Positions 1 to 64,000 of a stretch of DNA of 64,000 nucleotides are shown here, one piece after another. The stretch lies in the NCBI GenBank assembly GCA_964532495.1, contig CAZHJZ010000002.1, positions 79,501-143,500 on the forward strand, in the 5' to 3' direction. The position numbers were made by a program, and so were the translations under genes. This stretch comes from an uncultured Candidatus Saccharibacteria bacterium. GTDB taxonomy: Bacteria > Patescibacteriota > Minisyncoccia > Phycocordibacterales > UBA9973. Below the pieces are notes generated by a model that had not been told where the DNA came from, searched no databases, and was given only the letters and a program-made list of their open reading frames with translations. The number at the start of each line of letters is the position of its first letter. Position 1 is the first letter of the stretch.

Positions 1-183
1 GATTGCGCGGACTAAGTACTCGCGACCCCGCCTCGCCTGTCGCAGAGCGACATGGCTGCGGCTATCACAATCGCGGCTCCGAGCAAAGCAGTTTGCTCGG
101 AGCCGTCTCTGTGATCCCACGGAGAGTCGAACTCCGGTTAACGGATTGAAAACCCGCTGTCCTAACCACTAGACGATGGGACC
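1..183 (-). repeat. Inverted repeat copy A: tRNA-Glu plus ~110-nt conserved 3' trailer; reverse complement is ~99% identical to 33894-34076 and may extend past the window edge
   Basis: Direct comparison: rc(1-183) matches 33894-34076 with only 2 visible mismatches, one being the anticodon wobble base. The trailer contains a 13-bp stem ggctccgagcaaa/tttgctcggagcc. Confidence 0.8.
112..183 (-). tRNA. tRNA-Glu (anticodon TTC)
   Basis: rc gives GGTCCCATCGTCTAGTGGTTAGGACAGCGGGTTTTCAATCCGTTAACCGGAGTTCGACTCTCCGTGGGATCA. 7-bp acceptor stem, D arm with AGTGGTTAG, anticodon loop TTTTCAA, T-arm GGAGTTCGACTCTCC. Confidence 0.8.
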
Positions 184-246
184 ATTTGAACGCGAATACT
201 ATAGCAGAAAAGTTAGTTTTTTTCAAGTTTTAGCGTCTTCTGGTGT

Positions 247-1086
247 TTGACTATATCGTTTAAATTATATATAACAAGAAAAAACTATACTATGAAAACA
301 AACAACTTGGATGAATACGCTTTCCGTGAAATTTACTCTATTTTAGACGAGATTTGCATAACCGAACAAAATACAGATTTAGACGGCATGGCGAAATCAA
401 TCGGAACGACACCACTGCTTTTGCGCCTGACACTTGATGTTTGGGACACTATTCCCAAAACTCCTGGTGTAGGCACATACGAACAAGGCTTGGAAATATA
501 CAAAACATTAGCAGGAAATCAATATAGCGAAGAAAAAATCATATGCGTTTTAACAATTCTAAATATTGTTGAAAAAGCGGATGAAATTGAATCCATCTTC
601 AGCTTTCCTGAAATACGCGATGGGACGATCCTGCATGAAATTGTTTTAAAGAAGTTCTTGCGCTCAAGCAGCGATTTCTTAAAAATTTTGCGTCGGTACC
701 AAATCTACGTTTCAAGCAATACAAGCAAAGAGCATCACCCGATAACGCGCATCGGCCAGCTCTATAGAATTGCCCTGACAAATTTATTCTTGCACGATAT
801 GGATGGAACATTTAAAACGATTGTTTTTAACGCAAACAAGCTTCGCCAACAATTTGACGATGATGATGAGCCCTATATTGACGGTGATTTCGCAAAAGCA
901 ACCATACAAGATTTTTTTATTTCGAATAACGAAATCGAGGTGCTATCCGACTACATGGATACTATATGGCCAAAAAATATGAAGGACCTCGATATATTTG
1001 CTTATTATCTTAAAGTACAAGGAACTCGGCTTGAATTTTCTGCTTTAGACAAGGTAGCTGAAAAATTTAGCCGTATTACGATGTAG
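247..1086 (+). CDS. hypothetical protein (AT-rich; possible alternative start at 292, MKTNNL)
   Basis: Uninterrupted 279-aa ORF with no recognisable motifs. Confidence 0.45.
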   Translation: MTISFKLYITRKNYTMKTNNLDEYAFREIYSILDEICITEQNTDLDGMAKSIGTTPLLLRLTLDVWDTIPKTPGVGTYEQGLEIYKTLAGNQYSEEKIICVLTILNIVEKADEIESIFSFPEIRDGTILHEIVLKKFLRSSSDFLKILRRYQIYVSSNTSKEHHPITRIGQLYRIALTNLFLHDMDGTFKTIVFNANKLRQQFDDDDEPYIDGDFAKATIQDFFISNNEIEVLSDYMDTIWPKNMKDLDIFAYYLKVQGTRLEFSALDKVAEKFSRITM

Positions 1087-1194
1087 TAGATATTAGCATT
1101 AGTGATTAATATATAACCGCAGTTTCGATTACACGAAACTGCGGTTTTCTTTATATTAGTGCTGAAACATGATATTATGCCAACGTTTAATCAT

Positions 1195-1281
1195 GGAAGA
1201 GTGCGTGAGTGGTTGAAACGAACGGTTTCGAAAACCGTCATGGGGTCAAACCCATCGAGAGTTCGAATCTCTCCTCTTCCG
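1195..1281 (+). tRNA. tRNA-Ser (anticodon CGA), long variable arm
   Basis: Acceptor GGAAGAG/CTCTTCC, anticodon stem ACGGT/ACCGT with loop TTCGAAA, long variable arm catggggtcaaacccatc, T-arm GAGAGTTCGAATCTCTC. Confidence 0.8.
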
Positions 1282-1323
1282 CAAAAAAAATGCCGCCTGG
1301 GGTGACCCAGGAGGCGGTAACTA

Positions 1324-1956
1324 TTATCTATTTCCATGTAATTTAAGTGCCCGTATTTCGGGTATTATTTTTACTCTTTGTTTCTTAATTTTTGTTTTTT
1401 GTATATTCACGCGATCATCATCTAAAAAATGACGCATCCTACACTCAGGTCGTGTATAAATACAGTCATCTATAAATGCCTGATATGGGTATAAGTAAAT
1501 TGGCCAAATTGTAGTAGTCCACTCATATACCTTGCCTGGGAGATAGTGCAGGTTTTTGGGTAGAACTTCTTTATCATTTGCAAGTTTTACAATATCAACA
1601 TCCCATGATTCATATTCTGAAAACTGCTTTTCAAAAAAATCTATGAAGAATTGAAATCTATTACTTTCTACCATTACAATTGCACATATCCTTTTATCTT
1701 CTTCTTCAATTTCTAGTAAGGAAGAGAGATCCTCAAGAACACCTACACAAAGATCTTCTTCTGTAGGGCATTCGTCTAACGGGTAATCTTCAAGGTTAAA
1801 GCAAAGCGGCAGTGGGTAAAACGGAACATCAGTTAATTTTGCAGCCTTCTTTTGGCTTAAATAAAAGAATTCCTCTAATGGCGCCCGTGTGCCGAAATTT
1901 TCTATATACTGTTCATCCATTATCAGATGGGTAATTATCAAGGTATGTTTCTTCAT
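1324..1956 (-). CDS. hypothetical acidic protein
   Basis: 210-aa ORF, no conserved motif recognised. Confidence 0.45.
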   Translation of the reverse strand: MKKHTLIITHLIMDEQYIENFGTRAPLEEFFYLSQKKAAKLTDVPFYPLPLCFNLEDYPLDECPTEEDLCVGVLEDLSSLLEIEEEDKRICAIVMVESNRFQFFIDFFEKQFSEYESWDVDIVKLANDKEVLPKNLHYLPGKVYEWTTTIWPIYLYPYQAFIDDCIYTRPECRMRHFLDDDRVNIQKTKIKKQRVKIIPEIRALKLHGNR

Positions 1957-2048
1957 AAGTAACGCTTTTTCTTAACAATATACCTCAGCCAGCAAAACAC
2001 AAGCCTCTTGAAAAAAACCTTTAAATAGTGTATCTTGTTCTGGTATTT

Positions 2049-2121
2049 GCGCGGTTAGCTCAGTTGGTAGAGCGACCCCTTGACGTGGGGTAGGTCAGAG
2101 GTTCGACTCCTCTATCGCGCA
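2049..2121 (+). tRNA. tRNA-Val (anticodon GAC)
   Basis: GCGCGGTTAGCTCAGTTGGTAGAGCGACCCCTTGACGTGGGGTAGGTCAGAGGTTCGACTCCTCTATCGCGCA. Anticodon stem ACCCC/GGGGT with loop TTGACGT. Confidence 0.8.
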
Positions 2122-2189
2122 CTTTTATAAAAAAAAAATAGCCATGCTAATGAAAGCCCGGCCATTCAAATTTACATATAAATAATTAA

Positions 2190-2762
2190 CTAAAGGAAAA
2201 ATAACGGGCATACGCACACCCATGCAAAAGCGCAGAAATAACAAACTGTTGCCAGCTTCTCTCTCATTACTATTACATTTGTGGTAATTTTGGTTTCCCA
2301 CTCGGAACTAATTATTACCTGAAGGTAACTTCCAATCGAAGGATAAAATTTTAGATAATAGTCAATCCGGGACTCACCATTTCCACGTTTATTCGCTTCA
2401 TCAACCAAGCTCTGATAGTAAGTTTTTTTACTGGTATACTCCGAATTTTCAACCCTCTTCATAATTGCGTAGTAGTTTCTATAAGGGTATAAAGTATTTA
2501 TAACCTCACGGAAGATAGGTTTACCACTCTTTAGCCACTCTTTTTCAAATTGCTTCGCGTCAAAAAAGTACCTTGTTTTTGTTATCCTGAATTTCTCTGT
2601 AATGGTTTCTGTTGTTTCAGCGGGAAGCGCAAGGCCTAAGCCCACAAAAAGTAGAACCCCAAAGGCGGTAACCACCGGCATAGGATTCTTGATTTCAGAG
2701 TGATAGTAAACAGTAAAAGCGGCGGTTGTTGCAATAATGATTGCGATGATTATTTTTTTCAT
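2190..2762 (-). CDS. hypothetical exported/membrane protein (N-terminal signal/TM, C-terminal hydrophobic segment)
   Basis: N-terminus MKKIIIAIIIATTAAFTVYY; C-terminal Cys-rich hydrophobic tail. Confidence 0.45.
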   Translation of the reverse strand: MKKIIIAIIIATTAAFTVYYHSEIKNPMPVVTAFGVLLFVGLGLALPAETTETITEKFRITKTRYFFDAKQFEKEWLKSGKPIFREVINTLYPYRNYYAIMKRVENSEYTSKKTYYQSLVDEANKRGNGESRIDYYLKFYPSIGSYLQVIISSEWETKITTNVIVMREKLATVCYFCAFAWVCVCPLFFL

Positions 2763-2968
2763 ATTATGTTTGGTTTACCAAAAACGACGGAATCGACTTT
2801 GGTAAACCAAACACCTTTTTCAAAGAAACAAACATTGGTAGTACTATAGCATAAAATCATGATAAAGTCAAGTAAAATATACCTTACTAATTAAAGGCTA
2901 TTTACCCTATTCTTCTTATTTCCCTATCAATCCCCTTAAATCTATAAGTAAAATGTTATTATCAAACT

Positions 2969-3532
2969 ATGAAATCTGAAACAGGGCCTACTGCAATAAT
3001 TATTTACGGAGCAATTGCTGTCGGAAAACTAACAATTGGCACCCTACTTGCAAAGAAACTTCAATACAAGCTTACTCATAATCATCTTATTAATGACCTT
3101 GTATGGAGCATTTTTGAACGAGGCACCCCAGAGTCTTCACCACTGATCGAAAAGCTCCGGTATGATTTATACGAGAGAGCTATCAAAGCCGGACAGAGTA
3201 TCATCATTACTCATACATATGCACACGACTATGTTTCAAAGACTGGCTTGTCAGACCCGCAATACCTTATAACACTTGAGAAGAAGCTACAAAAAGCGGG
3301 GGCAAAAGTTTTATTTGTTCACTTAGTGACTGACAACAAGACATTGCTACAACGAGTTACAGGGGAATCTAGAAAAAAACACATGAAAGTTACAAGCAAA
3401 AAAACTCTCAAAGAAGTACTCGCGATTCGAGATTTCACCACATCTGCTCCTGTAAAAAATAATCTAGTAATCGACAATACAAATGAAGAGCCCGATAAAG
3501 TAGTTAAGATCATAATCAATCATCTTAAATAG
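2969..3532 (+). CDS. P-loop NTPase / predicted kinase (AAA_33-like)
   Basis: Walker A motif IYGAIAVGKLT near the N-terminus; ~187 aa, typical of small nucleotide/antibiotic kinase-like ATPases. Confidence 0.55.
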   Translation: MKSETGPTAIIIYGAIAVGKLTIGTLLAKKLQYKLTHNHLINDLVWSIFERGTPESSPLIEKLRYDLYERAIKAGQSIIITHTYAHDYVSKTGLSDPQYLITLEKKLQKAGAKVLFVHLVTDNKTLLQRVTGESRKKHMKVTSKKTLKEVLAIRDFTTSAPVKNNLVIDNTNEEPDKVVKIIINHLK

Positions 3533-3556
3533 ACTCAATATAATAGTAATTTTTTT

Positions 3557-4990
3557 ATGCATTCCACTTCAAACAAAAAATGGCTCACCCTCGCAATTCT
3601 CTGTCTCGGTGCTCTCATGATAGTGCTTGATACAACCATCGTTAACGTCGCTCTTCCTTCTATCAAAGCAAGCCTCGGCTTTTCTGATACCTCGCTCGCC
3701 TGGATCGTGAACGCATACATGCTGACATTTGGCGGATTTCTGCTTCTTGGCGGACGTCTCGGTGATATTTTTGGGCAGCGAAAGTTCTTTTTGATCGGCA
3801 TTGGGATTTTTAGTGCTGCTTCCCTTCTCTGCGGGCTAGCTCACACACAACTCTTTCTAATCATTGCCCGAGCCATCCAGGGACTGGGCGGAGCACTCGT
3901 TGCCTCAATTGCCCTATCTCTTATCATGAATCTTTTTACTGAACCGGCAGAAAGAGCGAAAGCAATGGGAGTGTACGGTTTCGTCTCTGCTGGCGGCGGA
4001 TCTATTGGCGTTCTACTCGGTGGCATCATCACCAGCACACTCAGTTGGAATTGGATCTTCTTGGTAAATATTCCTGTTGGGATCGCTGTTGCCATCCTCT
4101 GTCTCGTACTGCTTCCTGAATACAAAGACAATCAGCAAAAGCATCGCCTCGATATTGCAGGTGCAGTCACTGTAACTTCAGCATTGTTGCTCGCTGTGTA
4201 TGCGATCATCAATGGAAACGTCGTGGGCTGGCTTTCAACACAAACACTACTCATGCTTGGCGCATCAGTAATTCTCTTTGGTATTTTCATTTTTGTTGAA
4301 TCAAAAGTGCACTCGCCGCTCATGCCGCTTCACTTGTTCAAAAAGAAAACGATCGCTGCATCAAATGTGATCGCCATGCTCTGGGCTGCGGCAATGTTCT
4401 CATGGTTCTTCCTTTCAGCATTATACCTGCAACTCGTACTCGGTTATGATCCCCTTCATGTCGGACTTTCATTCCTTCCAGGCAATACAATCATGGCGCT
4501 ACTCTCACTGGGCATTTCAGCAAAGATTGTTATTAAGTTTGGCATCCAGCGCCCACTTGCAGTTGGAATGGGGCTAGTAGCCGTTGGTTTACTGCTCCTC
4601 TCTCGCGCACCAGTCGGTGGTGAATATTTTATTCATGTATTCCCAAGCATGGTATTGCTCGGTATTGGCGGCGGTATAGCTTTCAACCCGCTCTTGCTTG
4701 CAGCAATGAGCGAAGTAACTCCGCATGAGTCTGGACTTGTATCTGGAATGATCAACACTGCCTTCATGATGGGCGGACCGCTCGGACTTGCATTGCTTGC
4801 AAGCGTTGCGGATTCACGAACTCATCATGCAATGGCTGTCGGCATGAACCATCTCGCGTCCCTCGTCAGCGGCTACCATGCTTCATTCATTGTTGGTACA
4901 TGCTTCGCTGTTCTTGCTGCCATTCTCGCGCTGGCTTTCTTGCCAACGTACTCTGACGCGCCTGCAAATGCTTCGCACGGGATGATGTAA
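3557..4990 (+). CDS. MFS transporter, DHA2 (EmrB/QacA) drug:H+ antiporter family
   Basis: 14 predicted TM helices. Canonical MFS/DHA2 motifs GGRLGDIFGQRK and LDTTIVNVALPSI. Confidence 0.9.
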   Translation: MHSTSNKKWLTLAILCLGALMIVLDTTIVNVALPSIKASLGFSDTSLAWIVNAYMLTFGGFLLLGGRLGDIFGQRKFFLIGIGIFSAASLLCGLAHTQLFLIIARAIQGLGGALVASIALSLIMNLFTEPAERAKAMGVYGFVSAGGGSIGVLLGGIITSTLSWNWIFLVNIPVGIAVAILCLVLLPEYKDNQQKHRLDIAGAVTVTSALLLAVYAIINGNVVGWLSTQTLLMLGASVILFGIFIFVESKVHSPLMPLHLFKKKTIAASNVIAMLWAAAMFSWFFLSALYLQLVLGYDPLHVGLSFLPGNTIMALLSLGISAKIVIKFGIQRPLAVGMGLVAVGLLLLSRAPVGGEYFIHVFPSMVLLGIGGGIAFNPLLLAAMSEVTPHESGLVSGMINTAFMMGGPLGLALLASVADSRTHHAMAVGMNHLASLVSGYHASFIVGTCFAVLAAILALAFLPTYSDAPANASHGMM

Positions 4991-5070
4991 TAAAAAAACC
5001 GCCCCAAAAAGGAACGGCTGTATAAATTTCTGTAATTACAATTGTATGTAATTAACTTTCTAGCACGTTG

Positions 5071-5751
5071 TTAGTTTCGATTGTACATTGTTTCCAAAAA
5101 TGTATCTTTGCATGAATTGTAAAGAATAAAATTCCTTACTGCATTATCGAGCGGCAGAGTAGTTTCTACTCTCCGATTCGGACAATCGCATTTGTACTGG
5201 AAAATTTCCGGGTGAACTTTTCCGTACAAATATACCTGAGAGCTCCATGCTTCTTGTTCGTCCTGATACGCGTATTGAACAGAATTAGTAATACCTCTGG
5301 TTAACCGCCCGTTTTCTTGTAAGGCATGAATGAACTCATGTATTAGAATACAAGCCTGAGCATCCAAATCCTGGGTAATTGAATCCAAGTCTTCATTTAC
5401 CAAAATAACTATATGCCGGGTTTTCTGCATCGTCTCGGTATCAAATTGAAACGCAGTTTTTTGAGTAACGGTATTTTTATTCTTATGCAATTTTGCATCA
5501 GGGGCAATCAGCAGGGCAAATTGTTTTTGGTTAGAATAGCTAGCTTTTCCATCCTTATCGGATTGCACTACTATCATTTGCGATAATCCATCGATTATCA
5601 GCTTTTTAGAATTAGCATCAGGAATATAATCACACAGCTGTGCAGCGCGATCAATGATTTGTTGCCCTTTAGTAATACTCATCGTACCATGTGATTGCTT
5701 GCAGCCTGCAAATAAAAGAAGTGCGAAGCAAAGGATTAGATTGTTTTTCAT
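5071..5751 (-). CDS. putative lipoprotein with HExxH zinc-metallopeptidase motif
   Basis: Lipobox LLFAGC after the signal peptide; motif ILIHEFIHAL (HExxH). Confidence 0.5.
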   Translation of the reverse strand: MKNNLILCFALLLFAGCKQSHGTMSITKGQQIIDRAAQLCDYIPDANSKKLIIDGLSQMIVVQSDKDGKASYSNQKQFALLIAPDAKLHKNKNTVTQKTAFQFDTETMQKTRHIVILVNEDLDSITQDLDAQACILIHEFIHALQENGRLTRGITNSVQYAYQDEQEAWSSQVYLYGKVHPEIFQYKCDCPNRRVETTLPLDNAVRNFILYNSCKDTFLETMYNRN

Positions 5752-5875
5752 TTTAAAGAACGGGGTTTTAATTAAGAAATGACCAAATAGTCTCTAGGAA
5801 ACTGCTTGGTCATTTCTTAACATGATTAATATAACATTTATTTATCTTCTTGTCAAAAGTAGTAAAATATAGTTT

Positions 5876-5903
5876 TTGACATTTCTAAGATTAATGCTAT
5901 GGT
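5876..5903 (+). promoter_or_regulatory. candidate sigma70-like promoter (TTGACA-N16-TATGGT) upstream of the 6042 ORF
   Basis: Perfect -35 hexamer and 4/6 -10 match, read directly from the sequence. Confidence 0.3.
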
Positions 5904-6041
5904 ATGCAAAGTCTGTTTCCTTGAAATAGTTAAAGAAAAACAAAGCACTTCATCTTTGTGAAATGCTTTGTTTTTCTTTAACAATAAACAAGTCCCCGTA
6001 AAATAGCTTTAACCAACAGGCAAAGATAGCGAGGCAGCACC

Positions 6042-6497
6042 ATGGCAAAAACAGCCACCATTTTCCAATTCTCTGCATTCTTTACTGTGTTGCATACCCT
6101 TTTACTTGGGTTAGTTACAAACAAAAATACTAAAATTTGTGAAATTGACGGAGACAGAATTCAGGAAATAATAGACCGTGAAAACAAAGGTGACTTTATT
6201 GATGAACTAATCAAATTCATCAATAACAGCGGCCGAGTACAGAGACCTACTGTTAAGCTTAGATCTGCAAAAGTTCTAACCATTGCCGACTACCAGGAAG
6301 CCGCTAAGATTATTGAACAGGACGGAACTAGTGGTATTGAAACCGCAGCAAAAATTGTAGGCTGGGATATAGCCATGGCGCTCCTTATTTCTTCTTTAAG
6401 AATACAATGCGGATCCACCACTTCCTTTCCTGCACCGGAAGATCTTGAAAATAAAGTTAACAAAATACTAGACGAAGAAAACTTAGGATTACAATAA
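6042..6497 (+). CDS. hypothetical protein
   Basis: 151-aa ORF followed by two intrinsic terminator hairpins (6524-6552, 6561-6602). Confidence 0.45.
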   Translation: MAKTATIFQFSAFFTVLHTLLLGLVTNKNTKICEIDGDRIQEIIDRENKGDFIDELIKFINNSGRVQRPTVKLRSAKVLTIADYQEAAKIIEQDGTSGIETAAKIVGWDIAMALLISSLRIQCGSTTSFPAPEDLENKVNKILDEENLGLQ

Positions 6498-6560
6498 ACA
6501 AATATAGTTACATTACTGCTCAAAAGAAGGTCTTACGGCCTTCCTTTTTTATTATTTAAT

Positions 6561-6602
6561 AAAAAAATACCTTGCTGTTTGGCAGCAAGGTATCGTATTT
6601 TT
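6561..6602. terminator. bidirectional rho-independent terminator (stem CCTTGCTG/CAGCAAGG flanked by A-run and T-run)
   Basis: Perfect 8-bp stem with tttg loop. Sits between the convergent genes 6042-6497 (+) and pepE (-). Confidence 0.6.
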
Positions 6603-6616
6603 AGCACTATACTATT

Positions 6617-7369
6617 TTAACTAAAAAGTAATGATAACTCATTCACATCCCTTAAGCCTGTATTTGTAAAAATACCAGCATTTTTAGGACCTAATAGATT
6701 AATCTCACCTTCTCTTATCTCAATGCCTGAACCGTTTCGCAAACATAAAACCTTAGATTCAGGGTTTATGCCGCAATATTCGGATAAGCGCTCACTACGT
6801 GTCTCCCCTAAAGGATTCACATCTTTGCCCTCATCTGGAAAATGCGGGTTCAACTGAAATGGAACTAAATTAAGCCCATCGAAAGAATCTGGCTTAATAA
6901 TAGGCATATCATTAGTAGTGCATATTGTCTTGCCAGCAACGTTGGCCCCAGCACTCCATCCAATATATGGCAATCCATCTAGTACCTTTTGGCGTAATAC
7001 CTGCAATAGTTGAAACTTAATCAACGTATCTAAAAGAAAGAAGGTATTACCACCAGTTACGAATACTGCGTCAGATACACCGATTGCCTGATGCGCTTTT
7101 TCGGGTTTAAGAATAGGCATAATAACCTTAAGTCCTAATGAAGAAAATACCGGAGAGAGTTTTTCATAAATTGCGTCAAATGCATGATCTTTGCCAACTT
7201 TTCCTGCAAATTGCGGGTAAGCTGCATACGCAAGTAATGCAATAGTAGTTACTTTATTCCTCTTAATCAAGGGCTGGATCCACGGCATTGCATGTTCCAA
7301 AAATCCCATATCTTTGTTTACTGAATTGCTAAGCAGCAGTGCTTGTACTTTTTCGTCTATTTTGCTCAT
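6617..7369 (-). CDS. pepE: dipeptidase E (alpha-aspartyl dipeptidase, peptidase S51)
   Basis: Motifs GGNTF, YIGWSAGANVAG, TTNDMPI and QLNPHF align with E. coli PepE. Confidence 0.85.
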   Translation of the reverse strand: MSKIDEKVQALLLSNSVNKDMGFLEHAMPWIQPLIKRNKVTTIALLAYAAYPQFAGKVGKDHAFDAIYEKLSPVFSSLGLKVIMPILKPEKAHQAIGVSDAVFVTGGNTFFLLDTLIKFQLLQVLRQKVLDGLPYIGWSAGANVAGKTICTTNDMPIIKPDSFDGLNLVPFQLNPHFPDEGKDVNPLGETRSERLSEYCGINPESKVLCLRNGSGIEIREGEINLLGPKNAGIFTNTGLRDVNELSLLFS

Positions 7370-7401
7370 ACGTGTAACGTTTTGGTGGTTTAATTTATTT
7401 T

Positions 7402-7857
7402 TTATACTTTATTTTCTCTCTGTTGTTCAATATTGAATTTTCCTTGTTTATCAAACATTGTCTCATACGCAGCAAAGCGGATTTTAAGCAATTCAACTTC
7501 TTCAGTATTAATTTCTACGTTATGTATCACTTTGGCGTACAAAATAAAATACTGCTGATTAGTGCGTTTTAATTCTCTGTTATTATCATGCAGAAGTTTG
7601 CTAGCTCTCGTCATAAACCAAGAAGAATTCATATCTTTTTGCTCAGTCACTTCTTTTTGGAATGTGAGCAACTGATCTAATGCATTCTTGGTTTTAAGGC
7701 ATAATTCCAAAACTCCAAAACTTGCTTCTCCTCCTGGCGGAATAATCCACTTTTCATTAGTTGGCGAAGGTATTTGGTTTTCAACAAATACGTACTTAAA
7801 AGCGAATGGGCAGTTCGTATGCGCCCAATCGATAAACGATTGCAGATTCGGTTTCAT
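7402..7857 (-). CDS. hypothetical protein
   Basis: 151-aa ORF, no recognisable domain. Confidence 0.4.
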   Translation of the reverse strand: MKPNLQSFIDWAHTNCPFAFKYVFVENQIPSPTNEKWIIPPGGEASFGVLELCLKTKNALDQLLTFQKEVTEQKDMNSSWFMTRASKLLHDNNRELKRTNQQYFILYAKVIHNVEINTEEVELLKIRFAAYETMFDKQGKFNIEQQRENKV

Positions 7858-7985
7858 TAGTTCTTTATATTTAGATAAAATGAGTTTAATTGTTTTGCCA
7901 AACTATACCAAATATTTCCATTTCGTCAATGATACTGACTCCGGAGTTTCAAAATCTCATATCTTTGCTACAATACCCACATCAT

Positions 7986-8621
7986 ATGAAAAAAGAAAAA
8001 CTTAACTTTCACATTATCTTGCTCGGGCAAATCGCATCAGGCAAAGATACGCAAGCAAAATTCCTTATGGATAAATACTCTCTCCAGCCCGTACTCTCTG
8101 GTGAGTTTTCTCGCAACCTGATCAAAGCCAAAGGTCCGGACGGAGATTGGGCGCGACGAACGATCGGCAAAGGCCTTGCCTGCCCCGTTCCTCTCATGAA
8201 AAAATTCTTGATCTCACAGATCAATGAAAAACCAAAGAACAAAGATTTGATCTTTGTCGGTAACCCTCGTTTAAAGCCAGAAGCACAGATGCTCAAGAAA
8301 CTCTTTACAGAAGCTAAACAGGATTTTATTGCTTTTTATATCACTCTTCCTGATAAGCAGGTTTATGACCGTTCACTCAGCCGCCAACAAGGTGACGCTC
8401 GTGAAATTCTCAAAGTATTGGATGATAAAAAGTTAATTGCAAAACGAATTGCTTGGCATAAAGACCAAGTTTCCAAGTCAGTCGCTTATTTTGAGACACT
8501 TGGCAAGATGAAAAAGATTAACGGCAATCGTCCGATTGAGGCTGTCGCAAAAGAAATTGAAGCTACGATTCAGACCCACATCAAGAAATCAGCAGCGAAG
8601 AAAGTTACGAAACAAAAATAG
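7986..8621 (+). CDS. adenylate kinase-family nucleoside monophosphate kinase (start chosen at internal MKKEKL)
   Basis: P-loop ILLGQIASGKDTQA (adk-like GxxxxGKxTQ); lysine-rich C-terminal tail. Confidence 0.55.
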   Translation: MKKEKLNFHIILLGQIASGKDTQAKFLMDKYSLQPVLSGEFSRNLIKAKGPDGDWARRTIGKGLACPVPLMKKFLISQINEKPKNKDLIFVGNPRLKPEAQMLKKLFTEAKQDFIAFYITLPDKQVYDRSLSRQQGDAREILKVLDDKKLIAKRIAWHKDQVSKSVAYFETLGKMKKINGNRPIEAVAKEIEATIQTHIKKSAAKKVTKQK

Positions 8622-9621
8622 GTTCTGGCTCAATTGTTACTCCATACGCTTCCTTAACCTTGTTCTGGATATCCAGAACAAGGTTTTGTAATTCAGTAGG
8701 GGTTGCGCCGCCTTTGTTGACGATCACCATAGCATTCCCTGGATAGAGCATGAGGTTGCCGAACTCTTGGCCTTTCAAACCGAGCGAATCGATCATCCAG
8801 CCTGCGCCAACTTTTGAAGTTGTTTCAGTAACGGGAAAGATCACTGCTTTTTCAAATTTAGATTTAAGCGCGTTCGCAGCCTCAGTAGAAATAAACGGAT
8901 TTTTGAAAAATGAACCGACTGAAGCGATTTCTTTTGGATCAGGAAGTTTGGATTTGCGGATTTCGATGATGGCATTTCGAATATCGAGCAGGGTTGGCTG
9001 AGCGATTCCCTGCTTTTCAAAATATGAGGCTACTCCTGGATAGTTAGGTGGGGTTGGTTGTGCCTTAGAAAGTTTGAAAGTTACTGAAACAATGACATAT
9101 CGTCCCTTTGCTTCTTGTTTGAAGATACTGTCGCGATAGGCAAATTTGCACTCACTATTAGAAAGAGTTACGAACGTATTGGTTGTAGTATCAAATGCTT
9201 CAAGCGAGTCGATGAGGTTTGCCACTTCCTGCCCATAAGCACCCACATTCTGTACTGGTGTGCCTCCCACGCTTCCTGGGATTGCTGAAAGAGCTTCCAT
9301 GCCTGAATAGCCAGCTTCTACTGTTCGCATTACAACGCTATCCCATTCTTCTCCAGCACCAAGCTTCAATAATTCATCTGAAATAAATTCATAGCCAGGA
9401 ATTGCGATCTGAATAACAACAGCATTCAATATTCCGGGTTCTGCAAAAATAGTATTCGATCCGCCGCCCAGTACGACAACAGGGAGGCCTTTTTCGCGAG
9501 CGAAAGTATAAGCTTCGAGCACATCTTCCTTAGCATTGATGCTGCAAAAGTACGCCGCCATGCCGCCCATGCGGAATGTGGATAACGAGGCAAGGGCCTT
9601 ATTTTGCTCGATTTGTATCAT
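8605..9621 (-). CDS. murB: UDP-N-acetylenolpyruvoylglucosamine reductase
   Basis: FAD-binding N-terminus LSTFRMGG...VLGGGSNT and MurB C-terminal domain. Confidence 0.9.
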   Translation of the reverse strand: MIQIEQNKALASLSTFRMGGMAAYFCSINAKEDVLEAYTFAREKGLPVVVLGGGSNTIFAEPGILNAVVIQIAIPGYEFISDELLKLGAGEEWDSVVMRTVEAGYSGMEALSAIPGSVGGTPVQNVGAYGQEVANLIDSLEAFDTTTNTFVTLSNSECKFAYRDSIFKQEAKGRYVIVSVTFKLSKAQPTPPNYPGVASYFEKQGIAQPTLLDIRNAIIEIRKSKLPDPKEIASVGSFFKNPFISTEAANALKSKFEKAVIFPVTETTSKVGAGWMIDSLGLKGQEFGNLMLYPGNAMVIVNKGGATPTELQNLVLDIQNKVKEAYGVTIEPEPIFVS

Positions 9622-9658
9622 ATTGCAATTATATCATATATGATATAAAATAGTAAAC

Positions 9659-11185
9659 ATGCCCAAAAAACAAACTACTGAACAGGAGAAGGTCGGCTTT
9701 CTGATCAAGAAGCTTCGCGAACAGCGAGGCATGACTCAGGCGGAATTCGCCAAGGCCCTCAATACCTCACAGAGCGCTGTCGCCCGCATGGAATCAGGCG
9801 GCCAGAACATGACTGTTGAACAGCTCGGCAAAATCAGCGAAGTGCTCGATCACAAGATCATGTCCCTCTCAGACGACTCAGTAGACTTCCAGATCGAAGG
9901 CGGGCGCAAGCTCTCCGGCTCGATCGAAACTAACTTTTCCAAAAACGGTGCAGTGGCGCTTATTCCTGCTGCCCTGCTCAACAAGGCAACTACTACATTA
10001 AATGGTATTCCAAAGATTGAAGAAGTCTTTCGCCAGATCGAACTGATGAAATCTATCGGCGTAGATATTCAATGGGTCAAAGAAAATACCCTCAAAATTA
10101 CTCCGCCGAAACAGTATGACTTCAAAAATATAGACGCAGATGCAGCTAGAAAAATTCGAGTCTCGCTGTATTTCTTTGGCGCACTCGGCAAACAGATTAA
10201 ATCATTTTCACTTCCCCATTCAGGTGGATGCAAAATGGGCAAACGAACTATCAAAGCGCATGAAGTTGGTTTTTCTGAAATGGGTCTCAAGATCAAGACA
10301 ACAGAAACTGAGTATCAGATCTCACATACCAAACTTACTGGACAGGAAATTACTATGTATGAGTCAGGCGATATGGCGACAGTAAACATTCTTTTGCTGG
10401 CTGCTCAGATTCCCGAAGAAACGATCATTCATTTTGCTTCGCCTAACTATATGGTGCAGGATGTCTGTTTCTTTTTGCAGAATCTCGGTGTCAGTATTTC
10501 CGGAATCGGAACAAGCACGCTTCGCATTCACGGCCTCGAGACCATCAGCCAGACTATTGAATACTCAAACAGCGAAGACCCGATTGAATCAATGATGTGG
10601 ATTGCTGCCGGCGTAATGACCAAATCAAAACTCACTATTACTCGCTGTCCGATTGATTTTCTGCGCCGAGAATTGCTGACATTGAAAGATATGGGGCTCA
10701 AATATACCCTTTCAAAAAAGTACCTTTCATATAATGGCAAAACTGACCTTGTTGATGTCACCGTACTTCCTTCAAGCCTGACTGCGGCTGAAGAAAAAAT
10801 CCATGCTGTTCCATTCCCAGGCATTAACAGCGATAACCTCCCTTTCTTTGTACCTATCGCTACTCAAGCCGAAGGAACTACACTCATCCACGACTGGATG
10901 TGGGAAAACCGCGCAATTTACTTTACAGAACTCAATCGTCTTGGCGCAAACATCATGCTTGCCGATCCGCATCGTGCATATGTGAATGGTCCGACAAAGC
11001 TAAAAGGCGCGCAGGTTGTTTGTCCTCCAGCGCTTCGCCCTGCGACGATTATTCTCATCGCAATGCTTGCGGCAGAAGGAACTTCGACGCTTCGAAATGT
11101 ATACTCTATCAAACGCGGCTATGCAGAGATTGCTGAACGATTGAATTCTATCGGCGCAAATATTAAAGTATTGCGGGGAATGTAA
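9659..11185 (+). CDS. murA: UDP-N-acetylglucosamine 1-carboxyvinyltransferase with N-terminal XRE-type HTH domain fusion
   Basis: N-terminal ~70 aa: LREQRGMTQAEFAKALNTSQSAVARMESG (HTH_XRE). Remainder: MurA/EPSP-synthase fold with GGRKLSGSIETNFSKNGAVALIPAALL and active-site GGCKMGKRT. Confidence 0.9.
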   Translation: MPKKQTTEQEKVGFLIKKLREQRGMTQAEFAKALNTSQSAVARMESGGQNMTVEQLGKISEVLDHKIMSLSDDSVDFQIEGGRKLSGSIETNFSKNGAVALIPAALLNKATTTLNGIPKIEEVFRQIELMKSIGVDIQWVKENTLKITPPKQYDFKNIDADAARKIRVSLYFFGALGKQIKSFSLPHSGGCKMGKRTIKAHEVGFSEMGLKIKTTETEYQISHTKLTGQEITMYESGDMATVNILLLAAQIPEETIIHFASPNYMVQDVCFFLQNLGVSISGIGTSTLRIHGLETISQTIEYSNSEDPIESMMWIAAGVMTKSKLTITRCPIDFLRRELLTLKDMGLKYTLSKKYLSYNGKTDLVDVTVLPSSLTAAEEKIHAVPFPGINSDNLPFFVPIATQAEGTTLIHDWMWENRAIYFTELNRLGANIMLADPHRAYVNGPTKLKGAQVVCPPALRPATIILIAMLAAEGTSTLRNVYSIKRGYAEIAERLNSIGANIKVLRGM

Positions 11186-11186
11186 T

Positions 11187-12383
11187 ATGGCTTCTGCAAA
11201 AGCAACATTAATCTTAGGAATAGAAACATCTTGCGATGACACCGGCATCGCTGTTTTGAAAGCAACTGCTGGAAAAACATCTACGCAATTTGAAACACTT
11301 TCGAACGAGCTAAGCTCGCAGACAGAACTCCATCAGCAATACGGCGGCGTATTCCCTGCTATGGCAAAACGAGAACATGCGCGAAATATCGTGCCGCTTT
11401 TTATTGCAGCCCTCGATACCGCAAAGCTTCTCAAAAAACGCAAAAAACAAATTGAAATAAAACCAAAGTTGCTCGAGGCTCTTACAAAACTTCTGACGCG
11501 CGAACTAGAAATGGTAAATAGTTTGGTGGATTTTTATACAAACTACGAAGCCCCAAAAATAGATATGATCGCAGTTACCACAGGTCCAGGTCTCGAGCCG
11601 ACACTCTGGGTTGGCATTAACTTTGCCATGGCGCTTGGACTGCTCTTTGATCTTCCTATCATTCCGACAAACCATATGGAAGGACATATCCTTTCTGTGG
11701 CTATCACAGAGGAAAAGAAATTCAAGATAGACGCCAAAAGTTTCCAATTTCCCATGATGTCTCTGCTTGTTTCAGGCGGACACACTGAGTTAGTCCTCGT
11801 GAAAGACATCGGCAAATATACTATTGTCGGCGCAACCCGCGATGACGCTGCTGGCGAAGCGTTCGACAAGATCGCCCGCATGCTCGACTTACCCTATCCA
11901 GGCGGACCGGAAATTTCTCGGCTCGCACACGAAGGGCGCACTACGCTCGCCTTCTCGGAATTTTCATTTCCTCGTCCTATGATCCACTCTGGTGACTTTG
12001 ATTTTTCTTTCTCGGGACTCAAAACTGCAGTGCTCTATGCGATCCGCGATTTGAACATGGCGCTTTCTGATACTCGGAAGAAAGATATTTCGCGCGAAGT
12101 TGAAGACTCTATCATTGAAGTACTAGTTACTAAAACACTCAAAGCTGTCCAGAAATTTAAAACTAAGGCGATCGTCGTCGGTGGCGGTGTTTCCGCAAAC
12201 CAGCTCCTCCGACAGGAACTGATGCGACGGGGCAAAGAATTCGATCCGAAGATGGAAATCTATTTCCCTACCAAAATCCTTTCTCGAGATAACGCACTCA
12301 TGATCGCCCTTGCTGGCTACATGCTCTCGCTGCGTAAAAAAAAGTTCCCTAAGCCAGTGGCCCAAGGAAACCTAGAACTATAA
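11187..12383 (+). CDS. tsaD: tRNA N6-adenosine threonylcarbamoyltransferase (Kae1/TsaD family), with internal insertion
   Basis: LILGIETSCDDTGIAVL N-terminus, HMEGH metal-binding motif and GGVSAN motif; ~398 aa versus a typical ~340. Confidence 0.9.
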   Translation: MASAKATLILGIETSCDDTGIAVLKATAGKTSTQFETLSNELSSQTELHQQYGGVFPAMAKREHARNIVPLFIAALDTAKLLKKRKKQIEIKPKLLEALTKLLTRELEMVNSLVDFYTNYEAPKIDMIAVTTGPGLEPTLWVGINFAMALGLLFDLPIIPTNHMEGHILSVAITEEKKFKIDAKSFQFPMMSLLVSGGHTELVLVKDIGKYTIVGATRDDAAGEAFDKIARMLDLPYPGGPEISRLAHEGRTTLAFSEFSFPRPMIHSGDFDFSFSGLKTAVLYAIRDLNMALSDTRKKDISREVEDSIIEVLVTKTLKAVQKFKTKAIVVGGGVSANQLLRQELMRRGKEFDPKMEIYFPTKILSRDNALMIALAGYMLSLRKKKFPKPVAQGNLEL

Positions 12384-12505
12384 AACGCCGTTTGACAAAA
12401 TTTCTGTACTTGCTATAAAGAATATATGTATCGAGGTATCAACAACATTGTCGTGGTGGTCAACCTTTCGTTTGAAAGCTGATCTTTGCGTTGATATCCA
12501 CTCAA

Positions 12506-12540
12506 AACAAACACCAGCCTTCAAACAGCTGGTGTTTGTT
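12506..12540 (+). terminator. stem-loop (13-bp stem) downstream of tsaD, probable terminator
   Basis: aacaaacaccagc / gctggtgtttgtt perfect inverted repeat. Confidence 0.45.
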
Positions 12541-12590
12541 CATTAAAAGATACATACCGCCTTTTCTCGGCTGGCACCCGAATTCACCCG

Positions 12591-12941
12591 TTGAGTAAGA
12601 CACGTGAGATCTTACATATTCTCTTAAAATTTAATACGCACAACATGACAACTCAAAAAACAGATCTTAACAAAGAAAACAAATTACACGAAGTAAAAGC
12701 GAACGACTACCGCGAAACAGTAGAAATGAAGGACACTTCCGGACATACAGCGATTGGCTGCTCATGCGGCTTCCTGCATCCGGTAGATACTAACCAATCT
12801 GTTGATACTAACTTAGGTTACAACAAAGAAACAAAACAATTCGAACGCTTAGTATCACACGAAGAAAAATTACTTTTCTCTACAAACTATCAAAAAGCAA
12901 TTGCAACACAAACCGGCCCATATCTGGGAGAAAAATTATAA
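12591..12941 (+). CDS. hypothetical small protein (stand-alone unit between two terminators)
   Basis: 116-aa ORF; no motif recognised; strong terminator at 12962-12992. Confidence 0.3.
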   Translation: MSKTREILHILLKFNTHNMTTQKTDLNKENKLHEVKANDYRETVEMKDTSGHTAIGCSCGFLHPVDTNQSVDTNLGYNKETKQFERLVSHEEKLLFSTNYQKAIATQTGPYLGEKL

Positions 12942-12961
12942 AACACTATCAATGCCCTGTA

Positions 12962-12992
12962 ACGGCTCCCTCACCCTGGGAGCCGTTTTTTT
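12962..12992 (+). terminator. rho-independent terminator (ACGGCTCCC/GGGAGCCGT + T7)
   Basis: 9-bp GC-rich stem followed by tttttttt. Confidence 0.65.
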
Positions 12993-13033
12993 ATGCAGAT
13001 TGAAAAAAACCTTATAAATGCTATATTATCCCT

Positions 13034-15202
13034 ATGGAAAACCCTCCCAACATACCTGAGAAATTTCTCAAACCTTACGACCCATCATCAGTGGAAAAAG
13101 CCATTTACAAGCTCTGGGAAGAGAGCGGTTTTTTTAACCCTGATGTTTTGATTGAAAAAGGCATCATTACCGAAGACGCAAAGCCCTTCACTATCATCAT
13201 GCCTCCTCCTAACGCTAACGGCCGCCTCCATGCTGGTCACGCGCTTTTCGTAACAGTTCAAGACATTATGACCCGCTTCAACCGCATGCGTGGAAAGCGA
13301 ACATTATGGGTGCCTGGAGCTGACCATGCTGGATTTGAAACGCAGATCGTATACGAGCGCAAACTTGAAAAAGAAGGCCGCTCACGTTTTGAAATGCCGC
13401 CAGAACAACTCTATAAAGAAATTTATGACTTCACTATGGAAAGCAAGCAGTTCATGGAAGACGATGTTCGCCGCCTTGGTGCATCATGTGATTGGACGCG
13501 AGAAAAATTCACCCTTGATCCTGAAGTAGTGAAAGTCGTTCAGCAGACATTCGACAAAATGTTCAAGGACGATCTCATCTATCGCGGAGATCGCATCGTA
13601 AACTGGTGCTCAAAACATCAGACTTCCCTTTCAGATGTGGAAACAGAATTCTTAGAGAAGAAAGATCCTTTGTACTACCTCAAATACGGACCATTTACTA
13701 TTGCGACAGCTCGACCTGAAACAAAATTCGGCGACAAGTATGTTGTCATGCATCCTGAAGATTCTCGGTACGCACAATACCAAGATGGGCAAAAAATTGA
13801 TCTTGAATGGATCAACGGACCGATTTCAGCTACGATCATTAAAGATGATGCTATTGATATGGAATTCGGAACTGGTGTCATGACGATCACCCCATGGCAC
13901 GATCAGACTGACTTTGATATTGCTATGCGACATAATCTCGACAAAGAACAAGTTATCGACTGGAAAGGAAAACTCCTTGCCATTGCGGGAGAATTTGAAG
14001 GACAGTACATCACCAAAGCTCGACCGCTCATCATTGAAAAGCTTGCCCAGAAAGGATTGGTTGAAAAGATCGATGAAAACTATGTTCACAACGTCAAAGT
14101 GTGCTACAAATGCAACACGACTATCGAGCCTCAGATCAAAGACCAGTGGTTTGTGAAAATGCGACCGCTTGCCGACCGAGCTCTCGAGGCTGTAAACGCA
14201 GGCAAGATCAAATTCATTCCTGACAACTACGAAAAAATCTTCCGTTACTGGATGGAAAATACTATCGACTGGAATATTTCTCGCCAGATCGTTTGGGGTA
14301 TTCCTATTCCTGCAAAGATCTGTGAAGTTTGCAAAAAAGGCTATTCGGATCTTGAAGACAAACTCACAACCTGTGATTGCGGCGGCATGCTTCGCAAAGA
14401 CACAGATACATTCGACACATGGTTTTCCTCAGGCCAATGGACACTTCTTGCGCTCGGCTATCCAAACTCAAAAGATGTCGATATCTATCACCCAACTTCA
14501 GTAATGGAAACCGGCCGCGATCTTATTTTCAAATGGATCCCTCGTATGGTTATCTTCGGACTCTACCTCAAGAACGAAATCGCTTTTGAAAACGTGTATC
14601 TGCATGGAATGGTAAACGATGAAAAGGGTCAGAAAATGAGTAAATCAAAAGGAAATGTCATCAACCCTATTGAACTCTGCGACCTCTATAGCGCTGACTC
14701 GCTCCGCATGGGACTTGTTGTTGGAAATACTCCAGGCACTGATCTTTCCCTTTCAAAAGACAAGATCAAAGGTTACAAGAACTTCTGCAACAAGATCTGG
14801 AACATAACTCGCTTTATACTTTCAAGCACAGAGAATGTAACTTTGGATGCATCATTTTCTGCTTGGAGCGAGCGGGACAAAGTATTGCATGACGAATTCA
14901 TTGCCTTCAAGTCTGAGATTACAAAAGAATACGAAGAATTTAAATTCCATCTTGTTTCTGAAAAACTATATCACTATGCATGGCACACACTCGCCGATGT
15001 CATCCTTGAAGAAAGTAAAAAAGTATTCACCGAAGGAACTGCGGAAGAAAAAGCTTCTCGAGCACAGTTCCTGCTTTCAACGCTGTATGATCTCTTGAAA
15101 ATGCTCCACCCGCTCATGCCGTTCGTTACTGAAGAAATCTGGAGTTCCCTCGAAACCGATGGTCGGCTCCTCATGGTAACTGCTTGGCCTTCCAAGGATT
15201 AA
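13034..15202 (+). CDS. valS: valine--tRNA ligase (class I, compact 722-aa form)
   Basis: HIGH motif PPPNANGRLHAGHA and KMSKS motif KMSKSKGN; N-terminal region aligns with E. coli ValRS (TLWVPGADHAGFETQ, DLIYRGDRIVNW). Confidence 0.85.
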   Translation: MENPPNIPEKFLKPYDPSSVEKAIYKLWEESGFFNPDVLIEKGIITEDAKPFTIIMPPPNANGRLHAGHALFVTVQDIMTRFNRMRGKRTLWVPGADHAGFETQIVYERKLEKEGRSRFEMPPEQLYKEIYDFTMESKQFMEDDVRRLGASCDWTREKFTLDPEVVKVVQQTFDKMFKDDLIYRGDRIVNWCSKHQTSLSDVETEFLEKKDPLYYLKYGPFTIATARPETKFGDKYVVMHPEDSRYAQYQDGQKIDLEWINGPISATIIKDDAIDMEFGTGVMTITPWHDQTDFDIAMRHNLDKEQVIDWKGKLLAIAGEFEGQYITKARPLIIEKLAQKGLVEKIDENYVHNVKVCYKCNTTIEPQIKDQWFVKMRPLADRALEAVNAGKIKFIPDNYEKIFRYWMENTIDWNISRQIVWGIPIPAKICEVCKKGYSDLEDKLTTCDCGGMLRKDTDTFDTWFSSGQWTLLALGYPNSKDVDIYHPTSVMETGRDLIFKWIPRMVIFGLYLKNEIAFENVYLHGMVNDEKGQKMSKSKGNVINPIELCDLYSADSLRMGLVVGNTPGTDLSLSKDKIKGYKNFCNKIWNITRFILSSTENVTLDASFSAWSERDKVLHDEFIAFKSEITKEYEEFKFHLVSEKLYHYAWHTLADVILEESKKVFTEGTAEEKASRAQFLLSTLYDLLKMLHPLMPFVTEEIWSSLETDGRLLMVTAWPSKD

Positions 15203-15205
15203 TCC

Positions 15206-15955
15206 ATGAATCCAGGCTTCATCCAAAACCCAGGAACATTCATCTTTGCTCTTGTCAGCGGAACACTTCCGTCTGTTATTTGGCTGTGGTATTGGATCAA
15301 GGAAGATGACATCAAGAAACCTCCTCTCGGACTTGTAGCCCTCACTTTTATTACTGGAATGCTAGCCGTGATACTTGTCGTTCCTCTTGAAAAATTCATG
15401 GAAGCTCACTTTCATAATCAGCCAACGTTGATAGTCGCATGGGCTGTTTGTGAAGAAGCGCTGAAGCTTGGAGCATTTGGAGTAATAGCTTGGGCTTCCA
15501 AATATTGTGAGGAGCCGATCGACTATCCCGTGTACTGTATGACAGCGGCACTTGGTTTTGCTGCACTTGAAAACACTATGTATCTTATTAAGCCGATCGG
15601 CATGCAAGATACAACTGTTACGCTTCTCACAACCAACCTGCGCTTCCTTGGTTCAACATTGCTTCACTCGATTACAACTGGCTTTGTGGGATTGATGATG
15701 GGATTGGCTTTTTTCCAGACCGCATCGATACGTTTTTTCTCACTTGTTGTCGGCTTTGCACTCGCCGTAGGCTTGCACTCAGTCTTTAACTTTTTTATAA
15801 TGAAAAACAACGGAGAAAATTTCCTGCAAGTGTTCGCTGTTCTCTGGGTAGTATCCATTATCAGTATTCTAGTTTTTGAAAAGGTTCGTCGTATGAGTGA
15901 AGCAATGTATGTAAGCAGCATACAAGCAGCTCTTCCAGCGGCAAAAACTTTTTAA
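15206..15955 (+). CDS. PrsW-family intramembrane metalloprotease
   Basis: Polytopic membrane protein with the PrsW signature motifs EEALKLG and GFAALENTMY. Confidence 0.65.
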   Translation: MNPGFIQNPGTFIFALVSGTLPSVIWLWYWIKEDDIKKPPLGLVALTFITGMLAVILVVPLEKFMEAHFHNQPTLIVAWAVCEEALKLGAFGVIAWASKYCEEPIDYPVYCMTAALGFAALENTMYLIKPIGMQDTTVTLLTTNLRFLGSTLLHSITTGFVGLMMGLAFFQTASIRFFSLVVGFALAVGLHSVFNFFIMKNNGENFLQVFAVLWVVSIISILVFEKVRRMSEAMYVSSIQAALPAAKTF

Positions 15956-15968
15956 ACAATCACACACC

Positions 15969-16466
15969 ATGCCTAAAAAACGATCTTTCTTCGAGCGGCT
16001 CACTGGAAGCGTCAATCTTGAAGATGATTTTGAAGAAACATTTGAAGAGCCGGCTATTGAGAAAAAAAATATGTTCCACGGCATCAAGCAGGCCGAGAAA
16101 AATGAAAAGGAGGAATGGATGAACGAAGAAGCAGAAGAAGGCCAGCTCTCAGTCGATGTTTACCAAAACACCAATGATATCTATGTTGAGACAATGGTAG
16201 CAGGCGTTCGCCCTGAAGATCTACACATTACTATCACTCGGGACATGATCACCATTCGCGGCAAGCGAGAACAGGCACGAACAGTAAACGATGAAGATTT
16301 CTTTACTCGCGAATTGTACTGGGGTTCATTCTCTCGAACCATTTCCCTTCCGGCTGAAGTTGAAGCCGAAGAAGCAGATGCTATCGAGAAGCATGGATTG
16401 CTTGTGATCCGACTTCCGAAAATAAACAAAGACAAGCAGACAAATTTGAAAGTGAAGTCTGTATAG
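15969..16466 (+). CDS. Hsp20/alpha-crystallin family small heat-shock protein
   Basis: Alpha-crystallin domain pattern: LSVDVYQ...YVETMVAGV...ITIRGKRE...GSFSRTISLP...GLLVIRLPK. Confidence 0.85.
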   Translation: MPKKRSFFERLTGSVNLEDDFEETFEEPAIEKKNMFHGIKQAEKNEKEEWMNEEAEEGQLSVDVYQNTNDIYVETMVAGVRPEDLHITITRDMITIRGKREQARTVNDEDFFTRELYWGSFSRTISLPAEVEAEEADAIEKHGLLVIRLPKINKDKQTNLKVKSV

Positions 16467-16475
16467 TACAAAAAA

Positions 16476-16514
16476 TAAAAAACCATCTGACATATCAGAT
16501 GGTTTTTTATTTTC
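16476..16514. terminator. bidirectional intrinsic terminator (CCATCTGA/TCAGATGG, A-run/T-run)
   Basis: Sits between the convergent Hsp20 (+) and gdh (-). Confidence 0.65.
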
Positions 16515-16541
16515 GAATACAATTTCCTAAAGATCTATACT

Positions 16542-17768
16542 TTAATAGCCCATCGCCTTTTCGAGTCGCTCGAGCGCAACAACGAAGGCAGCGCGTCGAA
16601 GATCTGTTTTGAGTTCTACGGATTTTTCAAAGATAGTCAGTGCTTCCTGTTCCATTATCTTAGTAAGTTTTTCAAACACTTGCTCTTCGGTCCATTTTTC
16701 GTTCTTAAGATTCTGTTCCCATTCAAATGTAGAAACGGTTACTCCGCCAGCATTTGCTAGAATATCAGGCACAACTGGAATTCCTCGTTTGTAGAGAATT
16801 TCATCTGCTTCAGGAGTGGTTGGACCATTCGCGAGTTCAAGAACTACTTTCGCTCGAACGCGTTCCGCGTTCTCGCCAGTAATTTGGTTTTCAAGCGCAG
16901 CAGGTATCAGCACGTCGCATTCAACTTCCAAAAGTTCTGCATTCGTAACTGTCCGTGAACCGGGGAATCCTGCGAGTGTTCCGTTAGCTTTTTTGTAGGC
17001 TTCGAGCTCTTTCACATCAATGCCGTCTTCTTTTACAATACCTCCCTTTGAATCCGAAGTGGCGATGAGTTTATATCCATGAGTAGTAAAAATGTCCGCT
17101 GCATGGCTGCCAGCGTTTCCAAATCCTTGAATCACCATTGTTGCGCCATCTTGGATATTGAACTTTGAACGGAGAACATTAAAAACATAGTAGCCGCCTT
17201 GTGCTGTTGCAGTACCCCGGCCTTGTGATCCGCCGTTTGCAATTGTCTTGCCAGTCACAACTGCGCCTGTCGCATCACCGGTGATCTGCTTATATTCATC
17301 AGCGATCCAATCCATAATCTGCGGAGTAGTATTCACATCAGGAGCCGGAACATCTTTCTGTGGTCCAAGAATATCTGCAAGAGCGCGAGTCCATCCTCGG
17401 CTGAGGGCTTCAAGTTCCTTTGGTGAAAGCTTCTTTGGGTCTACGGTAACGCCACCTTTTCCACCTCCCATAGGGATGTTTACAACTGCGCATTTGAGGG
17501 TCATCCAAAAGGCCAAAGCTCGAACTTCATTAATGTCTGTATCCTGGTGGTACCGAATACCTCCCTTATACGGACCTCGAGCATTGTTATGTTCCACTCT
17601 GTAACCTTCAAAAACGACCGTGGTGCCATTATCCATGATTACTGGTATAGATATCATTACTTCGCGTGCTGGGCGCGAAATACGGGCAATAAAGGCCTCA
17701 TTGAACTGCTTAAGGGCGGTTGCGCGCTCGAGCTGCTTGAGGGCGTTCTCAAATGGGTTGTGTTGCAT
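16542..17768 (-). CDS. gdhA: NADP-specific glutamate dehydrogenase (start at internal MQHNPF; ORF extends to 17876)
   Basis: GDH signature KGGIRYHQDTDINEVRALAFWMTLKCAVVNIPMGGGKGG and Rossmann motif GFGNAGS. Confidence 0.9.
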   Translation of the reverse strand: MQHNPFENALKQLERATALKQFNEAFIARISRPAREVMISIPVIMDNGTTVVFEGYRVEHNNARGPYKGGIRYHQDTDINEVRALAFWMTLKCAVVNIPMGGGKGGVTVDPKKLSPKELEALSRGWTRALADILGPQKDVPAPDVNTTPQIMDWIADEYKQITGDATGAVVTGKTIANGGSQGRGTATAQGGYYVFNVLRSKFNIQDGATMVIQGFGNAGSHAADIFTTHGYKLIATSDSKGGIVKEDGIDVKELEAYKKANGTLAGFPGSRTVTNAELLEVECDVLIPAALENQITGENAERVRAKVVLELANGPTTPEADEILYKRGIPVVPDILANAGGVTVSTFEWEQNLKNEKWTEEQVFEKLTKIMEQEALTIFEKSVELKTDLRRAAFVVALERLEKAMGY

Positions 17769-17829
17769 ATCGACAAGTATACTCCTCTCACTGGAGGCCA
17801 CAATATCTGGACAAAATTCTAATCCATGT

Positions 17830-17864
17830 TTGAAAAAGCAGCGGAACGCGAAGCGTTCCGCTGC
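17830..17864 (-). terminator. intrinsic terminator for upstream minus-strand gene (12-bp perfect stem gcagcggaacgc/gcgttccgctgc followed by T-run on minus strand)
   Basis: Perfect palindrome read directly; the T-run follows on the minus strand. Confidence 0.6.
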
Positions 17865-18113
17865 AAGAGTCACCATTCAATCAGGGGTGTACACGAAATG
17901 TCATTCGAAAGGGCAATTCCCCTTCTTTTGAATGCGGACATACGAGATAGATACAGTACTGGAATAGAACCATAAGAATAATAGTTCTCATAAAAAAGAA
18001 ACAGCGGAGCGCAAGTATTTTCATATGCAAAATTTTAGATGAATTTTATATTCATCCTACAAATCACCGATGAACAAACGATGAAGCAAATCTAAAATTG
18101 TATATATGCTCTC

Positions 18114-18830
18114 TTATTCAATATCAGCGACAATCGCCATGTGGTCGCTCACGCCGCTTATCAAGCGGACATTCTTTGCGACATATGTGGGCGTAGTAAA
18201 AAGTCCATCCACCATGCGCTGCAATCCTGGTACTCGATGTAGTTCCTGATCCAAACTTGTTGTATATTTTTCCGGAATATTATCCTTATATCGTTCAGCC
18301 AATTTCGCAAATGCCGCTCTTCCTCGCGGTGCATTGAAATCTCCAGCGAGAATGAACTGCCCGATTTTATCAAGCGCAAGGAACATGCTGTCGATATCGC
18401 GTAATTGGTAGTCGGTCACTTCGCCGTTAGGTGTCCATGCCGCATGCGTCGTTGCAACTTTGAATTTCACATCATTGATTTCTATAACGCATGAGAGCAC
18501 TGCACACTGGACAAGAAGATGCGTATCATATCCCATGTGAGGATCCATGACGGTTACCTGTTCCTCCGAACCGGCATAATACTGCTTGAGAATATCTTTC
18601 ATTTCATATTTTGAAAAAATTCCCAGACCCATGAGTTTTCCCGCATGAGAAAATGTGTCATAGACCATTGGAACAAAATATCCCTTCATTCCGACTTCCA
18701 ACCCAAAGAATGTGAAATCTTCGAGCAAGATCTCCTGCACGCAGATAACATCGGGCTTCTCGATGCGCACAAACGGAATGACGCGATGAAGATGTTTGTT
18801 TCCTTCAATATTTACTGAGATGAGTTTCAT
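18114..18830 (-). CDS. endonuclease/exonuclease/phosphatase (EEP) family protein
   Basis: N-terminus KLISVNIEG...DVICVQE and C-terminal SDHMAIVADI, typical of the EEP fold. Confidence 0.7.
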   Translation of the reverse strand: MKLISVNIEGNKHLHRVIPFVRIEKPDVICVQEILLEDFTFFGLEVGMKGYFVPMVYDTFSHAGKLMGLGIFSKYEMKDILKQYYAGSEEQVTVMDPHMGYDTHLLVQCAVLSCVIEINDVKFKVATTHAAWTPNGEVTDYQLRDIDSMFLALDKIGQFILAGDFNAPRGRAAFAKLAERYKDNIPEKYTTSLDQELHRVPGLQRMVDGLFTTPTYVAKNVRLISGVSDHMAIVADIE

Positions 18831-18920
18831 ACTGCAGTAGAATATATTTTTTATGAAGATTTAGCAAGAATGGGTATTTAAATACCAATCATCAGTTGAC
18901 CCATTAGATATCAATAAAAC

Positions 18921-19280
18921 TCAAAAAACATTATTTTTCAACTCTTTATATAACTTATTATATTCTTTTTCGCCTTCTTTTGTAGCTAAAAACCAATACC
19001 ATGTGTGTGAGTCAATATTCTCTACTTTTAAGGAATTGATTACTTCTTTCCTGAGACGACTTTCGTCAAGTTGGACTTCTTGGTAACTTCGGTTGTTAAT
19101 AAATTTATATTCTGTTGGAAAAATTTTCTTTTCTTTTACCAAATCAACTACAACTTCAGCTATACGATTAGCTTCAGCCTCCGTTCTTTCTTGCTCATTA
19201 CCCCAAAACTCCCATGAACCATATTCACTTTCAGAGCATACTTCAAGTATATTGAATTGTATTTCTTTTTTATTGATCAT
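18921..19280 (-). CDS. hypothetical small protein, possible orphan immunity protein of the Rhs locus
   Basis: 119-aa ORF in a very AT-rich cassette downstream of the rhs gene; no motif recognised. Confidence 0.4.
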   Translation of the reverse strand: MINKKEIQFNILEVCSESEYGSWEFWGNEQERTEAEANRIAEVVVDLVKEKKIFPTEYKFINNRSYQEVQLDESRLRKEVINSLKVENIDSHTWYWFLATKEGEKEYNKLYKELKNNVF

Positions 19281-19523
19281 CGTAAGCTAAGAAGACTTTT
19301 TCGTCTTTCCAAATTTGAATGATATCAAGCGGATGAAAAACTACTTCGTCTCATGACTTTACAGCTTTGAGAAGTTTTTCTCAGTAAAGATCATCGTCCA
19401 AAATCCCTGTCCATTCAGCTGAATCTTGTTGCTTTGTAATTTTAACCCACTTTCTTTCAGCACCTCACCTTCCACTTCTACTAGAAAATGATTTTTACGA
19501 GCTCCTATGGAATTACTCAGTTT

Positions 19524-19835
19524 TTATAGCCAACCAAATTCTTTTAGAACATTTGTTAAATTATTAAACTTGAAACTCAAATACCAAAAATAATACTTAT
19601 CTTCACTTGATGTATCACGAGGTATGATACAAATACCGTGAGCAACAATTGGTAGATATTTTTTTATTTCTATTTTTTCGATTTGGTCATGGGTAAAACA
19701 ATATTTTTTTCTAAACAATTGATTGTTTAGAATTAGCTCATCTTGGCAAACTTCTAAAGTAACAAATGGCCAAGTAATCTGCCAAGATCCGATCCAAGCA
19801 CCGCCTCTGAATTTATTTTCTTTAGTATTTACCAT
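19524..19835 (-). CDS. putative cognate immunity protein of the Rhs C-terminal toxin
   Basis: 103-aa ORF beginning 4 nt after the rhs stop, same strand, AT-rich like the toxin tip. This gene order is the canonical polymorphic-toxin arrangement. Confidence 0.5.
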   Translation of the reverse strand: MVNTKENKFRGGAWIGSWQITWPFVTLEVCQDELILNNQLFRKKYCFTHDQIEKIEIKKYLPIVAHGICIIPRDTSSEDKYYFWYLSFKFNNLTNVLKEFGWL

Positions 19836-19838
19836 AAT

Positions 19839-22800
19839 TTACTTTGTTAATTTATTAATTAAGTTTGCAACATTTGTAGCACCTTGATTTACGGCACTGG
19901 TTATAGAATTAACCGCATTTTTCATACCATTAATAATACCAGAAATATTACCCTGATATACAGGAGTTGTTTTATTAACACCTCCGCTAAAAGTTACAGG
20001 TATAGGCGTTGGACCCAATCTTGCTCCCATCCCGATACCAACTTCAGTTCCAGAATATTTTCCGCCAGAAAAATTAGTAGTAACATCTCCTCCAAGAAGG
20101 ACTTTACCTCCTAGGGAAGCATAGTTCTCGGTTCCCAATGTATCATTCCAAGTTTTTGCGTTTGAATAACCTGCTGATATTCCAATCGAAGCATCTGCAC
20201 CGGCTAATCCACCACCATGTAAAGACTTTGATATACCAAATGTTCCGTCAGAAGCAAAACCTATATTAAACGAACTACCAACTTCGCCACCCAAACCGAT
20301 GTTAGTTGTTAAACCAAGCTGAAAAGCAAATAGGCCGGTTGGATCGCTCATAGTTATCGGATTATTAAGACCATAACTATATGAATTTAAATTTTGTGGA
20401 TTAGATAAATATTCAAATAAAAATTGGTTATTGAACTGATCTTTTTTTTTATTTGAATTTCGCCAGTTTGTATCCCATTTTTTGTTGAAATCTTGAGAAC
20501 CAATAAGCAAGAACATTGGATCTTGAGAGATGAATTGACCTCTATCCCCCCCATAGTAGCGTGCATTCAGATAATTTAATCCTGTATCGGCATCATACTC
20601 CTGCCCAATAAATTGTTTTTGCTCATTGAATCCTGTCGCCTGTTCATTCAATCGCACTTCGCCGAATGGATAATAATCAAGCAGCTGATTTTTTGCGCCA
20701 GCTGCATCTGAAATGACATTTGATCCCAACACAGTGTCTGTATGCACATAGTATGGAGTAATAGTTGTCCCTACAGTTTCTATCGTTCCTACCAGCTGGT
20801 TGCCGACATATATTTGTTTAGTCTTTTTACTTCCAACTGTATTGTAATATTTGTTCGGATAATGCGTGGTATTTGTCTTGTCATTATAATAGACTCGATT
20901 GCCTGCGTGATCGTACAGATATGAAATAAATCTTGAGCCCTTCACTGTTTTTACAAGCTCATCTTTATAGTTCCAAGTATTAGTCAACTGACCGTTTGTC
21001 AGCATGTCACCATTTCTATTGTATGTAACGGAAGTACCATTGACGCTTGTTGCAGCATGGGGGTTAGCAAAGCTAGTACCAGTAGAACCCAAGTAAGAAT
21101 ACGAACCTACATCAGACTTGGAGAGAATATTCCCAAGCACATTGTAAGCATATGTTTGCGTATACGCGCTCTGCCCAGGCGCAACATTTGTAATAGTTGC
21201 CGATAAGAGACGATTTAGATCGTCGTATGTATAGTTGGCCATCTTTGCTCCATTGGTAGCTGAAGCATCAACTAATTGGGTAATATTGCCATCCACATCA
21301 TACGTATATGTCAGATCCTGCAATGTTATATTTGAAGAATTGAGAGTTTTTTTCGAATTCAATCGATACAGTTCCGCTGCATCATAAGTATTGGTGGTAG
21401 TAACTCCATTCGCGTACACCATTGTTGCAATCATATTTGTTGGAGAATAATCAATGTTTGAAACAATGTTTGCATACGCCGTTGCATTCTCCTTCGCTTC
21501 TGCTTTATCTACCAAGCCTGCGGTGTTGTATGTATATCGAACAGATGCTCCGTCTGGATAGATAATCACTGATTGATTTCCCTGACGGTCATACACATAC
21601 GAAGTGAAATAGTTGGAAGTACCAATCGTTCTGGATTCGGTTGCAATTGTACCGTTTTTATCGTAACCATACACAGTATTGACACCGTTTAGCATCGTTA
21701 CTGAACAGAGCTTTCCTTTCCCATTGGCGCAGGCGTCATATGCATAGGCAATCTCAGTCCCCGTTGCACCAGTGTAGTTTTCCTGGATCTGACGATTGAG
21801 GCCATCGTATTTGTAAGTTGTTTTTGCTTCAGGGCTGGTCAGTATTATTAGATTGCCCACAGTATCATACGCGTATTGCCATGTTCCAAACGATGTATCG
21901 CCTACTGCATGAAGATCTTGCGCTGTTAAGCGATTACCTCGGCCGTCATACGTGAAATCACGGATATTTCCGAGCGCATCAGTAAGTCGCACAAGCTGTC
22001 CTGCAACGTTCCAAAGATACTGCGTAGTGTATGTTGAACCAGCATTGATCTCATCTACTTGAATAAGTTTTCCATACGCATTGAGGAAATAGTTTTTTAC
22101 TTTTCCCATAGGGTCAGTTACTTTTGTTTTAAATCCGGCATATGTATTTGTCGTAGTGCCAATACTATTCTGTTCAGATGTGACTCTGCTGAGAGCATCA
22201 TATGAACGCACGGAGTATAATGCTGCGATAGTAATAGCAGGAGTACGCAAAGCGCCACCGCTTGAATACGGCAGTGATTGTTTCTGAATTCTGCCCGAAG
22301 AATCATACACAGTATCTGCGGTATTAAACATCCCAGCAGTTTCTGATTCCTTGCGTGTCTGAATGCTGCGGCCCAATCCATCAAAGTACTCGTATGCTTC
22401 AACGCCATTTGAGGCATCGAGATATTGTGTGGTTTGTTTTAGTACGTTGTTTGAAGTGTCAGTATATACATATGCTGTTTTTAGAACGGGAGAACTTCCG
22501 CCAGCAGGATCAGGAATGCTTTCCGTAAGCGGTCTGCCAAAACCATCATAACTGCTCATCCATGTATTCCCATTTGCATCGGTCATTGAACTAACCTTGC
22601 CTACTCCATAGTCATATACGTAGTTGGTCGGCTGCAAAATTGCGTTAGTGACTGTTGCGGGATACAAATTGTATGAATCATAAACATATGAAGTTGCATT
22701 ACCGAGAGGGTCTGTTTCAGATGTCACATTTCCAAATGTGTTGTAGGCCTTCTGTTTAGAAGCATATGTTGCTCCGCTTATCCATTGTTCTTGTTTTGTT

Positions 22801-25800
22801 TGATTGCCCTTAGTAACAGAATTAAATGGGCCATTATCGTAATAGAATTTTGATTCCGAAAGCTTTAGAGAAGACTGATCTTTGATAGAAATAGAAATTG
22901 GAACAATCACACCTGTAACGCCATTTCTTACATAGTCATAACTGGAATTTCGCCTATCTGTCCCTGTATCGGTAAACGTTCCGTCAGAAGCTGCAATTAC
23001 CGTTCCGAATTCCGTCTGTTCTGCCACAAATCCTGTAGAAGCATCGTACTTGTAACTTGTCGCCGTGTCCGTATGGGTAGGCAATCCGTCATATTGAAGA
23101 GTAATAGTTCGGTACAGATATACGAAATCAGCGGCTGCTGAAAGCGGTGCCGAATTCCATTGGCTGATCTCTGTCTGATACAAATTGTTAGCAAGGTTAT
23201 ATGTTTCTTTACGATATGGTTTCCCTATTTTGGATCGGCTATCAGCAAGCTCACCCAAAGCAGCATTAGTTGAGTTTCCTTGGTGATAATATGTTTTTAT
23301 TATTGCGTCAGGGCGCGTCTCTGTTACCACACCAAAGCCAGCAAACTTGCGATCGGATGGCGAAGCGTAGTAATAATATCCATCTGCATATGAGTATGAT
23401 GTTGTACTGCTGGAGCCATATCCATCATTTACTGTCACAGCTGCTACTGTGGTAACAACAAGCGGAAGTGAAGGGTTTAGTAAATTTCCTGATTGATCTT
23501 TGTACTGTGCAGAGCTTTTGTAGGTAACTCCATACGAGCCTCCGGCCGGAAGCGTAATCGTTTTTAAAAGATCATTAGGGCTTGTATTTGTATTTGGATA
23601 AATATTGTTATTCGCAACAAAATCCTGCGCTCCGTCGGCATTGATATCCATTAGTAAGTATGGATTCTGGCACAGACAGTTTACCGTTGCACTTATCGAT
23701 GATGTGAAACTTGGACTTGTGACATAGAGCGAAGCGAATCCTTTACCAGTGTTTGTGTATATTCTGTCGCCGATCACATAGATATCATCGAGGCCGTCAT
23801 TATTGAAATCGGCAATTTCAAATTTATTATATGAAGTTCCGAAATACGCATTCTGTAAAAAGTAAAAGTCTGGTGGCAATATATATGAATTATCCAATAC
23901 CCAATTTGTTCCGGTGTTAATATACACATTGTCCGTATAAACGTATTGGCAATTGCCGCAATTATTCAAGCTTCTGCTTGCTTGTATAAAGTCCGGAAGC
24001 TTATCACCATTGATATCCATCATGAAGTAATCAGATCTTCCAGAAAAAATTGGCGTGTACGCGAGAGGCACTGTTCCAGTTCCCGCGTGGCTTAACGTTG
24101 CATTGACATTGAAATTTGTTCCAGTGTTGAGAGATGTTGTTGTATTGTAATAAATCGGCAATCCGCCAGTAGAAGGATTGGTGTCTTGTAAATAGTCTAC
24201 CAACCCATCGCCGTTAAAGTCTTGGGTAAATAACGAGTACCATGGATTCGAAGTATATTTGGGGTATTGTGAGCTACTAGGTGTATACGGCACATTAGTC
24301 CAACCGGCTCCAGTGTTGATATTTTCATCAGGCATCACCGATGCGTTGTATGCGTACGGTGTTCGAAGTAGATCGGGCTTTAGGTCTCCGTTTAGGTCTA
24401 CAAGCCGAGTGCCGCCATCAAATTTACTGTTGCCGTCCGAGTAATTCATAATCCCCGCTGGAGGATTGAATGAAGCAGGACTTTGGGCAAACAGGCCTGT
24501 TGTAGGATTGAACAGCATCGTTTTTTTATCTGAAGTATATGTGTAGACAGTCCATTCATATGCCTTTAAAGCATCTGGATAGGCATCGCCGTTGATATCG
24601 CCAACAATCACTCCATTTTGCACGTCAGTTGGGAATAATCCTGGTACGGATTGGGCATTGGCGGTTTTGAATGTCTGATCAATATTGGAATTGTAGGCAA
24701 ATGCTTCAGCTGGCAAAGTGACTCCTGTTCCGTTTGCATCGTATCTCGTTTCAGTTATCGAAGAAAGCAAAGAACGCAGGCCGTTATTCCCTTGTGTATA
24801 CGAAAAAATGTATTTGCCTTTTAATATATTGTTTGCATAAATCCGAACATCGGAAATGATATAAGAAGTACGAACCAAGTATGCAGTAGCGTAGCTTTCG
24901 ATTACATCAGAGCGACTGATTCTGCTGAAAGTAATTTTATAAATGCCTGGCAATCCAGCAGCGTTTGTATACGTAATAGTATCCGGGTATATCTGCCCGT
25001 CATTTTTGTAATATGTATAGTCAATCGAATTCCCATTTGAATCCTGAGTTTTCTCAAGCATCCATTTTGAAACTTGCGCTGTATCGGCTGGATTGTCTTG
25101 GCGGGATTGTGCTGTTGTTCCATACGTATATGTAGTTCCGGCTTTATCCGTTACTGTCCATGATGTTCCTGAATATGAATACTTAAGCATCTCGCCACCA
25201 TCTGAGCGAGACATGTATGTTGACCCTGCGATATTTGCAAGCTCTCCTGAAACAGAAGAAGTAAACTCATTTTGTGAATACAATGTCTCGGTTCCTTTTT
25301 TGTTTACTCGTTCGATGTACGGAATAGTTATATTCCAACCGTACCCAACGAGCGAAGCATCCTTGCCGCTCTGTGAATTGTAATTTAAAGCAATACTGGG
25401 AGTCATCCCGTTTCTTCCTTGCGGCACAACTATGCTATGGCTGTATGAAAGTGCTCCAGTCGAAGCGTCAGTTTCGGGTTTTACTTGTTTTACTGGAGTA
25501 GGTGGATTGTCGCCATTTGAAGGATTTATCGCGAGCAAAGACTGCTGAACTTGCTGTTGTTGTACGTTTGCCAGTGGAGCAGCTTCCGGCCCCTCGGTGT
25601 GCTTTGGCTCTAAATCAGAAACTATATCTATATTTTTACTATCCAGGGTTACTATTTTTTTATCTGAAACTTCTGATGCCACTGTTTGGAGCGGTGGAGC
25701 AATAATCTGTTCTTTCGAAACTGATCCGCTGCTGCGGAGAGACTCAGCAGCCATTGGAACTTCTTGCGCATATACAGTGATGAGCGGGGCGCTCATCATG

Positions 25801-25868
25801 GTAGCGGCAAGCGAGAGTGATACGACCTTAAGCAGCGCCAAGCGCTCAAAACGTACTAATGTAATCAT
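19839..25868 (-). CDS. Rhs/YD-repeat polymorphic toxin (TcB/TcC-like: signal peptide, SpvB/FG-GAP-like N-terminal repeats, YD-repeat shell, DPTGL motif, Gly-rich C-terminal domain); the ORF is open to 25976
   Basis: Many YD repeats (YTYDVDGN, YLYDHAGNRVYY, YVYDRQGNQ, YKYDGLNR...). FG-GAP-like DxNGDGxxD repeats (DINGDAYPD, DLNGDLKPD, DFNGDGLVDY, DINGDKLPDF, FNNDGLDDIY). Rhs core end ...QDPM...SDPTGL followed by a 163-aa Gly/Ser/Thr/Asn-rich tail. Start at MITLVRF chosen because a promoter-like AT-rich segment and a terminator lie 5' of it. Confidence 0.9.
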   Translation of the reverse strand: MITLVRFERLALLKVVSLSLAATMMSAPLITVYAQEVPMAAESLRSSGSVSKEQIIAPPLQTVASEVSDKKIVTLDSKNIDIVSDLEPKHTEGPEAAPLANVQQQQVQQSLLAINPSNGDNPPTPVKQVKPETDASTGALSYSHSIVVPQGRNGMTPSIALNYNSQSGKDASLVGYGWNITIPYIERVNKKGTETLYSQNEFTSSVSGELANIAGSTYMSRSDGGEMLKYSYSGTSWTVTDKAGTTYTYGTTAQSRQDNPADTAQVSKWMLEKTQDSNGNSIDYTYYKNDGQIYPDTITYTNAAGLPGIYKITFSRISRSDVIESYATAYLVRTSYIISDVRIYANNILKGKYIFSYTQGNNGLRSLLSSITETRYDANGTGVTLPAEAFAYNSNIDQTFKTANAQSVPGLFPTDVQNGVIVGDINGDAYPDALKAYEWTVYTYTSDKKTMLFNPTTGLFAQSPASFNPPAGIMNYSDGNSKFDGGTRLVDLNGDLKPDLLRTPYAYNASVMPDENINTGAGWTNVPYTPSSSQYPKYTSNPWYSLFTQDFNGDGLVDYLQDTNPSTGGLPIYYNTTTSLNTGTNFNVNATLSHAGTGTVPLAYTPIFSGRSDYFMMDINGDKLPDFIQASRSLNNCGNCQYVYTDNVYINTGTNWVLDNSYILPPDFYFLQNAYFGTSYNKFEIADFNNDGLDDIYVIGDRIYTNTGKGFASLYVTSPSFTSSISATVNCLCQNPYLLMDINADGAQDFVANNNIYPNTNTSPNDLLKTITLPAGGSYGVTYKSSAQYKDQSGNLLNPSLPLVVTTVAAVTVNDGYGSSSTTSYSYADGYYYYASPSDRKFAGFGVVTETRPDAIIKTYYHQGNSTNAALGELADSRSKIGKPYRKETYNLANNLYQTEISQWNSAPLSAAADFVYLYRTITLQYDGLPTHTDTATSYKYDASTGFVAEQTEFGTVIAASDGTFTDTGTDRRNSSYDYVRNGVTGVIVPISISIKDQSSLKLSESKFYYDNGPFNSVTKGNQTKQEQWISGATYASKQKAYNTFGNVTSETDPLGNATSYVYDSYNLYPATVTNAILQPTNYVYDYGVGKVSSMTDANGNTWMSSYDGFGRPLTESIPDPAGGSSPVLKTAYVYTDTSNNVLKQTTQYLDASNGVEAYEYFDGLGRSIQTRKESETAGMFNTADTVYDSSGRIQKQSLPYSSGGALRTPAITIAALYSVRSYDALSRVTSEQNSIGTTTNTYAGFKTKVTDPMGKVKNYFLNAYGKLIQVDEINAGSTYTTQYLWNVAGQLVRLTDALGNIRDFTYDGRGNRLTAQDLHAVGDTSFGTWQYAYDTVGNLIILTSPEAKTTYKYDGLNRQIQENYTGATGTEIAYAYDACANGKGKLCSVTMLNGVNTVYGYDKNGTIATESRTIGTSNYFTSYVYDRQGNQSVIIYPDGASVRYTYNTAGLVDKAEAKENATAYANIVSNIDYSPTNMIATMVYANGVTTTNTYDAAELYRLNSKKTLNSSNITLQDLTYTYDVDGNITQLVDASATNGAKMANYTYDDLNRLLSATITNVAPGQSAYTQTYAYNVLGNILSKSDVGSYSYLGSTGTSFANPHAATSVNGTSVTYNRNGDMLTNGQLTNTWNYKDELVKTVKGSRFISYLYDHAGNRVYYNDKTNTTHYPNKYYNTVGSKKTKQIYVGNQLVGTIETVGTTITPYYVHTDTVLGSNVISDAAGAKNQLLDYYPFGEVRLNEQATGFNEQKQFIGQEYDADTGLNYLNARYYGGDRGQFISQDPMFLLIGSQDFNKKWDTNWRNSNKKKDQFNNQFLFEYLSNPQNLNSYSYGLNNPITMSDPTGLFAFQLGLTTNIGLGGEVGSSFNIGFASDGTFGISKSLHGGGLAGADASIGISAGYSNAKTWNDTLGTENYASLGGKVLLGGDVTTNFSGGKYSGTEVGIGMGARLGPTPIPVTFSGGVNKTTPVYQGNISGIINGMKNAVNSITSAVNQGATNVANLINKLTK

Positions 25869-25971
25869 ATGTATACACACACTACTAATAAACAAGGAAA
25901 GAAGCAATTCTAGTAATACGACATGAAAAAACGATAAAATATACATAAAATTCACTGAGACTATATATATA

Positions 25972-26003
25972 AACAAAAAAACGCCCGGACGGCGTTTTTT
26001 TTG
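25972..26003. terminator. intrinsic terminator downstream of tRNA-Ala (minus strand), AACGCC/GGCGTT stem with flanking A/T runs
   Basis: Hairpin and T8 run read directly from the sequence. Confidence 0.55.
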
Positions 26004-26010
26004 TTTATTG

Positions 26011-26083
26011 TGGACCCTATCGGATTCGAACCGATGACCTCCTCATTGCAAATGAGGCGCTCTACCAACTAAGCTAAGGGCCC
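26011..26083 (-). tRNA. tRNA-Ala (anticodon TGC)
   Basis: rc gives GGGCCCTTAGCTTAGTTGGTAGAGCGCCTCATTTGCAATGAGGAGGTCATCGGTTCGAATCCGATAGGGTCCA, including the Ala-identity G3:U70-type acceptor stem. Confidence 0.85.
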
Positions 26084-26198
26084 TTGAAATGTAACTTATC
26101 CCGAACTTCGATAATACTACCTTATTTCCTGATTTTTGCAACTCATCTACCCCACCTATTTATGCATTCTGCCACTACTATTTCATAAGCGCAAATTC

Positions 26199-27152
26199 TT
26201 ATTCTTTTACATTTTTGCCGAGGCCTTGGTTAAGAATATGATCAACGAACTCAGAGATAGTGGATCCGATCTTGCTAACCGCAGCCTGAAGCGGTGCATG
26301 CGGAGCCATAGCAGGTGCAGTGCTTATACTGGATATATAAGTATGCCGCGGGGTAATAGTGAAGCGGGCTTCGGCAAGATGTTTGAGGCCAAGATCTTGA
26401 TAGAGCGAGCGCGTATGATCTTGGAGCGACTGACTTTCAGTGGTTGAGAAAGTATCGCTATATGAATGCGAAGCACCTTTGTGGTTCTTTATACCGACAG
26501 GCATGAATGTATATACATTCTGATTTCTAAATCCATCAGCAACCAACACCGAAGCCTCTTTACCTTCTATATATTCTTCAATAAGAATATCTCCTGGTTT
26601 TTCTGAAGCAGTTCGGAGTGCATCAAGCAGCTCGCTGCGAGTGCGAGCAACTGAAGTAAAGCTGCCATTCATCACATGCCATGGCCCTGGAAATTTCAGA
26701 AAAATTTCCTGTGCTTGTTCCTTTAGATACACTTCAAGAACAGTATCTGAAACATATCGATAATCTCTAATAACGTACTCTGCCCGAGTCTTTAAGCCTC
26801 GTTCTTTAGCCTTAGCCTTGAGGACAGCTCTGTTGCTGCTGAGCGCGGTAGCAAAGGGGCTCGAACCGGTGTGAGGTATCTGGAGCGCTTCAAGCGAAGC
26901 TTGAAGCGCTCCGTCTTCACCATACGCACCATGAAGGGCATTCCAAACAATATCCACACTATCTTTCAATTGTGCGGAATCCACCGGCCGTCCAGCGATG
27001 TGCCACGTGCCATCTTTGGTAACCAAAATATCTACAGCTTTGTAACTGCCAGGAAAATAGTCGCGCAGGATCTGCAAAACAGTCGCGCCTGTTTCAAGCG
27101 ACTGATCGTATTGATGACTCACGCCACCGCGAATTACTCCTACGCGTATCAT
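26199..27152 (-). CDS. ddl: D-alanine--D-alanine ligase
   Basis: N-terminus IRVGVIRGGVSHQYDQSLETG and LHGAYGEDGALQASLEALQIPHTGS match Ddl conserved blocks; ATP-grasp C-terminal half. Confidence 0.8.
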   Translation of the reverse strand: MIRVGVIRGGVSHQYDQSLETGATVLQILRDYFPGSYKAVDILVTKDGTWHIAGRPVDSAQLKDSVDIVWNALHGAYGEDGALQASLEALQIPHTGSSPFATALSSNRAVLKAKAKERGLKTRAEYVIRDYRYVSDTVLEVYLKEQAQEIFLKFPGPWHVMNGSFTSVARTRSELLDALRTASEKPGDILIEEYIEGKEASVLVADGFRNQNVYTFMPVGIKNHKGASHSYSDTFSTTESQSLQDHTRSLYQDLGLKHLAEARFTITPRHTYISSISTAPAMAPHAPLQAAVSKIGSTISEFVDHILNQGLGKNVKE

Positions 27153-27159
27153 GAATAGA

Positions 27160-28464
27160 TTATACCGCGCTTCGCTTCACACTTCCAGTTGAAAGAAAAC
27201 TATTTGCGCGTTTCTTTTTATGAAATGCGATTCCGTACCGATGCGCTTCGCTGTTGGCGAGGATAATTGTTTTCTTGTGTTTCTTCGCCATATCCTCATC
27301 GCCCAAAATTTCTCGCGCCTTGTGATGCTCGTCTTTAACAATTGAAACAACGGGAATGCCAAGCTGATATCTGCTCACCACTTGCTTGCCGACGCGCAAT
27401 TGCGCCTCGCCTCCATCCATAGCAATCAAGTCTGGCATTCCCCATTCAGTATGACGGAATCGTCGAGACAATACTTCTTCAAGCGCTCCCGTATCATTGC
27501 TCCCTGTCTGAGTGCGAATAATGAATTTTCGATACTGGCTTTTGGCCGGCTCACCATCTTCTGTTACCGTCATAACCCCAACCATATTTTTGCCGCTCAT
27601 ATGCGCGATATCATAGGCTTCAATTCTAAATACTTGGCCTTTGATACCTGGCGATGATCGGTCTTCCTTCAAAAGCGCCACATCATTGATGTGTTCAAGG
27701 GCAAAAAGCTGGCGCTTTACTTCATGCGCACGCTCAAACTCCTGCCGCTTCGCATATGACATCATTTCCTTTGTCAGTTCTGCTACAATCTTTTTTTTCT
27801 TTCCTTCAAAGAACAATTGTATGTTTCGGATATTGCGAAGATACGCTTTGCAATTCTCGTCCTGCTGGATTTTTTCAATTGGTTCGTTTGGATCAATCGA
27901 GGGTGCCAATCCAAGCTGGCGATAGAACTGGTAATTATCTTTTTTAATTGAAGAAGTATCGATGAATGGAAAAATGCGGCGAATAATCTTCATTGCTTCT
28001 TTGAGTGAACCCCCGGATGTGAATGGTCCGTAAATAGATTTGAGCTTAAAACCATTACCCGTCTTAGAATCAAAATCAATTTCTTTGCCGCGGATAACCA
28101 TAATCTTCGGAAGTGATTCTTGAGTAATGGTCACATAGTTCCAGCTCTTGTCGTCTTTTTCTTTGACGTTGTAGTAAGGCAAATGTTCCTTGATTAGTTT
28201 CGCTTCTAAGATAAGCGCTTCAAGAACTGTTTCAGTTTTCTCAAAGGTAACCTTGCTCGCCTTAAAAACCATATCAACGATACTTGGTCCGCGAGTGACG
28301 ATCAGATCCTTTGCAAAATAGCTCCGAGTTCGGTCCCGAAGCGATGTGGCTTTGCCAATATACAAAATCTCCTTCCCTTTTCGGAAGAAGTATACGCCTG
28401 GCACATCCGGCAATTTGAGTTTAGCGAGCTGTTGACTGGTCACGGTGGCTGTATTATAGTACAA
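27160..28464 (-). CDS. uvrC: excinuclease ABC subunit C, short form lacking the C-terminal HhH domain
   Basis: N-terminal GIY-YIG block (GVYFFRKGKEILYIGKATSLRDR), central UvrC region and RNaseH-like endonuclease domain (DIAHMSG..., LIAMDGGEAQL). Ends shortly after NSEAHRYGIAFHKKKR. Confidence 0.8.
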   Translation of the reverse strand: MYYNTATVTSQQLAKLKLPDVPGVYFFRKGKEILYIGKATSLRDRTRSYFAKDLIVTRGPSIVDMVFKASKVTFEKTETVLEALILEAKLIKEHLPYYNVKEKDDKSWNYVTITQESLPKIMVIRGKEIDFDSKTGNGFKLKSIYGPFTSGGSLKEAMKIIRRIFPFIDTSSIKKDNYQFYRQLGLAPSIDPNEPIEKIQQDENCKAYLRNIRNIQLFFEGKKKKIVAELTKEMMSYAKRQEFERAHEVKRQLFALEHINDVALLKEDRSSPGIKGQVFRIEAYDIAHMSGKNMVGVMTVTEDGEPAKSQYRKFIIRTQTGSNDTGALEEVLSRRFRHTEWGMPDLIAMDGGEAQLRVGKQVVSRYQLGIPVVSIVKDEHHKAREILGDEDMAKKHKKTIILANSEAHRYGIAFHKKKRANSFLSTGSVKRSAV

Positions 28465-28506
28465 ATCAATAGATTTCTCAATTCATTTTCTAAAACAATA
28501 CTACGT

Positions 28507-29001
28507 ATGAAACCAACCCGTTCAAACAAACTAGCTGTTATCTGCCATTTAAAAGCAATGTTATTCCCGATTGGTGGCGACAACTCATCTTCGATGAAAA
28601 TGGATGTAGCGGTAATTTTGATAACCAGCCGCCATGCACCTAACAGCCACACAATACATGCGCTTATACAAGCAGCACGTGCAAAGAGACCAAGCATGCG
28701 CACTGCCATTGATAATATGTACGACAAACAAATGGGAAAAGAGACCTCACTTTTTCTCAATGAATGCGTAGTTTTAACTTCGGATTTAGAAATAGATGAA
28801 ACATTGGCAATGGATATTCGCACACAATTTGGCGAAATTATTGCAGATAGTAATAGTGTTAAAGCACTATGCACATCGGAGCTATCTCCGTTTAAACTCA
28901 GTTGCACTAACTGTGGAGGAGAAACAGAATACTCCGATAGCGTATATACCTGCAAATCCTGCGGTACTAAACATGACGCTGTTGGCGACGTGATACAGTA
29001 A
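28507..29001 (+). CDS. hypothetical protein with C-terminal CxxC...CxxC zinc ribbon
   Basis: C-terminus CTNCGGETEYSDSVYTCKSCGTKHD. Start chosen at internal MKPTRS to avoid overlap with uvrC. Competes with an antisense ORF 28440-28955 (see rejected). Confidence 0.35.
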   Translation: MKPTRSNKLAVICHLKAMLFPIGGDNSSSMKMDVAVILITSRHAPNSHTIHALIQAARAKRPSMRTAIDNMYDKQMGKETSLFLNECVVLTSDLEIDETLAMDIRTQFGEIIADSNSVKALCTSELSPFKLSCTNCGGETEYSDSVYTCKSCGTKHDAVGDVIQ

Positions 29002-29162
29002 CAAAACTAATAAATACAATATAAATTAGGATTATCCTTAAACTCACAATACCGCCCTACTAATGTTAGGCGGTTTTATTTTGCCATTGACCAGTCTCAT
29101 TTTATGTACTATAGTCTGTAAAATACTCTTATTTCTCAACCGTTTAAAAACATAAGAAAACT

Positions 29163-29594
29163 ATGCTACTACTAGCTCATTCTGCGACCTTCCCCGAGAA
29201 GCGCTCTCTAGGTTTTTACCTCAATTGTTTTTTTGACATGATTGCATACTATCTTTCACTTGCGAACTCTACTTATTTTCCTATTACTTTGCATATTGAA
29301 AAACCTGCAAGCTTCCACCTGGATGATGAGTTTAAATCTCATACTGAAACCAAAACTACGCGGGTGTTTAGAAAAAATGCTTTTGGAAAATTTGAAGTAT
29401 ACGCTCCAATTATCACAACAGGTGGAAAAAAGTTCCATTACTCAAAAAAACAATGGCAACCTTTTAACAAGGAACAATGCAGCACGTTAGAAATGATTAT
29501 TGCCGATAAAAAGGAGATAAAAATTTTTATCGAGGCTGACAGTGATGGGCCATATGTTTCTTTAATTACTGAACACATTCCGGAACAAGAATAA
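29163..29594 (+). CDS. hypothetical protein
   Basis: 143-aa AT-rich ORF, no recognisable domain. Confidence 0.4.
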   Translation: MLLLAHSATFPEKRSLGFYLNCFFDMIAYYLSLANSTYFPITLHIEKPASFHLDDEFKSHTETKTTRVFRKNAFGKFEVYAPIITTGGKKFHYSKKQWQPFNKEQCSTLEMIIADKKEIKIFIEADSDGPYVSLITEHIPEQE

Positions 29595-29625
29595 TTTCCT
29601 TAACCATTCAAAAAATACGTAAGCC

Positions 29626-30045
29626 ATGCAGTATTCATACCTTACCATCGACGGCCATATTGTATGGTCGAGCGAAAATCCAAAAGTAATTGACCAGACA
29701 AAGCTGCCAATTACCAAAGAATCAGCTGAGCAGCCAGTACCATATATTTGCTACCGCACTCCCGACGACCACTACTATTTTATGGCTAACAACAGAGCAG
29801 ACTCCATCTACCCGTTAGATGTGCGCGATGCAGTTCATAGCCAGGGATACTTGTTATTTCTACTTTTTACCGACCGTTTATGGATATACATTTCCGTGAA
29901 TAGTCCAGATAAGTTAGTGGAATATTCCAGGATGACCACCGATCTCAGCAAAATAGCAGAATTAGGCGGAGCAAGAATATTTGACCCAACAAAGCACAAA
30001 CCTTATTTATTACGCCCCGAAGATACCACGCCGGTATACATGTAA
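29626..30045 (+). CDS. hypothetical protein
   Basis: 139-aa ORF followed by a terminator hairpin at 30066-30100. Confidence 0.4.
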   Translation: MQYSYLTIDGHIVWSSENPKVIDQTKLPITKESAEQPVPYICYRTPDDHYYFMANNRADSIYPLDVRDAVHSQGYLLFLLFTDRLWIYISVNSPDKLVEYSRMTTDLSKIAELGGARIFDPTKHKPYLLRPEDTTPVYM

Positions 30046-30065
30046 CTATCTACTGTTAATATATT

Positions 30066-30100
30066 GCAAAAACGTACCTGTTTACAGGTGCGTTTTTTTC
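30066..30100 (+). terminator. rho-independent terminator (ACGTACCTG/CAGGTGCGT + T7)
   Basis: Stem-loop with a single mismatch followed by ttttttt. Confidence 0.6.
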
Positions 30101-30235
30101 TACCTATTTCACAAAACTTTCTTTAAGTTGGTTTCGCATGAGATTTCAGATTATTCTTGCCTTATTGACATTACTATTTATCTGTAATATAAATAACCTA
30201 ATTGACGCATTTTACGTAACTTAAAATCATAAAGG

Positions 30236-30496
30236 ATGAAAGCAGAAAAATATCTTACGCTAAGAAAGAGTATTAGAATACTTTTAATTGCAGCAATAGT
30301 GATTGGTATTGATTTACTATGCGTACGAAGCATAGGATACAGCCCCAAAACATTAACTGGACCCGGAAATGAGCCCTTTGTAATTACAGAAAATACAATA
30401 CTGTGTTTAAGTACTGTATTTATACTGCCATTACTTATTTTTTGGCTCTGGCTAGACCATTGGAACTGGAAACAGGAACAAAAACAAACTCAATAA
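30236..30496 (+). CDS. hypothetical small membrane protein
   Basis: 86 aa with two hydrophobic helices. Confidence 0.35.
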   Translation: MKAEKYLTLRKSIRILLIAAIVIGIDLLCVRSIGYSPKTLTGPGNEPFVITENTILCLSTVFILPLLIFWLWLDHWNWKQEQKQTQ

Positions 30497-30549
30497 AGCT
30501 ACTTACCTTCTACATCGTATCGATCCGAGCAATGCTCAGGATCTTTTTT

Positions 30550-33156
30550 TTATTTACGAAGCACTTTTTTGAGATACTTTCCAGTATGGCTTTTCGGATT
30601 GTTGGCTACTTCTTCTGGGGTTCCAACGGCAACGATTTTTCCTCCGCCAACGCCGCCTTCTGGGCCGATGTCGATAAGATAGTCAGAACATTTAATGATA
30701 TCCATATTGTGTTCAATGAGGATGACAGTATTCCCTTTTGTGACCAAGAGCTGGAGCACCTCGAGAAGTTTCACGACATCATCATAGTGAAGTCCGACGG
30801 TTGGTTCATCGAGAAGATAAATAGTTTTTTCAACATGAGGTCGATAGAGTTCCGAACTGATCTTCACGCGCTGCGCTTCTCCACCGGAGAGTGTTGTTGC
30901 GCTCTGTCCAAGTTTTACATACGAAAGCCCTACTTCACCAAGCGTTTTAATACGATCGTGAATAGCGGGAACATCTTCAAAGAATGTCAGTCCTTCTTCC
31001 ACGGTCATTTCCAAAATATCGTAAATATTCTTTTTCTTATACTTGATTGCGAGGGTTTCCTTGTCAAAGCGCTTGCCTCCGCAGATATCACACGTCACAT
31101 ACACAGTCGGAAGGAAGTGCATTTCAACGGCAATTTCTCCATTACCTTCACAAGCTTCACAGCGTCCACCTTTCACATTGAAAGAGAAACGGTTCGACTT
31201 CCATCCGCGCAATCGAGCTTCTTCTGTTGCGGCAAACATATCGCGAATATGCGTCCATGCCCCAGTATAGGTAGCAATGTTTGATCGTGGTGTTCGGCCG
31301 ATCGGAGATTGATCGATCAAGATAGCGCGAGAAACATACTCCGCTCCTGTAAACGAAGCGACATTGTAACGGTTGTTTGAACGGTAGCGTCGATCGAGTC
31401 TCGCAGCCAAGTTCTTGTGCAAGATCTCATACATGAATGAGCTTTTACCCGAACCAGATACTCCAGTAATGGTAATCATGCGTCCAAGCGGAACTTCAAC
31501 ATTCATGTCTTTGATATTGAATACATTTCCATTCACTACTTTGAGTGAACCTTTGTCATTGCTTCGGCGCACATCTGGCACGGGGATCTTAATTTCTTCA
31601 CGAAGATATCCAAGCGTTCGTGAGCCGCTGTCATTTTTCTTTGCAGCAAGCAGATCATCCAAGAAACCTGAAACAATGACATTTCCGCCATGCACTCCGG
31701 CCTTTGGTCCAATATCGACGATATAGTCTGAAGCGTAAATAGTGTCTTCATCGTGTTCAACAACGAGGATTGTATTACCGAGATCGCGGAGGTTCAAGAG
31801 TGTTTCAATCAAGCGCTCATTGTCGCGCTGGTGCAAACCGATGGTTGGCTCATCAAGCACATACAAAGCGCCCACCAAACGCGAGCCGAGCTGTGAAGCA
31901 AGGCGGATACGCTGCGCTTCTCCTCCGGAGAGTGTGTTAGCACGGCGATCAAGCGTAAGGTAATCAAGTCCGACATCAAGCATGAACTGCAGTCGTGCCT
32001 CGATTTCTCGAACGACAGGAACTGAAATTTCTTTATCTTTCGGTGAAAGTTTCAAACCTTGCGTAAATGTCTGTGCGTCAAAGATAGACTGAGAAGCAAA
32101 TTTCACAATGTTGATTCGAGTCTTTGGATTGTCGCCGATGAATACGTTCAAGGCTTCTTTGCGCAATCGAGCGCCTCCGCAATCATCACATGGCTCGTCG
32201 CCAAAGAAATGCTTGGTTCCAAGACCGTTACAAGTAGGACATGCGCCATACGGTGAGTTGAAAGAGAACAATCGCGGTTCGATTTCTGGGAATGAGAATC
32301 CGTCGTTCGGACATGCGAACTTTGCAGAAAGCAGGAATTCTTCCTGGCCGTCAAACTGAACGATCACGAGCCCATCAGCTTCGAGCAATGCGCGCTCGAC
32401 TGCTTCTGAAAGTCGCAATCGGCTAGCATCTTTGTCTGACTTAAATTCATGCACGCCAAATTCGTCCACAAGCACTTCGATGTTGTGGTTCTTTGTCTTT
32501 GAGAGGACGATCTGCTCGCGAAGATTCTTCATCGCTCCATCAAGTCGAATATGCGAGAATCCCTTGCCGAGCAAATCATAAAGCATCTGATAGTGTTCCC
32601 CTTTTCGTCCGCGGACAAGAGGAGCATAAATATGCACTTTGGCATCATTCCATTCCACACCCATAACTGACTTTTTCTTCGAGCCTTCTTTCATGTAGCT
32701 TTGCATTTTCTCAATGACAAAGTTCACGATTTCTTCATTAGAAAGCTTTTTGATCTCAGTTCCGCATTCAGGACAGATAGGCTTTCCTACGCGCGCGTAA
32801 AACACACGAAGGTAGTCGTAGATTTCCGTTATTGTCGCAACAGTTGAACGAGGATTGTTTGAGCGAGACTTCTGGTCAATTGAAATTGCCGGAGACAAGC
32901 CAGTGATCTCGTCAACATCGGGTTTTGGCATTTGGTTAAGGAATTGTCGCGCGTAGGCTGAAAGCGATTCAACGTAGCGTCGCTGGCCTTCAGCAAAGAT
33001 CGTATCGAATGCGAGCGATGACTTTCCCGATCCAGACATACCAGTAATAACCACCATCTTGTTTCGTGGCATTTCTACATCGATATTTTTGAGGTTATGG
33101 GTTCGAGCGCCTTTGACGATGATCGAATCCTGCTGTTTTTGATCTTTATGTGCCAT
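30550..33156 (-). CDS. uvrA: excinuclease ABC subunit A (start at MAHKDQ; the ORF is open to 33375)
   Basis: Two ABC ATPase modules ([15 protein letters not shown]; GVSGSGKSS), zinc-finger CxxC pairs and ABC signature LSGGEAQR. Confidence 0.92.
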
Positions 33157-33258
33157 AGGAATAGTATAAATTAGGAGTACATAGACGAGAACTTCACCCG
33201 CCAAGCTCGCTTGGGGGTGTCTATCTCTACTCATATATAATACCACAGCCGTCAAATG

Positions 33259-33287
33259 TTGACAAAAGCTTTGCAGAAGCGCAAAAT
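33259..33287 (+). promoter_or_regulatory. candidate promoter TTGACA-N17-CAAAAT for the 33306 ORF (divergent from uvrA)
   Basis: Hexamers read directly from the sequence. Confidence 0.3.
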
Positions 33288-33305
33288 CAGAGAAAACAAC
33301 AACAT

Positions 33306-33764
33306 ATGAGCGAGATATTTGTAAACCCAGTGCAGATACACACCCTGCCAAAAATTGAGCAATTGCTTGAAGCAAATTTGCCCGAACTTAGAAACAATAT
33401 TTTAGAATTCTTTAAAAAAGAGATTACACAGTACAGCATACTAGGAGCCCCACTGGAACTTCTAGTTGAATCGGAACAAGAAAGCTTTGAAATCAGACCA
33501 GCACCAATGCACAGCCCTGAGATGAAAGTTACTGCCGAATCAAAAAAAGTTGAACTTATCGAAAATAAATTATTTTTCACCACTGACAAGCAAATATATC
33601 TTGAAGACGGTGACAGCATTTATTTCATTAGTTCCCAACTTATGATTGAAAAGAAGAAGAACAATGACATGAAAGTCGTTTACGTATACGAGCACCAACT
33701 CACCGAAATGGAAGCTCGCAATACTGCAAACGGCGAAAGCTATGTTAACGAACACAATCACTAG
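33306..33764 (+). CDS. hypothetical protein
   Basis: 152-aa ORF followed by a terminator hairpin at 33779-33812. Confidence 0.45.
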   Translation: MSEIFVNPVQIHTLPKIEQLLEANLPELRNNILEFFKKEITQYSILGAPLELLVESEQESFEIRPAPMHSPEMKVTAESKKVELIENKLFFTTDKQIYLEDGDSIYFISSQLMIEKKKNNDMKVVYVYEHQLTEMEARNTANGESYVNEHNH

Positions 33765-33778
33765 TCCTATACCTCCCC

Positions 33779-33812
33779 GCCCCATGACCAAAAGTCATCG
33801 GGGCATTTTTTA
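33779..33812 (+). terminator. intrinsic terminator (GCCCCATGAC/GTCATCGGGGC with one bulge, T-run)
   Basis: Stem-loop and T6 run read directly from the sequence. Confidence 0.55.
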
Positions 33813-33893
33813 TTGAAAAAAAACCTTTTTTCTGGTATCGTACACCCGTGCCATCAAAGGCCTGCCCTGCGAAGCTCGCCTCGAGCGAAGAAG

Positions 33894-33965
33894 GGTCCCA
33901 TCGTCTAGTGGTTAGGACAGCGGGTTCTCAATCCGTTAACCGGAGTTCGACTCTCCGTGGGATCA
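33894..33965 (+). tRNA. tRNA-Glu (anticodon CTC)
   Basis: Identical to the 112-183 copy except the anticodon loop is TTCTCAA (C34) instead of TTTTCAA. Confidence 0.8.
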
Positions 33966-34076
33966 CAGAGACGGCTCCGAGCAAACTGCTTTGCTCGGAG
34001 CCGCGATTGTGATAGCCGCAGCCATGTCGCTCTGCGACAGGCGAGGCGGGGTCGCGAGTACTTAGTCCGCACAATC
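33894..34076 (+). repeat. Inverted repeat copy B (tRNA-Glu + 110-nt structured 3' trailer)
   Basis: ~99% identical to rc(1-183). Confidence 0.8.
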
Positions 34077-34113
34077 CGAGCGGAAGCGAAGAGATGAGCA
34101 GACTTAGTAACTC

Positions 34114-34731
34114 GTGACCACAAACATACTTATGAAAGATAAGCCGATCATTGCGATAGATATAGACGATGTAATTGCTGCTAATGCATCAGCTTTTGTA
34201 GCGTACAGCAACGAAAAGTACGGCACGAACTTAACAATTGACGACTATCAAGAACACTGGGCAGAAATTTGGAAAATTGAGCATTCAGAAGTCTTACACA
34301 GAGCTACTGAATACCACGCTTCAGGATACATTGCCACATATTCTGTTATTGATGGTGCATATGCCGCTCTCAAGCAGCTAGCTGAGCGATTCACCATCAT
34401 TGCAGTCACCTCACGCCGCAATTCAATAAATCAATTGACACATGAATGGATAGAGAAACATTATCCCGCGATTTTTCAGGATATTATTTTTTGCGGATTT
34501 TTTGATAGCGAACAACCCAACATTCACCTAACAAAAGGTGATGTGGTTAAAAATATTCAGGCATCATATTTTATTGATGACCAGCTCAAACACGTTTCTG
34601 CTGTAGCAGAAAATGGTATCCACTCACTATTATTTGGAGACTACTTTTGGAATAAAAGTGATGCATTGCCTTCTAATATCATTAGAGTCCAAAACTGGGA
34701 GGAAGTGATCGAGTATTTTCAAAACCTCTAG
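34114..34731 (+). CDS. HAD-superfamily hydrolase, 5'(3')-deoxyribonucleotidase-like
   Basis: Motif I IAIDIDDVIA (DxDxV) at the N-terminus; ~205 aa. Confidence 0.6.
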   Translation: MTTNILMKDKPIIAIDIDDVIAANASAFVAYSNEKYGTNLTIDDYQEHWAEIWKIEHSEVLHRATEYHASGYIATYSVIDGAYAALKQLAERFTIIAVTSRRNSINQLTHEWIEKHYPAIFQDIIFCGFFDSEQPNIHLTKGDVVKNIQASYFIDDQLKHVSAVAENGIHSLLFGDYFWNKSDALPSNIIRVQNWEEVIEYFQNL

Positions 34732-34790
34732 CTATGAGGTATTGAACATAAACCAGTACTTGTTTCTCTATACTTTGATATACTTCGTTC

Positions 34791-35441
34791 ATGATACCCA
34801 CAACCACCCCCTCTTCAAATTCCCCTCTTCCAGATATTCCTACAACAACTAAAAAACGAGGAAGATTCATAGTCCTCCTAATCATGTGTTTCGGCATTAT
34901 TGTTATTTTATTTTTTGTATTTAAAACGAAACTGTCTTACATAATAAATCCAGCCAATTCATCAGTCAGCCTTAGTTCTGGTGAGAGCTGCTTACAAGGA
35001 AGTTTTTACAATTTGCACGATCCGGCAAATTCCATAGTAACAGAGGCAGAAAATCAATTTATTTCGAAAACCAACATATCAAAGCAATATTTCGACACGC
35101 ATTTCGCATTTGAATGCGGCGCGAGTGCGCAAAATGGAGAGCATGTTATATACCGTTATAAAGTTGGTGATTATGCAACCGAAATACATCTGACTCGATT
35201 TAAAGGCCGCTCTGATTTTTCTTTTGATTATGGAGGATTTCATGAAATCAATTCCCTTCCGCCAAAACAAGAAGCCTTGATCACATTGCAAAAATGCCTT
35301 AAAGCCAAACCTGAAAATCTAGAAGTTTCCTTGTTCCAAAATATTCTTACTCTCACTGGTTCCACTTCGGACTATACAGCAAGCCTAAACCTTGAAAACG
35401 GCAGCTGCGAACGAGTACATATTGATCCTTATCGTTTCTAA
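34791..35441 (+). CDS. hypothetical membrane-anchored exported protein
   Basis: Pro/Thr-rich N-terminus, single TM (FIVLLIMCFGIIVILFFVF), then an extracytoplasmic domain. Confidence 0.45.
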   Translation: MIPTTTPSSNSPLPDIPTTTKKRGRFIVLLIMCFGIIVILFFVFKTKLSYIINPANSSVSLSSGESCLQGSFYNLHDPANSIVTEAENQFISKTNISKQYFDTHFAFECGASAQNGEHVIYRYKVGDYATEIHLTRFKGRSDFSFDYGGFHEINSLPPKQEALITLQKCLKAKPENLEVSLFQNILTLTGSTSDYTASLNLENGSCERVHIDPYRF

Positions 35442-35477
35442 CCTTTCAAATACGGTATTTTTTGTTATGCTGAACAT

Positions 35478-35954
35478 ATGACCGACCAGGACATATTCCA
35501 GCACCTATTCACAGTCGCTGCCACCTCGAAAGACCCTCGAGGAGTGGTTTCTGCATGCCTGGTAGAAAATGGAACTATTCTTGCTTCGGCAGCAAGCTCA
35601 GACGATGGGGTCTATCATGCAGAAGACATTCTCTTTGCAGAAGCAGCGAAAAACGGACTTTCACTTTCAAAGCAAACAATCCTCTATGCAACTCTTGAAC
35701 CATGCGGCAAACGATCCCGTTCGGGCATGATAGATTGCGTGACTCATATCATTGACGCTGGAATTGGCGAAGTAGTCTTTGGCGCTCGAGATCCAGAACA
35801 GAGCGCTTTTTCCAAAACAAGACTTCCCGCTGCCGGAATAGCAATTCGGCAAGTGGCCGACAGCACTATCATTCAAGAATGCGCTCGGATATTCAACACT
35901 TCAGTCACCATGGAAAACGCTCGCCTTGATGTAACATTCAAACCTGTCGACTAG
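35478..35954 (+). CDS. cytidine/deoxycytidylate deaminase family protein (RibD-deaminase-like)
   Basis: Zinc-binding motifs VYHAED (HAE) and TLEPCGKRSRSGMIDC (PCx(n)C). Confidence 0.6.
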   Translation: MTDQDIFQHLFTVAATSKDPRGVVSACLVENGTILASAASSDDGVYHAEDILFAEAAKNGLSLSKQTILYATLEPCGKRSRSGMIDCVTHIIDAGIGEVVFGARDPEQSAFSKTRLPAAGIAIRQVADSTIIQECARIFNTSVTMENARLDVTFKPVD

Positions 35955-36042
35955 TCACAGAGATATTTCATCTTATAAACAAAAAAAATAAGCTGGCATA
36001 CTTAGGTATGTCAGCTTATTTGCTTATTTCTTTCACGTTACT

Positions 36043-36687
36043 CTAACAAAGTTCTATCGGTCGAACGATTATTTTGTTCATATTGTCTTTGCTCCGGCTT
36101 TTATTAAGCGCAATACTAGTCGTGGAGTTTGGATCCCATCCTGGCGAGAAAATCGCAGCGTACCATGTCGGCAGCGGATTGCAATTTTCGTCAAAAATAA
36201 CTACGGTCTTATTAATTGATTCATCCTCTTCTGTTTTTAACTGAAATTTAACAATAAAAACTTTCAGAGGTTTCTGGCCAATTAATTTTTTATCTGTTTT
36301 GCAATATGTACCTCTATCAAATCTCTGTCCGCGGTGCTTAGTCTTTTCTGCCATAATAAGCTGAGAAACTTCTTCCGAGATGCTTTCGATTGATCTTTTC
36401 ATACCACCTGCATGGTCTGGTACCGGCCAGCCTTCTGCGTTTGGATACACAACTTCTTTAGTTACTACCACTGTTTCTATTCCTGCTGCAATCAGATCTT
36501 TTCCTAATTGTTTTTTAAACTGAAAACGTAGGTATATTTCTACAGTGTTCTTAGCTAAGTCCCGTACATTCTCTTTCAGAAATCTCGTTGCAAGCAAAAT
36601 AGTTTCTTTGGTTGGCCGAGAGAATCGAGGTGTTTTTGGTGTTTGTTTTTTCGTTGCCATGGCGTGTATTTGAATTGGTTTTTTCAA
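36043..36687 (-). CDS. hypothetical protein (possible start at 36660, MATKKQ)
   Basis: 214-aa ORF, no recognisable domain. Confidence 0.4.
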   Translation of the reverse strand: MKKPIQIHAMATKKQTPKTPRFSRPTKETILLATRFLKENVRDLAKNTVEIYLRFQFKKQLGKDLIAAGIETVVVTKEVVYPNAEGWPVPDHAGGMKRSIESISEEVSQLIMAEKTKHRGQRFDRGTYCKTDKKLIGQKPLKVFIVKFQLKTEEDESINKTVVIFDENCNPLPTWYAAIFSPGWDPNSTTSIALNKSRSKDNMNKIIVRPIELC

Positions 36688-36835
36688 CTTCCTGAAGAAA
36701 CTGAAAAAACCAATTCAATCGCGCGAAACATTGTTAAAGAAATTGTACGTCAGTATTATATCATATTTACACTTAAATGTCAAAAAGCCTTATACTAAGG
36801 CTTTTTGCAAGTTTCTATTTCTAGCAATATGATTC

Positions 36836-38143
36836 TTATCGTTTATCCCACTCACTCTCTTGTCGGACCAACAGCTCTGATGCTTTGCTTGGATCAGCCA
36901 ACAATGCTTTGGTAACGCGCTCGAGTCGTACGCTCTGTGATCCTTTAATGAGCACAATGTCTCCCCCATGAACCGTTGTCTTTAGAAATTCTCCTGCCTG
37001 TTCTGCGGTATCAAAATGTTTTATGCGAGTGAGACTGAATGCCGCTTCTTTTGCGCCTTCATCAATATACTTTGATCTCTGGCCAACGGTAACGAGAAAG
37101 TCGCAGGATTCGGGAATCTGTTTTCCGACAAGTTCGTGTGCCTCCTGCGTATATTTGCCGAGTTCCATCATGTCGCCCAGGACGGCGATCTTGCGGCCAC
37201 CTGAGACTTGAATTTCTTTCAAGAGTTCGAGCGCCGATCGCGAAGCGATCGGCGACGAGTTGTATGTATCGTCTATCAAAATACTTCCATTCAATCCTGC
37301 GAGAAGCGCAAGTCGTCCCGGTGGCGTATGGTATTCTCGCAACGCAGTAACTGCTTTCTCCATTTCAAAACCAAGACCATACACAACTGCGCATGCAGCC
37401 AGAGCAGCAGTCACATGGCTTTCTCCGATGATATATGGCATGGATACGATATATTCGTACTCTGGTACTACCAAAGTCCATTCACGGCCTTTCGGAATCT
37501 TGTGCCCAAAACCGTCATCTATGTAACTGAACTTCAAATGCTTTCCACGGATAGGCAGCATGTCATTAAATCCATACAATGCTGTGACTGCGCCATGTTT
37601 TCCGAACAATACCGAAACAACTGGATCATCGCCATTTAAAACAAGCAGACCGTCTGCCTTGAGCGCCTGCGCCAAGCTGGTTTTTTCTTCGATGACATGC
37701 TCTTTTGATTCAAAAAATTCTATATGCACTGGTACATCTGGGAAACGAGTAAGTACCACGACATCTGGCTTGAGCCATTTTGCAATGCTTTTAATATCTC
37801 CTGGTTTGTCAGCACCGATTTCTAGCACCAACCATTCTGGATATTTGTGCGGGAAAACAATAAGCCCAAGTCCGCCGATCAGCGTCTTTGCCCAGATAAA
37901 AGGATTGGTCCAGCCGTTCGGCATGCCAAGAATAGAGAGCGGTACTCCCATTTCACTGTTATAGCTTTTTTCACTGCGGCGCACATGCACATATGGAGCA
38001 AGCGCTATGTAGATAGCGTCTTTGGTAGAAGTCTTTCCTACGCTTCCTGTTACGGCAACGATTTTAGGCTTGTAACGCTTGAGAACCATGCGGGCTTCCC
38101 ATGTGAGAATATTGACTATTATGTTCTTGAATGTTGATTTCAT
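36836..38143 (-). CDS. murF: UDP-N-acetylmuramoyl-tripeptide--D-alanyl-D-alanine ligase
   Basis: Mur ligase P-loop VAVTGSVGKTSTKD, NSEMGVPLSIL block and C-terminal Mur ligase domain; sits in the dcw-cluster position. Confidence 0.85.
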   Translation of the reverse strand: MKSTFKNIIVNILTWEARMVLKRYKPKIVAVTGSVGKTSTKDAIYIALAPYVHVRRSEKSYNSEMGVPLSILGMPNGWTNPFIWAKTLIGGLGLIVFPHKYPEWLVLEIGADKPGDIKSIAKWLKPDVVVLTRFPDVPVHIEFFESKEHVIEEKTSLAQALKADGLLVLNGDDPVVSVLFGKHGAVTALYGFNDMLPIRGKHLKFSYIDDGFGHKIPKGREWTLVVPEYEYIVSMPYIIGESHVTAALAACAVVYGLGFEMEKAVTALREYHTPPGRLALLAGLNGSILIDDTYNSSPIASRSALELLKEIQVSGGRKIAVLGDMMELGKYTQEAHELVGKQIPESCDFLVTVGQRSKYIDEGAKEAAFSLTRIKHFDTAEQAGEFLKTTVHGGDIVLIKGSQSVRLERVTKALLADPSKASELLVRQESEWDKR

Positions 38144-38146
38144 AAG

Positions 38147-39874
38147 TTATCTGTCTGGAGCTACATCATAATACGTAAGAAGGAATTTTGCGAGGTCCAT
38201 AAATGGCACTGCCATGGTCTGTGATGAGTAACTTACATTCTTTGGATTGATGCCGTAGAGGACCACAAGGAAGCGAGGATTGTATGCTGGATAATATCCG
38301 AACATAGAGTGGAGGTATTGATCAGCGTAATACCCTCTTCCATCTTCTCGAGCCATTTGAGCAGTACCTGTTTTTGCTGCAACTGCATAATGTTCAAGCT
38401 TGAGCGTACCGCCAAGGAGGTTGGTGTCCACAGTCTGCACAAGCATGCGAGTAATAGTAGCCGATGTTTCAGGTTTCAAGACTTGCACTGGCTCTGGCCG
38501 CTTGATCTCTTGCGTAAATCCATCAGGGAAACGAATTGCTTTCACTACGCGAGGAGATACTGTCTTGCCGTCATTTGCGAGCGCCGAGAAAGCGCGAGCT
38601 GCAGAAACAGGCGTAAGAGCGATACCTTGTCCGAATGATGCAGTAGCATATTCAACCTCACGAGTGCTCTTCAAGTTATTCATGATGTTGCTCACTTCTC
38701 CCGGCATATCGACACCAGTTTTTTCAGTGAGACCAAACTTTACGAAATAGTCGCGGAACTTTTCCTTGCCCAATCGCTGCATGACGAATGTCGCACCCAT
38801 GTTGAGCGACTTATCAAAAATAGTCTGCATGGTCGTAATGCCTCGCGCTGTTTTATCAAAGTTACAGATATGTTCCGTATTTAAATTCATACAGCCAGTA
38901 TCGTTGTATGTTGTCTGTTCATTGATGACACCTGCATCCATTCCCGCAGCAAGTGTTAAAGCTTTGACGATAGAGCCGAGCTCATACACATCTTCAACGT
39001 TAGGATTCTGGAATGAACTGATGTTTTTCACAGAAGAATACGCACCCGGATCAAAGTCAGGGAAACCTGCCATTGCGATAATATCACCAGTCTTTGGATC
39101 AATGATAATACCGCCGGCTTTGTCGTTATGCCATTTTGCAATAACGTCAGTCAGCGTTTGCTCAAGAGCATGCTGAGCCTCAGGATCGATTGTTGAAATA
39201 ATATCTCCTTCGGAATGCGGATCGCGGAATAACGTCTTGTGCAGGTTGGTAAAAAGTTCCGCAAAGAAGTTCACATACAAATCACTTTTGTTGCGAGACA
39301 ACACATCATTGTATTCACGTTCAAGGCCATAGCGGCCAATCAGTTCGTCGCCTTTGAATCCAACGAATCCGAGCGTCTGTGATGCCATGCGTCCTCCTGG
39401 ATAGAAACGTTCTTTGCCGTCTTCAAGACGAACGCCTTTCAACTTGAGCGCGGTAATATCTTTCTTGTTTGCTTCAGAAAGATGGTCACCCAATACTTCA
39501 TACTGATCGTTCGCCCTTACGAAGCCAGCATCAAACACTTTTCGTTCTATAGGCACGACGGCATTCAAGGCTGTGTAAACAGATTCTTTTACTTCTGGCT
39601 TTATCTCCATCGGAGAAATAATGAGCTTGTATCGCGCATTCAACGTTGCCGCTGGTACTAGCGTACCGTTCGACTGGGTAAAATAAATGGTACCGCGGTC
39701 ATAGAGGCCATTCACTTGGCTTGTATATTCGCCAATTGCAGCGCTCGCATAATCCTTATGATGGACTATCTGAACAAGAAAAAGCTTGGCTACAATAAAG
39801 AGCGCAAGCCCAACGAGAACAACACTGACGATTGCTAATCGAGTTGAAAAATTAGAATTCATGTGGAGCAGCAA
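38147..39874 (-). CDS. ftsI: penicillin-binding protein (FtsI/PBP3-type transpeptidase)
   Basis: N-terminal TM, PBP dimerisation domain, SxxK (GSIVK), SxN-like region and KTGTAQ motif. Confidence 0.9.
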   Translation of the reverse strand: MLLHMNSNFSTRLAIVSVVLVGLALFIVAKLFLVQIVHHKDYASAAIGEYTSQVNGLYDRGTIYFTQSNGTLVPAATLNARYKLIISPMEIKPEVKESVYTALNAVVPIERKVFDAGFVRANDQYEVLGDHLSEANKKDITALKLKGVRLEDGKERFYPGGRMASQTLGFVGFKGDELIGRYGLEREYNDVLSRNKSDLYVNFFAELFTNLHKTLFRDPHSEGDIISTIDPEAQHALEQTLTDVIAKWHNDKAGGIIIDPKTGDIIAMAGFPDFDPGAYSSVKNISSFQNPNVEDVYELGSIVKALTLAAGMDAGVINEQTTYNDTGCMNLNTEHICNFDKTARGITTMQTIFDKSLNMGATFVMQRLGKEKFRDYFVKFGLTEKTGVDMPGEVSNIMNNLKSTREVEYATASFGQGIALTPVSAARAFSALANDGKTVSPRVVKAIRFPDGFTQEIKRPEPVQVLKPETSATITRMLVQTVDTNLLGGTLKLEHYAVAAKTGTAQMAREDGRGYYADQYLHSMFGYYPAYNPRFLVVLYGINPKNVSYSSQTMAVPFMDLAKFLLTYYDVAPDR

Positions 39875-40205
39875 AGGAAAGCTTCGACACTGCTGAAGCT
39901 CCGCGGCTCACGAACGATATTTTGTTCGCTTCGTGCAATCCAAGCGATGCTCCAGTATTCAAATTGATACTCTGAGCTTTTGCGAGATATTCAACCTGCA
40001 AAGTACCGATGTGCGCTGAGAGTTCTTGTGCTTCTTTCTGTGACGATCCTCGAGCGATAACGAAGTGGATGGTTGAACAGAGTGCGTACGCATATAAAAT
40101 GACCCCGACAGCAATCAATCCGATGCAAACCAAAGCAGCGCGCTTATAGACGAGCGTTTCTTCAAGATTGCGAGTATGTGATTGTATGAATGCAGCTGTT
40201 GTCAT
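39852..40205 (-). CDS. ftsL: cell division protein FtsL-like (small bitopic membrane protein)
   Basis: 117 aa with a single TM, located between rsmH and ftsI. Confidence 0.5.
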   Translation of the reverse strand: MTTAAFIQSHTRNLEETLVYKRAALVCIGLIAVGVILYAYALCSTIHFVIARGSSQKEAQELSAHIGTLQVEYLAKAQSINLNTGASLGLHEANKISFVSRGASAVSKLSFAAPHEF

Positions 40206-40208
40206 ATA

Positions 40209-41102
40209 TTATTTTTTCTCAATGATGCGTAATTTCGCACTGCGCGACCGTGGGTTTGATTGTGATTCTGAGAGAGTTGGAACAATGGGCTTTTTTGTAA
40301 TCGTGGTTGCGATGCCCTCTGTGTGGAATTCTCTGAAAGCATTTTTGACGATGCGGTCTTCGAGAGAATGGAATGTGATGATCGCGAGCCGTCCGCCAGG
40401 AGCAAGCATTTCTACCGCGCCTGCAATTCCCTGCCTCAGTGCCCCTAATTCATCATTAACGGCGATTCTGAGTGCTTGGAAGGTCTTTGTGGCAGGATTG
40501 GTCTTCCCTTTTTGGAAACGCGCAGGAAGGGCTGACTGGACGACTTTGACCAAGTCAAACGTTGTCTTGATCGGAGCTATCAATCGAGCTTCAACGATAG
40601 CTTTTGCGATGCGTCGTGCAAATGTATCTTCGCCATATGCGTAGATAATGTCAGCAAGAGCAGATTCGCTTGAAGTATTCACCAGATCAGCAGCAGTTAA
40701 TGTGACATCTGGAATGATCGTATCTTCCATTGTCATCAAGAGCGGCTCATCTTTCTGAAACGTAAAACCTCGTCCAGAATCATCAAGCTGCACTGAGCTG
40801 ATGCCGATATCCATGAGAATTGCGTCTACCTGAGTGAAACCGTGTTCTTTGAGCTGTGAAGCAATATTTCTAAAGCTGTCATTGATCAAGATCGGTTTTG
40901 CTCCAAGAGCTGTGAGCAATTTCTCAGAACGCTTGAGCGCATCGCCCTCGCGGTCGAATCCGATGATCGTCACATTCTTCTGCGATTGAAATGCCGCAGC
41001 AGCGTGACCACCGGAACCAAGCGTGCCATCTACATAGATAGCTCCAGGCTTGAGGTTGAGGCCAGTAATTGTTTCTTCTAAAAGGACAGGAATGTGCGCC
41101 AT
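40209..41102 (-). CDS. rsmH: 16S rRNA (cytosine1402-N4)-methyltransferase
   Basis: MAHIPVLLEETI...VDGTLGSGGHA SAM-binding motif of the MraW family. Confidence 0.9.
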   Translation of the reverse strand: MAHIPVLLEETITGLNLKPGAIYVDGTLGSGGHAAAAFQSQKNVTIIGFDREGDALKRSEKLLTALGAKPILINDSFRNIASQLKEHGFTQVDAILMDIGISSVQLDDSGRGFTFQKDEPLLMTMEDTIIPDVTLTAADLVNTSSESALADIIYAYGEDTFARRIAKAIVEARLIAPIKTTFDLVKVVQSALPARFQKGKTNPATKTFQALRIAVNDELGALRQGIAGAVEMLAPGGRLAIITFHSLEDRIVKNAFREFHTEGIATTITKKPIVPTLSESQSNPRSRSAKLRIIEKK

Positions 41103-41232
41103 AAATGTTATTTTGTAACACCGCACTTATAAAGAATTTTGATTCGGAGGAAGCGAGCCCCTCGCCTTGCCCTTAATTGCGGGGCGCGGCGGAGAATCAA
41201 AATTATTTATAAGTAAGGTGTGAACGAATTAT

Positions 41233-41667
41233 TTATAAAACCCCAACCCCTCCCAACTTCTCTGCCAATTGGTCAGCTTCTTTTTCGACCACTGCCTTGT
41301 AATCCGCCCAGACCTTCTCATTCCAGATTTCAACACGGTTCTGAACGCCGATAACAGCCACTGTCTTTTTGAGGCTTGCGCGATCCTTCAAGAAGTCCGG
41401 CACCAAGATGCGTCCGCTTCCATCCACATCAACTTCAACTGCTCCTCCGAACATAAATCGGTTGAAGCTTCGATTGTCAGCTTGGAGCATTGAGTTCTCG
41501 CCCAAACGGCTGGCGATCTTTTCCCACTCTTTGACGGTGAACATGAAAATCGACTTGTCCAACCCTGGAGCAAGCACGACCTTCTTACCCAACTCACTTC
41601 GAAATTTAGCCGGCAATGACATGCGGTTCTTTTCGTCGAGCGTGTGTATGTATTCGCCGATGAGCAT
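41233..41667 (-). CDS. mraZ: transcriptional regulator MraZ
   Basis: Two MraZ/SpoVT-AbrB-like halves with the DxxxR motif (LDEKNRMSLP...). Confidence 0.9.
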   Translation of the reverse strand: MLIGEYIHTLDEKNRMSLPAKFRSELGKKVVLAPGLDKSIFMFTVKEWEKIASRLGENSMLQADNRSFNRFMFGGAVEVDVDGSGRILVPDFLKDRASLKKTVAVIGVQNRVEIWNEKVWADYKAVVEKEADQLAEKLGGVGVL

Positions 41668-41749
41668 TAGTAAATCTCGTTATCGCATCTCCCAATAAAA
41701 CGCACCATATCTCCTCTCATTTGCACTAAATCCTCACAAAACTAGATAT

Positions 41750-41815
41750 CCCACTTCTTCCCACTTAAGACTAATTTTACTCCACTTCATCCCACAATGC
41801 AAAGAACTAACCCAC
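41750..41815 (-). promoter_or_regulatory. MraZ-box-like direct repeats (five CCCAC on + strand = GTGGG on the mraZ strand, with two GTGGG-N5-GTGGR pairs)
   Basis: CCCAC at 41750, 41760 and TCCAC at 41781, CCCAC at 41791, 41811; 10-nt periodicity within pairs. E. coli MraZ binds GTGGG-N5 direct repeats upstream of Pmra. Confidence 0.5.
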
Positions 41816-41844
41816 AAAAAACTGTGGATAAATAAGGGTTTTTT

Positions 41845-41860
41845 GTGAACTATCGTTCAC
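41845..41860. promoter_or_regulatory. perfect palindrome GTGAAC-TATC-GTTCAC (Cheo/LexA-box-like GAAC-N4-GTTC)
   Basis: Read directly from the sequence. Matches the Gram-positive SOS-box consensus CGAACnnnnGTTCG core. Confidence 0.35.
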
Positions 41861-41870
41861 TTACCTTCAA

Positions 41871-41902
41871 AATAAAAAACCGCTTTGGTAGCGGTTTTTT
41901 AT
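41871..41902. terminator. bidirectional intrinsic terminator downstream of lysS (ACCGCT/AGCGGT, A-run/T-run)
   Basis: Hairpin with T7 run. Confidence 0.6.
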
Positions 41903-41929
41903 TACATATTGAAATCCTTTTATTTGTTT

Positions 41930-43879
41930 TTATGAATATCGCTCAAGGTCACCGGTGAGCTTTTCTACTTCGCTCTTTGATCCATAGACTAGTACGCCAA
42001 GATATTCCACTTCATCATAATTTTTTGCCGCAGTCATCTCTATCACCTTCTTGTCGTTCGTCGTTTCTATCATTTCGCGAGTGAATTCGTCTACTTCAAG
42101 TTTAGCGGCTTTGGCGTCGCGAGCAAGCGACTGGAGCGCCGTCGAAGACGGCGCGACTTTGATGATGATAGCTTGCTTAGTATTGAGCTTGATAGAAACA
42201 TTATCTTTTGACGTAATCGTGTCTTGCGTAAACAACTGCTTTCCGAGATGGGCGCCGAATGCGGCATTGAGGTGCGCAACAGTATTAAGTTCCTGCCATT
42301 TTTCAAGACCGATGCCTGAATTTAAAACCGCTACTGCGAGCATAGTTTCTTTTTTCTTTGGAGCGCCTTCTTCTTTTGGACGCATCAATGGGAAGAGCTG
42401 CGTTTCGCGAACTGGCTTATCCATCAAAAAGCTGATGAATCGTTCTGACATTCCAAAACCGAATGCCGGCGGCATGCCATACTCAAGTGCTTCGACGAAA
42501 TCCATATCTGCCATCTGCGCTTCATCATCGCCTGCATCGCGAAGAGCCTGCTGTTCCATGAATCTGCCGCGCTGATCAACTGGATCGTTAAGCTCGCTGA
42601 ATCCCTTGCCCATTTCGCTGCCCGCGAGAATAACCTGGAATCGTTCTACCGTCTTTGCGTTGTTTCGATTTCGTTTTGCCAATGGTTCAAGATATACCGG
42701 AACGTTAATCAAAAAGCCTGGGCCGCCGATAGACTTTCGAACTCGCTTCCAAAGCATATCAACTCCGCGCTGAATATTCATTTCAGAGGGCTTGTATTCA
42801 ATGTCGAATTTCTTGAAAGCGGCAATAATCTCCGCCAGCGTTTTGTCATTCGTCTCAGATGCTTCTTCGGTGACGGCAAGAGCGTCGATGCCATATTCTT
42901 GCTTGAGAATATCTACGAAGTCATACGTCTTCCATTCATCTGCAAGATCTATTTCGAATCCTTTGATGGTAAACTTTGTCGTTCCGAATACCTTCTGCCC
43001 GATCAAGCGATACAGCTCCTTGGTCATTTCCATGCCTTCCTCATAGTCAGAATATGCCATGTAATACTCGAGCTGCGTATAGTCCTGGAGATGCTCGTTC
43101 GACATTCCTTCGTTTCGGAAAATGCGTCCAATTTCGAATGTTCGAGGGATTCCAGCAACGAGCAATTTCTTCTGCCAGAGCTCTCCCGCAGAAATACGGA
43201 GGAACACATCGATGTTAAGCGCATTGTGATGAGTTGCGAACGGACGAGCATCTGCGCCGCCAGTCGTATTTTCAAGTACGGGAGTTTCAACTTCGATAAA
43301 ATTCTTTTGCAGGAGATATTCGCGGATAGTATTCCAAAAGAGTGAGCGCTTGCGAGCCATTTCAGCAAGTTCGGGATGGAGCAAAATATCCAAGTAGCGC
43401 TTTCGCAAGCGCTCATCCTCATCTTCAATGCCGAAGTATTCTGTCGGGATAGGAAGCAATGACTTTGAAGCCATTTTCCATTCTTTAGCCAAGATGCTGA
43501 ACTCACCTCGCTGAGTGGTAAACAATGTTCCAGTTATTTGGATAAAGTCCCCCATGTCAGCGCATTCGGTAAAGAGATCGAATTGAGCTGCTTCCATATC
43601 GTCCTTTTTGAAGACTGCCTGAAGCTTGTCCGTTCCATCAAAAATAACAGCGAACAAGATCGCTCCCTGTCCTCGAATAACCATTACGCGGCCCGCGATG
43701 GTAATAGTCTGTCCGGTTTCTGACAATGACGCGAATTTCTCGCGCACATCTGCAAGCGTATAGTCTCGTTCAACATGCGCGGGATAGGGTTCCATTCCTG
43801 CCTGTGTAAGTTTTGCTAATTTTTCCAAGCGGGTTGCGCGGATTTCTTCGAGTGATGCCATATGGGAGGAGTATAGCAA
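41930..43879 (-). CDS. lysS: lysine--tRNA ligase (class II) with ~145-aa C-terminal extension of unknown function
   Basis: Class II motifs (FEIGRIFRNEG, ...GFGMSERF), N-terminal OB anticodon-binding domain. Sequence after ...RPKEEGAPKKKE has no LysRS counterpart. Confidence 0.9.
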   Translation of the reverse strand: MLYSSHMASLEEIRATRLEKLAKLTQAGMEPYPAHVERDYTLADVREKFASLSETGQTITIAGRVMVIRGQGAILFAVIFDGTDKLQAVFKKDDMEAAQFDLFTECADMGDFIQITGTLFTTQRGEFSILAKEWKMASKSLLPIPTEYFGIEDEDERLRKRYLDILLHPELAEMARKRSLFWNTIREYLLQKNFIEVETPVLENTTGGADARPFATHHNALNIDVFLRISAGELWQKKLLVAGIPRTFEIGRIFRNEGMSNEHLQDYTQLEYYMAYSDYEEGMEMTKELYRLIGQKVFGTTKFTIKGFEIDLADEWKTYDFVDILKQEYGIDALAVTEEASETNDKTLAEIIAAFKKFDIEYKPSEMNIQRGVDMLWKRVRKSIGGPGFLINVPVYLEPLAKRNRNNAKTVERFQVILAGSEMGKGFSELNDPVDQRGRFMEQQALRDAGDDEAQMADMDFVEALEYGMPPAFGFGMSERFISFLMDKPVRETQLFPLMRPKEEGAPKKKETMLAVAVLNSGIGLEKWQELNTVAHLNAAFGAHLGKQLFTQDTITSKDNVSIKLNTKQAIIIKVAPSSTALQSLARDAKAAKLEVDEFTREMIETTNDKKVIEMTAAKNYDEVEYLGVLVYGSKSEVEKLTGDLERYS

Positions 43880-43925
43880 AATCCGCTTAGTATGGAAACT
43901 AAGCGGATTTGAGCGACAAGTATGA

Positions 43926-44393
43926 TTATTTGATGTCTACGATTGTGTATTTTGTTTCCCCTTTTGGAGTAACGAATGTTACAACATCGCCTTTCTTTTT
44001 TTCATAGAGAGCTTCGCCCAGCGGTGAGTTGTGAGAGATCATGCCGCGCGCCATATCTGACTCTTGAGCGCCGACAACAGTGAAGATCTTTTCTTCCTTT
44101 TCTTTTTCCTTGCGAACAGTGACAACTGAGCCAATACCTACTGCTGCGGTCGTGTGCTTGGTAACAATTTCTGAATTCTGGAGGATCTCTTCGATCTGGC
44201 CAATGCGTTCTTCGAGACGTCCCTGTTCTTCGCGAGCGTTGTGATATTCTGCGTTTTCTGAAAGGTCGCCGAGTGATTTTGCGAAAGCGAGGGCATCAAG
44301 AATCTTCTGTCGAGCGGGACCCTTGAGGTCTGCTAATTCTGCCTCAAGTTCAATTTTCTTTTCAGGTGAGATAAAGTTTTTTCCGTTTTGCAT
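43926..44393 (-). CDS. greA: transcription elongation factor GreA
   Basis: N-terminal coiled coil and the FKBP-like C-terminal domain; motif GDLSENAEYH. Confidence 0.9.
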   Translation of the reverse strand: MQNGKNFISPEKKIELEAELADLKGPARQKILDALAFAKSLGDLSENAEYHNAREEQGRLEERIGQIEEILQNSEIVTKHTTAAVGIGSVVTVRKEKEKEEKIFTVVGAQESDMARGMISHNSPLGEALYEKKKGDVVTFVTPKGETKYTIVDIK

Positions 44394-44488
44394 GGCACAA
44401 CTATAGCGTAAAATGAGGAAATCGTCAATGACGCTCTCAAGAAAATATGAAGAAAACCTTTAGGAAATTCTTTCGCAAGAACGCTCGA

Positions 44489-45481
44489 TTAGCACCATCC
44501 GTTTAGTATTTTTCTAAGCTTGTACCCTATTTGATAGACAAAATATAAGCCTGGCATCACAACCAAATCATAGCTTCCAGCCATTTCTACAATGCTGCCT
44601 CCGTAGCCTTTTTTAAAATCTGTAAAACCTGCCCACGGATTTTTGGGGTCAGTGACGTCGGGCGGAAGGATGCCCCATAAATCGAGTTTTGATGCACCAT
44701 GCTCTTTCCCGAACAAAATAACATGCCATACGAGCGCATTCATCGCTTTTAAATTTCGGTGTTCAGTAGTGGAGCCAGCGTACGTATAATACAGCGTGCC
44801 TTTATACAAAAAAAGTTCGCATGCTGCCAGCGGTTTTCCTCCAAGATATGCGACGAGAATATGAGAAATTCCTTGCTTTGAAAATATGTCCCAAATCGCC
44901 TTGTGGTATTTTTTCGTATGACCGCCAAAATGCTGCCGCTTCGTAGTGCTTTCGTAGAGAGAATAGAAATCTTCAAACCCTTGCTCAGTATCTTGGGTAG
45001 AAACAATAACGCCTTTGCGCTCAGCGAGCCCTACATTGTATCGAGTGGTTGCTTCAAGTTCGCTCTTGAGAATTTCAGCTGTTTTTGAGAGATCGATGAC
45101 ACGAGTATATTTATAAAACAATGGTGTCGCAGAAACGCGAAGTATTGGATGCGCGTGAGTGGCACTAGCAGCTTCTTCGTTCGGCTCAAACTGCACAGAA
45201 ATGATTTTATATTTCTTGCAGTATTCTTGCAGGTATTTCAAAAATGCTTCACTCGGCATTACAGAGCGAGGGACATACCCAACAAAATACGGAAGTCCGG
45301 GGATTTTATGCAAGGTCATCTGATATATTTCTACCAATACCTCGCCTTGGTACGCGCCAAATCTTCGGACTGGAAGTCCTGTCGTTTCTCGAATCTTACC
45401 CCATGCAAAAGACTGCAGCGGATGGGTCGCTGTCTCGTCAAAAATAGGTTCTTCTATTGTGTGCAGTTCTCGTACGGTCAT
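44489..45481 (-). CDS. FemAB-family peptidoglycan-branch aminoacyltransferase-like protein
   Basis: LQSFAWGKIRE resembles the FemX QSYEWG block; ~330 aa two-lobed GNAT-like size; adjacent to PBP2. Confidence 0.55.
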   Translation of the reverse strand: MTVRELHTIEEPIFDETATHPLQSFAWGKIRETTGLPVRRFGAYQGEVLVEIYQMTLHKIPGLPYFVGYVPRSVMPSEAFLKYLQEYCKKYKIISVQFEPNEEAASATHAHPILRVSATPLFYKYTRVIDLSKTAEILKSELEATTRYNVGLAERKGVIVSTQDTEQGFEDFYSLYESTTKRQHFGGHTKKYHKAIWDIFSKQGISHILVAYLGGKPLAACELFLYKGTLYYTYAGSTTEHRNLKAMNALVWHVILFGKEHGASKLDLWGILPPDVTDPKNPWAGFTDFKKGYGGSIVEMAGSYDLVVMPGLYFVYQIGYKLRKILNGWC

Positions 45482-45484
45482 ACA

Positions 45485-47194
45485 TTATTCAACATATTCA
45501 GGAGTGTTCTCCGCCATCCAGGTGAGCTGATCGAGAGCGACGGCTGCCGCACCCGGAGAGGGAACCTCAGTTCCTTTTTCCATCATTACGGCGAACGCAT
45601 ACTTTGGATGGTCATAGGGGAAAAATCCGGTCGCCCACGCATTGATGTACTGATTGTTAACGCCCACTTGCGCAGTACCGGTTTTGGCCGCTACTTTAAA
45701 CGGTAGCGCATTCAATGCCTTAGCTGTTCCCAGCGGATCAGTCACAACAAGACGCATTCCTTCGCGCACGACTTGGAAGTAGGACGCTTTCAAATCTAGT
45801 GTTGTTTTTTTTGCTTCAAATGTCTTGTCGTCTTTTAGAATGTGCGGAGAGACCAGTGTGCCGTTGTTTGCGATTGAAGCTACAGCACGAGCCATTTCAA
45901 TCGGAGTTACCTGAACGCCATACTGTCCGATAGCTGTGTTGTATGTATCTCCAATACGCCATGGATCTCCATTAAAGTTTTTTAATTTCCAATCCGGACT
46001 TGGAATGACTCCCCCCTTTTCATTTGGAAGATCAATGCCTGTTGGCACCCCTATACCAAACATCGTTAAATATTTACCGATATTGTCGATGCCGATCCCA
46101 CGCTGAGATTGGTATCCACCGCCAACGTTATAAAAGAAAATGTTTGAAGAAAAGGCTAACGCATGTCTGACATCGACAACGCCGTTATCTGGTCGGTAGT
46201 CTTTGAAAACCGTAGGACGAGATGGGTCATACGGGTTTGGAATACTGATCGTTCCATGCGAAGCAATCATAGTGTTGGGAGTAATAACCCCTTCAGTAAG
46301 CCCTGCCATTGCCATATATGGCTTCACGATCGATCCTGGAGAATACAATCCGCCGACCGCACGGTCTAGAAATGGTTTGCTTGCATCATTCAAGTAGTGC
46401 TGAATTTTTTCGCGGTCATCTCCCGCCGACATTATTTCCGAAGAATATTCGGGAATACTCGTAAGCGCCAAAACTTCTCCGTTCTCAATATTGATTATGA
46501 TACCTGCGCCTCCCTTGTATCCAGACTTCTGCATGATGGCGTGAATAGCTTCGGCAAAATGCCCTTGCAATCGCGAATCAATCGAAAGGGTTACGTTATC
46601 GCCTGGTATTGGTTTGTATATCTGGTTTGAGAGAGTAGTTTTGCCATGCACATCGCGCTCAATCAATCGTGTCCCGTTCTCCCCGCGGAGAAGATTGTTA
46701 TATTGTTTTTCGACGCCGTTCTTTCCGACAAATTCAGTTTGCCAAAAATTTCCTGAAGAGTCTTTTGATGGATAACTGACATATCCCAGCAAATGCCCGA
46801 AGCCAGGCTTGTCGATATACACTCGGCGAGAAAATGCCTCATCGGTAGTCGTGGTTTCGTTCCATGCAAGCAGGTTTTCGTTACGGTCATATATCACTCC
46901 GCGTTCTGCAAAAATAGGCTCGCGTGCAAGCTGATTCTGCTGGCTTTGCGCATAGTATGCGCTCCCCTTAACTCCCTGCATATAGAGCAAGCGTGCGCCG
47001 AATACAAAAAATACGATAAGGAAAAAAGCTTGTACGCCCTTCAGAGTTTTTTTGCTGATGGCTTTTTCTATACGGCCCTCGAATTGCTGCTTATCAAATT
47101 GGGGCAAGTTTTGGGAATCTAAAAAAATCTCGTCGGGTTCGACGAATGCGTGCGAGTACTTATTCCTTTTTCCAAAAAAATTAAGAATTCCCAT
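45485..47194 (-). CDS. mrdA: penicillin-binding protein 2 (elongation-type transpeptidase)
   Basis: N-terminal TM, SxxK (GSIVK), SSN (AFSSNIFF) and KTGTAQ motifs. Confidence 0.9.
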   Translation of the reverse strand: MGILNFFGKRNKYSHAFVEPDEIFLDSQNLPQFDKQQFEGRIEKAISKKTLKGVQAFFLIVFFVFGARLLYMQGVKGSAYYAQSQQNQLAREPIFAERGVIYDRNENLLAWNETTTTDEAFSRRVYIDKPGFGHLLGYVSYPSKDSSGNFWQTEFVGKNGVEKQYNNLLRGENGTRLIERDVHGKTTLSNQIYKPIPGDNVTLSIDSRLQGHFAEAIHAIMQKSGYKGGAGIIINIENGEVLALTSIPEYSSEIMSAGDDREKIQHYLNDASKPFLDRAVGGLYSPGSIVKPYMAMAGLTEGVITPNTMIASHGTISIPNPYDPSRPTVFKDYRPDNGVVDVRHALAFSSNIFFYNVGGGYQSQRGIGIDNIGKYLTMFGIGVPTGIDLPNEKGGVIPSPDWKLKNFNGDPWRIGDTYNTAIGQYGVQVTPIEMARAVASIANNGTLVSPHILKDDKTFEAKKTTLDLKASYFQVVREGMRLVVTDPLGTAKALNALPFKVAAKTGTAQVGVNNQYINAWATGFFPYDHPKYAFAVMMEKGTEVPSPGAAAVALDQLTWMAENTPEYVE

Positions 47195-47450
47195 AGCGAG
47201 TAAATTGCTTGCCTACTTCAGCGAAAATGAAGAGTGCGATACTGACCATAGTTCCGACCATCAAAAAACCGTGGAAACGCAGGAGCGGACTGCCAAACAC
47301 TATGTCAGTTACTAGTACGGCAAGTACTCCTTCAATATACCAGTCAAACAAGACATAACCAACTAATGCGAATATGAGCGTTGCCCAATAAGGAAAAAAA
47401 GATGCTGAAAATAGGCAAAGTATGGAAAATAAAGGTCTCAGGTAGGTCAT
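47181..47450 (-). CDS. hypothetical small membrane protein
   Basis: 89 aa, three hydrophobic segments; overlaps the PBP2 start by 14 nt. Confidence 0.4.
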   Translation of the reverse strand: MTYLRPLFSILCLFSASFFPYWATLIFALVGYVLFDWYIEGVLAVLVTDIVFGSPLLRFHGFLMVGTMVSIALFIFAEVGKQFTRYGNS

Positions 47451-47451
47451 A

Positions 47452-47937
47452 TTAGACTATTACGTTTAAGCGGCGAAGAATAAACCGAAGAATGAAAAAT
47501 ACTGCCAGTAAAATGATGCCGTAAAACAAATAGCCATTCAAGAATATGAACGAGAGAGCGCTATAGAAATAGTACGCAGAACTCGGTGATTCTACGACTA
47601 CTTTTTTATCTGAACTTACTTTGACAGAAGCAGGCTTTATTGCATCCGCTTTGTCTCGAAGAGCAGCATACTTTAACCCAAGACTTAATCGTTTTTGATC
47701 AATAGAATTAAACCAGTTTTTTACTGGCAGTGGAACTTTCGCAACCACTTTTTTTTCCCATTCCGCTATGACTGATAGTTCGTTAGAAACTGCTGGAGAA
47801 GAAGCCCTCGAACCTTGCTGGATCGGTTGTTGTTGATTTCGGGACGGCGCAAGCTCAAGCGTTTGCTGAGCAAAAACCACCGTACAGCTAAAAGCTAGAG
47901 CGGCAAAAATACTGGTTCCGAGCAAAAATCGCTTCAT
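47452..47937 (-). CDS. hypothetical secreted/membrane protein
   Basis: Signal peptide and C-terminal TM. Confidence 0.45.
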   Translation of the reverse strand: MKRFLLGTSIFAALAFSCTVVFAQQTLELAPSRNQQQPIQQGSRASSPAVSNELSVIAEWEKKVVAKVPLPVKNWFNSIDQKRLSLGLKYAALRDKADAIKPASVKVSSDKKVVVESPSSAYYFYSALSFIFLNGYLFYGIILLAVFFILRFILRRLNVIV

Positions 47938-47975
47938 ATATCTCTAGTATACCTCGGAGGTACTGAAAAATGAAA

Positions 47976-48983
47976 TTAGAGGCCGAGACCTGGAAGTGAA
48001 ACGCTTGGCGTAACTGGCGGAACAGCTACAGTAGGAACAACGGGTGGAATATTAATTTCAGAAGGTACGGCATTTACAACTGGTGGAAGTACTCCTGGCG
48101 CGGAAGTAACGGGAATTTCAACATCAGTTCCCGCCTGACCGCCTGCTGTATCTGACGGCGGGGTTATGGTAAGCGTATTATCTGGGTGTTCGATTTCGCT
48201 CGTGTGCTGATTTGAATGCGGATTTGAATCTTGAGTTACTTTGAATTCTGGTTTGCGTATAACTGGTTTTGGATATTTAGCCTCAACCTCAGTTTCATTC
48301 TTTTTTGTGTCTCCATCCAGAATATCTCGAACAACAGCCGCGACTTCAGTGATTTCCTTGTTTGAATCCAAACGAGCATTTGCGATTGCCTGCAAAATAG
48401 TCTGATGATCTGTAAGGGACACATTAAAATCGGCACTCATTTCCTCAGGTTCTTTTGTATTTCCTTCAAGGGCCAGCAACTTCAGCTTTTCTCTGAATTG
48501 AGTTTCTTTATATTTAAACGCAGAAGTAAGATCTTTTTTCTTTCCTTCATCAAGCCTATTCTCACGAGCCAATTGCTCTGCTTCTTGCAAGCGAGTAAGG
48601 GCATGCTTTGCCTGAAGAGCTGCTTTTGCTTTTATACCGATAGTAAATAATTCTTCGGCATTTTCAGATATATGTATTTTAACTGGATACAATATGTCAC
48701 CCGGGATTGACTCCTGTGCCGCATATACGCTTCCTGCCGCTAGAAGAAATAGTACAAAGCATCCCATTACAGGCGTGAGTACGCGCAAGGAATATGCCTG
48801 CCAAGGACTTGGCACGGCTCGTGGTCGGGGTGCAACAGTAAGTGGATTCTCCTTCATATGAAGTTTTAGAGAAGCGAGCATTGATTCTTTTTCATCGCTA
48901 TCTAATGATACTTCTTGCGTCACAATAAAAGAATCCTCCAGCTGTTTAGCTGATATTTTTTTAGGATGGTTAAAAAATTTCAT
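47976..48983 (-). CDS. putative anti-sigma factor (single-pass membrane protein with Pro/Val-rich extracytoplasmic tail)
   Basis: Immediately downstream of an ECF sigma gene; one TM (LTPVMGCFVLFLLAAGSVYAA). Confidence 0.5.
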   Translation of the reverse strand: MKFFNHPKKISAKQLEDSFIVTQEVSLDSDEKESMLASLKLHMKENPLTVAPRPRAVPSPWQAYSLRVLTPVMGCFVLFLLAAGSVYAAQESIPGDILYPVKIHISENAEELFTIGIKAKAALQAKHALTRLQEAEQLARENRLDEGKKKDLTSAFKYKETQFREKLKLLALEGNTKEPEEMSADFNVSLTDHQTILQAIANARLDSNKEITEVAAVVRDILDGDTKKNETEVEAKYPKPVIRKPEFKVTQDSNPHSNQHTSEIEHPDNTLTITPPSDTAGGQAGTDVEIPVTSAPGVLPPVVNAVPSEINIPPVVPTVAVPPVTPSVSLPGLGL

Positions 48984-48988
48984 ATATA

Positions 48989-49579
48989 TTAGTCCTCTAG
49001 CGGTCCTGACAGGCGGCTGACAAGCTCTCGCAATTTTTTCATTCCTCTATGCGCCCGCACTCGTATTACCCCTTCTCCTTCACCTAACACTTCAGCTATT
49101 TCTGCGTGTGAAAGCCCTTGCGAATACCTCATTTGTATCACATCTTGATACTCTCGCGAAAGTGACCCAACAAGCTTCATAATATGAGCGCCATCCAAGG
49201 TATCAATGAGCGACTCCACCGTATCTTCACCAGGATCAAAACCTTTTTCTTGAAGCAAATCCAAAGACTCCGATGTATGTAGTCGATAATGATCGACGAC
49301 AATATTATGAGCAGTCCGATACAAGAAGGCTTTGTAGTTATCGATACATTCGCCTTTTACGAGGTAGTTCCAGGTTTTAACAAACACCTCCTGGGTCAAG
49401 TCTTTCGCGACTTCTCTGTTGCTTACCTTCCAAAAACAATACCGGAATATTGGATCGGCGTACTCCTGATATGCCTCTAAATATTGTTGCTCCGCTTCTT
49501 GCATACTAGATGACGGAATAACTCCGAATTCGTTACATAATAACTTCGGCCTCTCTTTAATCTTTATTGAGTATAGCAA
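48989..49579 (-). CDS. RNA polymerase sigma-70 factor, ECF subfamily
   Basis: Region 2 (YRTAHNIVVDHYR) and region 4 HTH (GLSHAEIAEVLGEGEGVIRVRAHRGMKKLRE). Confidence 0.85.
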   Translation of the reverse strand: MLYSIKIKERPKLLCNEFGVIPSSSMQEAEQQYLEAYQEYADPIFRYCFWKVSNREVAKDLTQEVFVKTWNYLVKGECIDNYKAFLYRTAHNIVVDHYRLHTSESLDLLQEKGFDPGEDTVESLIDTLDGAHIMKLVGSLSREYQDVIQMRYSQGLSHAEIAEVLGEGEGVIRVRAHRGMKKLRELVSRLSGPLED

Positions 49580-49648
49580 AGTGACATTTTTATAAACCTT
49601 GACGAGCCTTCAATTCGTTTCGTTTTGCAATAATCCCTATGAAAACCT

Positions 49649-50017
49649 TTATTTCTTAGGCTTTTTTGCTTTATTCTCTTTTACCCGATATGTAACTATT
49701 TTTCGGATAAGAGGAAGCGGGAGCGGCTCAGTATGCTGAAATTGAACTGTGCCTTTTGAGGTCTTGTAGCTGCTTAGTTCCTTTTGGAAAACCACACCAG
49801 TCTGAGGCAATGCGTAGAGACCGATATGATTTTTGAAGCCCGCAAAATATACGAGCGGACCATGTAACTTGTATGAGGGCATTCCATAGCTGATACCCTC
49901 ATCTGCTTGAGGAGCTAGTTTCTGTACGATCTTTCTAATTGCAGTAAGACGTTCAGCAATGTCCTTTGGGAACATTTTGATGTAGCCCTCTACTGTTTTT
50001 GTTTGAAGCATTTTCAT
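49649..50017 (-). CDS. DUF1801 (YdhG-like) domain protein
   Basis: MKMLQTKTVEGYIKMFPKDIAERL... is typical of DUF1801. The long upstream ORF extension overlaps the ABC-F gene and is rejected. Confidence 0.55.
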   Translation of the reverse strand: MKMLQTKTVEGYIKMFPKDIAERLTAIRKIVQKLAPQADEGISYGMPSYKLHGPLVYFAGFKNHIGLYALPQTGVVFQKELSSYKTSKGTVQFQHTEPLPLPLIRKIVTYRVKENKAKKPKK

Positions 50018-50036
50018 GCGTATATTGTAGCAAAAC

Positions 50037-51509
50037 CTATTTCTCCAAGTCGAATGTGTCGTCGATACGGATCTGCTCCACAAACTCTGGAACGTGAGAA
50101 ACAATAACCATGGCGCCTTGATACTGGTCGAGAGCTTTAGCAATGATCGGCAAATGGCGGAAGTTAATATGGTTAGTCGGCTCGTCGAGAATGAGCAAGC
50201 CTGGCTTTTGGAGTACAAGCCCTGCAAATGCCACCAATCCCTTTTGTCCTTCAGAGAGATTACCAATGCGTGTTTTAATAAGTTCAGAGGTAATAAGGAA
50301 TCCTGCAGCAACGCCGCGAAGGTATTCTTCGTTCACCTTTGCTCCGGATTGCTCCATAGCTTTTGCCAATGACTGATAGACAGTGTCGTTAAAATCAAGA
50401 GTAGAAAAATCCTGACGGTAGTAACCAACGTTTGTTCCGGGAGTAATGATGGCTCCTTCGGACTTGCCGCTCGCCAGTGTTTCAAGGAGTGTGGATTTGC
50501 CGATGCCGTTTGGGCCCTTCAAAAGCAAGTGCTGGTTTTTCTTGAGGGTAATGTTTGCCTTCTGTTCCACGATCTTGCCATTTTTCATGCGAGTGAATGA
50601 ACTGATCTTGAGGATCTCGCCGTTAATGTCTGCAGGAGTCTGGATCGTAAACGGACGAATAGTCTTGTCCTCTTTGCGCACATCAACCATTTCTTCTTCA
50701 AGCTCTTCTGCAAGTTCCTTCATGCGTTTTGCGACGAGACGCAAACGTCCTCCTTTGTGAGCGAACTCATTGGACTTGTCTTTTTTTGCCTGAATCTGTT
50801 TTGCGAGCTGGGCGTTCTTTGCATTTTCTTTTTCTACGCGGGCAGTGATCTGCTTGACCACGTCAAAGTAGTTACCGACATAGTTTTCAATCTTTCGAGT
50901 GTACACATCGAGATATACGACACCTTCGGTAAATGAATTCAAGAATTCTGCATCGTGAGAAATGACCATAACGGTTTTTGTATAGTTTTTCAAAAATTCA
51001 GTAAGGTGGGCAATGCCAGCTTTGTCGAGGTTGTTTGTCGGCTCATCGAGCAAAAGCAAGTCTGGATCTTGTATGAGCGCAGATGCCAAAAGAAGACGTG
51101 CCTGCTGTCCGCCAGAGAATGTGCGAATGACGCGGTCGTGCACTTTCTCGTGTCCAACAAGATGCACCACTTCCAAGATCTCATCGATCTTCACATCGAT
51201 ATCGTAAATCTTTTTTGAGAAGCATTTCTGAAAGAAGTCTCGCACGCTGAGATCGAGCTCATCGCGAGGAATCACCTGGCGGGAAGTTGCAATAGTTACG
51301 CCGTTAACGACGTTGATCATTCCTTCTTCAGGCTTGTATTTGCCTGCGATCAAGCCAAAAATAGTGCTTTTGCCGGCACCATTTTGTCCCATGAGCGTGA
51401 GTTTTGCGCCCTTGCGAATTAAAAAATCAACCTCTTCGAGGATGGGTTTATTTTCGTTATATTCAAATGTGACCTTGTCGAATCTGACGATCGCTTCTTC
51501 TTTTGCCAT
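50037..51509 (-). CDS. ABC-F family ATPase (tandem ABC domains, no TM; translation-factor type)
   Basis: Two Walker A motifs (GQNGAGKST; GPNGIGKST), two signature motifs (LSGGQQARL; LSEGQKGLV) and an inter-domain linker. Confidence 0.85.
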   Translation of the reverse strand: MAKEEAIVRFDKVTFEYNENKPILEEVDFLIRKGAKLTLMGQNGAGKSTIFGLIAGKYKPEEGMINVVNGVTIATSRQVIPRDELDLSVRDFFQKCFSKKIYDIDVKIDEILEVVHLVGHEKVHDRVIRTFSGGQQARLLLASALIQDPDLLLLDEPTNNLDKAGIAHLTEFLKNYTKTVMVISHDAEFLNSFTEGVVYLDVYTRKIENYVGNYFDVVKQITARVEKENAKNAQLAKQIQAKKDKSNEFAHKGGRLRLVAKRMKELAEELEEEMVDVRKEDKTIRPFTIQTPADINGEILKISSFTRMKNGKIVEQKANITLKKNQHLLLKGPNGIGKSTLLETLASGKSEGAIITPGTNVGYYRQDFSTLDFNDTVYQSLAKAMEQSGAKVNEEYLRGVAAGFLITSELIKTRIGNLSEGQKGLVAFAGLVLQKPGLLILDEPTNHINFRHLPIIAKALDQYQGAMVIVSHVPEFVEQIRIDDTFDLEK

Positions 51510-51810
51510 GTTGTGGAGTTACTATAGCACATAATTTCAATTTTTCAGCTCTTGTCAGGCGTTTCAGTTCCCCTTCGCGCCTACGGACGTCAGCATACGT
51601 TTTGTGCTTTTCCGAATATCGCAAGAAAACTGGGCGCCGGATCTTGGTGTAATGCGCTCCGGATTTGAGATTATTATGGGAGTGCAGGCGCTTTTCAAGG
51701 TCGTTAGTGGAGCCGACATAGAGAGTTTTGTCAGCACATTCGAGAATGTACGCAAAATACTTCACAGAAGTTTTTACGATTGGACGTTTTCTTACAGCTC
51801 CTTTTGCCAT
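51463..51810 (-). CDS. GIY-YIG nuclease family protein
   Basis: YFAYILECADKTLYVGSTNDLEKRLHSH matches the GIY-YIG core. Its 3' end overlaps the ABC-F start by 47 nt. Confidence 0.7.
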   Translation of the reverse strand: MAKGAVRKRPIVKTSVKYFAYILECADKTLYVGSTNDLEKRLHSHNNLKSGAHYTKIRRPVFLRYSEKHKTYADVRRREGELKRLTRAEKLKLCAIVTPQHGKRRSDRQIRQGHI

Positions 51811-51861
51811 AGTTCAAGTATATACTATACTTAAAGAATTACAGGAATAGTTTTTAAACAT

Positions 51862-51996
51862 ATGGAAGAAGAAAAAGTAATCATGTGCCCGAAGTGCAAA
51901 ATCCCGATGGAAAACGGCGTCTGCCCTGTTTGCGACATGCGAGCAATCGATATCGAAGACGAGGATGAGTACAACGACCGACGGGAGCGAAGATAA
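51862..51996 (+). CDS. small zinc-ribbon protein (44 aa)
   Basis: MEEEKVIMCPKCKIPMENGVCPVCDMRAID... (CxxC-x8-CxxC); followed by a strong terminator. Confidence 0.35.
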   Translation: MEEEKVIMCPKCKIPMENGVCPVCDMRAIDIEDEDEYNDRRERR

Positions 51997-52002
51997 TCAA
52001 TA

Positions 52003-52037
52003 CAAAAGGCCGGCGCGCGAAGCGCGCCGGCCTTTTG
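52003..52037. terminator. bidirectional terminator, 11-bp GC stem GGCCGGCGCGC/GCGCGCCGGCC
   Basis: Perfect palindrome flanked by A-run and T-run. Confidence 0.7.
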
Positions 52038-52045
52038 CTTAGAAA

Positions 52046-52651
52046 TTATTTCTTCTTCTTAGCTACTACTTTCTTCGCAGCAACTTTCTTTACTTCTTTC
52101 TTTGCTGGAGCAGCAGCCTTCTTGTCTGCCTTCTTTTCTTCAACTTTCTTTCCGAATGAAGGAGCTGGAACTGGAGCTGAAACTTTTTCCTTAACAGATT
52201 CTGCTGGAGCAGCTGGTCGGCCAGATGCGCGAACCATATCCATCAAGCGATCAAGCTTTGAGTTTGCCATATCGAGCTGACGAACCAAATTGTCGATACG
52301 CTTGTCTTCTCCGGCTGGAGCTGGCTTCTGATATGGAGCAGCTGGACGATCGTTAGTGAATTCACGTCGTGGAGCAAAATCTCGTCCGCCACCGCGTTCT
52401 TCACGAGGATTGTTCCCTTCTTTCATAGCACCGAAACAGTCGCTGCAGTATACTGGCTTTTCGCCATTTGGACGAAATGGAACTTCACATGTCTTTCCGC
52501 AGTTTGCGCAAGTTGCCTTGTGCATCTGAGGAGCACGGTCGCCGCCACGATCTCCGCCACGATTATCTCTGTTTTCCCATGGCTTCTTGTTAAAGCTAGG
52601 TCGTCCTCCAAATCCTCCACCACGATTTCCTCGGTCATCAAATTTTCCCAT
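52046..52651 (-). CDS. RGG-rich zinc-ribbon protein with histone-H1-like Lys/Ala/Pro-rich C-terminal tail (putative nucleic-acid-binding protein)
   Basis: N-terminal RGG/RGGD repeats, CANCGKTC...YCSDC zinc ribbon, C-terminal KKAAAPAKKEVKKVAAKK repeats. Confidence 0.6.
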   Translation of the reverse strand: MGKFDDRGNRGGGFGGRPSFNKKPWENRDNRGGDRGGDRAPQMHKATCANCGKTCEVPFRPNGEKPVYCSDCFGAMKEGNNPREERGGGRDFAPRREFTNDRPAAPYQKPAPAGEDKRIDNLVRQLDMANSKLDRLMDMVRASGRPAAPAESVKEKVSAPVPAPSFGKKVEEKKADKKAAAPAKKEVKKVAAKKVVAKKKK

Positions 52652-52824
52652 AAAACTCTTGTATTAGTTGATTAATTGCTTCTTGTACCGAAGATACTAC
52701 GCTATTCTTGACAAAATTGCAAGTTCTGGGATAAAAAGTACTCTTTCACTAGGCAAATATACATTATGTTGAAAACATTATATAGTACCTTGCATAACAT
52801 AGTACTATGTGCAATAATTGAATT

Positions 52825-53157
52825 ATGGAAAAAAGCACTACAGACGAAGCACATGCTCAAATGCGCAAAGGAATGATAGAGTTCTGCGCAATGCTCATTA
52901 TAGAGCGAGGTAAGGCATATACTTCGGATATATTAAAAGAATTAAAAGCGGCAGACCTTCTGGTCGTCGAAGGGACGCTCTACCCTCTTCTCTCGCGGCT
53001 TAAATCACAAGAATTGCTAGAATATGCTTGGGAAGAATCAAAAACGGGGCCACCAAGAAAATATTACACACTTACTCCCGCGGGAAAGCTTTCACTCTCC
53101 CAGTCGAAGGAAGCCTGGAAAGAACTTTCATCCTCTATTAACTCACTTTTGAAATAA
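52825..53157 (+). CDS. PadR family transcriptional regulator
   Basis: Winged-HTH block with GTLYPLLSRLKSQELL and a C-terminal helix. Confidence 0.85.
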   Translation: MEKSTTDEAHAQMRKGMIEFCAMLIIERGKAYTSDILKELKAADLLVVEGTLYPLLSRLKSQELLEYAWEESKTGPPRKYYTLTPAGKLSLSQSKEAWKELSSSINSLLK

Positions 53158-53158
53158 C

Positions 53159-54823
53159 ATGAAAAAAACAATCAGCATCAGCATCGCCCATACACTCTTC
53201 AATATTGAAGAAGACGCATACGCAAAGCTTGAACTTTATCTACGCTCGATCAAGGAACATTTTGCTGCAAATCCAGACAATGAAGAAATTGTCGGTGATA
53301 TCGAATCACGCATCGCAGAACGCCTCTCAGAACTTCCACATAAGATAATTACGCTTGCCGACGTAGAAAGGATTACGGCAGATATGGGAACGATCAATCA
53401 GTTCGATGAGACAGAGGCACATGAAGAGAAAACACATTCTTCAAAAAAAGGACATCGCAAGCAGCTCTACCGGGATCCTGACGGTGCGGTTATCGCTGGC
53501 GTAGCATCGGGATTAAGCTATTACACCGGAGTGTCTGCTGACGTAATGCGTTTGATATTTGTTATCGCAGCATTCATTCACGGCATTGGAATTCCTGTAT
53601 ACATTGTTTTATGGTTCCTGCTCCCAGAAGCCACAACGCCCTCTCAAAAGCTTGAGATGCGCGGAGACCCTGTTACGCTTTCAAATATGAGCAGCATGGT
53701 CAAAGAAAAAATAGACAGCATCGATATGAACTCCGGCAAAAGCACGCGAAAAAAAATACTGTCAATTCCTGGCAAAGTATTGCGTGAGATAGTTAACCTC
53801 ATACAAAACGGCATCTTCCCTGCGTTTAGGGTTATCATCGGCAGCATGCTTGCCGTCAGCGGATTCGGACTTGCAGTAGGCGGAACGATACTTGCCGGCA
53901 TTCTTCTCTTTTCAGCGCCAATCGCATTCATGCCGATCGGCATGGGCGAAATGATGAACGGCACTCTCTTCTATGTTGCGCTCGCAGGTTCATATATTGC
54001 AGGATTGATTCCTTGCATCCTCATCTTCTTTTTGGGTCTTGGTCTGCTCAATAAAAAAACCTTTCTTTCAACAAAAATAATATTGGCACTCCTTGCTCTC
54101 TTCTTTGCAGGCTTAGTCGTTTCTGGAATCACCATTTCAAGACTTTCTGTCAGTATCGGCGAGCGATTGCAAACCAATCCGAACTACGCACAAACTTCTA
54201 GAGTATTGGCTCTCGATGAATTCTCTACCCTTTCAGTATCAGATGGTTTCAATGTTACCTATGTGCCGGGAACTGAATATTCTGCCACTATTTCTGGAAG
54301 AGGATATGACATAGACCATATTAGTGCACAGGTTTCAGACAAAACACTTTCAATCAAGAATGTACCGTTCGATCATCGATGCTTATTGTTCTGCTGGCAT
54401 ACTCCGCTCTCTATTACTGTTACTTCCCCGACTTTATCTGGAATTACTGTTCACGATGGGGTGTCACTCAGAGGAAGTTTGACAACGCGCGGACCGCTTT
54501 CCCTCACAAGTACTGATGGGAGCGATATTGATATGACCATCTCTGCAAATACACTGAACGCAACGCTTTCTGACGGATCGCATGTTACCCTTTCAGGTAC
54601 GATTACGACAGAAACCATCAGCGCTAAAGATGGATCGCATTTTGATGGAAAAGATTTGCAGGCATCGCAAGCAACAATCACTGCGCGTGATGGAGCAAAC
54701 ATAGAGGTCAGCGCTTCTCAAACATTGAATGTTACAGGAAGCGACGGCAGCTCGATCCAATACCAGGGTGAACCACAGATCACTAAAAATCTATCTGACG
54801 GCTCTTCCCTCCAAGCACTTTAA
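53159..54823 (+). CDS. PspC-domain membrane protein with C-terminal DUF4097/DUF2807-like beta-repeat domain
   Basis: PspC domain (DGAVIAGVASGLSYYTGVSADVMRLIFVI), several TMs, and C-terminal repeated TxSDGSxVxxSG units. Confidence 0.8.
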   Translation: MKKTISISIAHTLFNIEEDAYAKLELYLRSIKEHFAANPDNEEIVGDIESRIAERLSELPHKIITLADVERITADMGTINQFDETEAHEEKTHSSKKGHRKQLYRDPDGAVIAGVASGLSYYTGVSADVMRLIFVIAAFIHGIGIPVYIVLWFLLPEATTPSQKLEMRGDPVTLSNMSSMVKEKIDSIDMNSGKSTRKKILSIPGKVLREIVNLIQNGIFPAFRVIIGSMLAVSGFGLAVGGTILAGILLFSAPIAFMPIGMGEMMNGTLFYVALAGSYIAGLIPCILIFFLGLGLLNKKTFLSTKIILALLALFFAGLVVSGITISRLSVSIGERLQTNPNYAQTSRVLALDEFSTLSVSDGFNVTYVPGTEYSATISGRGYDIDHISAQVSDKTLSIKNVPFDHRCLLFCWHTPLSITVTSPTLSGITVHDGVSLRGSLTTRGPLSLTSTDGSDIDMTISANTLNATLSDGSHVTLSGTITTETISAKDGSHFDGKDLQASQATITARDGANIEVSASQTLNVTGSDGSSIQYQGEPQITKNLSDGSSLQAL

Positions 54824-54835
54824 AGTACTCACTAA

Positions 54836-54873
54836 TAAAAAAAACCGATACCTCAGAGTATCGGTTTTTTTTA
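54836..54873. terminator. bidirectional intrinsic terminator (CCGATAC/GTATCGG, A8/T8)
   Basis: Read directly from the sequence. Confidence 0.65.
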
Positions 54874-54910
54874 TTAGTGTTCTAGAACAGATGATAACCG
54901 TCCTATATAT

Positions 54911-55030
54911 TTATTTCTTTTTTGGTGACTTTGATTTTTCGTAGTTCCAGCAAATAGTACAGCGGCTACCGATGTATTGATGTCCACGGCTGCATGTTTT
55001 TTCTTCCGATGTTTTCTTGGCTTTGCTCAT
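54911..55030 (-). CDS. possible 39-aa Cys-containing micro-protein (MSKAKKTSEEKTCSRGHQYIGSRCTICWNYEKSKSPKKK)
   Basis: Short ORF between a terminator and the next gene; CxxGHxY...CxxC pattern. Low confidence. Confidence 0.2.
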   Translation of the reverse strand: MSKAKKTSEEKTCSRGHQYIGSRCTICWNYEKSKSPKKK

Positions 55031-55037
55031 TGAGAGA

Positions 55038-57548
55038 TTATTGCGTTGCGATATATGAGCGAGTAACTGGTCCAAAGTATCCTATTGCAGGCTGTATGCC
55101 ATGAGCTTTCTGATATGCGGCAAGCGCTGCCTGCGTCTTTCTGCCAAATCGAGTGACTTCTTTTCCAAGTGATCCATCTCCGGAAAGCGCAATCGGATAG
55201 CCATGCGTATTCAAGAATACTTGCAGACGCTGCACATCTTCGTTATCCGAACCAAGCGTCAATGATCGAGAGAATATGAATGAAGATTGTACTGGAACGG
55301 AGATTGCAGAAGTTTCAGTAGCGCATTTCTGTCCCGTAATCGGCGAGTACTGAATAGTAGCGTTGCATCCAAGTGAAATTGTGGTAAGCGGCGCAATGCT
55401 AACTGGAGCTTTTGCTGTATTAAGAGCCACAGGAACCAAGCCGCCTCCTGTTCCAGAACTTACGATCGTCTGAGGAGTTTGGCAATCAGCGCTCATTCCT
55501 CCATCGACTATTGTCCAATGATAGGTTGTAGCCAGGCTGAAACGAGCAGGTGTGGCAGCACAGTATATACTGTTGCCTCCATCAAATGGGACGTTGGATC
55601 GTACATTTTGCGCTGCCCAAGAAGTCAGCATCGAATCATAGTTCGCCTTCGAAAGGGTTACATTGGTAAACAAATCAGTCATATTAGTTACATGACTAAT
55701 ATCCCAAGTTCCTAAATTCTGATCGAAACCAGTAGCTAAGTAGAATGCACTATCTAAATTGACTAAATTATGTGTGTCCCATCCGCTGATGTCTTGGTTG
55801 AATGCTGTATCGTATGCAAACATTGCATACATGTCAGTTGCAGCGCTTACATCCCATCCGCTGATGTCTTGATTGAAGCTTGTGCCTTGAAAGGCGTTCC
55901 CAAAATAAGTTACATGACTAACATCCCAATTATCCAAAGGCTGATTGAAAAGCTCAGCACCCATAAACAAAGTTCCCATTCCAATGACACTTGAAGTGTC
56001 CCAATTATTGAGGGGCTGGTTGAAAGCGTTCGCTTCATAAAACATTCCACCCATTCCGGTAACATGTGACACATCCCATGAATTGAGCGGCTGGTTGAAT
56101 GCATTTGTGCTCATAAACATTGAAGACATATTCGTCACATTGGCAGTATTCCAGTTGCTTATGTTTTGGTTGAATACGGAAGCTCCCATAAACATGCCAT
56201 CAAAACTTGTCGCACTTGATACATCCCAGTTATTGAGCGGCTGGTTGAATGCAGCTGCACCGGTAAACATCGAATCAAATCGAGTAACATGAGAGACATC
56301 CCAAGAGTTGAGCGGCTGGTTGAATGCGGCATCAGCGTAAAACAAACCAATCATATTAGTCACATTTGAAGTGTCCCACGATGAAATGTCTCCATTGAAT
56401 GCTGTTCCTTGAAAAACCCCGATCATTGAAATGATAGATCCAGTATCCCAACCGCTCAGATCTTCGGTAGTGACTCCGCTGTCTCGAAGCATATATGTCA
56501 TATCTGTGACGCCGGAAAGGTCGGGAGCATCAGTGGCGGTAATTGCAAGATTGGTACATCCAAAAAATGCACCAGCCATATTTTCCCATGCTATCGTGCC
56601 CCATTGATCAACTGAGAGTATTTTATTTTTATCACCAGCATATGCAAACGTTATCGCTGGAAAAACACCAGAAATTGATACTGTGTATGTACCGGGCGTC
56701 ACATAGGTATGTGTAATTGCCCCTGTAACACCAGTATCTGTATTTGAATCTCCCCAATCAACATTGTAGTTATACGTAAGACCATTTGTTGTTGGAATAG
56801 TGATCTGATTGCTGCTGGATACTCCAGGATTGTCTGTTTTCCAAGTAGTAATAAATTCTGTTGCAGGAGCATCAAGGTCCGTAATTACAATCTCATCAAC
56901 ATAGTCACGATCAACTGCAGCTCCATATCCAGCTGTGTATTGAACAAGACCAGATGGGTAGGTCGCATCTGTTGCAGAACCAAGCAGCGTATAGGTAACG
57001 CCGTCATCTGAATAGTAAAAACTCAATGAAGTGCCAATTGCGGTTGCCTTAAACCAGCGCGGCTGTGATTTCGGCAAACTACCACTCCACAGCGGAGTGT
57101 ATGTTCCTGAAGAAACTCGCCATATATACACGTTGCTTGAGTCATAGACATGGAATAGATACCCCATTCGAGCACCGGCTGAGTTTGCGACACTTGTATC
57201 TGTTGCCTGAGCGCGCAGGGTAAATCCCCCACGACCGAGATCATTTGAATATGCCTGTTTCCATATTACTGATTGATCAGCTGAACCAGCAAAGTTATCA
57301 AATAATATTCCAGCAATAACGCCAGTTTGCGTAACTGCTCGCAATGAATTACCCAATGTTGGTTCATTTTGAACGTCGAAAGTTCCGGCAGTTACTGTTG
57401 TATTTGCGGGAACTTGCCCGATAGTATCAGCCTCAAAATTATATGTAGACGCAGCGTATGTATGCGACGGAATAAACAAAAAAGAAAGTACGAACAGTAA
57501 AAAAAGTATGCCGGCAAAAGATCTGCCTTTGAGATATAGAATAGTCAC
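55038..57548 (-). CDS. secreted DUF285 (BspA-like/Mycoplasma-type) repeat protein with C-terminal PG_binding_1 peptidoglycan-binding domain
   Basis: Signal peptide. ~12 tandem repeats of the FNQPLNxWDVSxVTxMxxMF type. C-terminal DVQRLQVFLNTHGY...AALAAYQKAHGIQP matches PG_binding_1. Confidence 0.75.
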   Translation of the reverse strand: MTILYLKGRSFAGILFLLFVLSFLFIPSHTYAASTYNFEADTIGQVPANTTVTAGTFDVQNEPTLGNSLRAVTQTGVIAGILFDNFAGSADQSVIWKQAYSNDLGRGGFTLRAQATDTSVANSAGARMGYLFHVYDSSNVYIWRVSSGTYTPLWSGSLPKSQPRWFKATAIGTSLSFYYSDDGVTYTLLGSATDATYPSGLVQYTAGYGAAVDRDYVDEIVITDLDAPATEFITTWKTDNPGVSSSNQITIPTTNGLTYNYNVDWGDSNTDTGVTGAITHTYVTPGTYTVSISGVFPAITFAYAGDKNKILSVDQWGTIAWENMAGAFFGCTNLAITATDAPDLSGVTDMTYMLRDSGVTTEDLSGWDTGSIISMIGVFQGTAFNGDISSWDTSNVTNMIGLFYADAAFNQPLNSWDVSHVTRFDSMFTGAAAFNQPLNNWDVSSATSFDGMFMGASVFNQNISNWNTANVTNMSSMFMSTNAFNQPLNSWDVSHVTGMGGMFYEANAFNQPLNNWDTSSVIGMGTLFMGAELFNQPLDNWDVSHVTYFGNAFQGTSFNQDISGWDVSAATDMYAMFAYDTAFNQDISGWDTHNLVNLDSAFYLATGFDQNLGTWDISHVTNMTDLFTNVTLSKANYDSMLTSWAAQNVRSNVPFDGGNSIYCAATPARFSLATTYHWTIVDGGMSADCQTPQTIVSSGTGGGLVPVALNTAKAPVSIAPLTTISLGCNATIQYSPITGQKCATETSAISVPVQSSFIFSRSLTLGSDNEDVQRLQVFLNTHGYPIALSGDGSLGKEVTRFGRKTQAALAAYQKAHGIQPAIGYFGPVTRSYIATQ

Positions 57549-57613
57549 ACAGACATCATATCAAACCCACCATCATCGAACCAGCCAAAAACAGTAAAAT
57601 CTGTGCAAAAACA

Positions 57614-60520
57614 TTACCACCAGAGTGCGGCAAGTTGCGTAGATTTCATGTGGTTGCGAGTCTTCGCGCCTAAGTAGCCAGATGCAGGAGTAATCTTGTT
57701 TTTAGTTTGATATCGAATGAGTGCTGCTTTTGTCTGTGATCCAAAATATCCCGTGATTCCTGCAGATAGAGAATACCCCTGGGCAATAAGCACAGACTGC
57801 AGTGCTTTGACATCTTCACCTGACATTCCTGACCGCAAGTCCCGTACTGGCAAGCTTGGCGTTTTTGGCGCAGAGGTTGTTTGAATGGAGGCAATAGGTG
57901 GAGTCGGGATAGATGGAGTTACAGAAGAATTAAGAAATTCTACTGGTACCATTCCCCCATTAGTTAGAGTTGGAATAACGACGGTGTCGATAGAATAATT
58001 TGCTGATGTGCCTCCGTTCATTGGAACAATTTTAGCAATATCATCGCTGCCTACATTTACTGCCCACAAATTTGTACCATCAAAGGCAAGGTCTCGTGGA
58101 TTTGATCCGACTCCTGAATATTCTGTTACAACACCAGTTGGAGTAATTTTTGAAACCGAATCCGCGCCGTAGTTCGCAGACCACATATTAGTACCGTCAA
58201 AAGCAAGGCCGTATGGACTGGATGGAGCGTCATATGTAGTTACAATGCCAGCCGGGCTGATTTTAGAAACTGTACTTGTACCCACGTTGCCCGTCCACAT
58301 GTTTGTGCCATCGAATGCGATACCGATTGGGTATGAAGTAGATGGGAGCGAATACGTTGTCATGACTCCGCTTGGTGTAATCTTGGTCACACTGCTTCCA
58401 TCAGAGTTCGCAGTCCACATGTTTGTGCCATCGAATGCAATACCCCATGGACCTGCACCAGTTCCTGTATATGTTGTTTTTGTGCCGTTCGGCGCTACTT
58501 TTGAAACACTATTATCCCCATAGTTCGATGTCCACATGTTGGTGCCATCAAATGCAATACCAAAAACATTTTGCCCTATGCTTGAATAGTTAGTAACCGC
58601 TCCGCCCAACGTCACCTTACTTACTGAATTCCCTGCGTTGTTTCCTGTCCACATGTTGGTGCCATCGAAGGCGATGCTAAACGGCTGCGCTCCTGTGCCA
58701 GTATAGTTTGTAATAACGCCAGATGGTGTGACTTTGCGAACAACATCGCCGTATCCGTTAGATACCCACATGTTTACGCCATCAAATGACACATCGGTTC
58801 CGCTTCCGCCTGTGTATTTTGTAATAGCAACTTTTGATCTAACTGAAATAGTATTATTTACAATCGCGATTGCTGCTGTCGGTGTAAATGTTGCTGTATA
58901 TACTTTTGGATCTCCAGTCACTGCTAAATTACTGATAGTTCCATTTTCAGCAGTTATATCGCCAACAGTGAAATCAGTTGGAGCAGTTGGAAATATAAAT
59001 GTAACAGTTGCCGTCTCGCCTACCCGGAGATTATTGCTCGACATTGTAACCACCGCTGATCCTACAGTGTTCCCCGCATTTGCAACAGGCAGTACGCCGT
59101 TAAACATCGCATCGATAGCAGCCTGAACCTGTCCCTGTGTAGTGGCATTACTTGCGGCAAGAATTATATTGATATTTGAAAGTTCATCGCTGGTGACGCC
59201 GGTAATTCCTGCATTGGTATAGTCGGTAAGCGTAGGTACTGTGGTTGTTCCATGACTGGAAGCGTATGCAAGTATTTTTGTAAGTGAAGCCTGCGCTGGT
59301 GTTGGAGCACTTGTGGTAACACTGATAGAAGCTATAGCATTTGCGGTCGATGGATCTTTTACTGTTGATTCAGGTACTGCGCTTATAGTGTGATTGAGGT
59401 TAGTAGTGCTTAATATATCCGCTCCCACTGTTCCACTGACCACCACAGTTACTGTTGCACCTCCAGGAATAGCTCGGTGAATTGTGCCGATATCCGCTCC
59501 AGTACCTGAAGCAGATCCGCCAGCAGTTGAAGTGAGATTCCATGTAATATTATCGATTCCAAGAGTTCCGACAGGAATTGAGTTGGTTATAGTCGTATCG
59601 GAAGAACTATTTGCGCTCAAATTGGTGACAGTATATGTGTAAGTAAATGCATCTCCTCGATGATACGTTCCGCTCGGCGGCACCGTAACTTGCGTTCGAA
59701 GATCAACAGGAAGAATTACTTCTAGGTTACCTATTGCGTGAATGTTTGTAGAGCCTCCAGTACTTGCCGCAAATCCAAGTTTCAAATTTGTAGGCGGAGC
59801 GACGTTGTATACGTAATCATTGATGACTGTGTTCCATGTTGCTCCTTCATCCCAGCTCATCTCAACGCGAATCGTTGCGTTACCAGATCCTGGCGTGACA
59901 GTTACTCGAGCTGTTCTCCATCCGCCATCAATACTCTGACCGAAAGCTGAAGATACGTTAGTATGTGTCAGGTATGGATATCCAATCAAACCATTTCCAG
60001 CACCACGAAGCACAACTGTATCTGGGGTTGTTGGGAATCCCGAATCTTCAACTGAGATATAATTTCCCCATTCATCAAATCCAACCCCGAGATACGCATG
60101 CGGTATGCCTGGAGTTCCGCCAGTAGTTTCCTGAGCATATCCTAAAGCGCCACCCGCCGCTCCTGCTGCAATATTTGTTTCGTCAACTTGGTCACCGTCC
60201 ACTAAAAAGAACGAGAGACCGTCAGCACCGTTTCCTCCTCCATCGTAATATCTAAATTGCGCCACGATACCCAGAGTCGAAGAAAAGGAGTCGTTGTAAA
60301 ATCCAAGTCCACTCTGAGCTGTGCCGGCGGATGTGAGCCGCAATGTTTGATCTCCTGAAACTGTAGTATTCCAAGCAGCACTTGATCTTAATTCCCAGTC
60401 ACCAGGCTTTGATCCGGAAAATGTTTGAGTTATCGGAAAGGTGGCCGCAAATGCTGGTGTAATAAATGTTGCAACTAATAATAAACCAAGAGCGGTGAAG
60501 CAAATTTTTTGGAATTTCAT
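57614..60520 (-). CDS. secreted L-type-lectin-like / DUF11-repeat / beta-propeller protein with C-terminal PG_binding_1 domain
   Basis: Signal peptide. Legume-lectin-like blocks ADGLSFFLV and LGVGFDEWGN. At least seven ~42-aa repeats (P.GIAFDGTNMWT.N.G..SVSKI.P.G..T.Y). C-terminal DVKALQSVLIAQGY...AALIRYQ matches PG_binding_1. Confidence 0.75.
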   Translation of the reverse strand: MKFQKICFTALGLLLVATFITPAFAATFPITQTFSGSKPGDWELRSSAAWNTTVSGDQTLRLTSAGTAQSGLGFYNDSFSSTLGIVAQFRYYDGGGNGADGLSFFLVDGDQVDETNIAAGAAGGALGYAQETTGGTPGIPHAYLGVGFDEWGNYISVEDSGFPTTPDTVVLRGAGNGLIGYPYLTHTNVSSAFGQSIDGGWRTARVTVTPGSGNATIRVEMSWDEGATWNTVINDYVYNVAPPTNLKLGFAASTGGSTNIHAIGNLEVILPVDLRTQVTVPPSGTYHRGDAFTYTYTVTNLSANSSSDTTITNSIPVGTLGIDNITWNLTSTAGGSASGTGADIGTIHRAIPGGATVTVVVSGTVGADILSTTNLNHTISAVPESTVKDPSTANAIASISVTTSAPTPAQASLTKILAYASSHGTTTVPTLTDYTNAGITGVTSDELSNINIILAASNATTQGQVQAAIDAMFNGVLPVANAGNTVGSAVVTMSSNNLRVGETATVTFIFPTAPTDFTVGDITAENGTISNLAVTGDPKVYTATFTPTAAIAIVNNTISVRSKVAITKYTGGSGTDVSFDGVNMWVSNGYGDVVRKVTPSGVITNYTGTGAQPFSIAFDGTNMWTGNNAGNSVSKVTLGGAVTNYSSIGQNVFGIAFDGTNMWTSNYGDNSVSKVAPNGTKTTYTGTGAGPWGIAFDGTNMWTANSDGSSVTKITPSGVMTTYSLPSTSYPIGIAFDGTNMWTGNVGTSTVSKISPAGIVTTYDAPSSPYGLAFDGTNMWSANYGADSVSKITPTGVVTEYSGVGSNPRDLAFDGTNLWAVNVGSDDIAKIVPMNGGTSANYSIDTVVIPTLTNGGMVPVEFLNSSVTPSIPTPPIASIQTTSAPKTPSLPVRDLRSGMSGEDVKALQSVLIAQGYSLSAGITGYFGSQTKAALIRYQTKNKITPASGYLGAKTRNHMKSTQLAALWW

Positions 60521-60599
60521 GTGCCAAAATTATAGCACGTGATATTAGAAGAAAAAAGGAAATAACTAAATTCGCGAAATAACAAGACGAAACCTAACA

Positions 60600-61280
60600 C
60601 TATATCTTTTTTCTTGGCAACATCTCATATAGTGCAATAGTCATAAAAGTATCAAGGAAATAAAAGATATACTCCCCAAGTGGAATTCCGAGAACCAGCT
60701 TGGCTGGCAGACCAGCAAGAATCCAATACTGTTCTATCCACCCAGGCTGTAAATATGATCCATATAAGTAGCCTGGGACCGAAATGAGCGTTACCAAAAT
60801 TGCAGTGATTAGGACACTCTTTACTATCTCGGGAGTTTTAGGGAAAACAAATATGCTTACAAAAAGCATTGTTGCTATCGTCGCCCAAAATGAACCAAGA
60901 TGTAGTATGTAAAAACCACCAAACATGGTAATGATACTCCCTACTGCAATAAAGATTTTGTACCATCGAGTGAGTATTGTCGTCTGTATTTGCTTGAAAT
61001 ACCTAGCAACAAAAACATACAGACTGATAATAAATCCAGTAATTACAAAACTAAAAAGCGGATCTTCAAACGGAATATTTTCCCATATGAATACAGGATT
61101 CCACCAATCCACCAGATACATATGTCGGATGAAAAGATTGAATACAGCAAAAACAATACTGATTATCAGCACGCGTTTACGCGTATTCCAATCTCGAATA
61201 GAGAAAAACGAAAGCGCGAAAAAAACAAGGAAGTATAGGCAAGAGAGGAAGTAAAGATGTTCCGCGAAGAAAGCAATCAT
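60600..61280 (-). CDS. lycopene-cyclase-domain-like polytopic membrane protein
   Basis: Two internal repeats, each with a PxE(D/E)xxF-type motif (WENIPFEDPLF; LGIPLGEYIFYF); ~7 TMs. Confidence 0.5.
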   Translation of the reverse strand: MIAFFAEHLYFLSCLYFLVFFALSFFSIRDWNTRKRVLIISIVFAVFNLFIRHMYLVDWWNPVFIWENIPFEDPLFSFVITGFIISLYVFVARYFKQIQTTILTRWYKIFIAVGSIITMFGGFYILHLGSFWATIATMLFVSIFVFPKTPEIVKSVLITAILVTLISVPGYLYGSYLQPGWIEQYWILAGLPAKLVLGIPLGEYIFYFLDTFMTIALYEMLPRKKI

Positions 61281-61286
61281 CGAATA

Positions 61287-61790
61287 TTAATTTAAGGGAA
61301 TTTCTAATATTATTTTAAATCCTGTGACTACCGGCTCGTAGTCCGGAGATGCTTCCTCAAATTCTTTTCGCTGCACAAGATATGCTTTTTCTCCTTTGGT
61401 GATTTTGAATACATATCCCAATCCCGCGTAGTAACATTGAATGTTTGCTGAACCGGCGACGCTGTCGAGTTCTGCTTCGTACAGCTCGTTGCAGCTTCCT
61501 TGAGTTGTATCGATCAGGCTTCGCTTCGTTGTTCCGTTCGAGTAACGAACACTGAGAAAAACATTGGTTTGCGGATTGCCGTCTGGATTGAGCGAATCAT
61601 CTGCTTCATAGCTCCAAGTAAATGTTGGGAGTTGAACCGATGCTGTAGGTTCGGGAATTGTTGTGGTCGGTTCAGAAACGATCGGTTCTGTGGTTTGGAA
61701 AAAAGTTTTGTACGCCAAAATGCCGAGACCGATAACAATCAAAAAAGCGAAAACGATGGCTCTCTTGATAAAAAATTCATGTACTGTCAT
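61287..61790 (-). CDS. hypothetical membrane-anchored protein
   Basis: N-terminal TM, then a Thr/Pro-rich linker and a globular domain. Confidence 0.45.
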   Translation of the reverse strand: MTVHEFFIKRAIVFAFLIVIGLGILAYKTFFQTTEPIVSEPTTTIPEPTASVQLPTFTWSYEADDSLNPDGNPQTNVFLSVRYSNGTTKRSLIDTTQGSCNELYEAELDSVAGSANIQCYYAGLGYVFKITKGEKAYLVQRKEFEEASPDYEPVVTGFKIILEIPLN

Positions 61791-61834
61791 AGCATGTAGT
61801 ATAGCAAATGAATAAACCTTTATATGAAACGTTT

Positions 61835-62287
61835 CTAACTCTCAAACCCGAACTCATGAACTTCATTTGGCACAACTGTAAAATCTGAATATCGAATCCA
61901 TGATGGAGCAACTTTGAAAAAACATTGCTTGGGATCTTGGGCAAACTTTGATGAACCAGGATTTTTGCCAATATGTTGTTGCATATATTTCTCTCGTTCG
62001 TCATTTGAAATAAGTTCGGCCTTCCCTTCAAACTGAACGTTCTTGTTTTCTTTTCCAAAACTCCAGCCGATAACAAATGACACATGAGGATGCTTCATCA
62101 GATTTTGATACTTTCGAGTTTCAGATGAAGTGCTGAAAACAATTTCGAGATTCTCTGTTTCCGAGAAACCAACAACGGCAGATTCTGGAGATTGGCTTGT
62201 AGCGGAATTGGTAGCGATAACCCCAAGGTTTTGGGTTTTCAAAAATGCCAGTATTTTTTGTTTTGTTTCTGGAGCTATAGATGTCAT
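61835..62287 (-). CDS. pyridoxamine 5'-phosphate oxidase-like FMN-binding protein
   Basis: Split-barrel pattern: ILAFLKTQNLGVIATNS...PHVSFVIGW...; ~150 aa. Confidence 0.7.
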   Translation of the reverse strand: MTSIAPETKQKILAFLKTQNLGVIATNSATSQSPESAVVGFSETENLEIVFSTSSETRKYQNLMKHPHVSFVIGWSFGKENKNVQFEGKAELISNDEREKYMQQHIGKNPGSSKFAQDPKQCFFKVAPSWIRYSDFTVVPNEVHEFGFES

Positions 62288-62496
62288 GAAATCAGTATAT
62301 CATTTTTACAAACTCTGCACTTTCACCAAATAGACGTATCCGCTTAGATACGCTACAATCTATTTGTTGGAAAATCTCCTCGCCCTTTCCTTGGGGCATT
62401 CAAGAGGAACCAATCTAAAAGCAAGGACTCCAAAGTTGCCCGTAGTCGAGCGGCTGACGAATTACAAACCACACGTTCATATTTATGAATCACCAA

Positions 62497-62646
62497 ATGA
62501 CAGACGAGAACTATCCATACCAGGATCTTCCTTGGAAAGCATGGGGCTCATGGTTTAGCTGGGGTTCCCCTGTTGGATTGAGCATCTTCATTCTCTCGAT
62601 CGGCGGATTTCTAGTGTTATTGCATCTCGCAAACATTATCCGCTAG
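62497..62646 (+). CDS. possible 49-aa Trp-rich membrane micro-protein
   Basis: MTDENYPYQDLPWKAWGSWFSWGSPVGLSIFILSIGGFLVLLHLANIIR; followed by a 48-bp perfect palindrome terminator. Confidence 0.3.
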   Translation: MTDENYPYQDLPWKAWGSWFSWGSPVGLSIFILSIGGFLVLLHLANIIR

Positions 62647-62693
62647 CCACTCAATTAAAAAACCACCAATTGGTGGTTTTTTAATTGAGTGGC
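62646..62693. terminator. 48-bp perfect palindrome / bidirectional terminator (gccactcaattaaaaaaccaccaattggtggttttttaattgagtggc)
   Basis: Read directly from the sequence. Confidence 0.65.
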
Positions 62694-62705
62694 TTCTATA
62701 CTTTT

Positions 62706-63167
62706 TTATTTATGAGTACAAATATACACTGCGAGCAAGAATAATCCTCCCCACCAGCCAATGTCAGATACAATCAGGCTTATCATTATTTTGTGCTGCC
62801 AAGGTGCGGGCAACAATTCTCCCGATCGTCCTTCTTGTTCTCGCGCCAGCATGAACGGACTGACCTTGAAGGTAAGGAAATAGCCATTTGCGATGAGACA
62901 CAGAGCGATGATGGCATGAACAAGTGGTATTCCTGTAAATGGCGCAGATCGGTAAAACAGCAACCCGCCGAGTATAGCAAGAAAAATCCCAGCCCAGATC
63001 ATAGGCTTGGTAACTTTATGCGTTCGAGTAGTAGCTTCAGTCCAATACGAAGATTTCCTACCGAGAAATCCATGAATATCAATGACAGTAACCGCACCAA
63101 GACCAATGACAAAACCCATCATAAATAAAAATAATCCGATCGCGTCAATCCATGCATGCATTGTCAT
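62706..63167 (-). CDS. hypothetical 4-TM membrane protein
   Basis: 153 aa with four hydrophobic helices. Confidence 0.5.
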   Translation of the reverse strand: MTMHAWIDAIGLFLFMMGFVIGLGAVTVIDIHGFLGRKSSYWTEATTRTHKVTKPMIWAGIFLAILGGLLFYRSAPFTGIPLVHAIIALCLIANGYFLTFKVSPFMLAREQEGRSGELLPAPWQHKIMISLIVSDIGWWGGLFLLAVYICTHK

Positions 63168-63197
63168 AAGGTAGGTACTCGATTATATAGATAAGAT

Positions 63198-63623
63198 TTA
63201 TTTATTGGGATTGAATTCAATTACCCATTCGATACCATAGGTGTCTCGAAACATACTGAAATATGTTCCCCATGGACTGTCACCCATTGGCATTTCCACC
63301 TGTGCGCCAACTGAAAGTCCGGCAAACAATCTATCAGCCTCTTCCTTGGTATCTACATTTACTTGGATCTTGCTTCGGTTTTCGTTTTCATTTACCTTGC
63401 CCATAAATTCAGGAACATCATTCCCAATCAGCATGCCTCCGCCAACTGGAAGAACAATCTGCATAATTTTATTAGCATCTTTTTCTGCAACTGGAAATTC
63501 AGCGCTAGCAAGATCCTTCATGCGGACGATCTTCGAAAACTCGCCGCCAAAAACAGACTTATAAAAAGTGAACGCTTCTTCGGCGTTGCCGTTAAAATTG
63601 ATCCATGGGTTTAATGTTGTCAT
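63198..63623 (-). CDS. VOC-superfamily protein (PhnB/glyoxalase-like)
   Basis: LNPWINFNGNAEEAFTFYKSVFGGE N-terminal block is characteristic of PhnB-like VOC proteins. Confidence 0.7.
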   Translation of the reverse strand: MTTLNPWINFNGNAEEAFTFYKSVFGGEFSKIVRMKDLASAEFPVAEKDANKIMQIVLPVGGGMLIGNDVPEFMGKVNENENRSKIQVNVDTKEEADRLFAGLSVGAQVEMPMGDSPWGTYFSMFRDTYGIEWVIEFNPNK

Positions 63624-63631
63624 ACATGTAA

Positions 63632-64000
63632 TTATATAATGGTATCCAAATCAAAACTACTCAAAGATGCATTTTCAACTTCTCCCAATACTTGTCCAGT
63701 TTCAAGAAAATGCAGCATTCGAATTGTACCGCCATGCGCAACGATCAAAGCTTCTCCATCTCCATTTTCCGCCTTTATCTTTTTCAAGATGCTAAGTATT
63801 CGATCTTTCACGTCTTTCATTGACTCGCCTCCATATTGCCTCCAATCATATTCCATAGATCGGTGCTTTTCTTTGTATTCTTCCAAATATGGTGTTCCGT
63901 TCAAATCTCCGAAATTCACTTCCTGCAGTTCGTCATGATATGAAATCGGGAGCTGTAATGCTTCATTGATGATATTTGCGGTTTGGCGAGCGCGATTCAA
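63632..64000 (-). CDS. histidine phosphatase (phosphoglycerate-mutase-like) family protein, partial (N-terminus beyond window)
   Basis: C-terminal block ALIVAHGGTIRMLHF; ORF runs off the window edge. Confidence 0.6.
   Translation of the reverse strand: MNRARQTANIINEALQLPISYHDELQEVNFGDLNGTPYLEEYKEKHRSMEYDWRQYGGESMKDVKDRILSILKKIKAENGDGEALIVAHGGTIRMLHFLETGQVLGEVENASLSSFDLDTII

Follow-up and report, generated by a model that had tools for sequence, protein, structure and literature searches.

RESULTS

A divergent pair of tRNA-Glu genes in a long inverted repeat

Why do two tRNA genes with different anticodons, on opposite strands and 33.7 kb apart, carry almost the same sequence behind them? The 64,000-nt stretch of an uncultured Candidatus Saccharibacteria genome analyzed here (the window) encodes a tRNA-Glu(UUC) and a tRNA-Glu(CUC), each followed by a structured trailer, here called the element (Table 1). 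An earlier note on this DNA had described the genes as isoacceptors that differ only at the wobble base and form an inverted repeat, and ARAGORN, Rfam, and a base-by-base comparison bear this out. ARAGORN reports tRNA-Glu(ttc) at 111-183 (-) and tRNA-Glu(ctc) at 33894-33966 (+); both cloverleaves score far above the gathering score of the Rfam tRNA model (RF00005), which is 29, and both have a Glu anticodon at positions 34-36. The sole difference between the genes is at position 34 (150 versus 33927, T/C). CCA is not encoded in the UUC gene, where CAG stands directly 3' of the discriminator A.

A repeat search of the window yields arms at 1-186 and 33891-34076 (186 nt, 98% complementary). Over the 183 nt of tRNA plus trailer only two bases differ, the wobble base and one trailer base (position 6 versus 34071, G/A), giving a trailer identity of 110/111. 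Identity between the copies ends precisely at tRNA position 1, upstream of which the flanks are unrelated, and on the side of copy A the repeat is cut by window position 1. In the independent Logan assembly of SRR12404947 (k=31), contigs end at window positions 154 (L001) and 34093 (L013), which are the break points expected if the copies share everything from tRNA position 1 through 34122, and each contig carries the correct unique flank at the repeat boundary. Judged by these break points, the full repeat would measure ~229 nt, with the last ~46 nt of copy A and the outer flank lying outside the window.

The same break points speak against an assembly artefact, a worry that the earlier note had raised. 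A collapsed or chimeric repeat at a contig end would fit with copy A reaching window position 1, possibly a contig end caused by the repeat; yet the k=31 assembly branches exactly at both repeat boundaries with the correct unique flanks, and a homologous tRNA-element junction was assembled in another sample (L015). An artefact therefore has a negligible probability.

Table 1. Features of the two tRNA-Glu loci, in window coordinates.
Feature	Position (nt)	Strand	Basis
Structured element, copy A	1-111	-	110/111 identical to 33966-34076; covariance model R1, 103 bits
tRNA-Glu(UUC) gene	112-183	-	ARAGORN; Rfam RF00005, 60.1 bits
Sigma-70-like promoter of tRNA-Glu(UUC), TTGAAA-17-TATAGT, TG upstream	198-226	-	Promoter scan, 10/12 matches
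Sigma-70-like promoter of tRNA-Glu(CUC), TTGAAA-17-TATCGT, TG upstream	33813-33841	+	Promoter scan
GC-rich 5' leader of tRNA-Glu(CUC), outside the repeat	33842-33893	+	Comparison with L004, L012
tRNA-Glu(CUC) gene	33894-33965	+	ARAGORN; Rfam RF00005, 58.5 bits
Structured element, copy B, complete, ~157 nt	33966-34122	+	Fold z, RNAalifold, R1 200.8 bits
Hairpin 1 of copy B	~33962-34013	+	Predicted fold; basal helix takes in last tRNA bases
Hairpin 2 of copy B	~34015-34047	+	Predicted fold
Hairpin 3 of copy B	~34050-34119	+	Predicted fold
NT5C-family 5'(3')-deoxyribonucleotidase gene	34132-34731	+	Pfam PF06941

Age of the tRNA pair and of the trailer

Was the whole unit of tRNA and trailer copied, or the trailer alone? 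The earlier note had proposed a recent duplication or ongoing gene conversion, and had suggested that the new isoacceptor was created by a point mutation in the anticodon. The first proposal holds for the trailer, whose 99% identity indicates recent copying, but not for the tRNA pair, and the second is contradicted by related species. A gene identical to tRNA-Glu(UUC) occurs at the orthologous locus in L008, L011, L016, and L031, and a gene identical to tRNA-Glu(CUC) in L004 and L012; tRNA-Glu(CUC) genes are also found in the more distant relatives L006, L009, and L023. The wobble-only pair, divergent and with the same upstream flanks, recurs in CAYVDC010000005.1 (L004/L008) and CAYNHU01 (L011/L012). 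These related Saccharibacteria metagenome-assembled genomes have the UUC and CUC genes ~30 kb apart and no trailer; L008 and L004 lie divergently on a single contig with ~30.5 kb between them. The promoter flank of the UUC gene is conserved in L008 and L011, and that of the CUC gene in L004 and L012. The final 40 nt of the CUC leader before the tRNA are identical in L004, and the leader is much shorter in L012. The presence of the wobble-only pair in species that lack the trailer indicates that the pair is ancestral in this Saccharibacteria clade and that only the trailer copy is recent.

Recent duplication of the entire unit, followed by a T-to-C change at position 34, would account for units that differ only at the wobble base and one trailer base. 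It would require, however, that CUC was overwritten by UUC and then mutated back. The trailer-less L004 and L012 already have a CUC gene with the same promoter and leader beside uvrA, the upstream flank of the CUC gene is ancestral, and tRNA position 1 is exactly where the repeat begins. The orthologs in L004 and L012 largely refute this scenario, which we consider extremely improbable.

The earlier note had also pointed out that recombination between the inverted copies would invert the 33.7 kb between them. This is mechanistically possible, but we see no sign of such an inversion: relatives are collinear at both ends, and GC skew keeps its sign at the repeats.

A three-hairpin element with compensatory base changes

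The element consists of three GC-rich hairpins, and its GC content is 58%, compared to ~43% for the genome. Copy A retains within the window its first two hairpins and the 5' strand of the third, the remainder lying beyond the window start. The 3' boundary of copy B is placed at 34122 from the Logan contig start at 34093 (k=31) and from the divergence of CACA/A versus CACA/G in L014 and L015, the two relatives that carry the element. The trailer folds as a single sequence with z = -7.6, a value equaled by none of 200 shuffles, and the fold contains a hairpin of 13 to 14 bp, in agreement with the 13-bp hairpin noticed before.

Does the fold persist in other genomes? RNAalifold on the sequences of the window, L014, and L015 gives 56 pairs, 9 of them compensatory. 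Paired cells make up 96.4% across the three sequences versus 30 to 42% in slid controls, and 9 pairs are changed on both sides versus 3.4 ± 1.4 in shuffles (none of 500 reaches 9) and 0 in slid controls. With no more than three independent sequence variants, short of what R-scape-grade statistics call for, the covariation evidence is thin, and two of the nine compensatory pairs form one adjacent dinucleotide swap. On these three sequences, the element shows base pairs kept by compensatory changes across homologs, as expected of a structured noncoding RNA. The earlier suggestion that the trailer may itself be a functional RNA agrees with its behavior, since two relatives keep all three hairpins through 9 compensatory changes. 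The G-U pairs are conserved on the sense strand and point to the sense-strand RNA as the structured form. The sequence that joins hairpin 1 to hairpin 2 (GCGAUUGUGAUAG) does not vary, and no conserved open reading frame (ORF) exists in the element. Between L014 and L015 the element is 75% identical and synonymous third positions of the neighboring gene are 78% identical, so that the primary sequence evolves at about the synonymous rate, compatible with weak or no selection except on pairing. At the top of the tRNA acceptor stem, pairing is predicted to compete with the basal helix of hairpin 1, a competition that could impede rather than aid tRNA maturation.

Filled and empty sites in relatives

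The element was found in only two further relatives, L014 and L015, where it occupies the UUC locus and precedes a glmU-like gene. The order in L015 is tRNA 3' end, element, and glmU-like gene. In L014, a sigma-70-type promoter (TTGGAA-18-TATAAT with TG) ends 5 nt before the element, the expected start site coincides with the first bases of the element, and the glmU-like gene follows. At the empty UUC sites of L008, L011, L016, L017, L025-L030, and L031/32, the ATG of the glmU-like gene lies 7 to 14 nt past the tRNA, an arrangement that these sequences indicate to be the ancestral state. The CUC site is filled in the window and empty in L004 and L012. The element is single copy in the L015 genome: the k=31 contig passes without a break from one end of the element to the other and on into the tRNA, which implies that the second tRNA-Glu flank in L015 starts with CA plus a non-G base, as in the empty CUC site of L012. 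At the one trailer base that differs between the window copies, copy A shares the base of L015. The glmU-like genes of L014 and L015 are 90% identical at the nucleotide level and ~80% identical to those of genomes with empty sites. L014 and L015 are sister lineages and the presence/absence pattern is phylogenetically coherent, so one ancestral gain is enough to explain it.

Is the element a small mobile DNA?

Both copies sit at exactly the same nucleotide behind tRNA-Glu genes, and close relatives vary in whether they carry the element. Such a pattern would also be expected of a small nonautonomous mobile DNA, MITE-like or a miniature integrative element flanked by att-like repeats, that a recombinase or transposase encoded elsewhere places at tRNA-Glu 3' ends (core GAyCA/CA), its hairpins serving recombination or being tolerated. 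The GC-rich composition within a ~43% GC genome agrees with this view, as do the flanking direct repeats: in both L014 and L015 the element is bracketed by a 9-nt repeat, CACAGAGAC, and at the CUC locus of the window just CACA is repeated. These repeats fit a target-site duplication or a microhomology junction alike, and the 9-nt repeat is equally what would be expected after transposition or site-specific integration. Candidate att-like repeats of the tRNA 3' end match at 13/16 positions in L015 (GGGATCACAGAGACGG versus GTGACCACAGAGACAG), CACA being shared in copy B of the window, and the junctions are compatible with attP x attB exchange inside CACA. The wider similarity between the tRNA and hairpin 3 is not significant, since 350 of 500 shuffles score as well.

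Other signs of mobility are missing, however. Pfam finds no recombinase, integrase, or transposase among the ORFs flanking either copy. Terminal inverted repeats are not evident, with merely 7/11 matches at the element ends and only internal hairpin palindromes in blastn-short and repeat searches. Searches with nhmmer, blastn, and the covariance model with filters off detect only the two tRNA-linked copies in the 64-kb window and no further copy in 23 related loci (131 kb). Exact-match pattern searches of genome, metagenome, and viral collections and blastn of phages and plasmids returned nothing. The single gain that suffices for the sister lineages L014 and L015 and the conserved G-U pairs, which favor structure in the sense-strand RNA, likewise count against mobile DNA, which we regard as an unlikely explanation.

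Neisseria Correia elements, enterobacterial ERIC/IRU, Rickettsia RPE, and yeast mitochondrial GC clusters are small transcribed palindromic repeats that occur in tens to hundreds of dispersed copies, as single imperfect palindromes with terminal inverted repeats and relaxed targets. The element resembles them as a short, GC-rich, co-transcribed hairpin insertion with flanking short direct repeats and polymorphic presence among close relatives, but differs in its number of copies, two, in their location exactly at the 3' ends of tRNA-Glu genes, and in its three separate hairpins.

Terminator, riboswitch, or small RNA?

The element matches no Rfam family. A scan at the gathering thresholds of Rfam 15, the search that the earlier note had suggested, returned the tRNAs only; the classes covered include self-cleaving ribozymes, riboswitches, SRP RNA, 6S RNA, and IS605-orfB/omega RNAs. 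A permissive scan of 33800-34200 gave only subthreshold chance hits (uup at 21.1 versus 36.8, mir-486, Cyano-2, and sau-59). An intrinsic terminator was considered and rejected: neither 33966-34131 nor the corresponding sequence of L014 or L015 contains one, and the sequences after hairpin 1 (GCGAUUGUGAU) and hairpin 3 (ACAAACAUAC) have no U-tract, in contrast to the distant relative L019, where a true hairpin plus UUUU follows the tRNA-Glu. The element is not a terminator.

Its position is that of a 5' untranslated region (UTR): same sense as the next ORF, 10 nt before the ATG of the NT5C gene in the window and ~25 to 35 nt before the ATG in L014 and L015. In the window, L014, and L015 alike, scans detected neither a promoter nor a terminator from the end of the element to the next ATG; on this basis the NT5C gene is probably co-transcribed with tRNA-Glu(CUC) and the element.

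Could the element be a riboswitch-like leader that responds to a ligand or protein and controls the downstream gene, which at the UUC locus encodes a glmU-like nucleotidyltransferase and at the CUC locus an NT5C nucleotidase? An ORF in the same sense always follows it directly, in L014 it forms the entire 5' UTR behind its own promoter, the invariant junction between hairpins 1 and 2 accompanies covarying helices, and both downstream genes act on nucleotides. Against such a role, no expression platform is visible, with no terminator and with the start-codon region unpaired in the predicted folds of both contexts; long perfect hairpins whose loops are little conserved in sequence would be unusual in an aptamer; no Rfam family matched; and the association with NT5C stems from very recent copying and need not be adaptive. 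We find regulation of this kind quite doubtful.

A trans-acting small RNA matured from the tRNA precursor, with the downstream ORF merely read through, appears doubtful to a similar extent. The model for it is 3'ETS-leuZ of E. coli (from glyW-cysT-leuZ), a trans-acting sponge of ~50 nt that ends at the operon terminator. Both would be functional RNAs in a tRNA 3' trailer freed by tRNA maturation, which is putative here, and the element is a stable three-hairpin module with a 5' end that tRNA processing or, in L014, a promoter at the same nucleotide would define. It is three times longer than 3'ETS-leuZ, however, and runs into an ORF with no terminator or other defined 3' end after hairpin 3; its distribution is very narrow, and besides the inter-hairpin junction no conserved single-stranded seed is apparent.

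DISCUSSION

What, then, is the element, and how did it come to stand behind both tRNA-Glu genes? We favor, as slightly more probable than not, a co-transcribed, structured spacer or 5' leader that originated at the UUC locus, recently reached the CUC locus by copying, and would act in cis as a processing/stability spacer. The anatomy of the element, its conserved and covarying structure, the ancestral status of the empty sites, and the recent age of the second copy are demonstrated; how it may be transcribed and processed, how it may stabilize RNA, and by what mechanism it was copied we infer from sequence.

The starting point would be two tRNA-Glu genes, each with its own promoter, pointing outwards from a block of housekeeping genes of ~30 to 34 kb. 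The element would have entered the space between tRNA-Glu(UUC) and the glmU-like gene in an ancestor shared by a small subclade, to be transcribed within a tRNA-mRNA co-transcript or, in one relative (L014), straight from a promoter; either way it would give the mRNA downstream a structured 5' leader. The 5' end of the element may be set by tRNA 3' processing past the discriminator base or, at the same nucleotides, by transcription initiation. In cis, it could serve as a spacer that parts the tRNA from the mRNA and aids processing and stability, its folded 5' end shielding an otherwise almost leaderless, 5'-monophosphorylated mRNA.

Known systems offer partial precedents for such a leader. The E. 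coli thrU-tyrU-glyT-thrT-tufB unit is a tRNA-mRNA co-transcription unit, and a stable hairpin at the extreme 5' end, as in the ompA leader or the B. subtilis aprE/ermC-type 5' hairpins, is a classical stabilizer of mRNA that guards against 5'-end-dependent decay. The loci described here are alike in that a tRNA and the next ORF are predicted to share one promoter and tRNA processing would make the mRNA 5' end. They differ in the conserved three-hairpin module of 157 nt between tRNA and ORF, confined to few genomes and duplicated behind a second tRNA; the stabilizing effect is putative here.

How might the element have reached the second locus? In the genome of the window the UUC locus would recently have been the source of a second copy, placed at the corresponding position behind tRNA-Glu(CUC); the 3' half of the tRNA would have provided homology at one end and CACA a microhomology at the other. 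The route could have been gene conversion, template switching, or a site-specific event of equivalent outcome, and it would have left the anticodon untouched. Salmonella tufA/tufB gene conversion, rrn-mediated inversions, and tRNA evolution by anticodon shift or "tRNA gene recruitment" are comparable in that near-identical inverted RNA genes on one chromosome exchange sequence and that isoacceptors differ only at the anticodon. They differ in that the tract here moved ~157 nt of nonhomologous sequence and ended in a 4-nt microhomology, that no inversion is observed, and that the anticodon difference is old. The copying lengthened the inverted repeat roughly threefold, from 72 nt (tRNA halves of 33 + 38 nt) to ~229 nt, which as a side effect would make it a much better substrate for inverting the 33.7-kb segment.

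A more unusual possibility, which we think unlikely, is a previously undescribed class of tRNA-linked RNA in Saccharibacteria. This might be an RNA that directs maturation of the CCA-less tRNA-Glu/mRNA co-transcript, for example a processing or self-cleaving motif at the repeated GAyCA/CAGAGAC end sites, or a selfish element that uses the tRNA as a homing sequence and so spreads from one tRNA-Glu gene to another.

The narrow distribution of the element and the putative nature of its function limit the immediate significance of these findings. There is nothing unusual about the tRNA pair; the novelty lies in a structured RNA, supported by covariation and without an Rfam family, that is wedged between a tRNA and an mRNA that are only 7 to 14 nt apart in most relatives. 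Within one clade of uncultured, reduced-genome epibionts, empty, filled, promoter-driven, and freshly duplicated sites form a natural before-and-after series, usable to study the maturation of tRNA-mRNA co-transcripts and the birth and spread of new leader RNAs. The duplication shows that tRNA-adjacent sequence can be carried to a paralogous tRNA locus, and the lengthened inverted repeat, bracketing 33.7 kb of essential genes, is a potential inversion switch.

The tRNA-Glu pair and the extent of the repeat

A single long inverted repeat was detected in the window, and its two arms carry tRNA-Glu(UUC) and tRNA-Glu(CUC), each followed by the same structured trailer (here, the element). The earlier note took both copies for genuine tRNA-Glu isoacceptor genes, and this holds: ARAGORN calls both, and the Rfam tRNA model scores them far above its gathering score of 29 (see table). 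Neither gene encodes CCA, and ten long ORFs use both GAA (272) and GAG (79). Base-by-base comparison found two mismatches in 183 nt of tRNA plus trailer: the wobble base (150/33927, T versus C) and one trailer base (6/34071, G versus A). Upstream of tRNA position 1, where identity stops precisely, the flanks are unrelated. Housekeeping genes (murB, murA, tsaD, a class I aaRS gene, gdh, ddl, uvrC, and uvrA) occupy the 33.7 kb between the tRNA genes, along with an RHS/SpvB protein gene.

How far does the repeat extend? Two Logan contigs of run SRR12404947 match the window exactly, one (L001) covering 154-1228 and the other (L013) beginning at 34093. Logan graphs use k = 31, and every 31-mer is distinct within the contigs of one accession (PMC12424806); therefore, a contig ends 30 nt inside a shared segment. 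The end of L001 fits sharing as far as tRNA position 1 (183), and the start of L013 fits sharing as far as 34122, where the third predicted hairpin has its base and where homologs at the other locus read CACA followed by G, whereas copy B reads CACA followed by A. From the contig break points, the hairpin base, and the divergence after CACA, we infer a repeat of 229 nt, of which the tRNA takes up 72 nt and the element about 157 nt; the NT5C gene (start at 34132) lies outside. The independent Logan break points argue against an assembly artefact, an explanation contradicted by these independent assemblies.

Coordinates of the features discussed, in window positions unless a related locus (L number) is named
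Feature	Location	Strand	Remarks
tRNA-Glu(UUC)	112-183	-	ARAGORN: tRNA-Glu(ttc), 111-183; Rfam, 60.1 bits
tRNA-Glu(CUC)	33894-33965	+	ARAGORN: tRNA-Glu(ctc), 33894-33966; Rfam, 58.5 bits
Element, copy A	1-111	-	Cut by window start
Element, copy B	33966-34122	+	
Inverted repeat	1-186 and 33891-34076		Repeat search, 98%
264-aa ORF	292-1086	+	Between tRNA-Glu(UUC) and tRNA-Ser; no Pfam match
MurA ORF (EPSP_synthase fold)	9659-11185	+	N-terminal HTH_3/XRE-type helix-turn-helix domain, residues 13-64
Small ORFs	18114-19835		After the 2045-aa RHS protein
2045-aa RHS protein	19839-25976	-	SpvB, FG-GAP, DUF6443, and RHS-repeat domains
tRNA-Ala	26010-26083		2045-aa protein lies directly downstream
5' leader of tRNA-Glu(CUC)	33842-33893		GC-rich, ~50 nt; cccgtgccatcaaaggcctgccctgcgaagctcgcctcgagcgaagaag
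Variable islet	34132-36900		~2.9 kb between tRNA-Glu(CUC) and murF; compared with L004:4470-7357
836-aa ORF	55038-57548	-	
Tandem repeats in 836-aa ORF	55913-56402		Diverged; 75-nt (25-aa) period
Promoter in place of tRNA-Glu(UUC)	L014:1-64		Rearrangement break point exactly at tRNA/element junction
AT-rich hairpin insertion	L016:~3018-3050 (and L017)		Small, in tRNA-Glu(UUC) leader; ggtccttaatattaaggacc
tRNA-to-glmU-like ORF spacing	L008:5883-5891, L011, L016:3124-3131, L025:1496-1500, L031:1488-1500		Orthologous to region left of window position 1

Age of the isoacceptor pair

The 3'-terminal 24 nt of the tRNA, scanned against species-representative genomes, matched 11 loci, mostly in Candidatus Saccharibacteria MAGs. 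Two genomes hold both tRNA-Glu genes with the window's exact sequences, the wobble base alone differing, together with the window's upstream flanks: CAYVDC, with both genes on contig CAYVDC010000005.1 (L008, UUC; L004, CUC), and CAYNHU01 (L011 and L012, UUC and CUC genes). In CAYVDC, the genes lie ~30.5 kb apart, divergent as in the window and with matching neighbours, tRNA-Ser and tRNA-Val beside the UUC gene and uvrA (86.6% nucleotide identity) beside the CUC gene. The trailer is absent from both relatives. The exact pair, its flanks, and its divergent layout in relatives indicate an ancestral origin for the isoacceptor pair and its inverted placement, rather than a recent duplication followed by anticodon mutation. 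The proposal that a recent anticodon mutation created a new isoacceptor does not hold, as CAYVDC and CAYNHU01 carry the identical UUC/CUC pair, and recent duplication of the whole tRNA-trailer unit is contradicted by the orthologous CUC genes in relatives.

A predicted structured RNA with homologs in two further lineages

The trailer is GC-rich (58%, versus ~43% for the window). Folding and an Rfam search, both suggested in the earlier note, gave a predicted fold far stronger than that of shuffled sequence (z = -7.6) and no family, whether gathering thresholds or permissive settings were used. Homologs were sought using as an anchor the gene found immediately downstream of tRNA-Glu(UUC) in relatives (taken from L008), which encodes a 250-aa GlmU-N-terminal-like nucleotidyltransferase. 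This yielded two element homologs (L014 and L015) and many empty sites, in which no element follows the tRNA. L015 (Logan ERR14369865) reads from the tRNA-Glu 3' end through the element into the glmU-like gene, trxB, and ftsZ. Past the window edge, copy A is predicted to run on as ...GTGACCACA and then GAGAC..., with these three genes in that order beginning about 25-35 nt further on. No tRNA stands upstream in L014 (Logan SRR24011137), where a strong sigma-70-like promoter (TTGGAA-18-TATAAT with TG) precedes the element and the glmU-like gene. Only 5 nt separate the end of this promoter from the first base of the element, so that the predicted start site matches the position which tRNA 3' processing would uncover in other genomes. 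With a promoter in place of tRNA-Glu(UUC), the essential UUC gene must therefore sit elsewhere in that genome.

The three element variants share 75-85% pairwise identity, and RNAalifold predicts 56 pairs in three hairpins; nine of these pairs are maintained via changes on both sides, although two of the nine amount to one adjacent swap and only three sequences are compared. On the consensus structure, 96.4% of cells pair, versus 30-42% with partners slid; the compensatory-pair count was reached by none of 500 shuffles, and slid controls gave no such pairs. All three variants have the same linker, GCGAUUGUGAUAG, between hairpins 1 and 2. G-U pairs are kept on the sense strand (columns 7-46 and 93-154), where the opposite strand would give A-C mismatches, and this points to a transcript of the same orientation as the tRNA. 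Coming from three sequences, the evidence for structural conservation is good but not conclusive. Of the earlier note's reading of the trailer, the functional-looking structured RNA thus gains support from the fold and the covarying pairs and the recent copying also stands, whereas the new isoacceptor does not.

A small ORF inside the element is excluded, since no frame is kept across the three variants. Hairpin 3 was compared with tRNA-Glu because of its equal length and similar ends; a decayed tRNA copy was rejected, as 350 of 500 shuffles reach its local alignment score. The window holds no element copy besides the two, and searching it and 23 loci with a covariance model of the three variants detected no diverged copy. 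Exact and degenerate pattern scans (hairpin 1; conserved 5' block plus junction) of genome, metagenome, and viral contig collections, which do not include the source genome, gave no match, nor did blastn of phages and plasmids, and literature searches returned no relevant description of such an RNA motif in Saccharibacteria or Patescibacteria.

Gain and spread of the element

At empty sites, the glmU-like ATG lies 7-14 nt after tRNA-Glu(UUC). This spacing is found in L008 and L011, in L016 and L017, whose glmU-like protein shares a 90% cluster with those of L014 and L015, in L025-L030 (74% protein identity), and in L031/32 (65%); the more distant L019 has a plain terminator hairpin alone at that site. 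On sequence evidence, the empty state at the UUC locus is ancestral. The glmU-like genes of L014 and L015 are 90% identical in nucleotide sequence and ~80% identical to those at empty sites, and the two filled lineages are sisters; one gain in their common ancestor would then suffice, and the window's lineage presumably shares it. The element is single-copy in the genome of L015, whose k=31 contig passes through it into the tRNA. The unbroken contig implies that the other tRNA-Glu flank there is CA plus a base other than G, as at the empty CUC site of L012, which reads GGGATCA followed by CAAATAAT.

Only the window has an element at the CUC locus, L004 and L012 being empty there, and copies A and B differ at one base, where copy A has the base of L015. 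These observations indicate that the element at the CUC locus is a recent secondary copy, in agreement with the view that near-identical trailers mark recent copying. The junctions of copy B read GGGAT-CACA-GAGAC...GTGAC-CACA-AACATAC. They fit copying anchored on the left in the shared tRNA 3' half and on the right in the CACA microhomology, with the inverted tRNAs exchanging sequence by gene conversion or template switching. Site-specific exchange within CACA would suit these junctions equally well. The anticodon was left unchanged, as were the ancestral promoter and leader of the CUC gene. The main rival to a leader RNA, a non-autonomous mobile element targeting tRNA-Glu, would account for the flanking direct repeats, the identical insertion points, and the high GC content, but it sits poorly with the phylogenetically coherent distribution, the sense-strand G-U pairs, and the lack of terminal inverted repeats, of a recombinase near either copy, and of dispersed copies in the window and 23 loci. 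Arrival of the NT5C island together with the element was rejected: L023, a more distant relative, has NT5C beside murF downstream of tRNA-Glu(CUC) without the element, and the inferred repeat ends before the NT5C gene.

Proposed function

In the window, L014, and L015, the stretch from the element to the next ATG contains nothing resembling a promoter or terminator; the element would thus be the 5' leader of the downstream mRNA, driven by the promoter of the tRNA or, in L014, by one of its own. The 7-14 nt at empty sites leave no space for a promoter or a Shine-Dalgarno sequence, which implies a clade-wide tRNA-Glu(UUC)/glmU-like co-transcript, and tRNA maturation in empty genomes would give a glmU-like mRNA with almost no leader. 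A very stable 22-bp hairpin, then two more, would stand at the start of the mRNA in filled genomes. RNase Z cuts CCA-less bacterial pre-tRNAs after the discriminator, a 5'-terminal hairpin shields mRNAs from 5'-end-dependent decay by RNase E/J, and long perfect helices are RNase III substrates. On this basis, we tentatively propose that the element may act as a cis-acting processing and stability spacer, giving this role slightly less than even weight. In the predicted precursor fold, the acceptor stem loses its last bases to the basal helix of hairpin 1, which could couple or delay tRNA maturation. A riboswitch or a trans-acting sRNA is possible, but defining features of each are missing; the start-codon regions are unpaired in predicted folds and no expression platform was seen, which weighs against a classical riboswitch.

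Neighbouring regions

At least the last 40 nt of the tRNA-Glu(CUC) 5' leader are identical in L004, versus only 86.6% identity in the adjoining uvrA; the leader is absent from L012, where ~10 nt stand in its place, and may be a second small structured insertion beside this tRNA. The hairpin insertion of L016 and L017 is absent from the window and L008, and tRNA flanks in this clade seem prone to gaining hairpins. In L008, L011, L016, and L025, the gap from tRNA-Glu(UUC) to tRNA-Ser is ~90-125 nt, so the 264-aa ORF found there in the window is a lineage-specific insertion. The islet downstream of tRNA-Glu(CUC) encodes NT5C, a 216-aa unknown ORF, a dCMP/cytidine deaminase, and a 214-aa unknown ORF in the window, four unrelated ORFs in L004, and two small ORFs plus NT5C in L023; the nearest NT5C homolog beyond the source genome is only 76% identical and labelled Taylorbacteria. 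Elsewhere in the window, the 2045-aa protein is polymorphic-toxin-like, and the small ORFs after it could be immunity or orphan modules. The MurA-HTH fusion would be unusual if the upstream start codon is real, and the 836-aa ORF probably encodes a repeat-domain surface protein.

Consequences for the locus

With the tRNAs alone, the longest uninterrupted identities would be 33 and 38 nt; with the element, the longest is 143 nt (33928-34070) in the ~229-nt repeat. There is no sign of inversion, with both ends collinear with relatives and no break in cumulative GC skew at either repeat. Recombination within the element would invert the 33.7 kb and, with no gene disrupted, place the glmU-like gene behind the tRNA-Glu(CUC) promoter and the NT5C gene behind that of tRNA-Glu(UUC). 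Narrow in distribution and known from three variants, the element is noteworthy as a putative lineage-restricted structured leader/spacer RNA that lies outside Rfam classification and has a clear history of gain and spread.

Follow-up and report, generated by a model that had tools for sequence, protein, structure and literature searches.

A decayed DUF2314/Imm34-like gene and a putative orphan immunity gene in the probable 3' immunity cassette of a CPR/Patescibacteria-type Rhs locus

Does a 243-bp stretch without substantial open reading frames, lying between two small co-oriented genes behind an Rhs gene, hold the remains of a gene, and what are the small genes on either side of it for? The question is raised by the minus strand of a 64-kb stretch of DNA (here called the window), in which the Rhs gene is followed by a 3-nt spacer (ATT), ORF103, the gap (19281-19523), and ORF119; an endonuclease/exonuclease/phosphatase-family gene of normal composition lies 90 nt past ORF119. 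The original prediction was that the gap may be a degraded orphan fragment of an Rhs toxin tip and ORF119 a second, orphan immunity gene. ORF calls bear out the coordinates and the common orientation that it gave for ORF103, the gap, and ORF119. They also agree with it that no open reading frame of at least 60 aa is contained in the gap in any frame; the only one of at least 30 aa is a 38-aa frame with a GTG start (19359-19475) that has no meaningful Pfam or NCBIfam family. The distance from the Rhs stop to the ATG of ORF103 had been put at 4 nt, one more than is found. A GC content of about 28 to 30% had been ascribed to the whole region, which describes ORF103 (29.5%) and ORF119 (30.8%) but not the gap (36.6%). 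For reference, GC content is 42.6% in the window as a whole and 41 to 44% in both the Rhs core and the gene after ORF119.

The Rhs protein consists of an N-terminal signal-like region followed by SpvB, FG-GAP, RHS-repeat, and Rhs-associated-core domains. Pfam recognized SpvB (4e-18), RHS_repeat (1.2e-15), FG-GAP_3, and DUF6443, and NCBIfam recognized TIGR03696 Rhs_assc_core (4.5e-15). The core ends in the motif NNPITMSDPTGL, which is PxxxxDPxGL-like, and after it comes a variable tip of 163 aa that is rich in glycine and unlike those of related Rhs genes. This tip matched nothing in Pfam, and a PDB sequence-profile search with it returned chance-level matches only. At 57 to 65% identity, the same tip ends the Rhs proteins of loci L004 and L003, and locus L001 holds an orphan 82-aa 3' fragment of it. 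The window locus has the repeat shell, the core-end motif, the variable tip, and the tip-linked small downstream gene by which an Rhs polymorphic-toxin locus is recognized.

Table 1. Features of the Rhs 3' region and lesions of the decayed gene psi96 (positions in the window)
Feature	Coordinates	Strand	Description
Rhs gene	19839-25976	-	2045 aa, TAA stop; ORF call
Rhs C-terminal tip	19839-20330	-	Last 163 aa plus stop; presumed toxin domain
ORF103	19524-19835	-	Candidate immunity gene cognate to the glycine-rich tip; basic protein
Module junction	19505-19509		Between [Rhs tip + ORF103] and [psi96 + ORF119], each independently conserved
psi96	19300-19504	-	Pseudogene of a 96-aa DUF2314/Imm34-like gene, truncated at the 5' end and disrupted at several places
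ORF119	18921-19280	-	Intact; putative orphan immunity-type gene; acidic
psi96 lesion: start codon and codons 1-28			Missing
psi96 lesion: Q36 CAG>TAG	19483-19481		Nonsense
psi96 lesion: codon 37	19481/19480		1-nt deletion
psi96 lesion: codon 42	19466/19465		1-nt deletion
psi96 lesion: G70 GGA>TGA	19383-19381		Nonsense
psi96 lesion: G80 GGA>TGA	19353-19351		Nonsense
psi96 lesion: stop TAA>GAA	19302-19300		Stop lost
psi96 lesion: M47 to K			Family-invariant residue (ERMW motif)
psi96 lesion: P68 to L			Nearly invariant residue

ORF103 has 10 homologs (64 to 84% identity), and a word-index search recovered 34 homologs of ORF119 (45 to 83% identity); on the strength of these homologs both are real genes. 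Neither is a housekeeping gene. The original prediction had named the Imm, SUKH, and SMI1 families as those to compare with the two small proteins, but neither matches any immunity family in Pfam or NCBIfam, and no curated immunity family was reached above threshold by ORF103, by ORF119, or by the 96-aa family described below. In locus L004, the ORF103 homolog and the stop codon of an Rhs gene bearing the glycine-rich tip overlap, and in L001 and L002 the homolog stands directly behind the orphan 82-aa fragment of that tip. Since the glycine-rich tip and ORF103 occur together in three loci, ORF103 is probably the cognate immunity gene of the tip, with a neutralizing function that its context suggests. 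The arrangement in L003 indicates that this pairing is not absolute. There, the ORF103 homolog, with 84% amino acid and 88.5% nucleotide identity, stands as an orphan in second place behind another tip and its Cys-rich partner, and the gene behind the glycine-rich tip encodes a different protein, a 154-aa membrane protein, to which the ORF103 family showed no relation by hhalign.

The AF2 model of ORF103 (pLDDT 84) has strands at residues 7 to 86 and a helix at residues 87 to 99. Its best Foldseek match is the PH domain of Sin1 (E, 7e-4; TM, 0.67), with further matches to SSRP1 (PH-like domain) and Rtt106 (tandem PH domains). The predicted fold is PH-domain-like, a likeness at the level of the fold only and not of a sequence family: Pfam and NCBIfam yielded no meaningful family for ORF103, a family scan member by member likewise yielded none, and the PDB sequence-profile search returned chance-level matches only.

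An intergenic stretch of 243 bp is by itself not improbable. What marks the gap as a real feature is homology. By blastn, window positions 19504-18929 form a single block with 86% nucleotide identity over 579 nt to L014 and L015, where the gap has an intact 96-aa gene as its counterpart. The block spans from codon 29 of the 96-aa gene through ORF119, and in L014 (with its overlapping fragments L015 and L016) the intact gene precedes an ORF119 homolog of 83% amino acid identity. One frame of the gap reads GAERKWVKITKQQDSAEWTGILDDDLY*EKLLKAVKS*DEVVFHPLDIIQIWKDE, in which asterisks mark stops, and its counterpart, the intact 96-aa protein of L014, reads GAERMWVKITKQQDTAEWTGIVDNDPYGEKLLQVVKSGDEVIFHPLDIIQIWED. 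In a codon-level map the remnant, which we call psi96, corresponds to codons 29-97 of the intact gene in L014. In all, it has acquired three nonsense codons and two 1-nt deletions and has lost its start and its stop (Table 1). As judged from its sequence, psi96 is a dead gene, of the immunity type and not a toxin tip. Synonymous and nonsynonymous changes among the substituted codons stand at 10:13 in psi96 and at 21:21 in ORF119, numbers that are too small to discriminate between selection regimes.

The family to which the intact 96-aa gene belongs has 22 homologs, in which the residues E-R-M-W (E45, R46, M47, and W48) are invariant and a C-terminal Asp (D89) is nearly so. Two of the 22 members reach Pfam DUF2314 (PF10077) at an E value of ≤1, the better match (P0066) scoring 21.5 bits, just short of the gathering score of 22, and weak SH3-type Pfam hits (SH3_2/CusF) in eight members hint at a beta-rich character; the PDB sequence-profile search returned chance-level matches only. 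The signature of Imm34 consists of an ExxW motif and a conserved C-terminal Asp in proteins from heterogeneous polyimmunity loci (Zhang et al. 2012, PMC3482391). The 96-aa family shares the ExxW motif (as ERMW), the C-terminal Asp, and the setting in polyimmunity arrays; unlike DUF2314, for which the model has 134 positions, its proteins are about 96 aa long, and their scores remain below the gathering cutoff. On account of the Imm34 signature and the subthreshold DUF2314 score, we refer to the family as DUF2314/Imm34-like, a label given by likeness of sequence and below formal Pfam membership.

In L014 the start of the 96-aa gene lies 21 nt beyond the stop codon of an HNH nuclease tip (Pfam HNH, 39.3 bits), which is joined to an Rhs N-terminal stub in an out-of-frame fusion, and L014 is the only locus in which the 96-aa gene was seen behind an HNH tip. 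Close relatives (59 to 66% identity) occur in Rhs 3' arrays. In L019/L025 the gene is the third small gene after an Rhs gene with weak, subthreshold deaminase matches in its tip, in L026/L027 it is second, after the Rhs gene and a membrane protein, and in L028 it lies within an array of orphan Rhs fragments flanked by two identical Y1 transposase genes. Relatives below 51% identity are found in unrelated, nontoxin contexts. For 80 metagenomic relatives of this family, the upstream neighbors were heterogeneous and included no recurrent toxin, only the relatives of at least 59% identity standing in Rhs arrays.

ORF119 is full length in the window, terminates with TGA, and keeps 13 of the 13 invariant columns of its 34-sequence family alignment. 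Labeled homologs come from Sungbacteria and Parcubacteria. A profile search among 1.84 billion proteins found 81 cluster representatives at an E value of ≤0.001, which indicates that the family is small, and a scan of GTDB genomes for ORF119 relatives found three loci, of which one, in a Saccharibacteria assembly, was new; that scan turned up no sister genome of the window. The protein has a pI of 5.07 (family median, 4.9), and the Rhs tips with which the family is associated are basic (pI 9.4). These partner tips follow the consensus ...GGGTR[YW]P.P...G[ED]QVRI..G...DP.K.GPYGR[IV]S... and have no Pfam family. Four independent pairs of such a tip and an ORF119-family member were found, in assemblies labeled Saccharibacteria, Sungbacteria, and Parcubacteria and on one unlabeled contig, with tips that are mutually 52 to 65% identical. 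Locus L024 (a Saccharibacteria assembly) has a full-length Rhs protein of 1960 aa with the partner tip and a 2-nt spacer to the ORF119 homolog, and loci L005-L008 (Sungbacteria assemblies) have a 572-aa orphan Rhs with the partner tip and a 4-nt overlap with the ORF119 homolog. In L017 the homolog follows the partner tip after a 9-nt spacer, and in L009 an orphan remnant of the tip is followed after 8 nt by a divergent member of the family. Searches by tblastn with three partner tips gave only chance hits in the 64-kb window (E≥3), and no hit fell in the Rhs locus. Because the family stands behind one Rhs tip family in four loci and such a tip is absent from the window, ORF119 is, as its context suggests, an orphan immunity-type gene, and here the original prediction of a second, orphan immunity gene agrees with the data.

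Members of the ORF119 family also occur without a partner tip: behind the 96-aa gene in the window and L014, among other small ORFs in L010 and L011, in second position after an Rhs gene and DUF7674 in L009, and alone, about 235 nt downstream of tRNA-Gln, in L018. Fusion to DUF2251 is seen in one member, and other members have two domains. ORF119 itself has no Pfam or NCBIfam family, the scan of its family member by member yielded none, and the PDB sequence-profile search returned chance-level matches only. Its AF2 model has a pLDDT of 90.8, and the predicted fold is alpha+beta and winged-helix-like.

The predicted fold gives rise to the main rival explanation for ORF119, namely that its product is a small PadR- or MarR-like regulator, of winged-helix type, that controls transcription of the cassette. 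The 20 top Foldseek matches in the PDB are indeed PadR, MarR, SarX, and related winged-helix regulators. These matches are weak, however (E, 0.09 to 1; TM, 0.5 to 0.68; 6 to 16% identity), and a Pfam HTH model was reached at best at an E value of 0.38, in one of the 34 members. The acidity of the family does not suit a regulator, and its conserved residues are aromatic and acidic (SESEYGSWEFW, YWFLAT) and do not form a basic recognition helix. The coupling of the gene to a single type of toxin tip in four loci, with 4 nt of overlap or 2 to 9 nt of spacer, also weighs against a regulator, and an immunity family with a winged-helix fold, Imm-NMB0513/DUF596, is already known (PMC3482391). We therefore regard the regulator as unlikely. 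It is also possible to see ORF103 and ORF119 as generic accessory genes of a mobile island, separated by a spacer or a regulatory RNA. Neither gene matches a curated family, and both have homologs away from Rhs genes (ORF119 in L010, L011, and L018; ORF103 in L001, beside CBASS). Their tight and repeated co-occurrence with particular Rhs tips argues against this, and the conservation of the gap is accounted for by its protein-coding homolog. Rfam matched nothing between 18700 and 19900, nor anything but tRNAs in the whole window, so the regulatory element that the original prediction had named as an alternative finds no match there, and promoter- and terminator-like sites were not in excess over shuffled sequences. 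Taken together, these observations make generic accessory genes very improbable.

For the gap, the displaced toxin tip of the original prediction, with ORF119 as its immunity gene, has some precedent, since orphan tip fragments do exist (the 82-aa fragment of L001, the remnant of L009, and the 572-aa orphan Rhs of L005). Part of that prediction stands, in that the gap does contain a decayed gene. The identification of this gene as a tip does not stand, because it aligns codon for codon with an intact 96-aa nontoxin gene; compared with Rhs proteins, the gap shows no similarity to a tip or a core. Neither the three ORF119-partner tips, as noted above, nor the HNH tip of L014 has a counterpart in the window by tblastn, and a displaced tip is hardly credible as the source of the gap. 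A different doubt concerns the death of the gene. Some CPR lineages use genetic code 25, in which UGA is read as Gly, and two of the three in-frame stops of psi96 are changes of GGA to TGA at two conserved glycines (G70 and G80); the chance of this pattern is about 0.03 when each single-base path to a stop is given the same weight. Could psi96 then still be expressed through recoding? It also has a TAG stop and two 1-nt deletions, no start, and 28 codons missing. Moreover, 40 stop-to-stop reading frames of at least 200 aa in the window, including that of the 2045-aa Rhs protein, are open under code 11, three of them ended by TGA, and ORF119 itself uses TGA as its stop. Expression by recoding is almost certainly not what is seen here, and the preferred reading of psi96 as a pseudogene of an immunity-type gene is retained.

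The way in which the two halves of the region meet suggests how they came together. Window positions 19830-19509 have 88.5% nucleotide identity to L003 (3552-3874), and this homology stops at 19509; the homology of window positions 19504-18929 to L014 (2300-2877) starts at 19504. The two modules thus abut within 5 nt (19504-19509), which fits the replacement of an older cassette by one composed of a tip and its immunity gene. The cassette has a GC content of 30 to 37% in a window of 43%, and the L014 module has a GC content of 35% between flanks of 50 to 54%. Low cassette GC in hosts of unlike GC, combined with 86% identity, points to horizontal exchange. We consider it likely that the region, from a genome of the CPR/Patescibacteria type, is the immunity cassette at the 3' end of an Rhs polymorphic-toxin locus and is made up of two modules of separate origin.

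The first module would be the current glycine-rich tip together with ORF103, the product of which may bind and neutralize the tip inside the producer cell. The second would be left over from an older or foreign cassette, with the dead 3' two-thirds of the 96-aa gene and the intact ORF119. Because the 96-aa and ORF119 homologs of L014 are both intact and stand after an HNH-nuclease Rhs tip, replacement is the most likely history. We hypothesize that the incoming tip and ORF103 recombined into the locus and removed the earlier tip along with codons 1-28 of the 96-aa gene; if L014 mirrors the ancestor, the tip that was replaced would have been of the HNH type. After its truncation the 96-aa gene may have gathered nonsense and frameshift mutations, while ORF119 would have stayed intact. 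It would have been kept as an orphan immunity gene and may protect against the basic partner-tip toxin when this is delivered by neighbors. The direction and the order of these recombination events are those suggested by the comparison of two genomes and should be read as such.

The combination seen here, of a cognate immunity gene with a decayed remnant and an orphan immunity gene, is textbook architecture for Rhs and other polymorphic-toxin loci. The locus is of a known and ordinary kind, and it is the families that are new. Rhs/CDI loci with orphan modules (Poole et al. 2011, PMC3150448; Koskiniemi et al. 2014, PMC3967940) show the same arrangement, in which a full-length rhs gene carries its variable tip behind a core that ends in a PxxxxDPxGL-type motif, and a cognate immunity gene and displaced remnants of cassettes come next, and in them, as in the window, the cassettes are AT rich and horizontally exchanged. 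The displaced material in the window differs from theirs in comprising immunity-type genes only, one dead and one intact, and no tip fragment, and the host appears to be of the CPR/Patescibacteria type and not a proteobacterium, with no T6SS context seen. Polyimmunity loci (Zhang et al. 2012, PMC3482391) likewise hold intact immunity genes without a toxin beside immunity genes of other families, and the fusion of family members elsewhere to other small domains is a further trait that the ORF119 family has in common with them. Orphan immunity genes are also among the subjects treated in PMC12247911 and PMC10539506. Unlike the polyimmunity genes described, ORF119 falls outside the described Imm families, and its protective role is putative. 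Imm-NMB0513/DUF596 (PDB 2O5H) provides a precedent for a small alpha+beta immunity protein of winged-helix type with conserved tryptophans. ORF119 differs from it in having no sequence match to it in the PDB profile search and other partner toxins, and 2O5H was outside the top 50 Foldseek matches of ORF119.

For annotation, these results imply that positions 19300-19504 are best described as a pseudogene of a DUF2314/Imm34-like gene, ORF119 as an orphan immunity-type gene, and ORF103 as a candidate cognate immunity gene. The sharp junction between the modules offers a clean, datable example of probable cassette replacement. The two tips and their two partners amount to four protein families without a curated assignment, and the labeled assemblies that carry them are of CPR/Patescibacteria. 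We tentatively suggest that they may constitute two uncurated toxin-immunity pairs, apparently confined to CPR/Patescibacteria-type genomes: the glycine-rich tip with the soluble, PH-like ORF103 as its neutralizing partner, and the basic GGGTRYP...GPYGRIS tip with the acidic, winged-helix-like ORF119 family in that role. To our knowledge, the targets and the delivery of Rhs toxins in CPR/Patescibacteria are essentially unstudied. If the suggestion is correct, these pairs would provide handles on fighting between ultra-small episymbiotic bacteria or on their attacks on hosts, and the presence of cassettes that are 86 to 89% identical in hosts of very different GC would reflect an active exchange of immunity genes.

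In four of the related loci compared with the window (L024, L017, L005, and L009), the C-terminal Rhs tips belong to one basic family, whose motif is GGGTR[YW]P...G[ED]QVRI...DP.K.GPYGR[IV]S. In every case the next gene belongs to the family of ORF119, the intact orphan immunity-type gene of the window. Because a Pfam search returned no match for this tip family and its ORF119-family successor is constant, we consider the tip a candidate uncharacterised toxin domain. Members of the ORF119 family also occur as two-domain proteins: a second domain is fused to the ORF119-family domain in P0078, where it is DUF2251, and in P0075, P0090, and P0092, where it has no assignment. Fusions of this kind have been described for polyimmunity proteins.

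The glycine-rich tip of the window's own Rhs protein recurs in three other loci and had no match in Pfam or PDB sequence searches. In L003 the gene downstream of this tip encodes a two-TM 154-aa protein that is not a homolog of ORF103, the likely cognate immunity gene in the window. In L001 (1373-5619), an ORF103 homolog with an orphan tip fragment is adjoined by a CBASS-like operon (SMODS/AGS_C, SAVED-HNH) and a LexA/S24-like gene, and after the homolog and its tip fragment comes a 45-aa piece that duplicates the N-terminal part of the ORF103 family. All that remains of an Rhs gene in L014 (1474-2194) is an N-terminal stub of 154 aa, which is fused, in a different frame, to the final ~85 aa of an HNH tip; GC content across this joint passes from about 50% through about 42% to 35%.

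Coordinates of Rhs tips, transposase genes, and genes on either side of the Rhs island
Feature	Locus	Position	Strand	Remark
Glycine-rich Rhs tip	window	19839-20330	-	
Glycine-rich Rhs tip	L004	about 4000-4448		
Glycine-rich Rhs tip	L003	348-827		
Glycine-rich Rhs tip	L001	4611-4857		
Basic GGGTR[YW]P-type Rhs tip	L024	5672-5998		
Basic GGGTR[YW]P-type Rhs tip	L017	275-601		
Basic GGGTR[YW]P-type Rhs tip	L005	7675-8001		
Basic GGGTR[YW]P-type Rhs tip	L009	9137-9433		
Y1 (IS200-like) transposase gene	L005	8766-9440		
Y1 (IS200-like) transposase gene	L009	8458-9117		
Y1 (IS200-like) transposase genes	L028	3777-4454 and 5563-6240		two identical copies
tRNA-Ala(TGC) gene	window	26010-26083	-	34 nt upstream of Rhs start codon (25976)
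Endonuclease/exonuclease/phosphatase-family gene	window	18114-18830	-	Pfam 2e-13; next after cassette

Of the three nonsense codons that interrupt psi96, the dead copy of a 96-aa DUF2314/Imm34-like gene in the window, two are GGA-to-TGA changes at the conserved glycines G70 and G80 (19383-19381 and 19353-19351, minus strand). Were every single-base route to a stop equally probable, the chance of this would be ~0.03. In some CPR lineages UGA encodes glycine (genetic code 25), and the pattern is reminiscent of that code. However, the genes of the window are left open by code 11, and psi96 additionally carries a TAG codon and frameshifts.

Given its distance from the Rhs start codon, the tRNA-Ala gene is directly adjoined by the Rhs island; tRNA genes are a classic integration site. 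On the other side, the endonuclease/exonuclease/phosphatase-family gene has a host-like GC content (44%); it is apparently the first gene past the island that is resident. Y1 transposase genes repeatedly lie directly beside orphan immunity genes (L005, L009, and L028), and in L028 the identical copies flank a gene of the psi96 family on both sides. These transposases are a possible vehicle by which cassettes are moved.

What the first reader, a model, noticed from the sequence alone, without database searches (positions are those of the whole stretch)
19839..25976. Giant Rhs/TcB-TcC-like polymorphic toxin with an AT-rich, glycine-zipper-like C-terminal tip
This 2045-aa ORF combines three parts. 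First, a signal peptide and SpvB/FG-GAP-like DxNGDGxxD repeats. Second, a long YD-repeat shell. Third, the Rhs autoproteolysis motif (..SDPTGL, encoded around 20331-20345), followed by a 163-aa Gly/Ser/Thr/Asn-rich tail. The tail contains GxxxG-like runs (GGGLAGADASIGISAG) and almost no charged or catalytic residues. DNA composition drops sharply from mid-40s % GC in the repeat shell to ~30% GC exactly at the DPTGL junction, and stays low through the downstream small ORFs. That is the classic signature of a horizontally swapped toxin tip plus immunity module. The tip does not resemble the nuclease, deaminase or ADP-ribosyltransferase C-terminal toxin domains I know. It looks more like a membrane-active, glycine-zipper domain, so it may be a new C-terminal toxin family carried by an encapsulating Rhs shell in a reduced-genome bacterium.
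Basis: partly seen in the sequence, partly recalled or inferred. Interest (0 to 1): 0.78.

Follow-up and report, generated by a model that had tools for sequence, protein, structure and literature searches.

The report
Rhs toxin with Vap-like barrel cargo
This is a real giant Rhs "cocoon" toxin gene, probably from an ultra-small (Patescibacteria-type) bacterium, whose swapped-in cargo is an undescribed glycine-rich domain always paired with its own small immunity gene; the cargo is predicted to fold like the membrane-permeabilising Vap virulence proteins of Rhodococcus equi, not as a helical glycine zipper.

Summary
The ORF, its architecture and the DPTGL site at 20331-20345 are confirmed: signal peptide, SpvB, six FG-GAP blades, YD shell, Rhs-associated core. 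The true start is ATG 25868 (2009 aa).

The compositional break is real only at third codon positions. GC3 is 0.195 in the tip against 0.362 in the shell; raw GC is 38% against 42%. The drop begins 20-75 codons upstream of DPTGL.

The 163-aa tip matches no Pfam, NCBIfam or PDB sequence. It defines a rare family: 19 clusters among 1.8 billion representatives, every named member from Patescibacteria, and always placed after DPxG of an Rhs core.

A homolog of the 103-aa downstream ORF directly follows the tip in 8 of 9 distinct loci. It also occurs beside a tip remnant and as orphan copies. This is a toxin-immunity cassette.

The mechanism is inferred: a non-enzymatic, membrane-perturbing cargo. 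Verdict: a new cargo family within a known system.

The parts
26010..26083 (-). tRNA-Ala(TGC); upstream boundary of the Rhs island
   Evidence: ARAGORN; Rfam tRNA, 73.8 bits
25975..26001 (.). Bidirectional terminator-like hairpin (11-bp stem) after the tRNA. It contains the spurious TTG 'start' of the 2045-aa ORF
   Evidence: Terminator scan; sequence read
19839..25868 (-). Rhs polymorphic toxin gene, 2009 aa from ATG 25868; stop TAA at 19839-19841
   Evidence: An identical 2009-aa protein, P0003, is in the database. Solved relatives by sequence: Tse5, other Rhs proteins, TcdB2-TccC3
25767..25868 (-). Sec-type signal peptide MITLVRFERLALLKVVSLSLAATMMSAPLITVYA|QE
   Evidence: Read from the sequence: basic n-region, hydrophobic core, VYA cleavage-like site. 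No predictor was run
24957..25454 (-). SpvB / TcB N-terminal domain
   Evidence: Pfam SpvB, E 4.2e-18; aligns to TcdB2 residues 42-220
23622..24599 (-). Six FG-GAP-like DxNxDxxxD blades (TcB-type beta-propeller)
   Evidence: Pfam FG-GAP_3, E 1.3e-10, 4 stretches; six motifs about 60 aa apart
20676..23054 (-). YD/RHS-repeat shell
   Evidence: Pfam RHS_repeat x7 and DUF6443; NCBIfam YD_repeat_2x and RHS_core; 14 YxYD/YDxxG motifs in this range
20331..20675 (-). Rhs-associated core (plug / aspartyl autoprotease): GQEYDADTGLNYLNARYYGGDRGQFISQDP ... PITMSDPTGL, with DPTGL at 20331-20345
   Evidence: TIGR03696, 55.9 bits against a cutoff of 32.5. The motif, with both Asp positions, aligns to solved Rhs proteins 8qja and 8h8a
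20409..20489 (-). Lys/Asn-rich insert FNKKWDTNWRNSNKKKDQFNNQFLFEY inside the core. GC3 starts to drop here, so this is the probable 5' edge of the swapped cassette
   Evidence: GC3 windows. Shared with the closest tip relatives P0002, P0004 and P0005; absent from an Rhs with a different tip
19947..20327 (-). Cargo domain, predicted eight-stranded Vap-like beta-barrel (ORF aa 1884-2010)
19845..19925 (-). Cargo C-terminal amphipathic helix (ISGIINGMKNAVNSITSAVNQGATNVANLINKLTK)
   Evidence: Predicted as a helix in both models. Hydrophobic moment 0.43-0.57 here, at most 0.26 elsewhere in the tip. Low pLDDT (44-57)
19524..19835 (-). Cognate immunity-type gene: 103 aa, soluble, ATG 3 nt after the toxin stop codon
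   Evidence: Homologs directly follow the tip in L001, L002, L007, L009, L010, L011 and L015. The family has 33 clusters. No transmembrane segment (hydropathy maximum 0.84). No Pfam, PDB, PADLOC or PHROG hit
18921..19280 (-). ORF119, a low-GC3 (0.25) gene at the distal end of the island; function unknown
   Evidence: It is absent from all related loci

Best explanation
The gene encodes a Sec-exported Rhs polymorphic toxin with a fused TcB-TcC layout: SpvB domain, six-bladed propeller, YD-repeat cocoon, and an aspartyl-protease plug ending in DPTGL.

The plug should cut off a 163-aa cargo held inside the cocoon (inferred from the family). The cargo, the last part of the plug and the next gene form a mobile cassette acquired by recombination. 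This is shown by the GC3 break, by homology ending at DPxG, and by conserved pairing across loci.

The next gene encodes a small soluble protein that most likely binds and neutralises the cargo (inferred from synteny).

The cargo founds an undescribed family known so far only from Patescibacteria. It is predicted to fold as a glycine-rich eight-stranded barrel like the Vap proteins of Rhodococcus equi, followed by an amphipathic, Lys-rich helix.

It has no invariant catalytic-type residue. I therefore propose that it is a non-enzymatic toxin that binds and perturbs the target cell's cytoplasmic membrane and dissipates ion or proton gradients, as VapA does to liposomes and phagosomes.

My sub-confidences:
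- toxin-immunity cassette on an Rhs carrier: about 0.85
- Vap-like fold: about 0.6
- membrane-perturbing mechanism: about 0.35
For: Carrier:
- Pfam and NCBIfam domain hits.
- Sequence matches to solved Tse5, other Rhs proteins and TcdB2-TccC3.
- DPTGL and both core Asp positions are present.

Cassette:
- GC3 is 0.195 (tip), 0.221 (downstream ORF) and 0.25 (ORF119), against 0.362 for the shell and 0.435 +/- 0.043 for other genes.
- 52% identity to an orphan Rhs C-terminus in L006 ends exactly at DPTGLF/DPDGKF; a different cargo follows there.

Family:
- 19 representative clusters in 1.84 billion proteins, each with the domain after DPxG[E/L].
- Every named member is from Patescibacteria.

Pairing:
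- The immunity homolog directly follows the tip even at 39-44% tip identity (L009, L010).
- In total 8 of 9 distinct loci have it adjacent; in the ninth (L006) it lies 2.7 kb downstream.
- A truncated tip remnant plus immunity gene occurs in a Paceibacterota genome (L004). Orphan immunity copies sit downstream of Rhs genes with other tips (L013, L014).

Fold:
- AlphaFold2 with the family alignment: pLDDT 71.6, pTM 0.60, element order b1-b4, short helix, b5-b8, long helix.
- Foldseek ranks VapB first.
- The VapG barrel is 19.4% Gly (PMC4518536); the tip is 19.6% Gly.

Function by analogy:
- VapA permeabilises liposomes and collapses pH gradients (PMC10100859).
- Rhs cargo can be a pore-former, as in Tse5 (PMC9637101).
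- A soluble cytoplasmic immunity protein for a membrane-depolarising toxin has a precedent in EsxX/ExiAB (PMC12744356).
- Alignment invariants are 7 Gly, S61, W66 and P116. No invariant Asp, Glu, His, Lys, Arg or Cys.
Against: - There is no sequence-level link to Vap proteins: hhalign probability 0.1% against two Vap profiles, and no Pfam hit.
- The Vap C-terminal GGGxGxW motif is absent.
- The model rests on 18 sequences and moderate confidence, and its coordinates could not be inspected to verify strand order.
- No internal duplication was detected that would mirror the Vap pseudo-twofold symmetry.
- The conserved partner protein is soluble with no signal peptide. For most membrane-targeting toxins the immunity protein is a membrane protein, so a cytoplasmic target is equally compatible.
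- D33, D51 and D68 (16 of 17-18 sequences), K81 (15/18) and invariant S61 could form an unrecognised active or ligand-binding site.
- Not all Vaps are strongly membrane-active; VapB is weak (PMC10100859).
- No delivery partner (TcA, T6SS) was found in the 64-kb window.
Confidence: 0.6

Rival explanations
1. The cargo acts inside the target cytoplasm on a soluble target, either as an enzyme of an unrecognised class or as a stoichiometric binder of an essential molecule (avidin-like sequestration). The soluble immunity protein blocks it there, as WapI does for WapA.
For: - The immunity-type protein has no signal peptide or transmembrane segment.
- It also occurs as orphan copies without the toxin (L013, L014). 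This suggests protection against incoming toxin in the cytoplasm.
- S61 and W66 are invariant. D33, D51, D68 and K81 are about 90% conserved.
- Vap structures were originally likened to avidins and binding proteins (PMC4089522).
Against: - There is no invariant acidic, basic, His or Cys residue. The most common His (position 9, 11/17) is Gln in this very protein.
- No similarity to any nuclease, deaminase, ART or peptidase family in Pfam, NCBIfam or PDB.
- Vap barrels have a filled core and no binding cavity (PMC4089522, PMC4518536).
- A stoichiometric binder is a poor fit for a toxin delivered one copy per cocoon.
Confidence: 0.2
2. One reading: the tip is a helical glycine-zipper (GxxxG) membrane toxin, like Tse4, EsxX, TelE or Tse5-CT.
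For: - 19.6% Gly and 9 GxxxG motifs, including GGGLAGADASIGISAG.
- Rhs proteins with pore-forming cargo exist, for example Tse5 (PMC9637101).
Against: - GxxxG is not enriched over composition (P=0.10).
- Maximum 19-residue hydropathy is 0.77, so no transmembrane helix is predicted.
- The alpha-helical hydrophobic moment is at most 0.26 through residues 1-125, whereas the beta moment is high there.
- Both AlphaFold runs put strands there.
- The partner protein is not a membrane protein.
Confidence: 0.05
3. The tip is a small transmembrane beta-barrel (OmpX-like or designed-TMB-like) that inserts into the target membrane as a leaky channel. The hydrophobic alternate residues would face lipid and Gly/Ser would line a narrow pore.
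For: - Strict alternation of hydrophobic and small residues in all strands, with high beta hydrophobic moments.
Against: - An aromatic girdle could not be assessed without model coordinates.
- No precedent is known to me for a monomeric 8-strand barrel inserting into a cytoplasmic membrane.
- The immunity protein is soluble.
Confidence: 0.1
4. The tail is not a toxin at all. It would be a structural or adhesive C-terminal domain, with the downstream gene as a chaperone or an unrelated neighbour.
For: No toxicity data exist. The domain lacks catalytic motifs.
Against: - It sits after the DPxGL autoproteolysis site, the cargo position.
- It is replaced by an unrelated domain in a 52%-identical Rhs.
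- Tip remnants with a retained partner gene, and orphan partner genes in arrays after other Rhs tips, are hallmarks of toxin-immunity turnover.
- The composition is foreign.
Confidence: 0.05

Closest known systems
Tc-toxin BC components (TcdB2-TccC3, YenB-YenC) and Sec-dependent Rhs/WapA toxins of monoderm bacteria
   Same: SpvB N-terminal domain, FG-GAP propeller, YD-repeat cocoon, Rhs-associated core ending in DPxGL, a polymorphic C-terminal cargo, and an immunity gene immediately downstream. It has an N-terminal Sec signal, as WapA does.
   Different: TcB and TcC are fused in one chain. No TcA-like translocator, T6SS, PAAR or VgrG is in the window. The cargo family is undescribed. All named relatives come from Patescibacteria.
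Vap virulence-associated proteins of Rhodococcus (Prescottella) equi (VapA, B, D, G; Pfam R_equi_Vir)
   Different: No detectable sequence homology. The GGGxGxW C-terminus is missing. The tip has an extra 30-aa amphipathic helix. It is carried as Rhs cargo with a dedicated immunity gene, whereas Vaps are free secreted proteins with a disordered N-terminus and no known immunity partner.
Tse5 (RhsP1) of Pseudomonas aeruginosa, an Rhs with a pore-forming cargo
   Same: An Rhs cocoon whose autoproteolytically released C-terminal fragment is non-enzymatic and depolarises membranes (PMC9637101, PMC10684867). Tse5 is the best sequence match of the shell among solved structures.
   Different: Tse5 is delivered by the T6SS. 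Tse5-CT is a transmembrane protein that inserts spontaneously into model membranes (PMC9637101). Here the cargo is predicted to be beta-rich and no transmembrane segment is found in either the cargo or the partner protein.
EsxX-ExiAB/ExiCD of Staphylococcus aureus (LXG glycine-zipper toxin)
   Same: A membrane-depolarising toxin that is neutralised in the cytoplasm by a soluble immunity complex encoded next to it (PMC12744356). This is a precedent for the soluble partner seen here.
   Different: It uses T7SS/LXG delivery and a helical glycine zipper, and it has an additional membrane immunity pair. No second conserved gene accompanies the cassette here.

Membership tests
Rhs / YD-repeat polymorphic toxin (TcB-TcC-type) | YD/RHS repeats forming the shell | tested here: met
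   Pfam RHS_repeat, E 1.2e-15, 7 stretches; TIGR01643, E 2.5e-8. Matches to solved Rhs shells.
Rhs / YD-repeat polymorphic toxin (TcB-TcC-type) | Rhs-associated core with the DPxGL cleavage motif and two conserved Asp | tested here: met
   TIGR03696, 55.9 bits (cutoff 32.5). DPTGL at 20331-20345. YDADTGL...SQDP aligns to the same motif in 8qja and 8h8a. Cleavage itself was not tested.
Rhs / YD-repeat polymorphic toxin (TcB-TcC-type) | TcB-like SpvB domain and FG-GAP propeller | tested here: met
   Pfam SpvB and FG-GAP_3; alignment to TcdB2 residues 42-220; six blades.
Rhs / YD-repeat polymorphic toxin (TcB-TcC-type) | Variable C-terminal cargo, with homology to relatives ending at DPxGL | tested here: met
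   52% identity to the L006 Rhs stops at DPTGLF/DPDGKF. GC3 break.
Rhs / YD-repeat polymorphic toxin (TcB-TcC-type) | Cognate immunity gene immediately downstream | tested here: met
   Conserved adjacency in 8 of 9 distinct loci, plus remnant and orphan copies. Neutralisation was not tested.
Rhs / YD-repeat polymorphic toxin (TcB-TcC-type) | Dedicated delivery partner (TcA pentamer, or T6SS VgrG/PAAR) | tested here: not met
   No such gene is among the large ORFs of the 64-kb window. A Sec signal peptide is present instead. The rest of the genome was not seen.
Vap family (Pfam R_equi_Vir) | Sequence membership | tested here: not met
   No Pfam hit for any of the 18 members. hhalign probability 0.1% against two Vap profiles.
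Vap family (Pfam R_equi_Vir) | Eight-stranded barrel of two Greek keys with a helix between b4 and b5 | tested here: inconclusive
Vap family (Pfam R_equi_Vir) | Glycine-rich barrel (about 19% Gly) with conserved Gly in strands | tested here: met
   19.6% Gly; 7 invariant and 8 near-invariant Gly columns, against 20 of 103 residues in VapG (PMC4518536).
Vap family (Pfam R_equi_Vir) | C-terminal Gly-rich run ending in Trp (GGGxGxW) | tested here: not met
   Present in all 8 aligned Vaps. Absent from the tip, which ends in an amphipathic helix.
Vap family (Pfam R_equi_Vir) | Membrane binding and permeabilisation | not testable with these tools
   Known for VapA (PMC10100859). Testing it here needs liposome or bilayer assays.
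Glycine-zipper helical membrane toxins (Tse4, EsxX, TelE type) | Hydrophobic or amphipathic helices carrying GxxxGxxxG | tested here: not met
   Hydropathy maximum 0.77. GxxxG count 9 against 5.9 +/- 2.0 (P=0.10). The motif-bearing region is predicted to be beta.
Glycine-zipper helical membrane toxins (Tse4, EsxX, TelE type) | Membrane-embedded immunity protein | tested here: not met
   The conserved partner has no transmembrane segment. No second conserved gene lies downstream.
Ntox10 (Pfam PF15520) | Sequence membership | tested here: not met
   One of 18 members hit it, at E 0.0054. Ntox10 is an alpha+beta domain with several charged residues from Bacteroidetes and Verrucomicrobia (PMC3482391).

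The most novel reading that the evidence does not exclude
The Vap fold has been described as unique to the R. equi virulence proteins and their sequence homologues, and its origin is unexplained. The most novel reading is that it is an interbacterial toxin fold.

This Patescibacteria Rhs cargo would then be the first Vap-type barrel found inside a polymorphic toxin system, and the first with a dedicated protein inhibitor. That would imply that VapA's membrane and pH-collapsing activity derives from, or converges on, an antibacterial membrane toxin. It would also imply that ultra-small epibiotic bacteria use such toxins against rivals or hosts.
Probability: 0.3. Interest if true: 0.7.

Novelty: new variant of a known kind. 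Interest (0 to 1): 0.5.

Why it matters
Rhs toxin-immunity cassettes are well known, so the system itself is ordinary. Three things are new:
1. An uncatalogued cargo family and an uncatalogued immunity family.
2. Their apparent restriction to Patescibacteria, whose means of antagonism are poorly known.
3. A predicted structural link to the Vap barrel, whose mechanism and evolutionary origin are still debated.

If the link holds, the small immunity protein would be a natural inhibitor of a Vap-like barrel. The pair would then be a tractable bacterial model for how such glycine-rich barrels disturb membranes.

Tried and rejected
- Single-sequence AlphaFold of the tip: pLDDT 43.6, unusable except that it also gave N-terminal strands and a C-terminal helix.
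- Profile search of the tip against PDB sequences: only a chance hit to SEY1, E 0.57.
- Pfam scan of all 18 tip members: isolated weak hits only (Ntox10 0.0054, ApoLp-III 0.023, and others), one member each. Rejected.
- PADLOC gave nothing. PHROGs gave only a weak hit of the C-terminal helix to a tape-measure protein, E 0.0027. Rejected as low complexity.
- hhalign of the tip profile against two Vap profiles: no signal.
- hhalign of the two halves of the tip, testing Vap-like pseudo-symmetry: E 0.03 over 9 columns, not significant.
- Foldseek against AFDB50 was unavailable. BFVD viral structures gave nothing below E 0.01.
- The search for related loci with the tip alignment failed because no conserved stretch was long enough.
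- Scans with the immunity alignment added few loci: L015, plus L016-L018, which duplicate loci already held.
- Immunity family: no PDB or Pfam match.
- Search for a second conserved downstream gene, such as a membrane immunity protein: none by all-against-all BLAST.
- The source organism could not be named. Exact look-ups of 10 window proteins returned no organism names, and the look-up of the Rhs protein failed.
- No TcA or T6SS gene was found in the window.

Full report
**1. The observation**

The ORF at 19839-25976 on the minus strand exists.
- Pfam SpvB, FG-GAP_3, RHS_repeat (7 stretches) and DUF6443.
- NCBIfam Rhs_assc_core, 55.9 bits against a cutoff of 32.5, and YD_repeat_2x.
- Six DxNxDxxxD blades about 60 residues apart.
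- DPTGL encoded exactly at 20331-20345, leaving a 163-aa tail (19842-20330).

The listed TTG start is spurious. It lies inside an 11-bp terminator hairpin (25975-26001) that follows tRNA-Ala (26010-26083). The gene starts at ATG 25868 and encodes 2009 aa, identical to database protein P0003. It opens with a Sec-type signal peptide.

By sequence, the nearest solved proteins are Tse5, other T6SS Rhs proteins and TcdB2-TccC3. The N-terminus aligns to TcdB2 and the shell to TccC3. The core motif GQEYDADTGLNYLNARYYGGDRGQFISQDP aligns, with both Asp positions, to solved Rhs proteins.

**2. Composition**

The GC claim is only partly right. Raw GC is 0.382 in the tip against 0.416 in the rest of the gene, and it rises to 0.41-0.42 in the middle of the tip because Gly codons inflate the first two codon positions.

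The break is clear at third codon positions:

| Region | GC3 |
|---|---|
| Tip | 0.195 |
| Downstream 103-aa ORF | 0.221 |
| ORF119 (18921-19280) | 0.25 |
| Rhs shell | 0.362 (no 164-codon window below 0.305) |
| 18 other genes of the window | 0.435 +/- 0.043 |

The drop starts around 20380-20560, which is 20-75 codons upstream of DPTGL. That region holds a Lys/Asn-rich insert (20409-20489). The closest tip relatives share this insert, but a related Rhs with a different tip lacks it. The swapped module therefore runs from the last part of the plug, through the cargo and the immunity gene, probably to ORF119.

**3. The tip is polymorphic cargo with a cognate partner**

The last 290 residues of the shell are 52% identical to an orphan Rhs C-terminus in metagenomic locus L006. 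The similarity ends exactly at DPTGLF/DPDGKF, and an unrelated domain follows there.

An exhaustive HMMER scan of 1.84 billion representative proteins found only 19 clusters with the tip domain, 18 of them at E<1e-10. In every member with an upstream sequence, the domain follows DPxG[E/L] of an Rhs-associated core. Every member that carries an organism name is from Patescibacteria: Doudnabacteria, Paceibacterota, Saccharibacteria, 'Patescibacteria group'.

The 103-aa ORF starts 3 nt after the toxin stop codon. Homologs directly follow the tip in L001, L002, L007, L009, L010, L011 and L015, even where tip identity is only 39-44%. Counting the window, that is 8 of 9 distinct loci. In the ninth (L006) the homolog lies 2.7 kb downstream, after another Rhs-CT cassette.

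Two further patterns fit toxin-immunity turnover:
- A Paceibacterota genome keeps a truncated tip remnant directly upstream of the partner gene (L004, L005, L016).
- Two loci carry the partner gene as an orphan in small-gene arrays downstream of Rhs genes with other tips (L013, L014).

The partner family has 33 clusters at 90% identity, and every member that carries an organism name is from Patescibacteria. It has no signal peptide or transmembrane segment: the maximum 19-residue hydropathy is 0.84. It matches nothing in Pfam, PDB sequences, PADLOC or PHROGs. No second gene is conserved downstream.

**4. What the tip is**

It matches no Pfam, NCBIfam or PDB sequence. The polymorphic-toxin catalogue of Zhang et al. 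lists nothing similar; its only pore-forming domain is the two-helix Tox-WTIP (PMC3482391).

The glycine-zipper idea fails on several counts:
- GxxxG occurs 9 times against 5.9 +/- 2.0 expected from composition (P=0.10).
- No hydrophobic helix is predicted (hydropathy maximum 0.77).
- The alpha-helical hydrophobic moment is at most 0.26 over residues 1-125, while the beta moment is high there.
- Only the last 35 residues form an amphipathic helix (moment 0.43-0.57).

AlphaFold2 with the 18-sequence family alignment gave pLDDT 71.6 and pTM 0.60. The model has strands b1-b4, a short helix, strands b5-b8, then a long C-terminal helix of low confidence.

Structural comparison:
- Foldseek independently ranks VapB first (probability 1.0) and gives VapG a probability of 0.99.
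- The VapG barrel contains 20 Gly in 103 residues (PMC4518536). The tip is 19.6% Gly.

There is no sequence-level homology. hhalign gives a probability of 0.1% against two Vap profiles built from pVAPA1037 and from enterobacterial Vap-like genes. The Vap GGGxGxW terminus is absent. I therefore describe the tip as Vap-like in predicted fold, not as a member of the Vap family.

**5. Mechanism**

Shown or strongly supported: an Rhs carrier, a cargo in the cleaved position, a swapped cassette, and a cognate partner gene.

Inferred: autoproteolysis at DPTGL, neutralisation of the cargo by the partner protein, and the cargo's mode of action.

Family conservation is dominated by glycine. The invariant columns are 7 Gly, S61, W66 and P116. 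No acidic, basic, His or Cys residue is invariant. The commonest His (11 of 17 sequences) is Gln in this protein. This argues for a non-enzymatic toxin.

VapA binds acidic-lipid membranes, releases carboxyfluorescein from liposomes and collapses proton gradients (PMC10100859). Tse5 shows that Rhs cocoons can carry membrane-depolarising cargo (PMC9637101). I therefore favour membrane perturbation by the barrel, helped by the Lys-rich amphipathic helix.

The main difficulty is the soluble partner protein, which points to an encounter in the cytoplasm. The EsxX/ExiAB pair shows that a soluble cytoplasmic immunity protein is compatible with a membrane-depolarising toxin (PMC12744356). A cytosolic target remains a serious rival: D33, D51, D68 and K81 are about 90% conserved and S61 is invariant.

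Some family members are short, signal-peptide-bearing proteins with only the Rhs core and the tip (P0006, P0011, P0012). This hints that the domain can act without a cocoon.

**6. Verdict**

The finding is real, and it is a genuine toxin-immunity island inserted next to a tRNA gene. The system type is known. The cargo and immunity families are new, and the predicted Vap-like fold is the most interesting lead.

No experiment-grade evidence for function exists. The fold rests on a moderate-confidence model, and the source organism could not be named.

Noticed in passing
window 25975-26083: tRNA-Ala, followed by a strong bidirectional terminator hairpin, directly abuts the Rhs gene. The island (Rhs, immunity gene, ORF119) lies between this tRNA and a normal-GC3 endonuclease/exonuclease/phosphatase gene (18114-18830). 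This looks like a tRNA-adjacent insertion.
   Followed up: partly
window 18921-19523: ORF119 (119 aa, GC3 0.25) has no family hit and no counterpart in any related locus. The 243-nt spacer before it (19281-19523) has stop codons in all frames. It may be an unrelated orphan immunity-type gene or a relic of an older cassette.
   Followed up: partly
P0006, P0011, P0012 (database proteins; contigs of 7.5-209 kb): Some tip-family members are short proteins (351-515 aa). They have their own signal peptide or N-terminal hydrophobic segment, only the last YD repeats and Rhs-associated core, and then the tip. They have no full cocoon.
   Followed up: no
L011 and L012 (about aa 2044-2118 of the translated ORF piece): A giant Rhs (3464 aa) carries a partial extra copy of the second half of the tip domain (profile positions 89-159), about 50 residues upstream of the complete tip.
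   Followed up: no
L004/L005/L016: 4608-5191 and 5401-5616 (L004 coordinates): A Paceibacterota genome has a truncated tip remnant, then an intact immunity homolog, then a second partial immunity fragment. These sit next to CBASS-like genes (SMODS, AGS_C, SAVED/HNH) and a LexA-like repressor.
   Followed up: partly
L020 4743-5252 (Pantoea sp. plasmid NZ_CP034366): A true Vap-family gene is embedded among annotated phage tail, baseplate and morphogenetic protein genes. It could be a payload of a contractile injection system, which would independently link Vap proteins to delivered toxins.
   Followed up: no
window 55038-60520: Two large predicted surface proteins have C-terminal peptidoglycan-binding domains: DUF285 x4 + PG_binding_1, and Big_12 + PG_binding_1. 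Their GC3 is low for this window (0.34-0.36), similar to the Rhs shell.
   Followed up: no
P0009 (227 aa): Here the tip domain is preceded by a non-Rhs N-terminal region, and only a degenerate FPTGE remains of the cleavage motif. This looks like a recombined orphan module.
   Followed up: no
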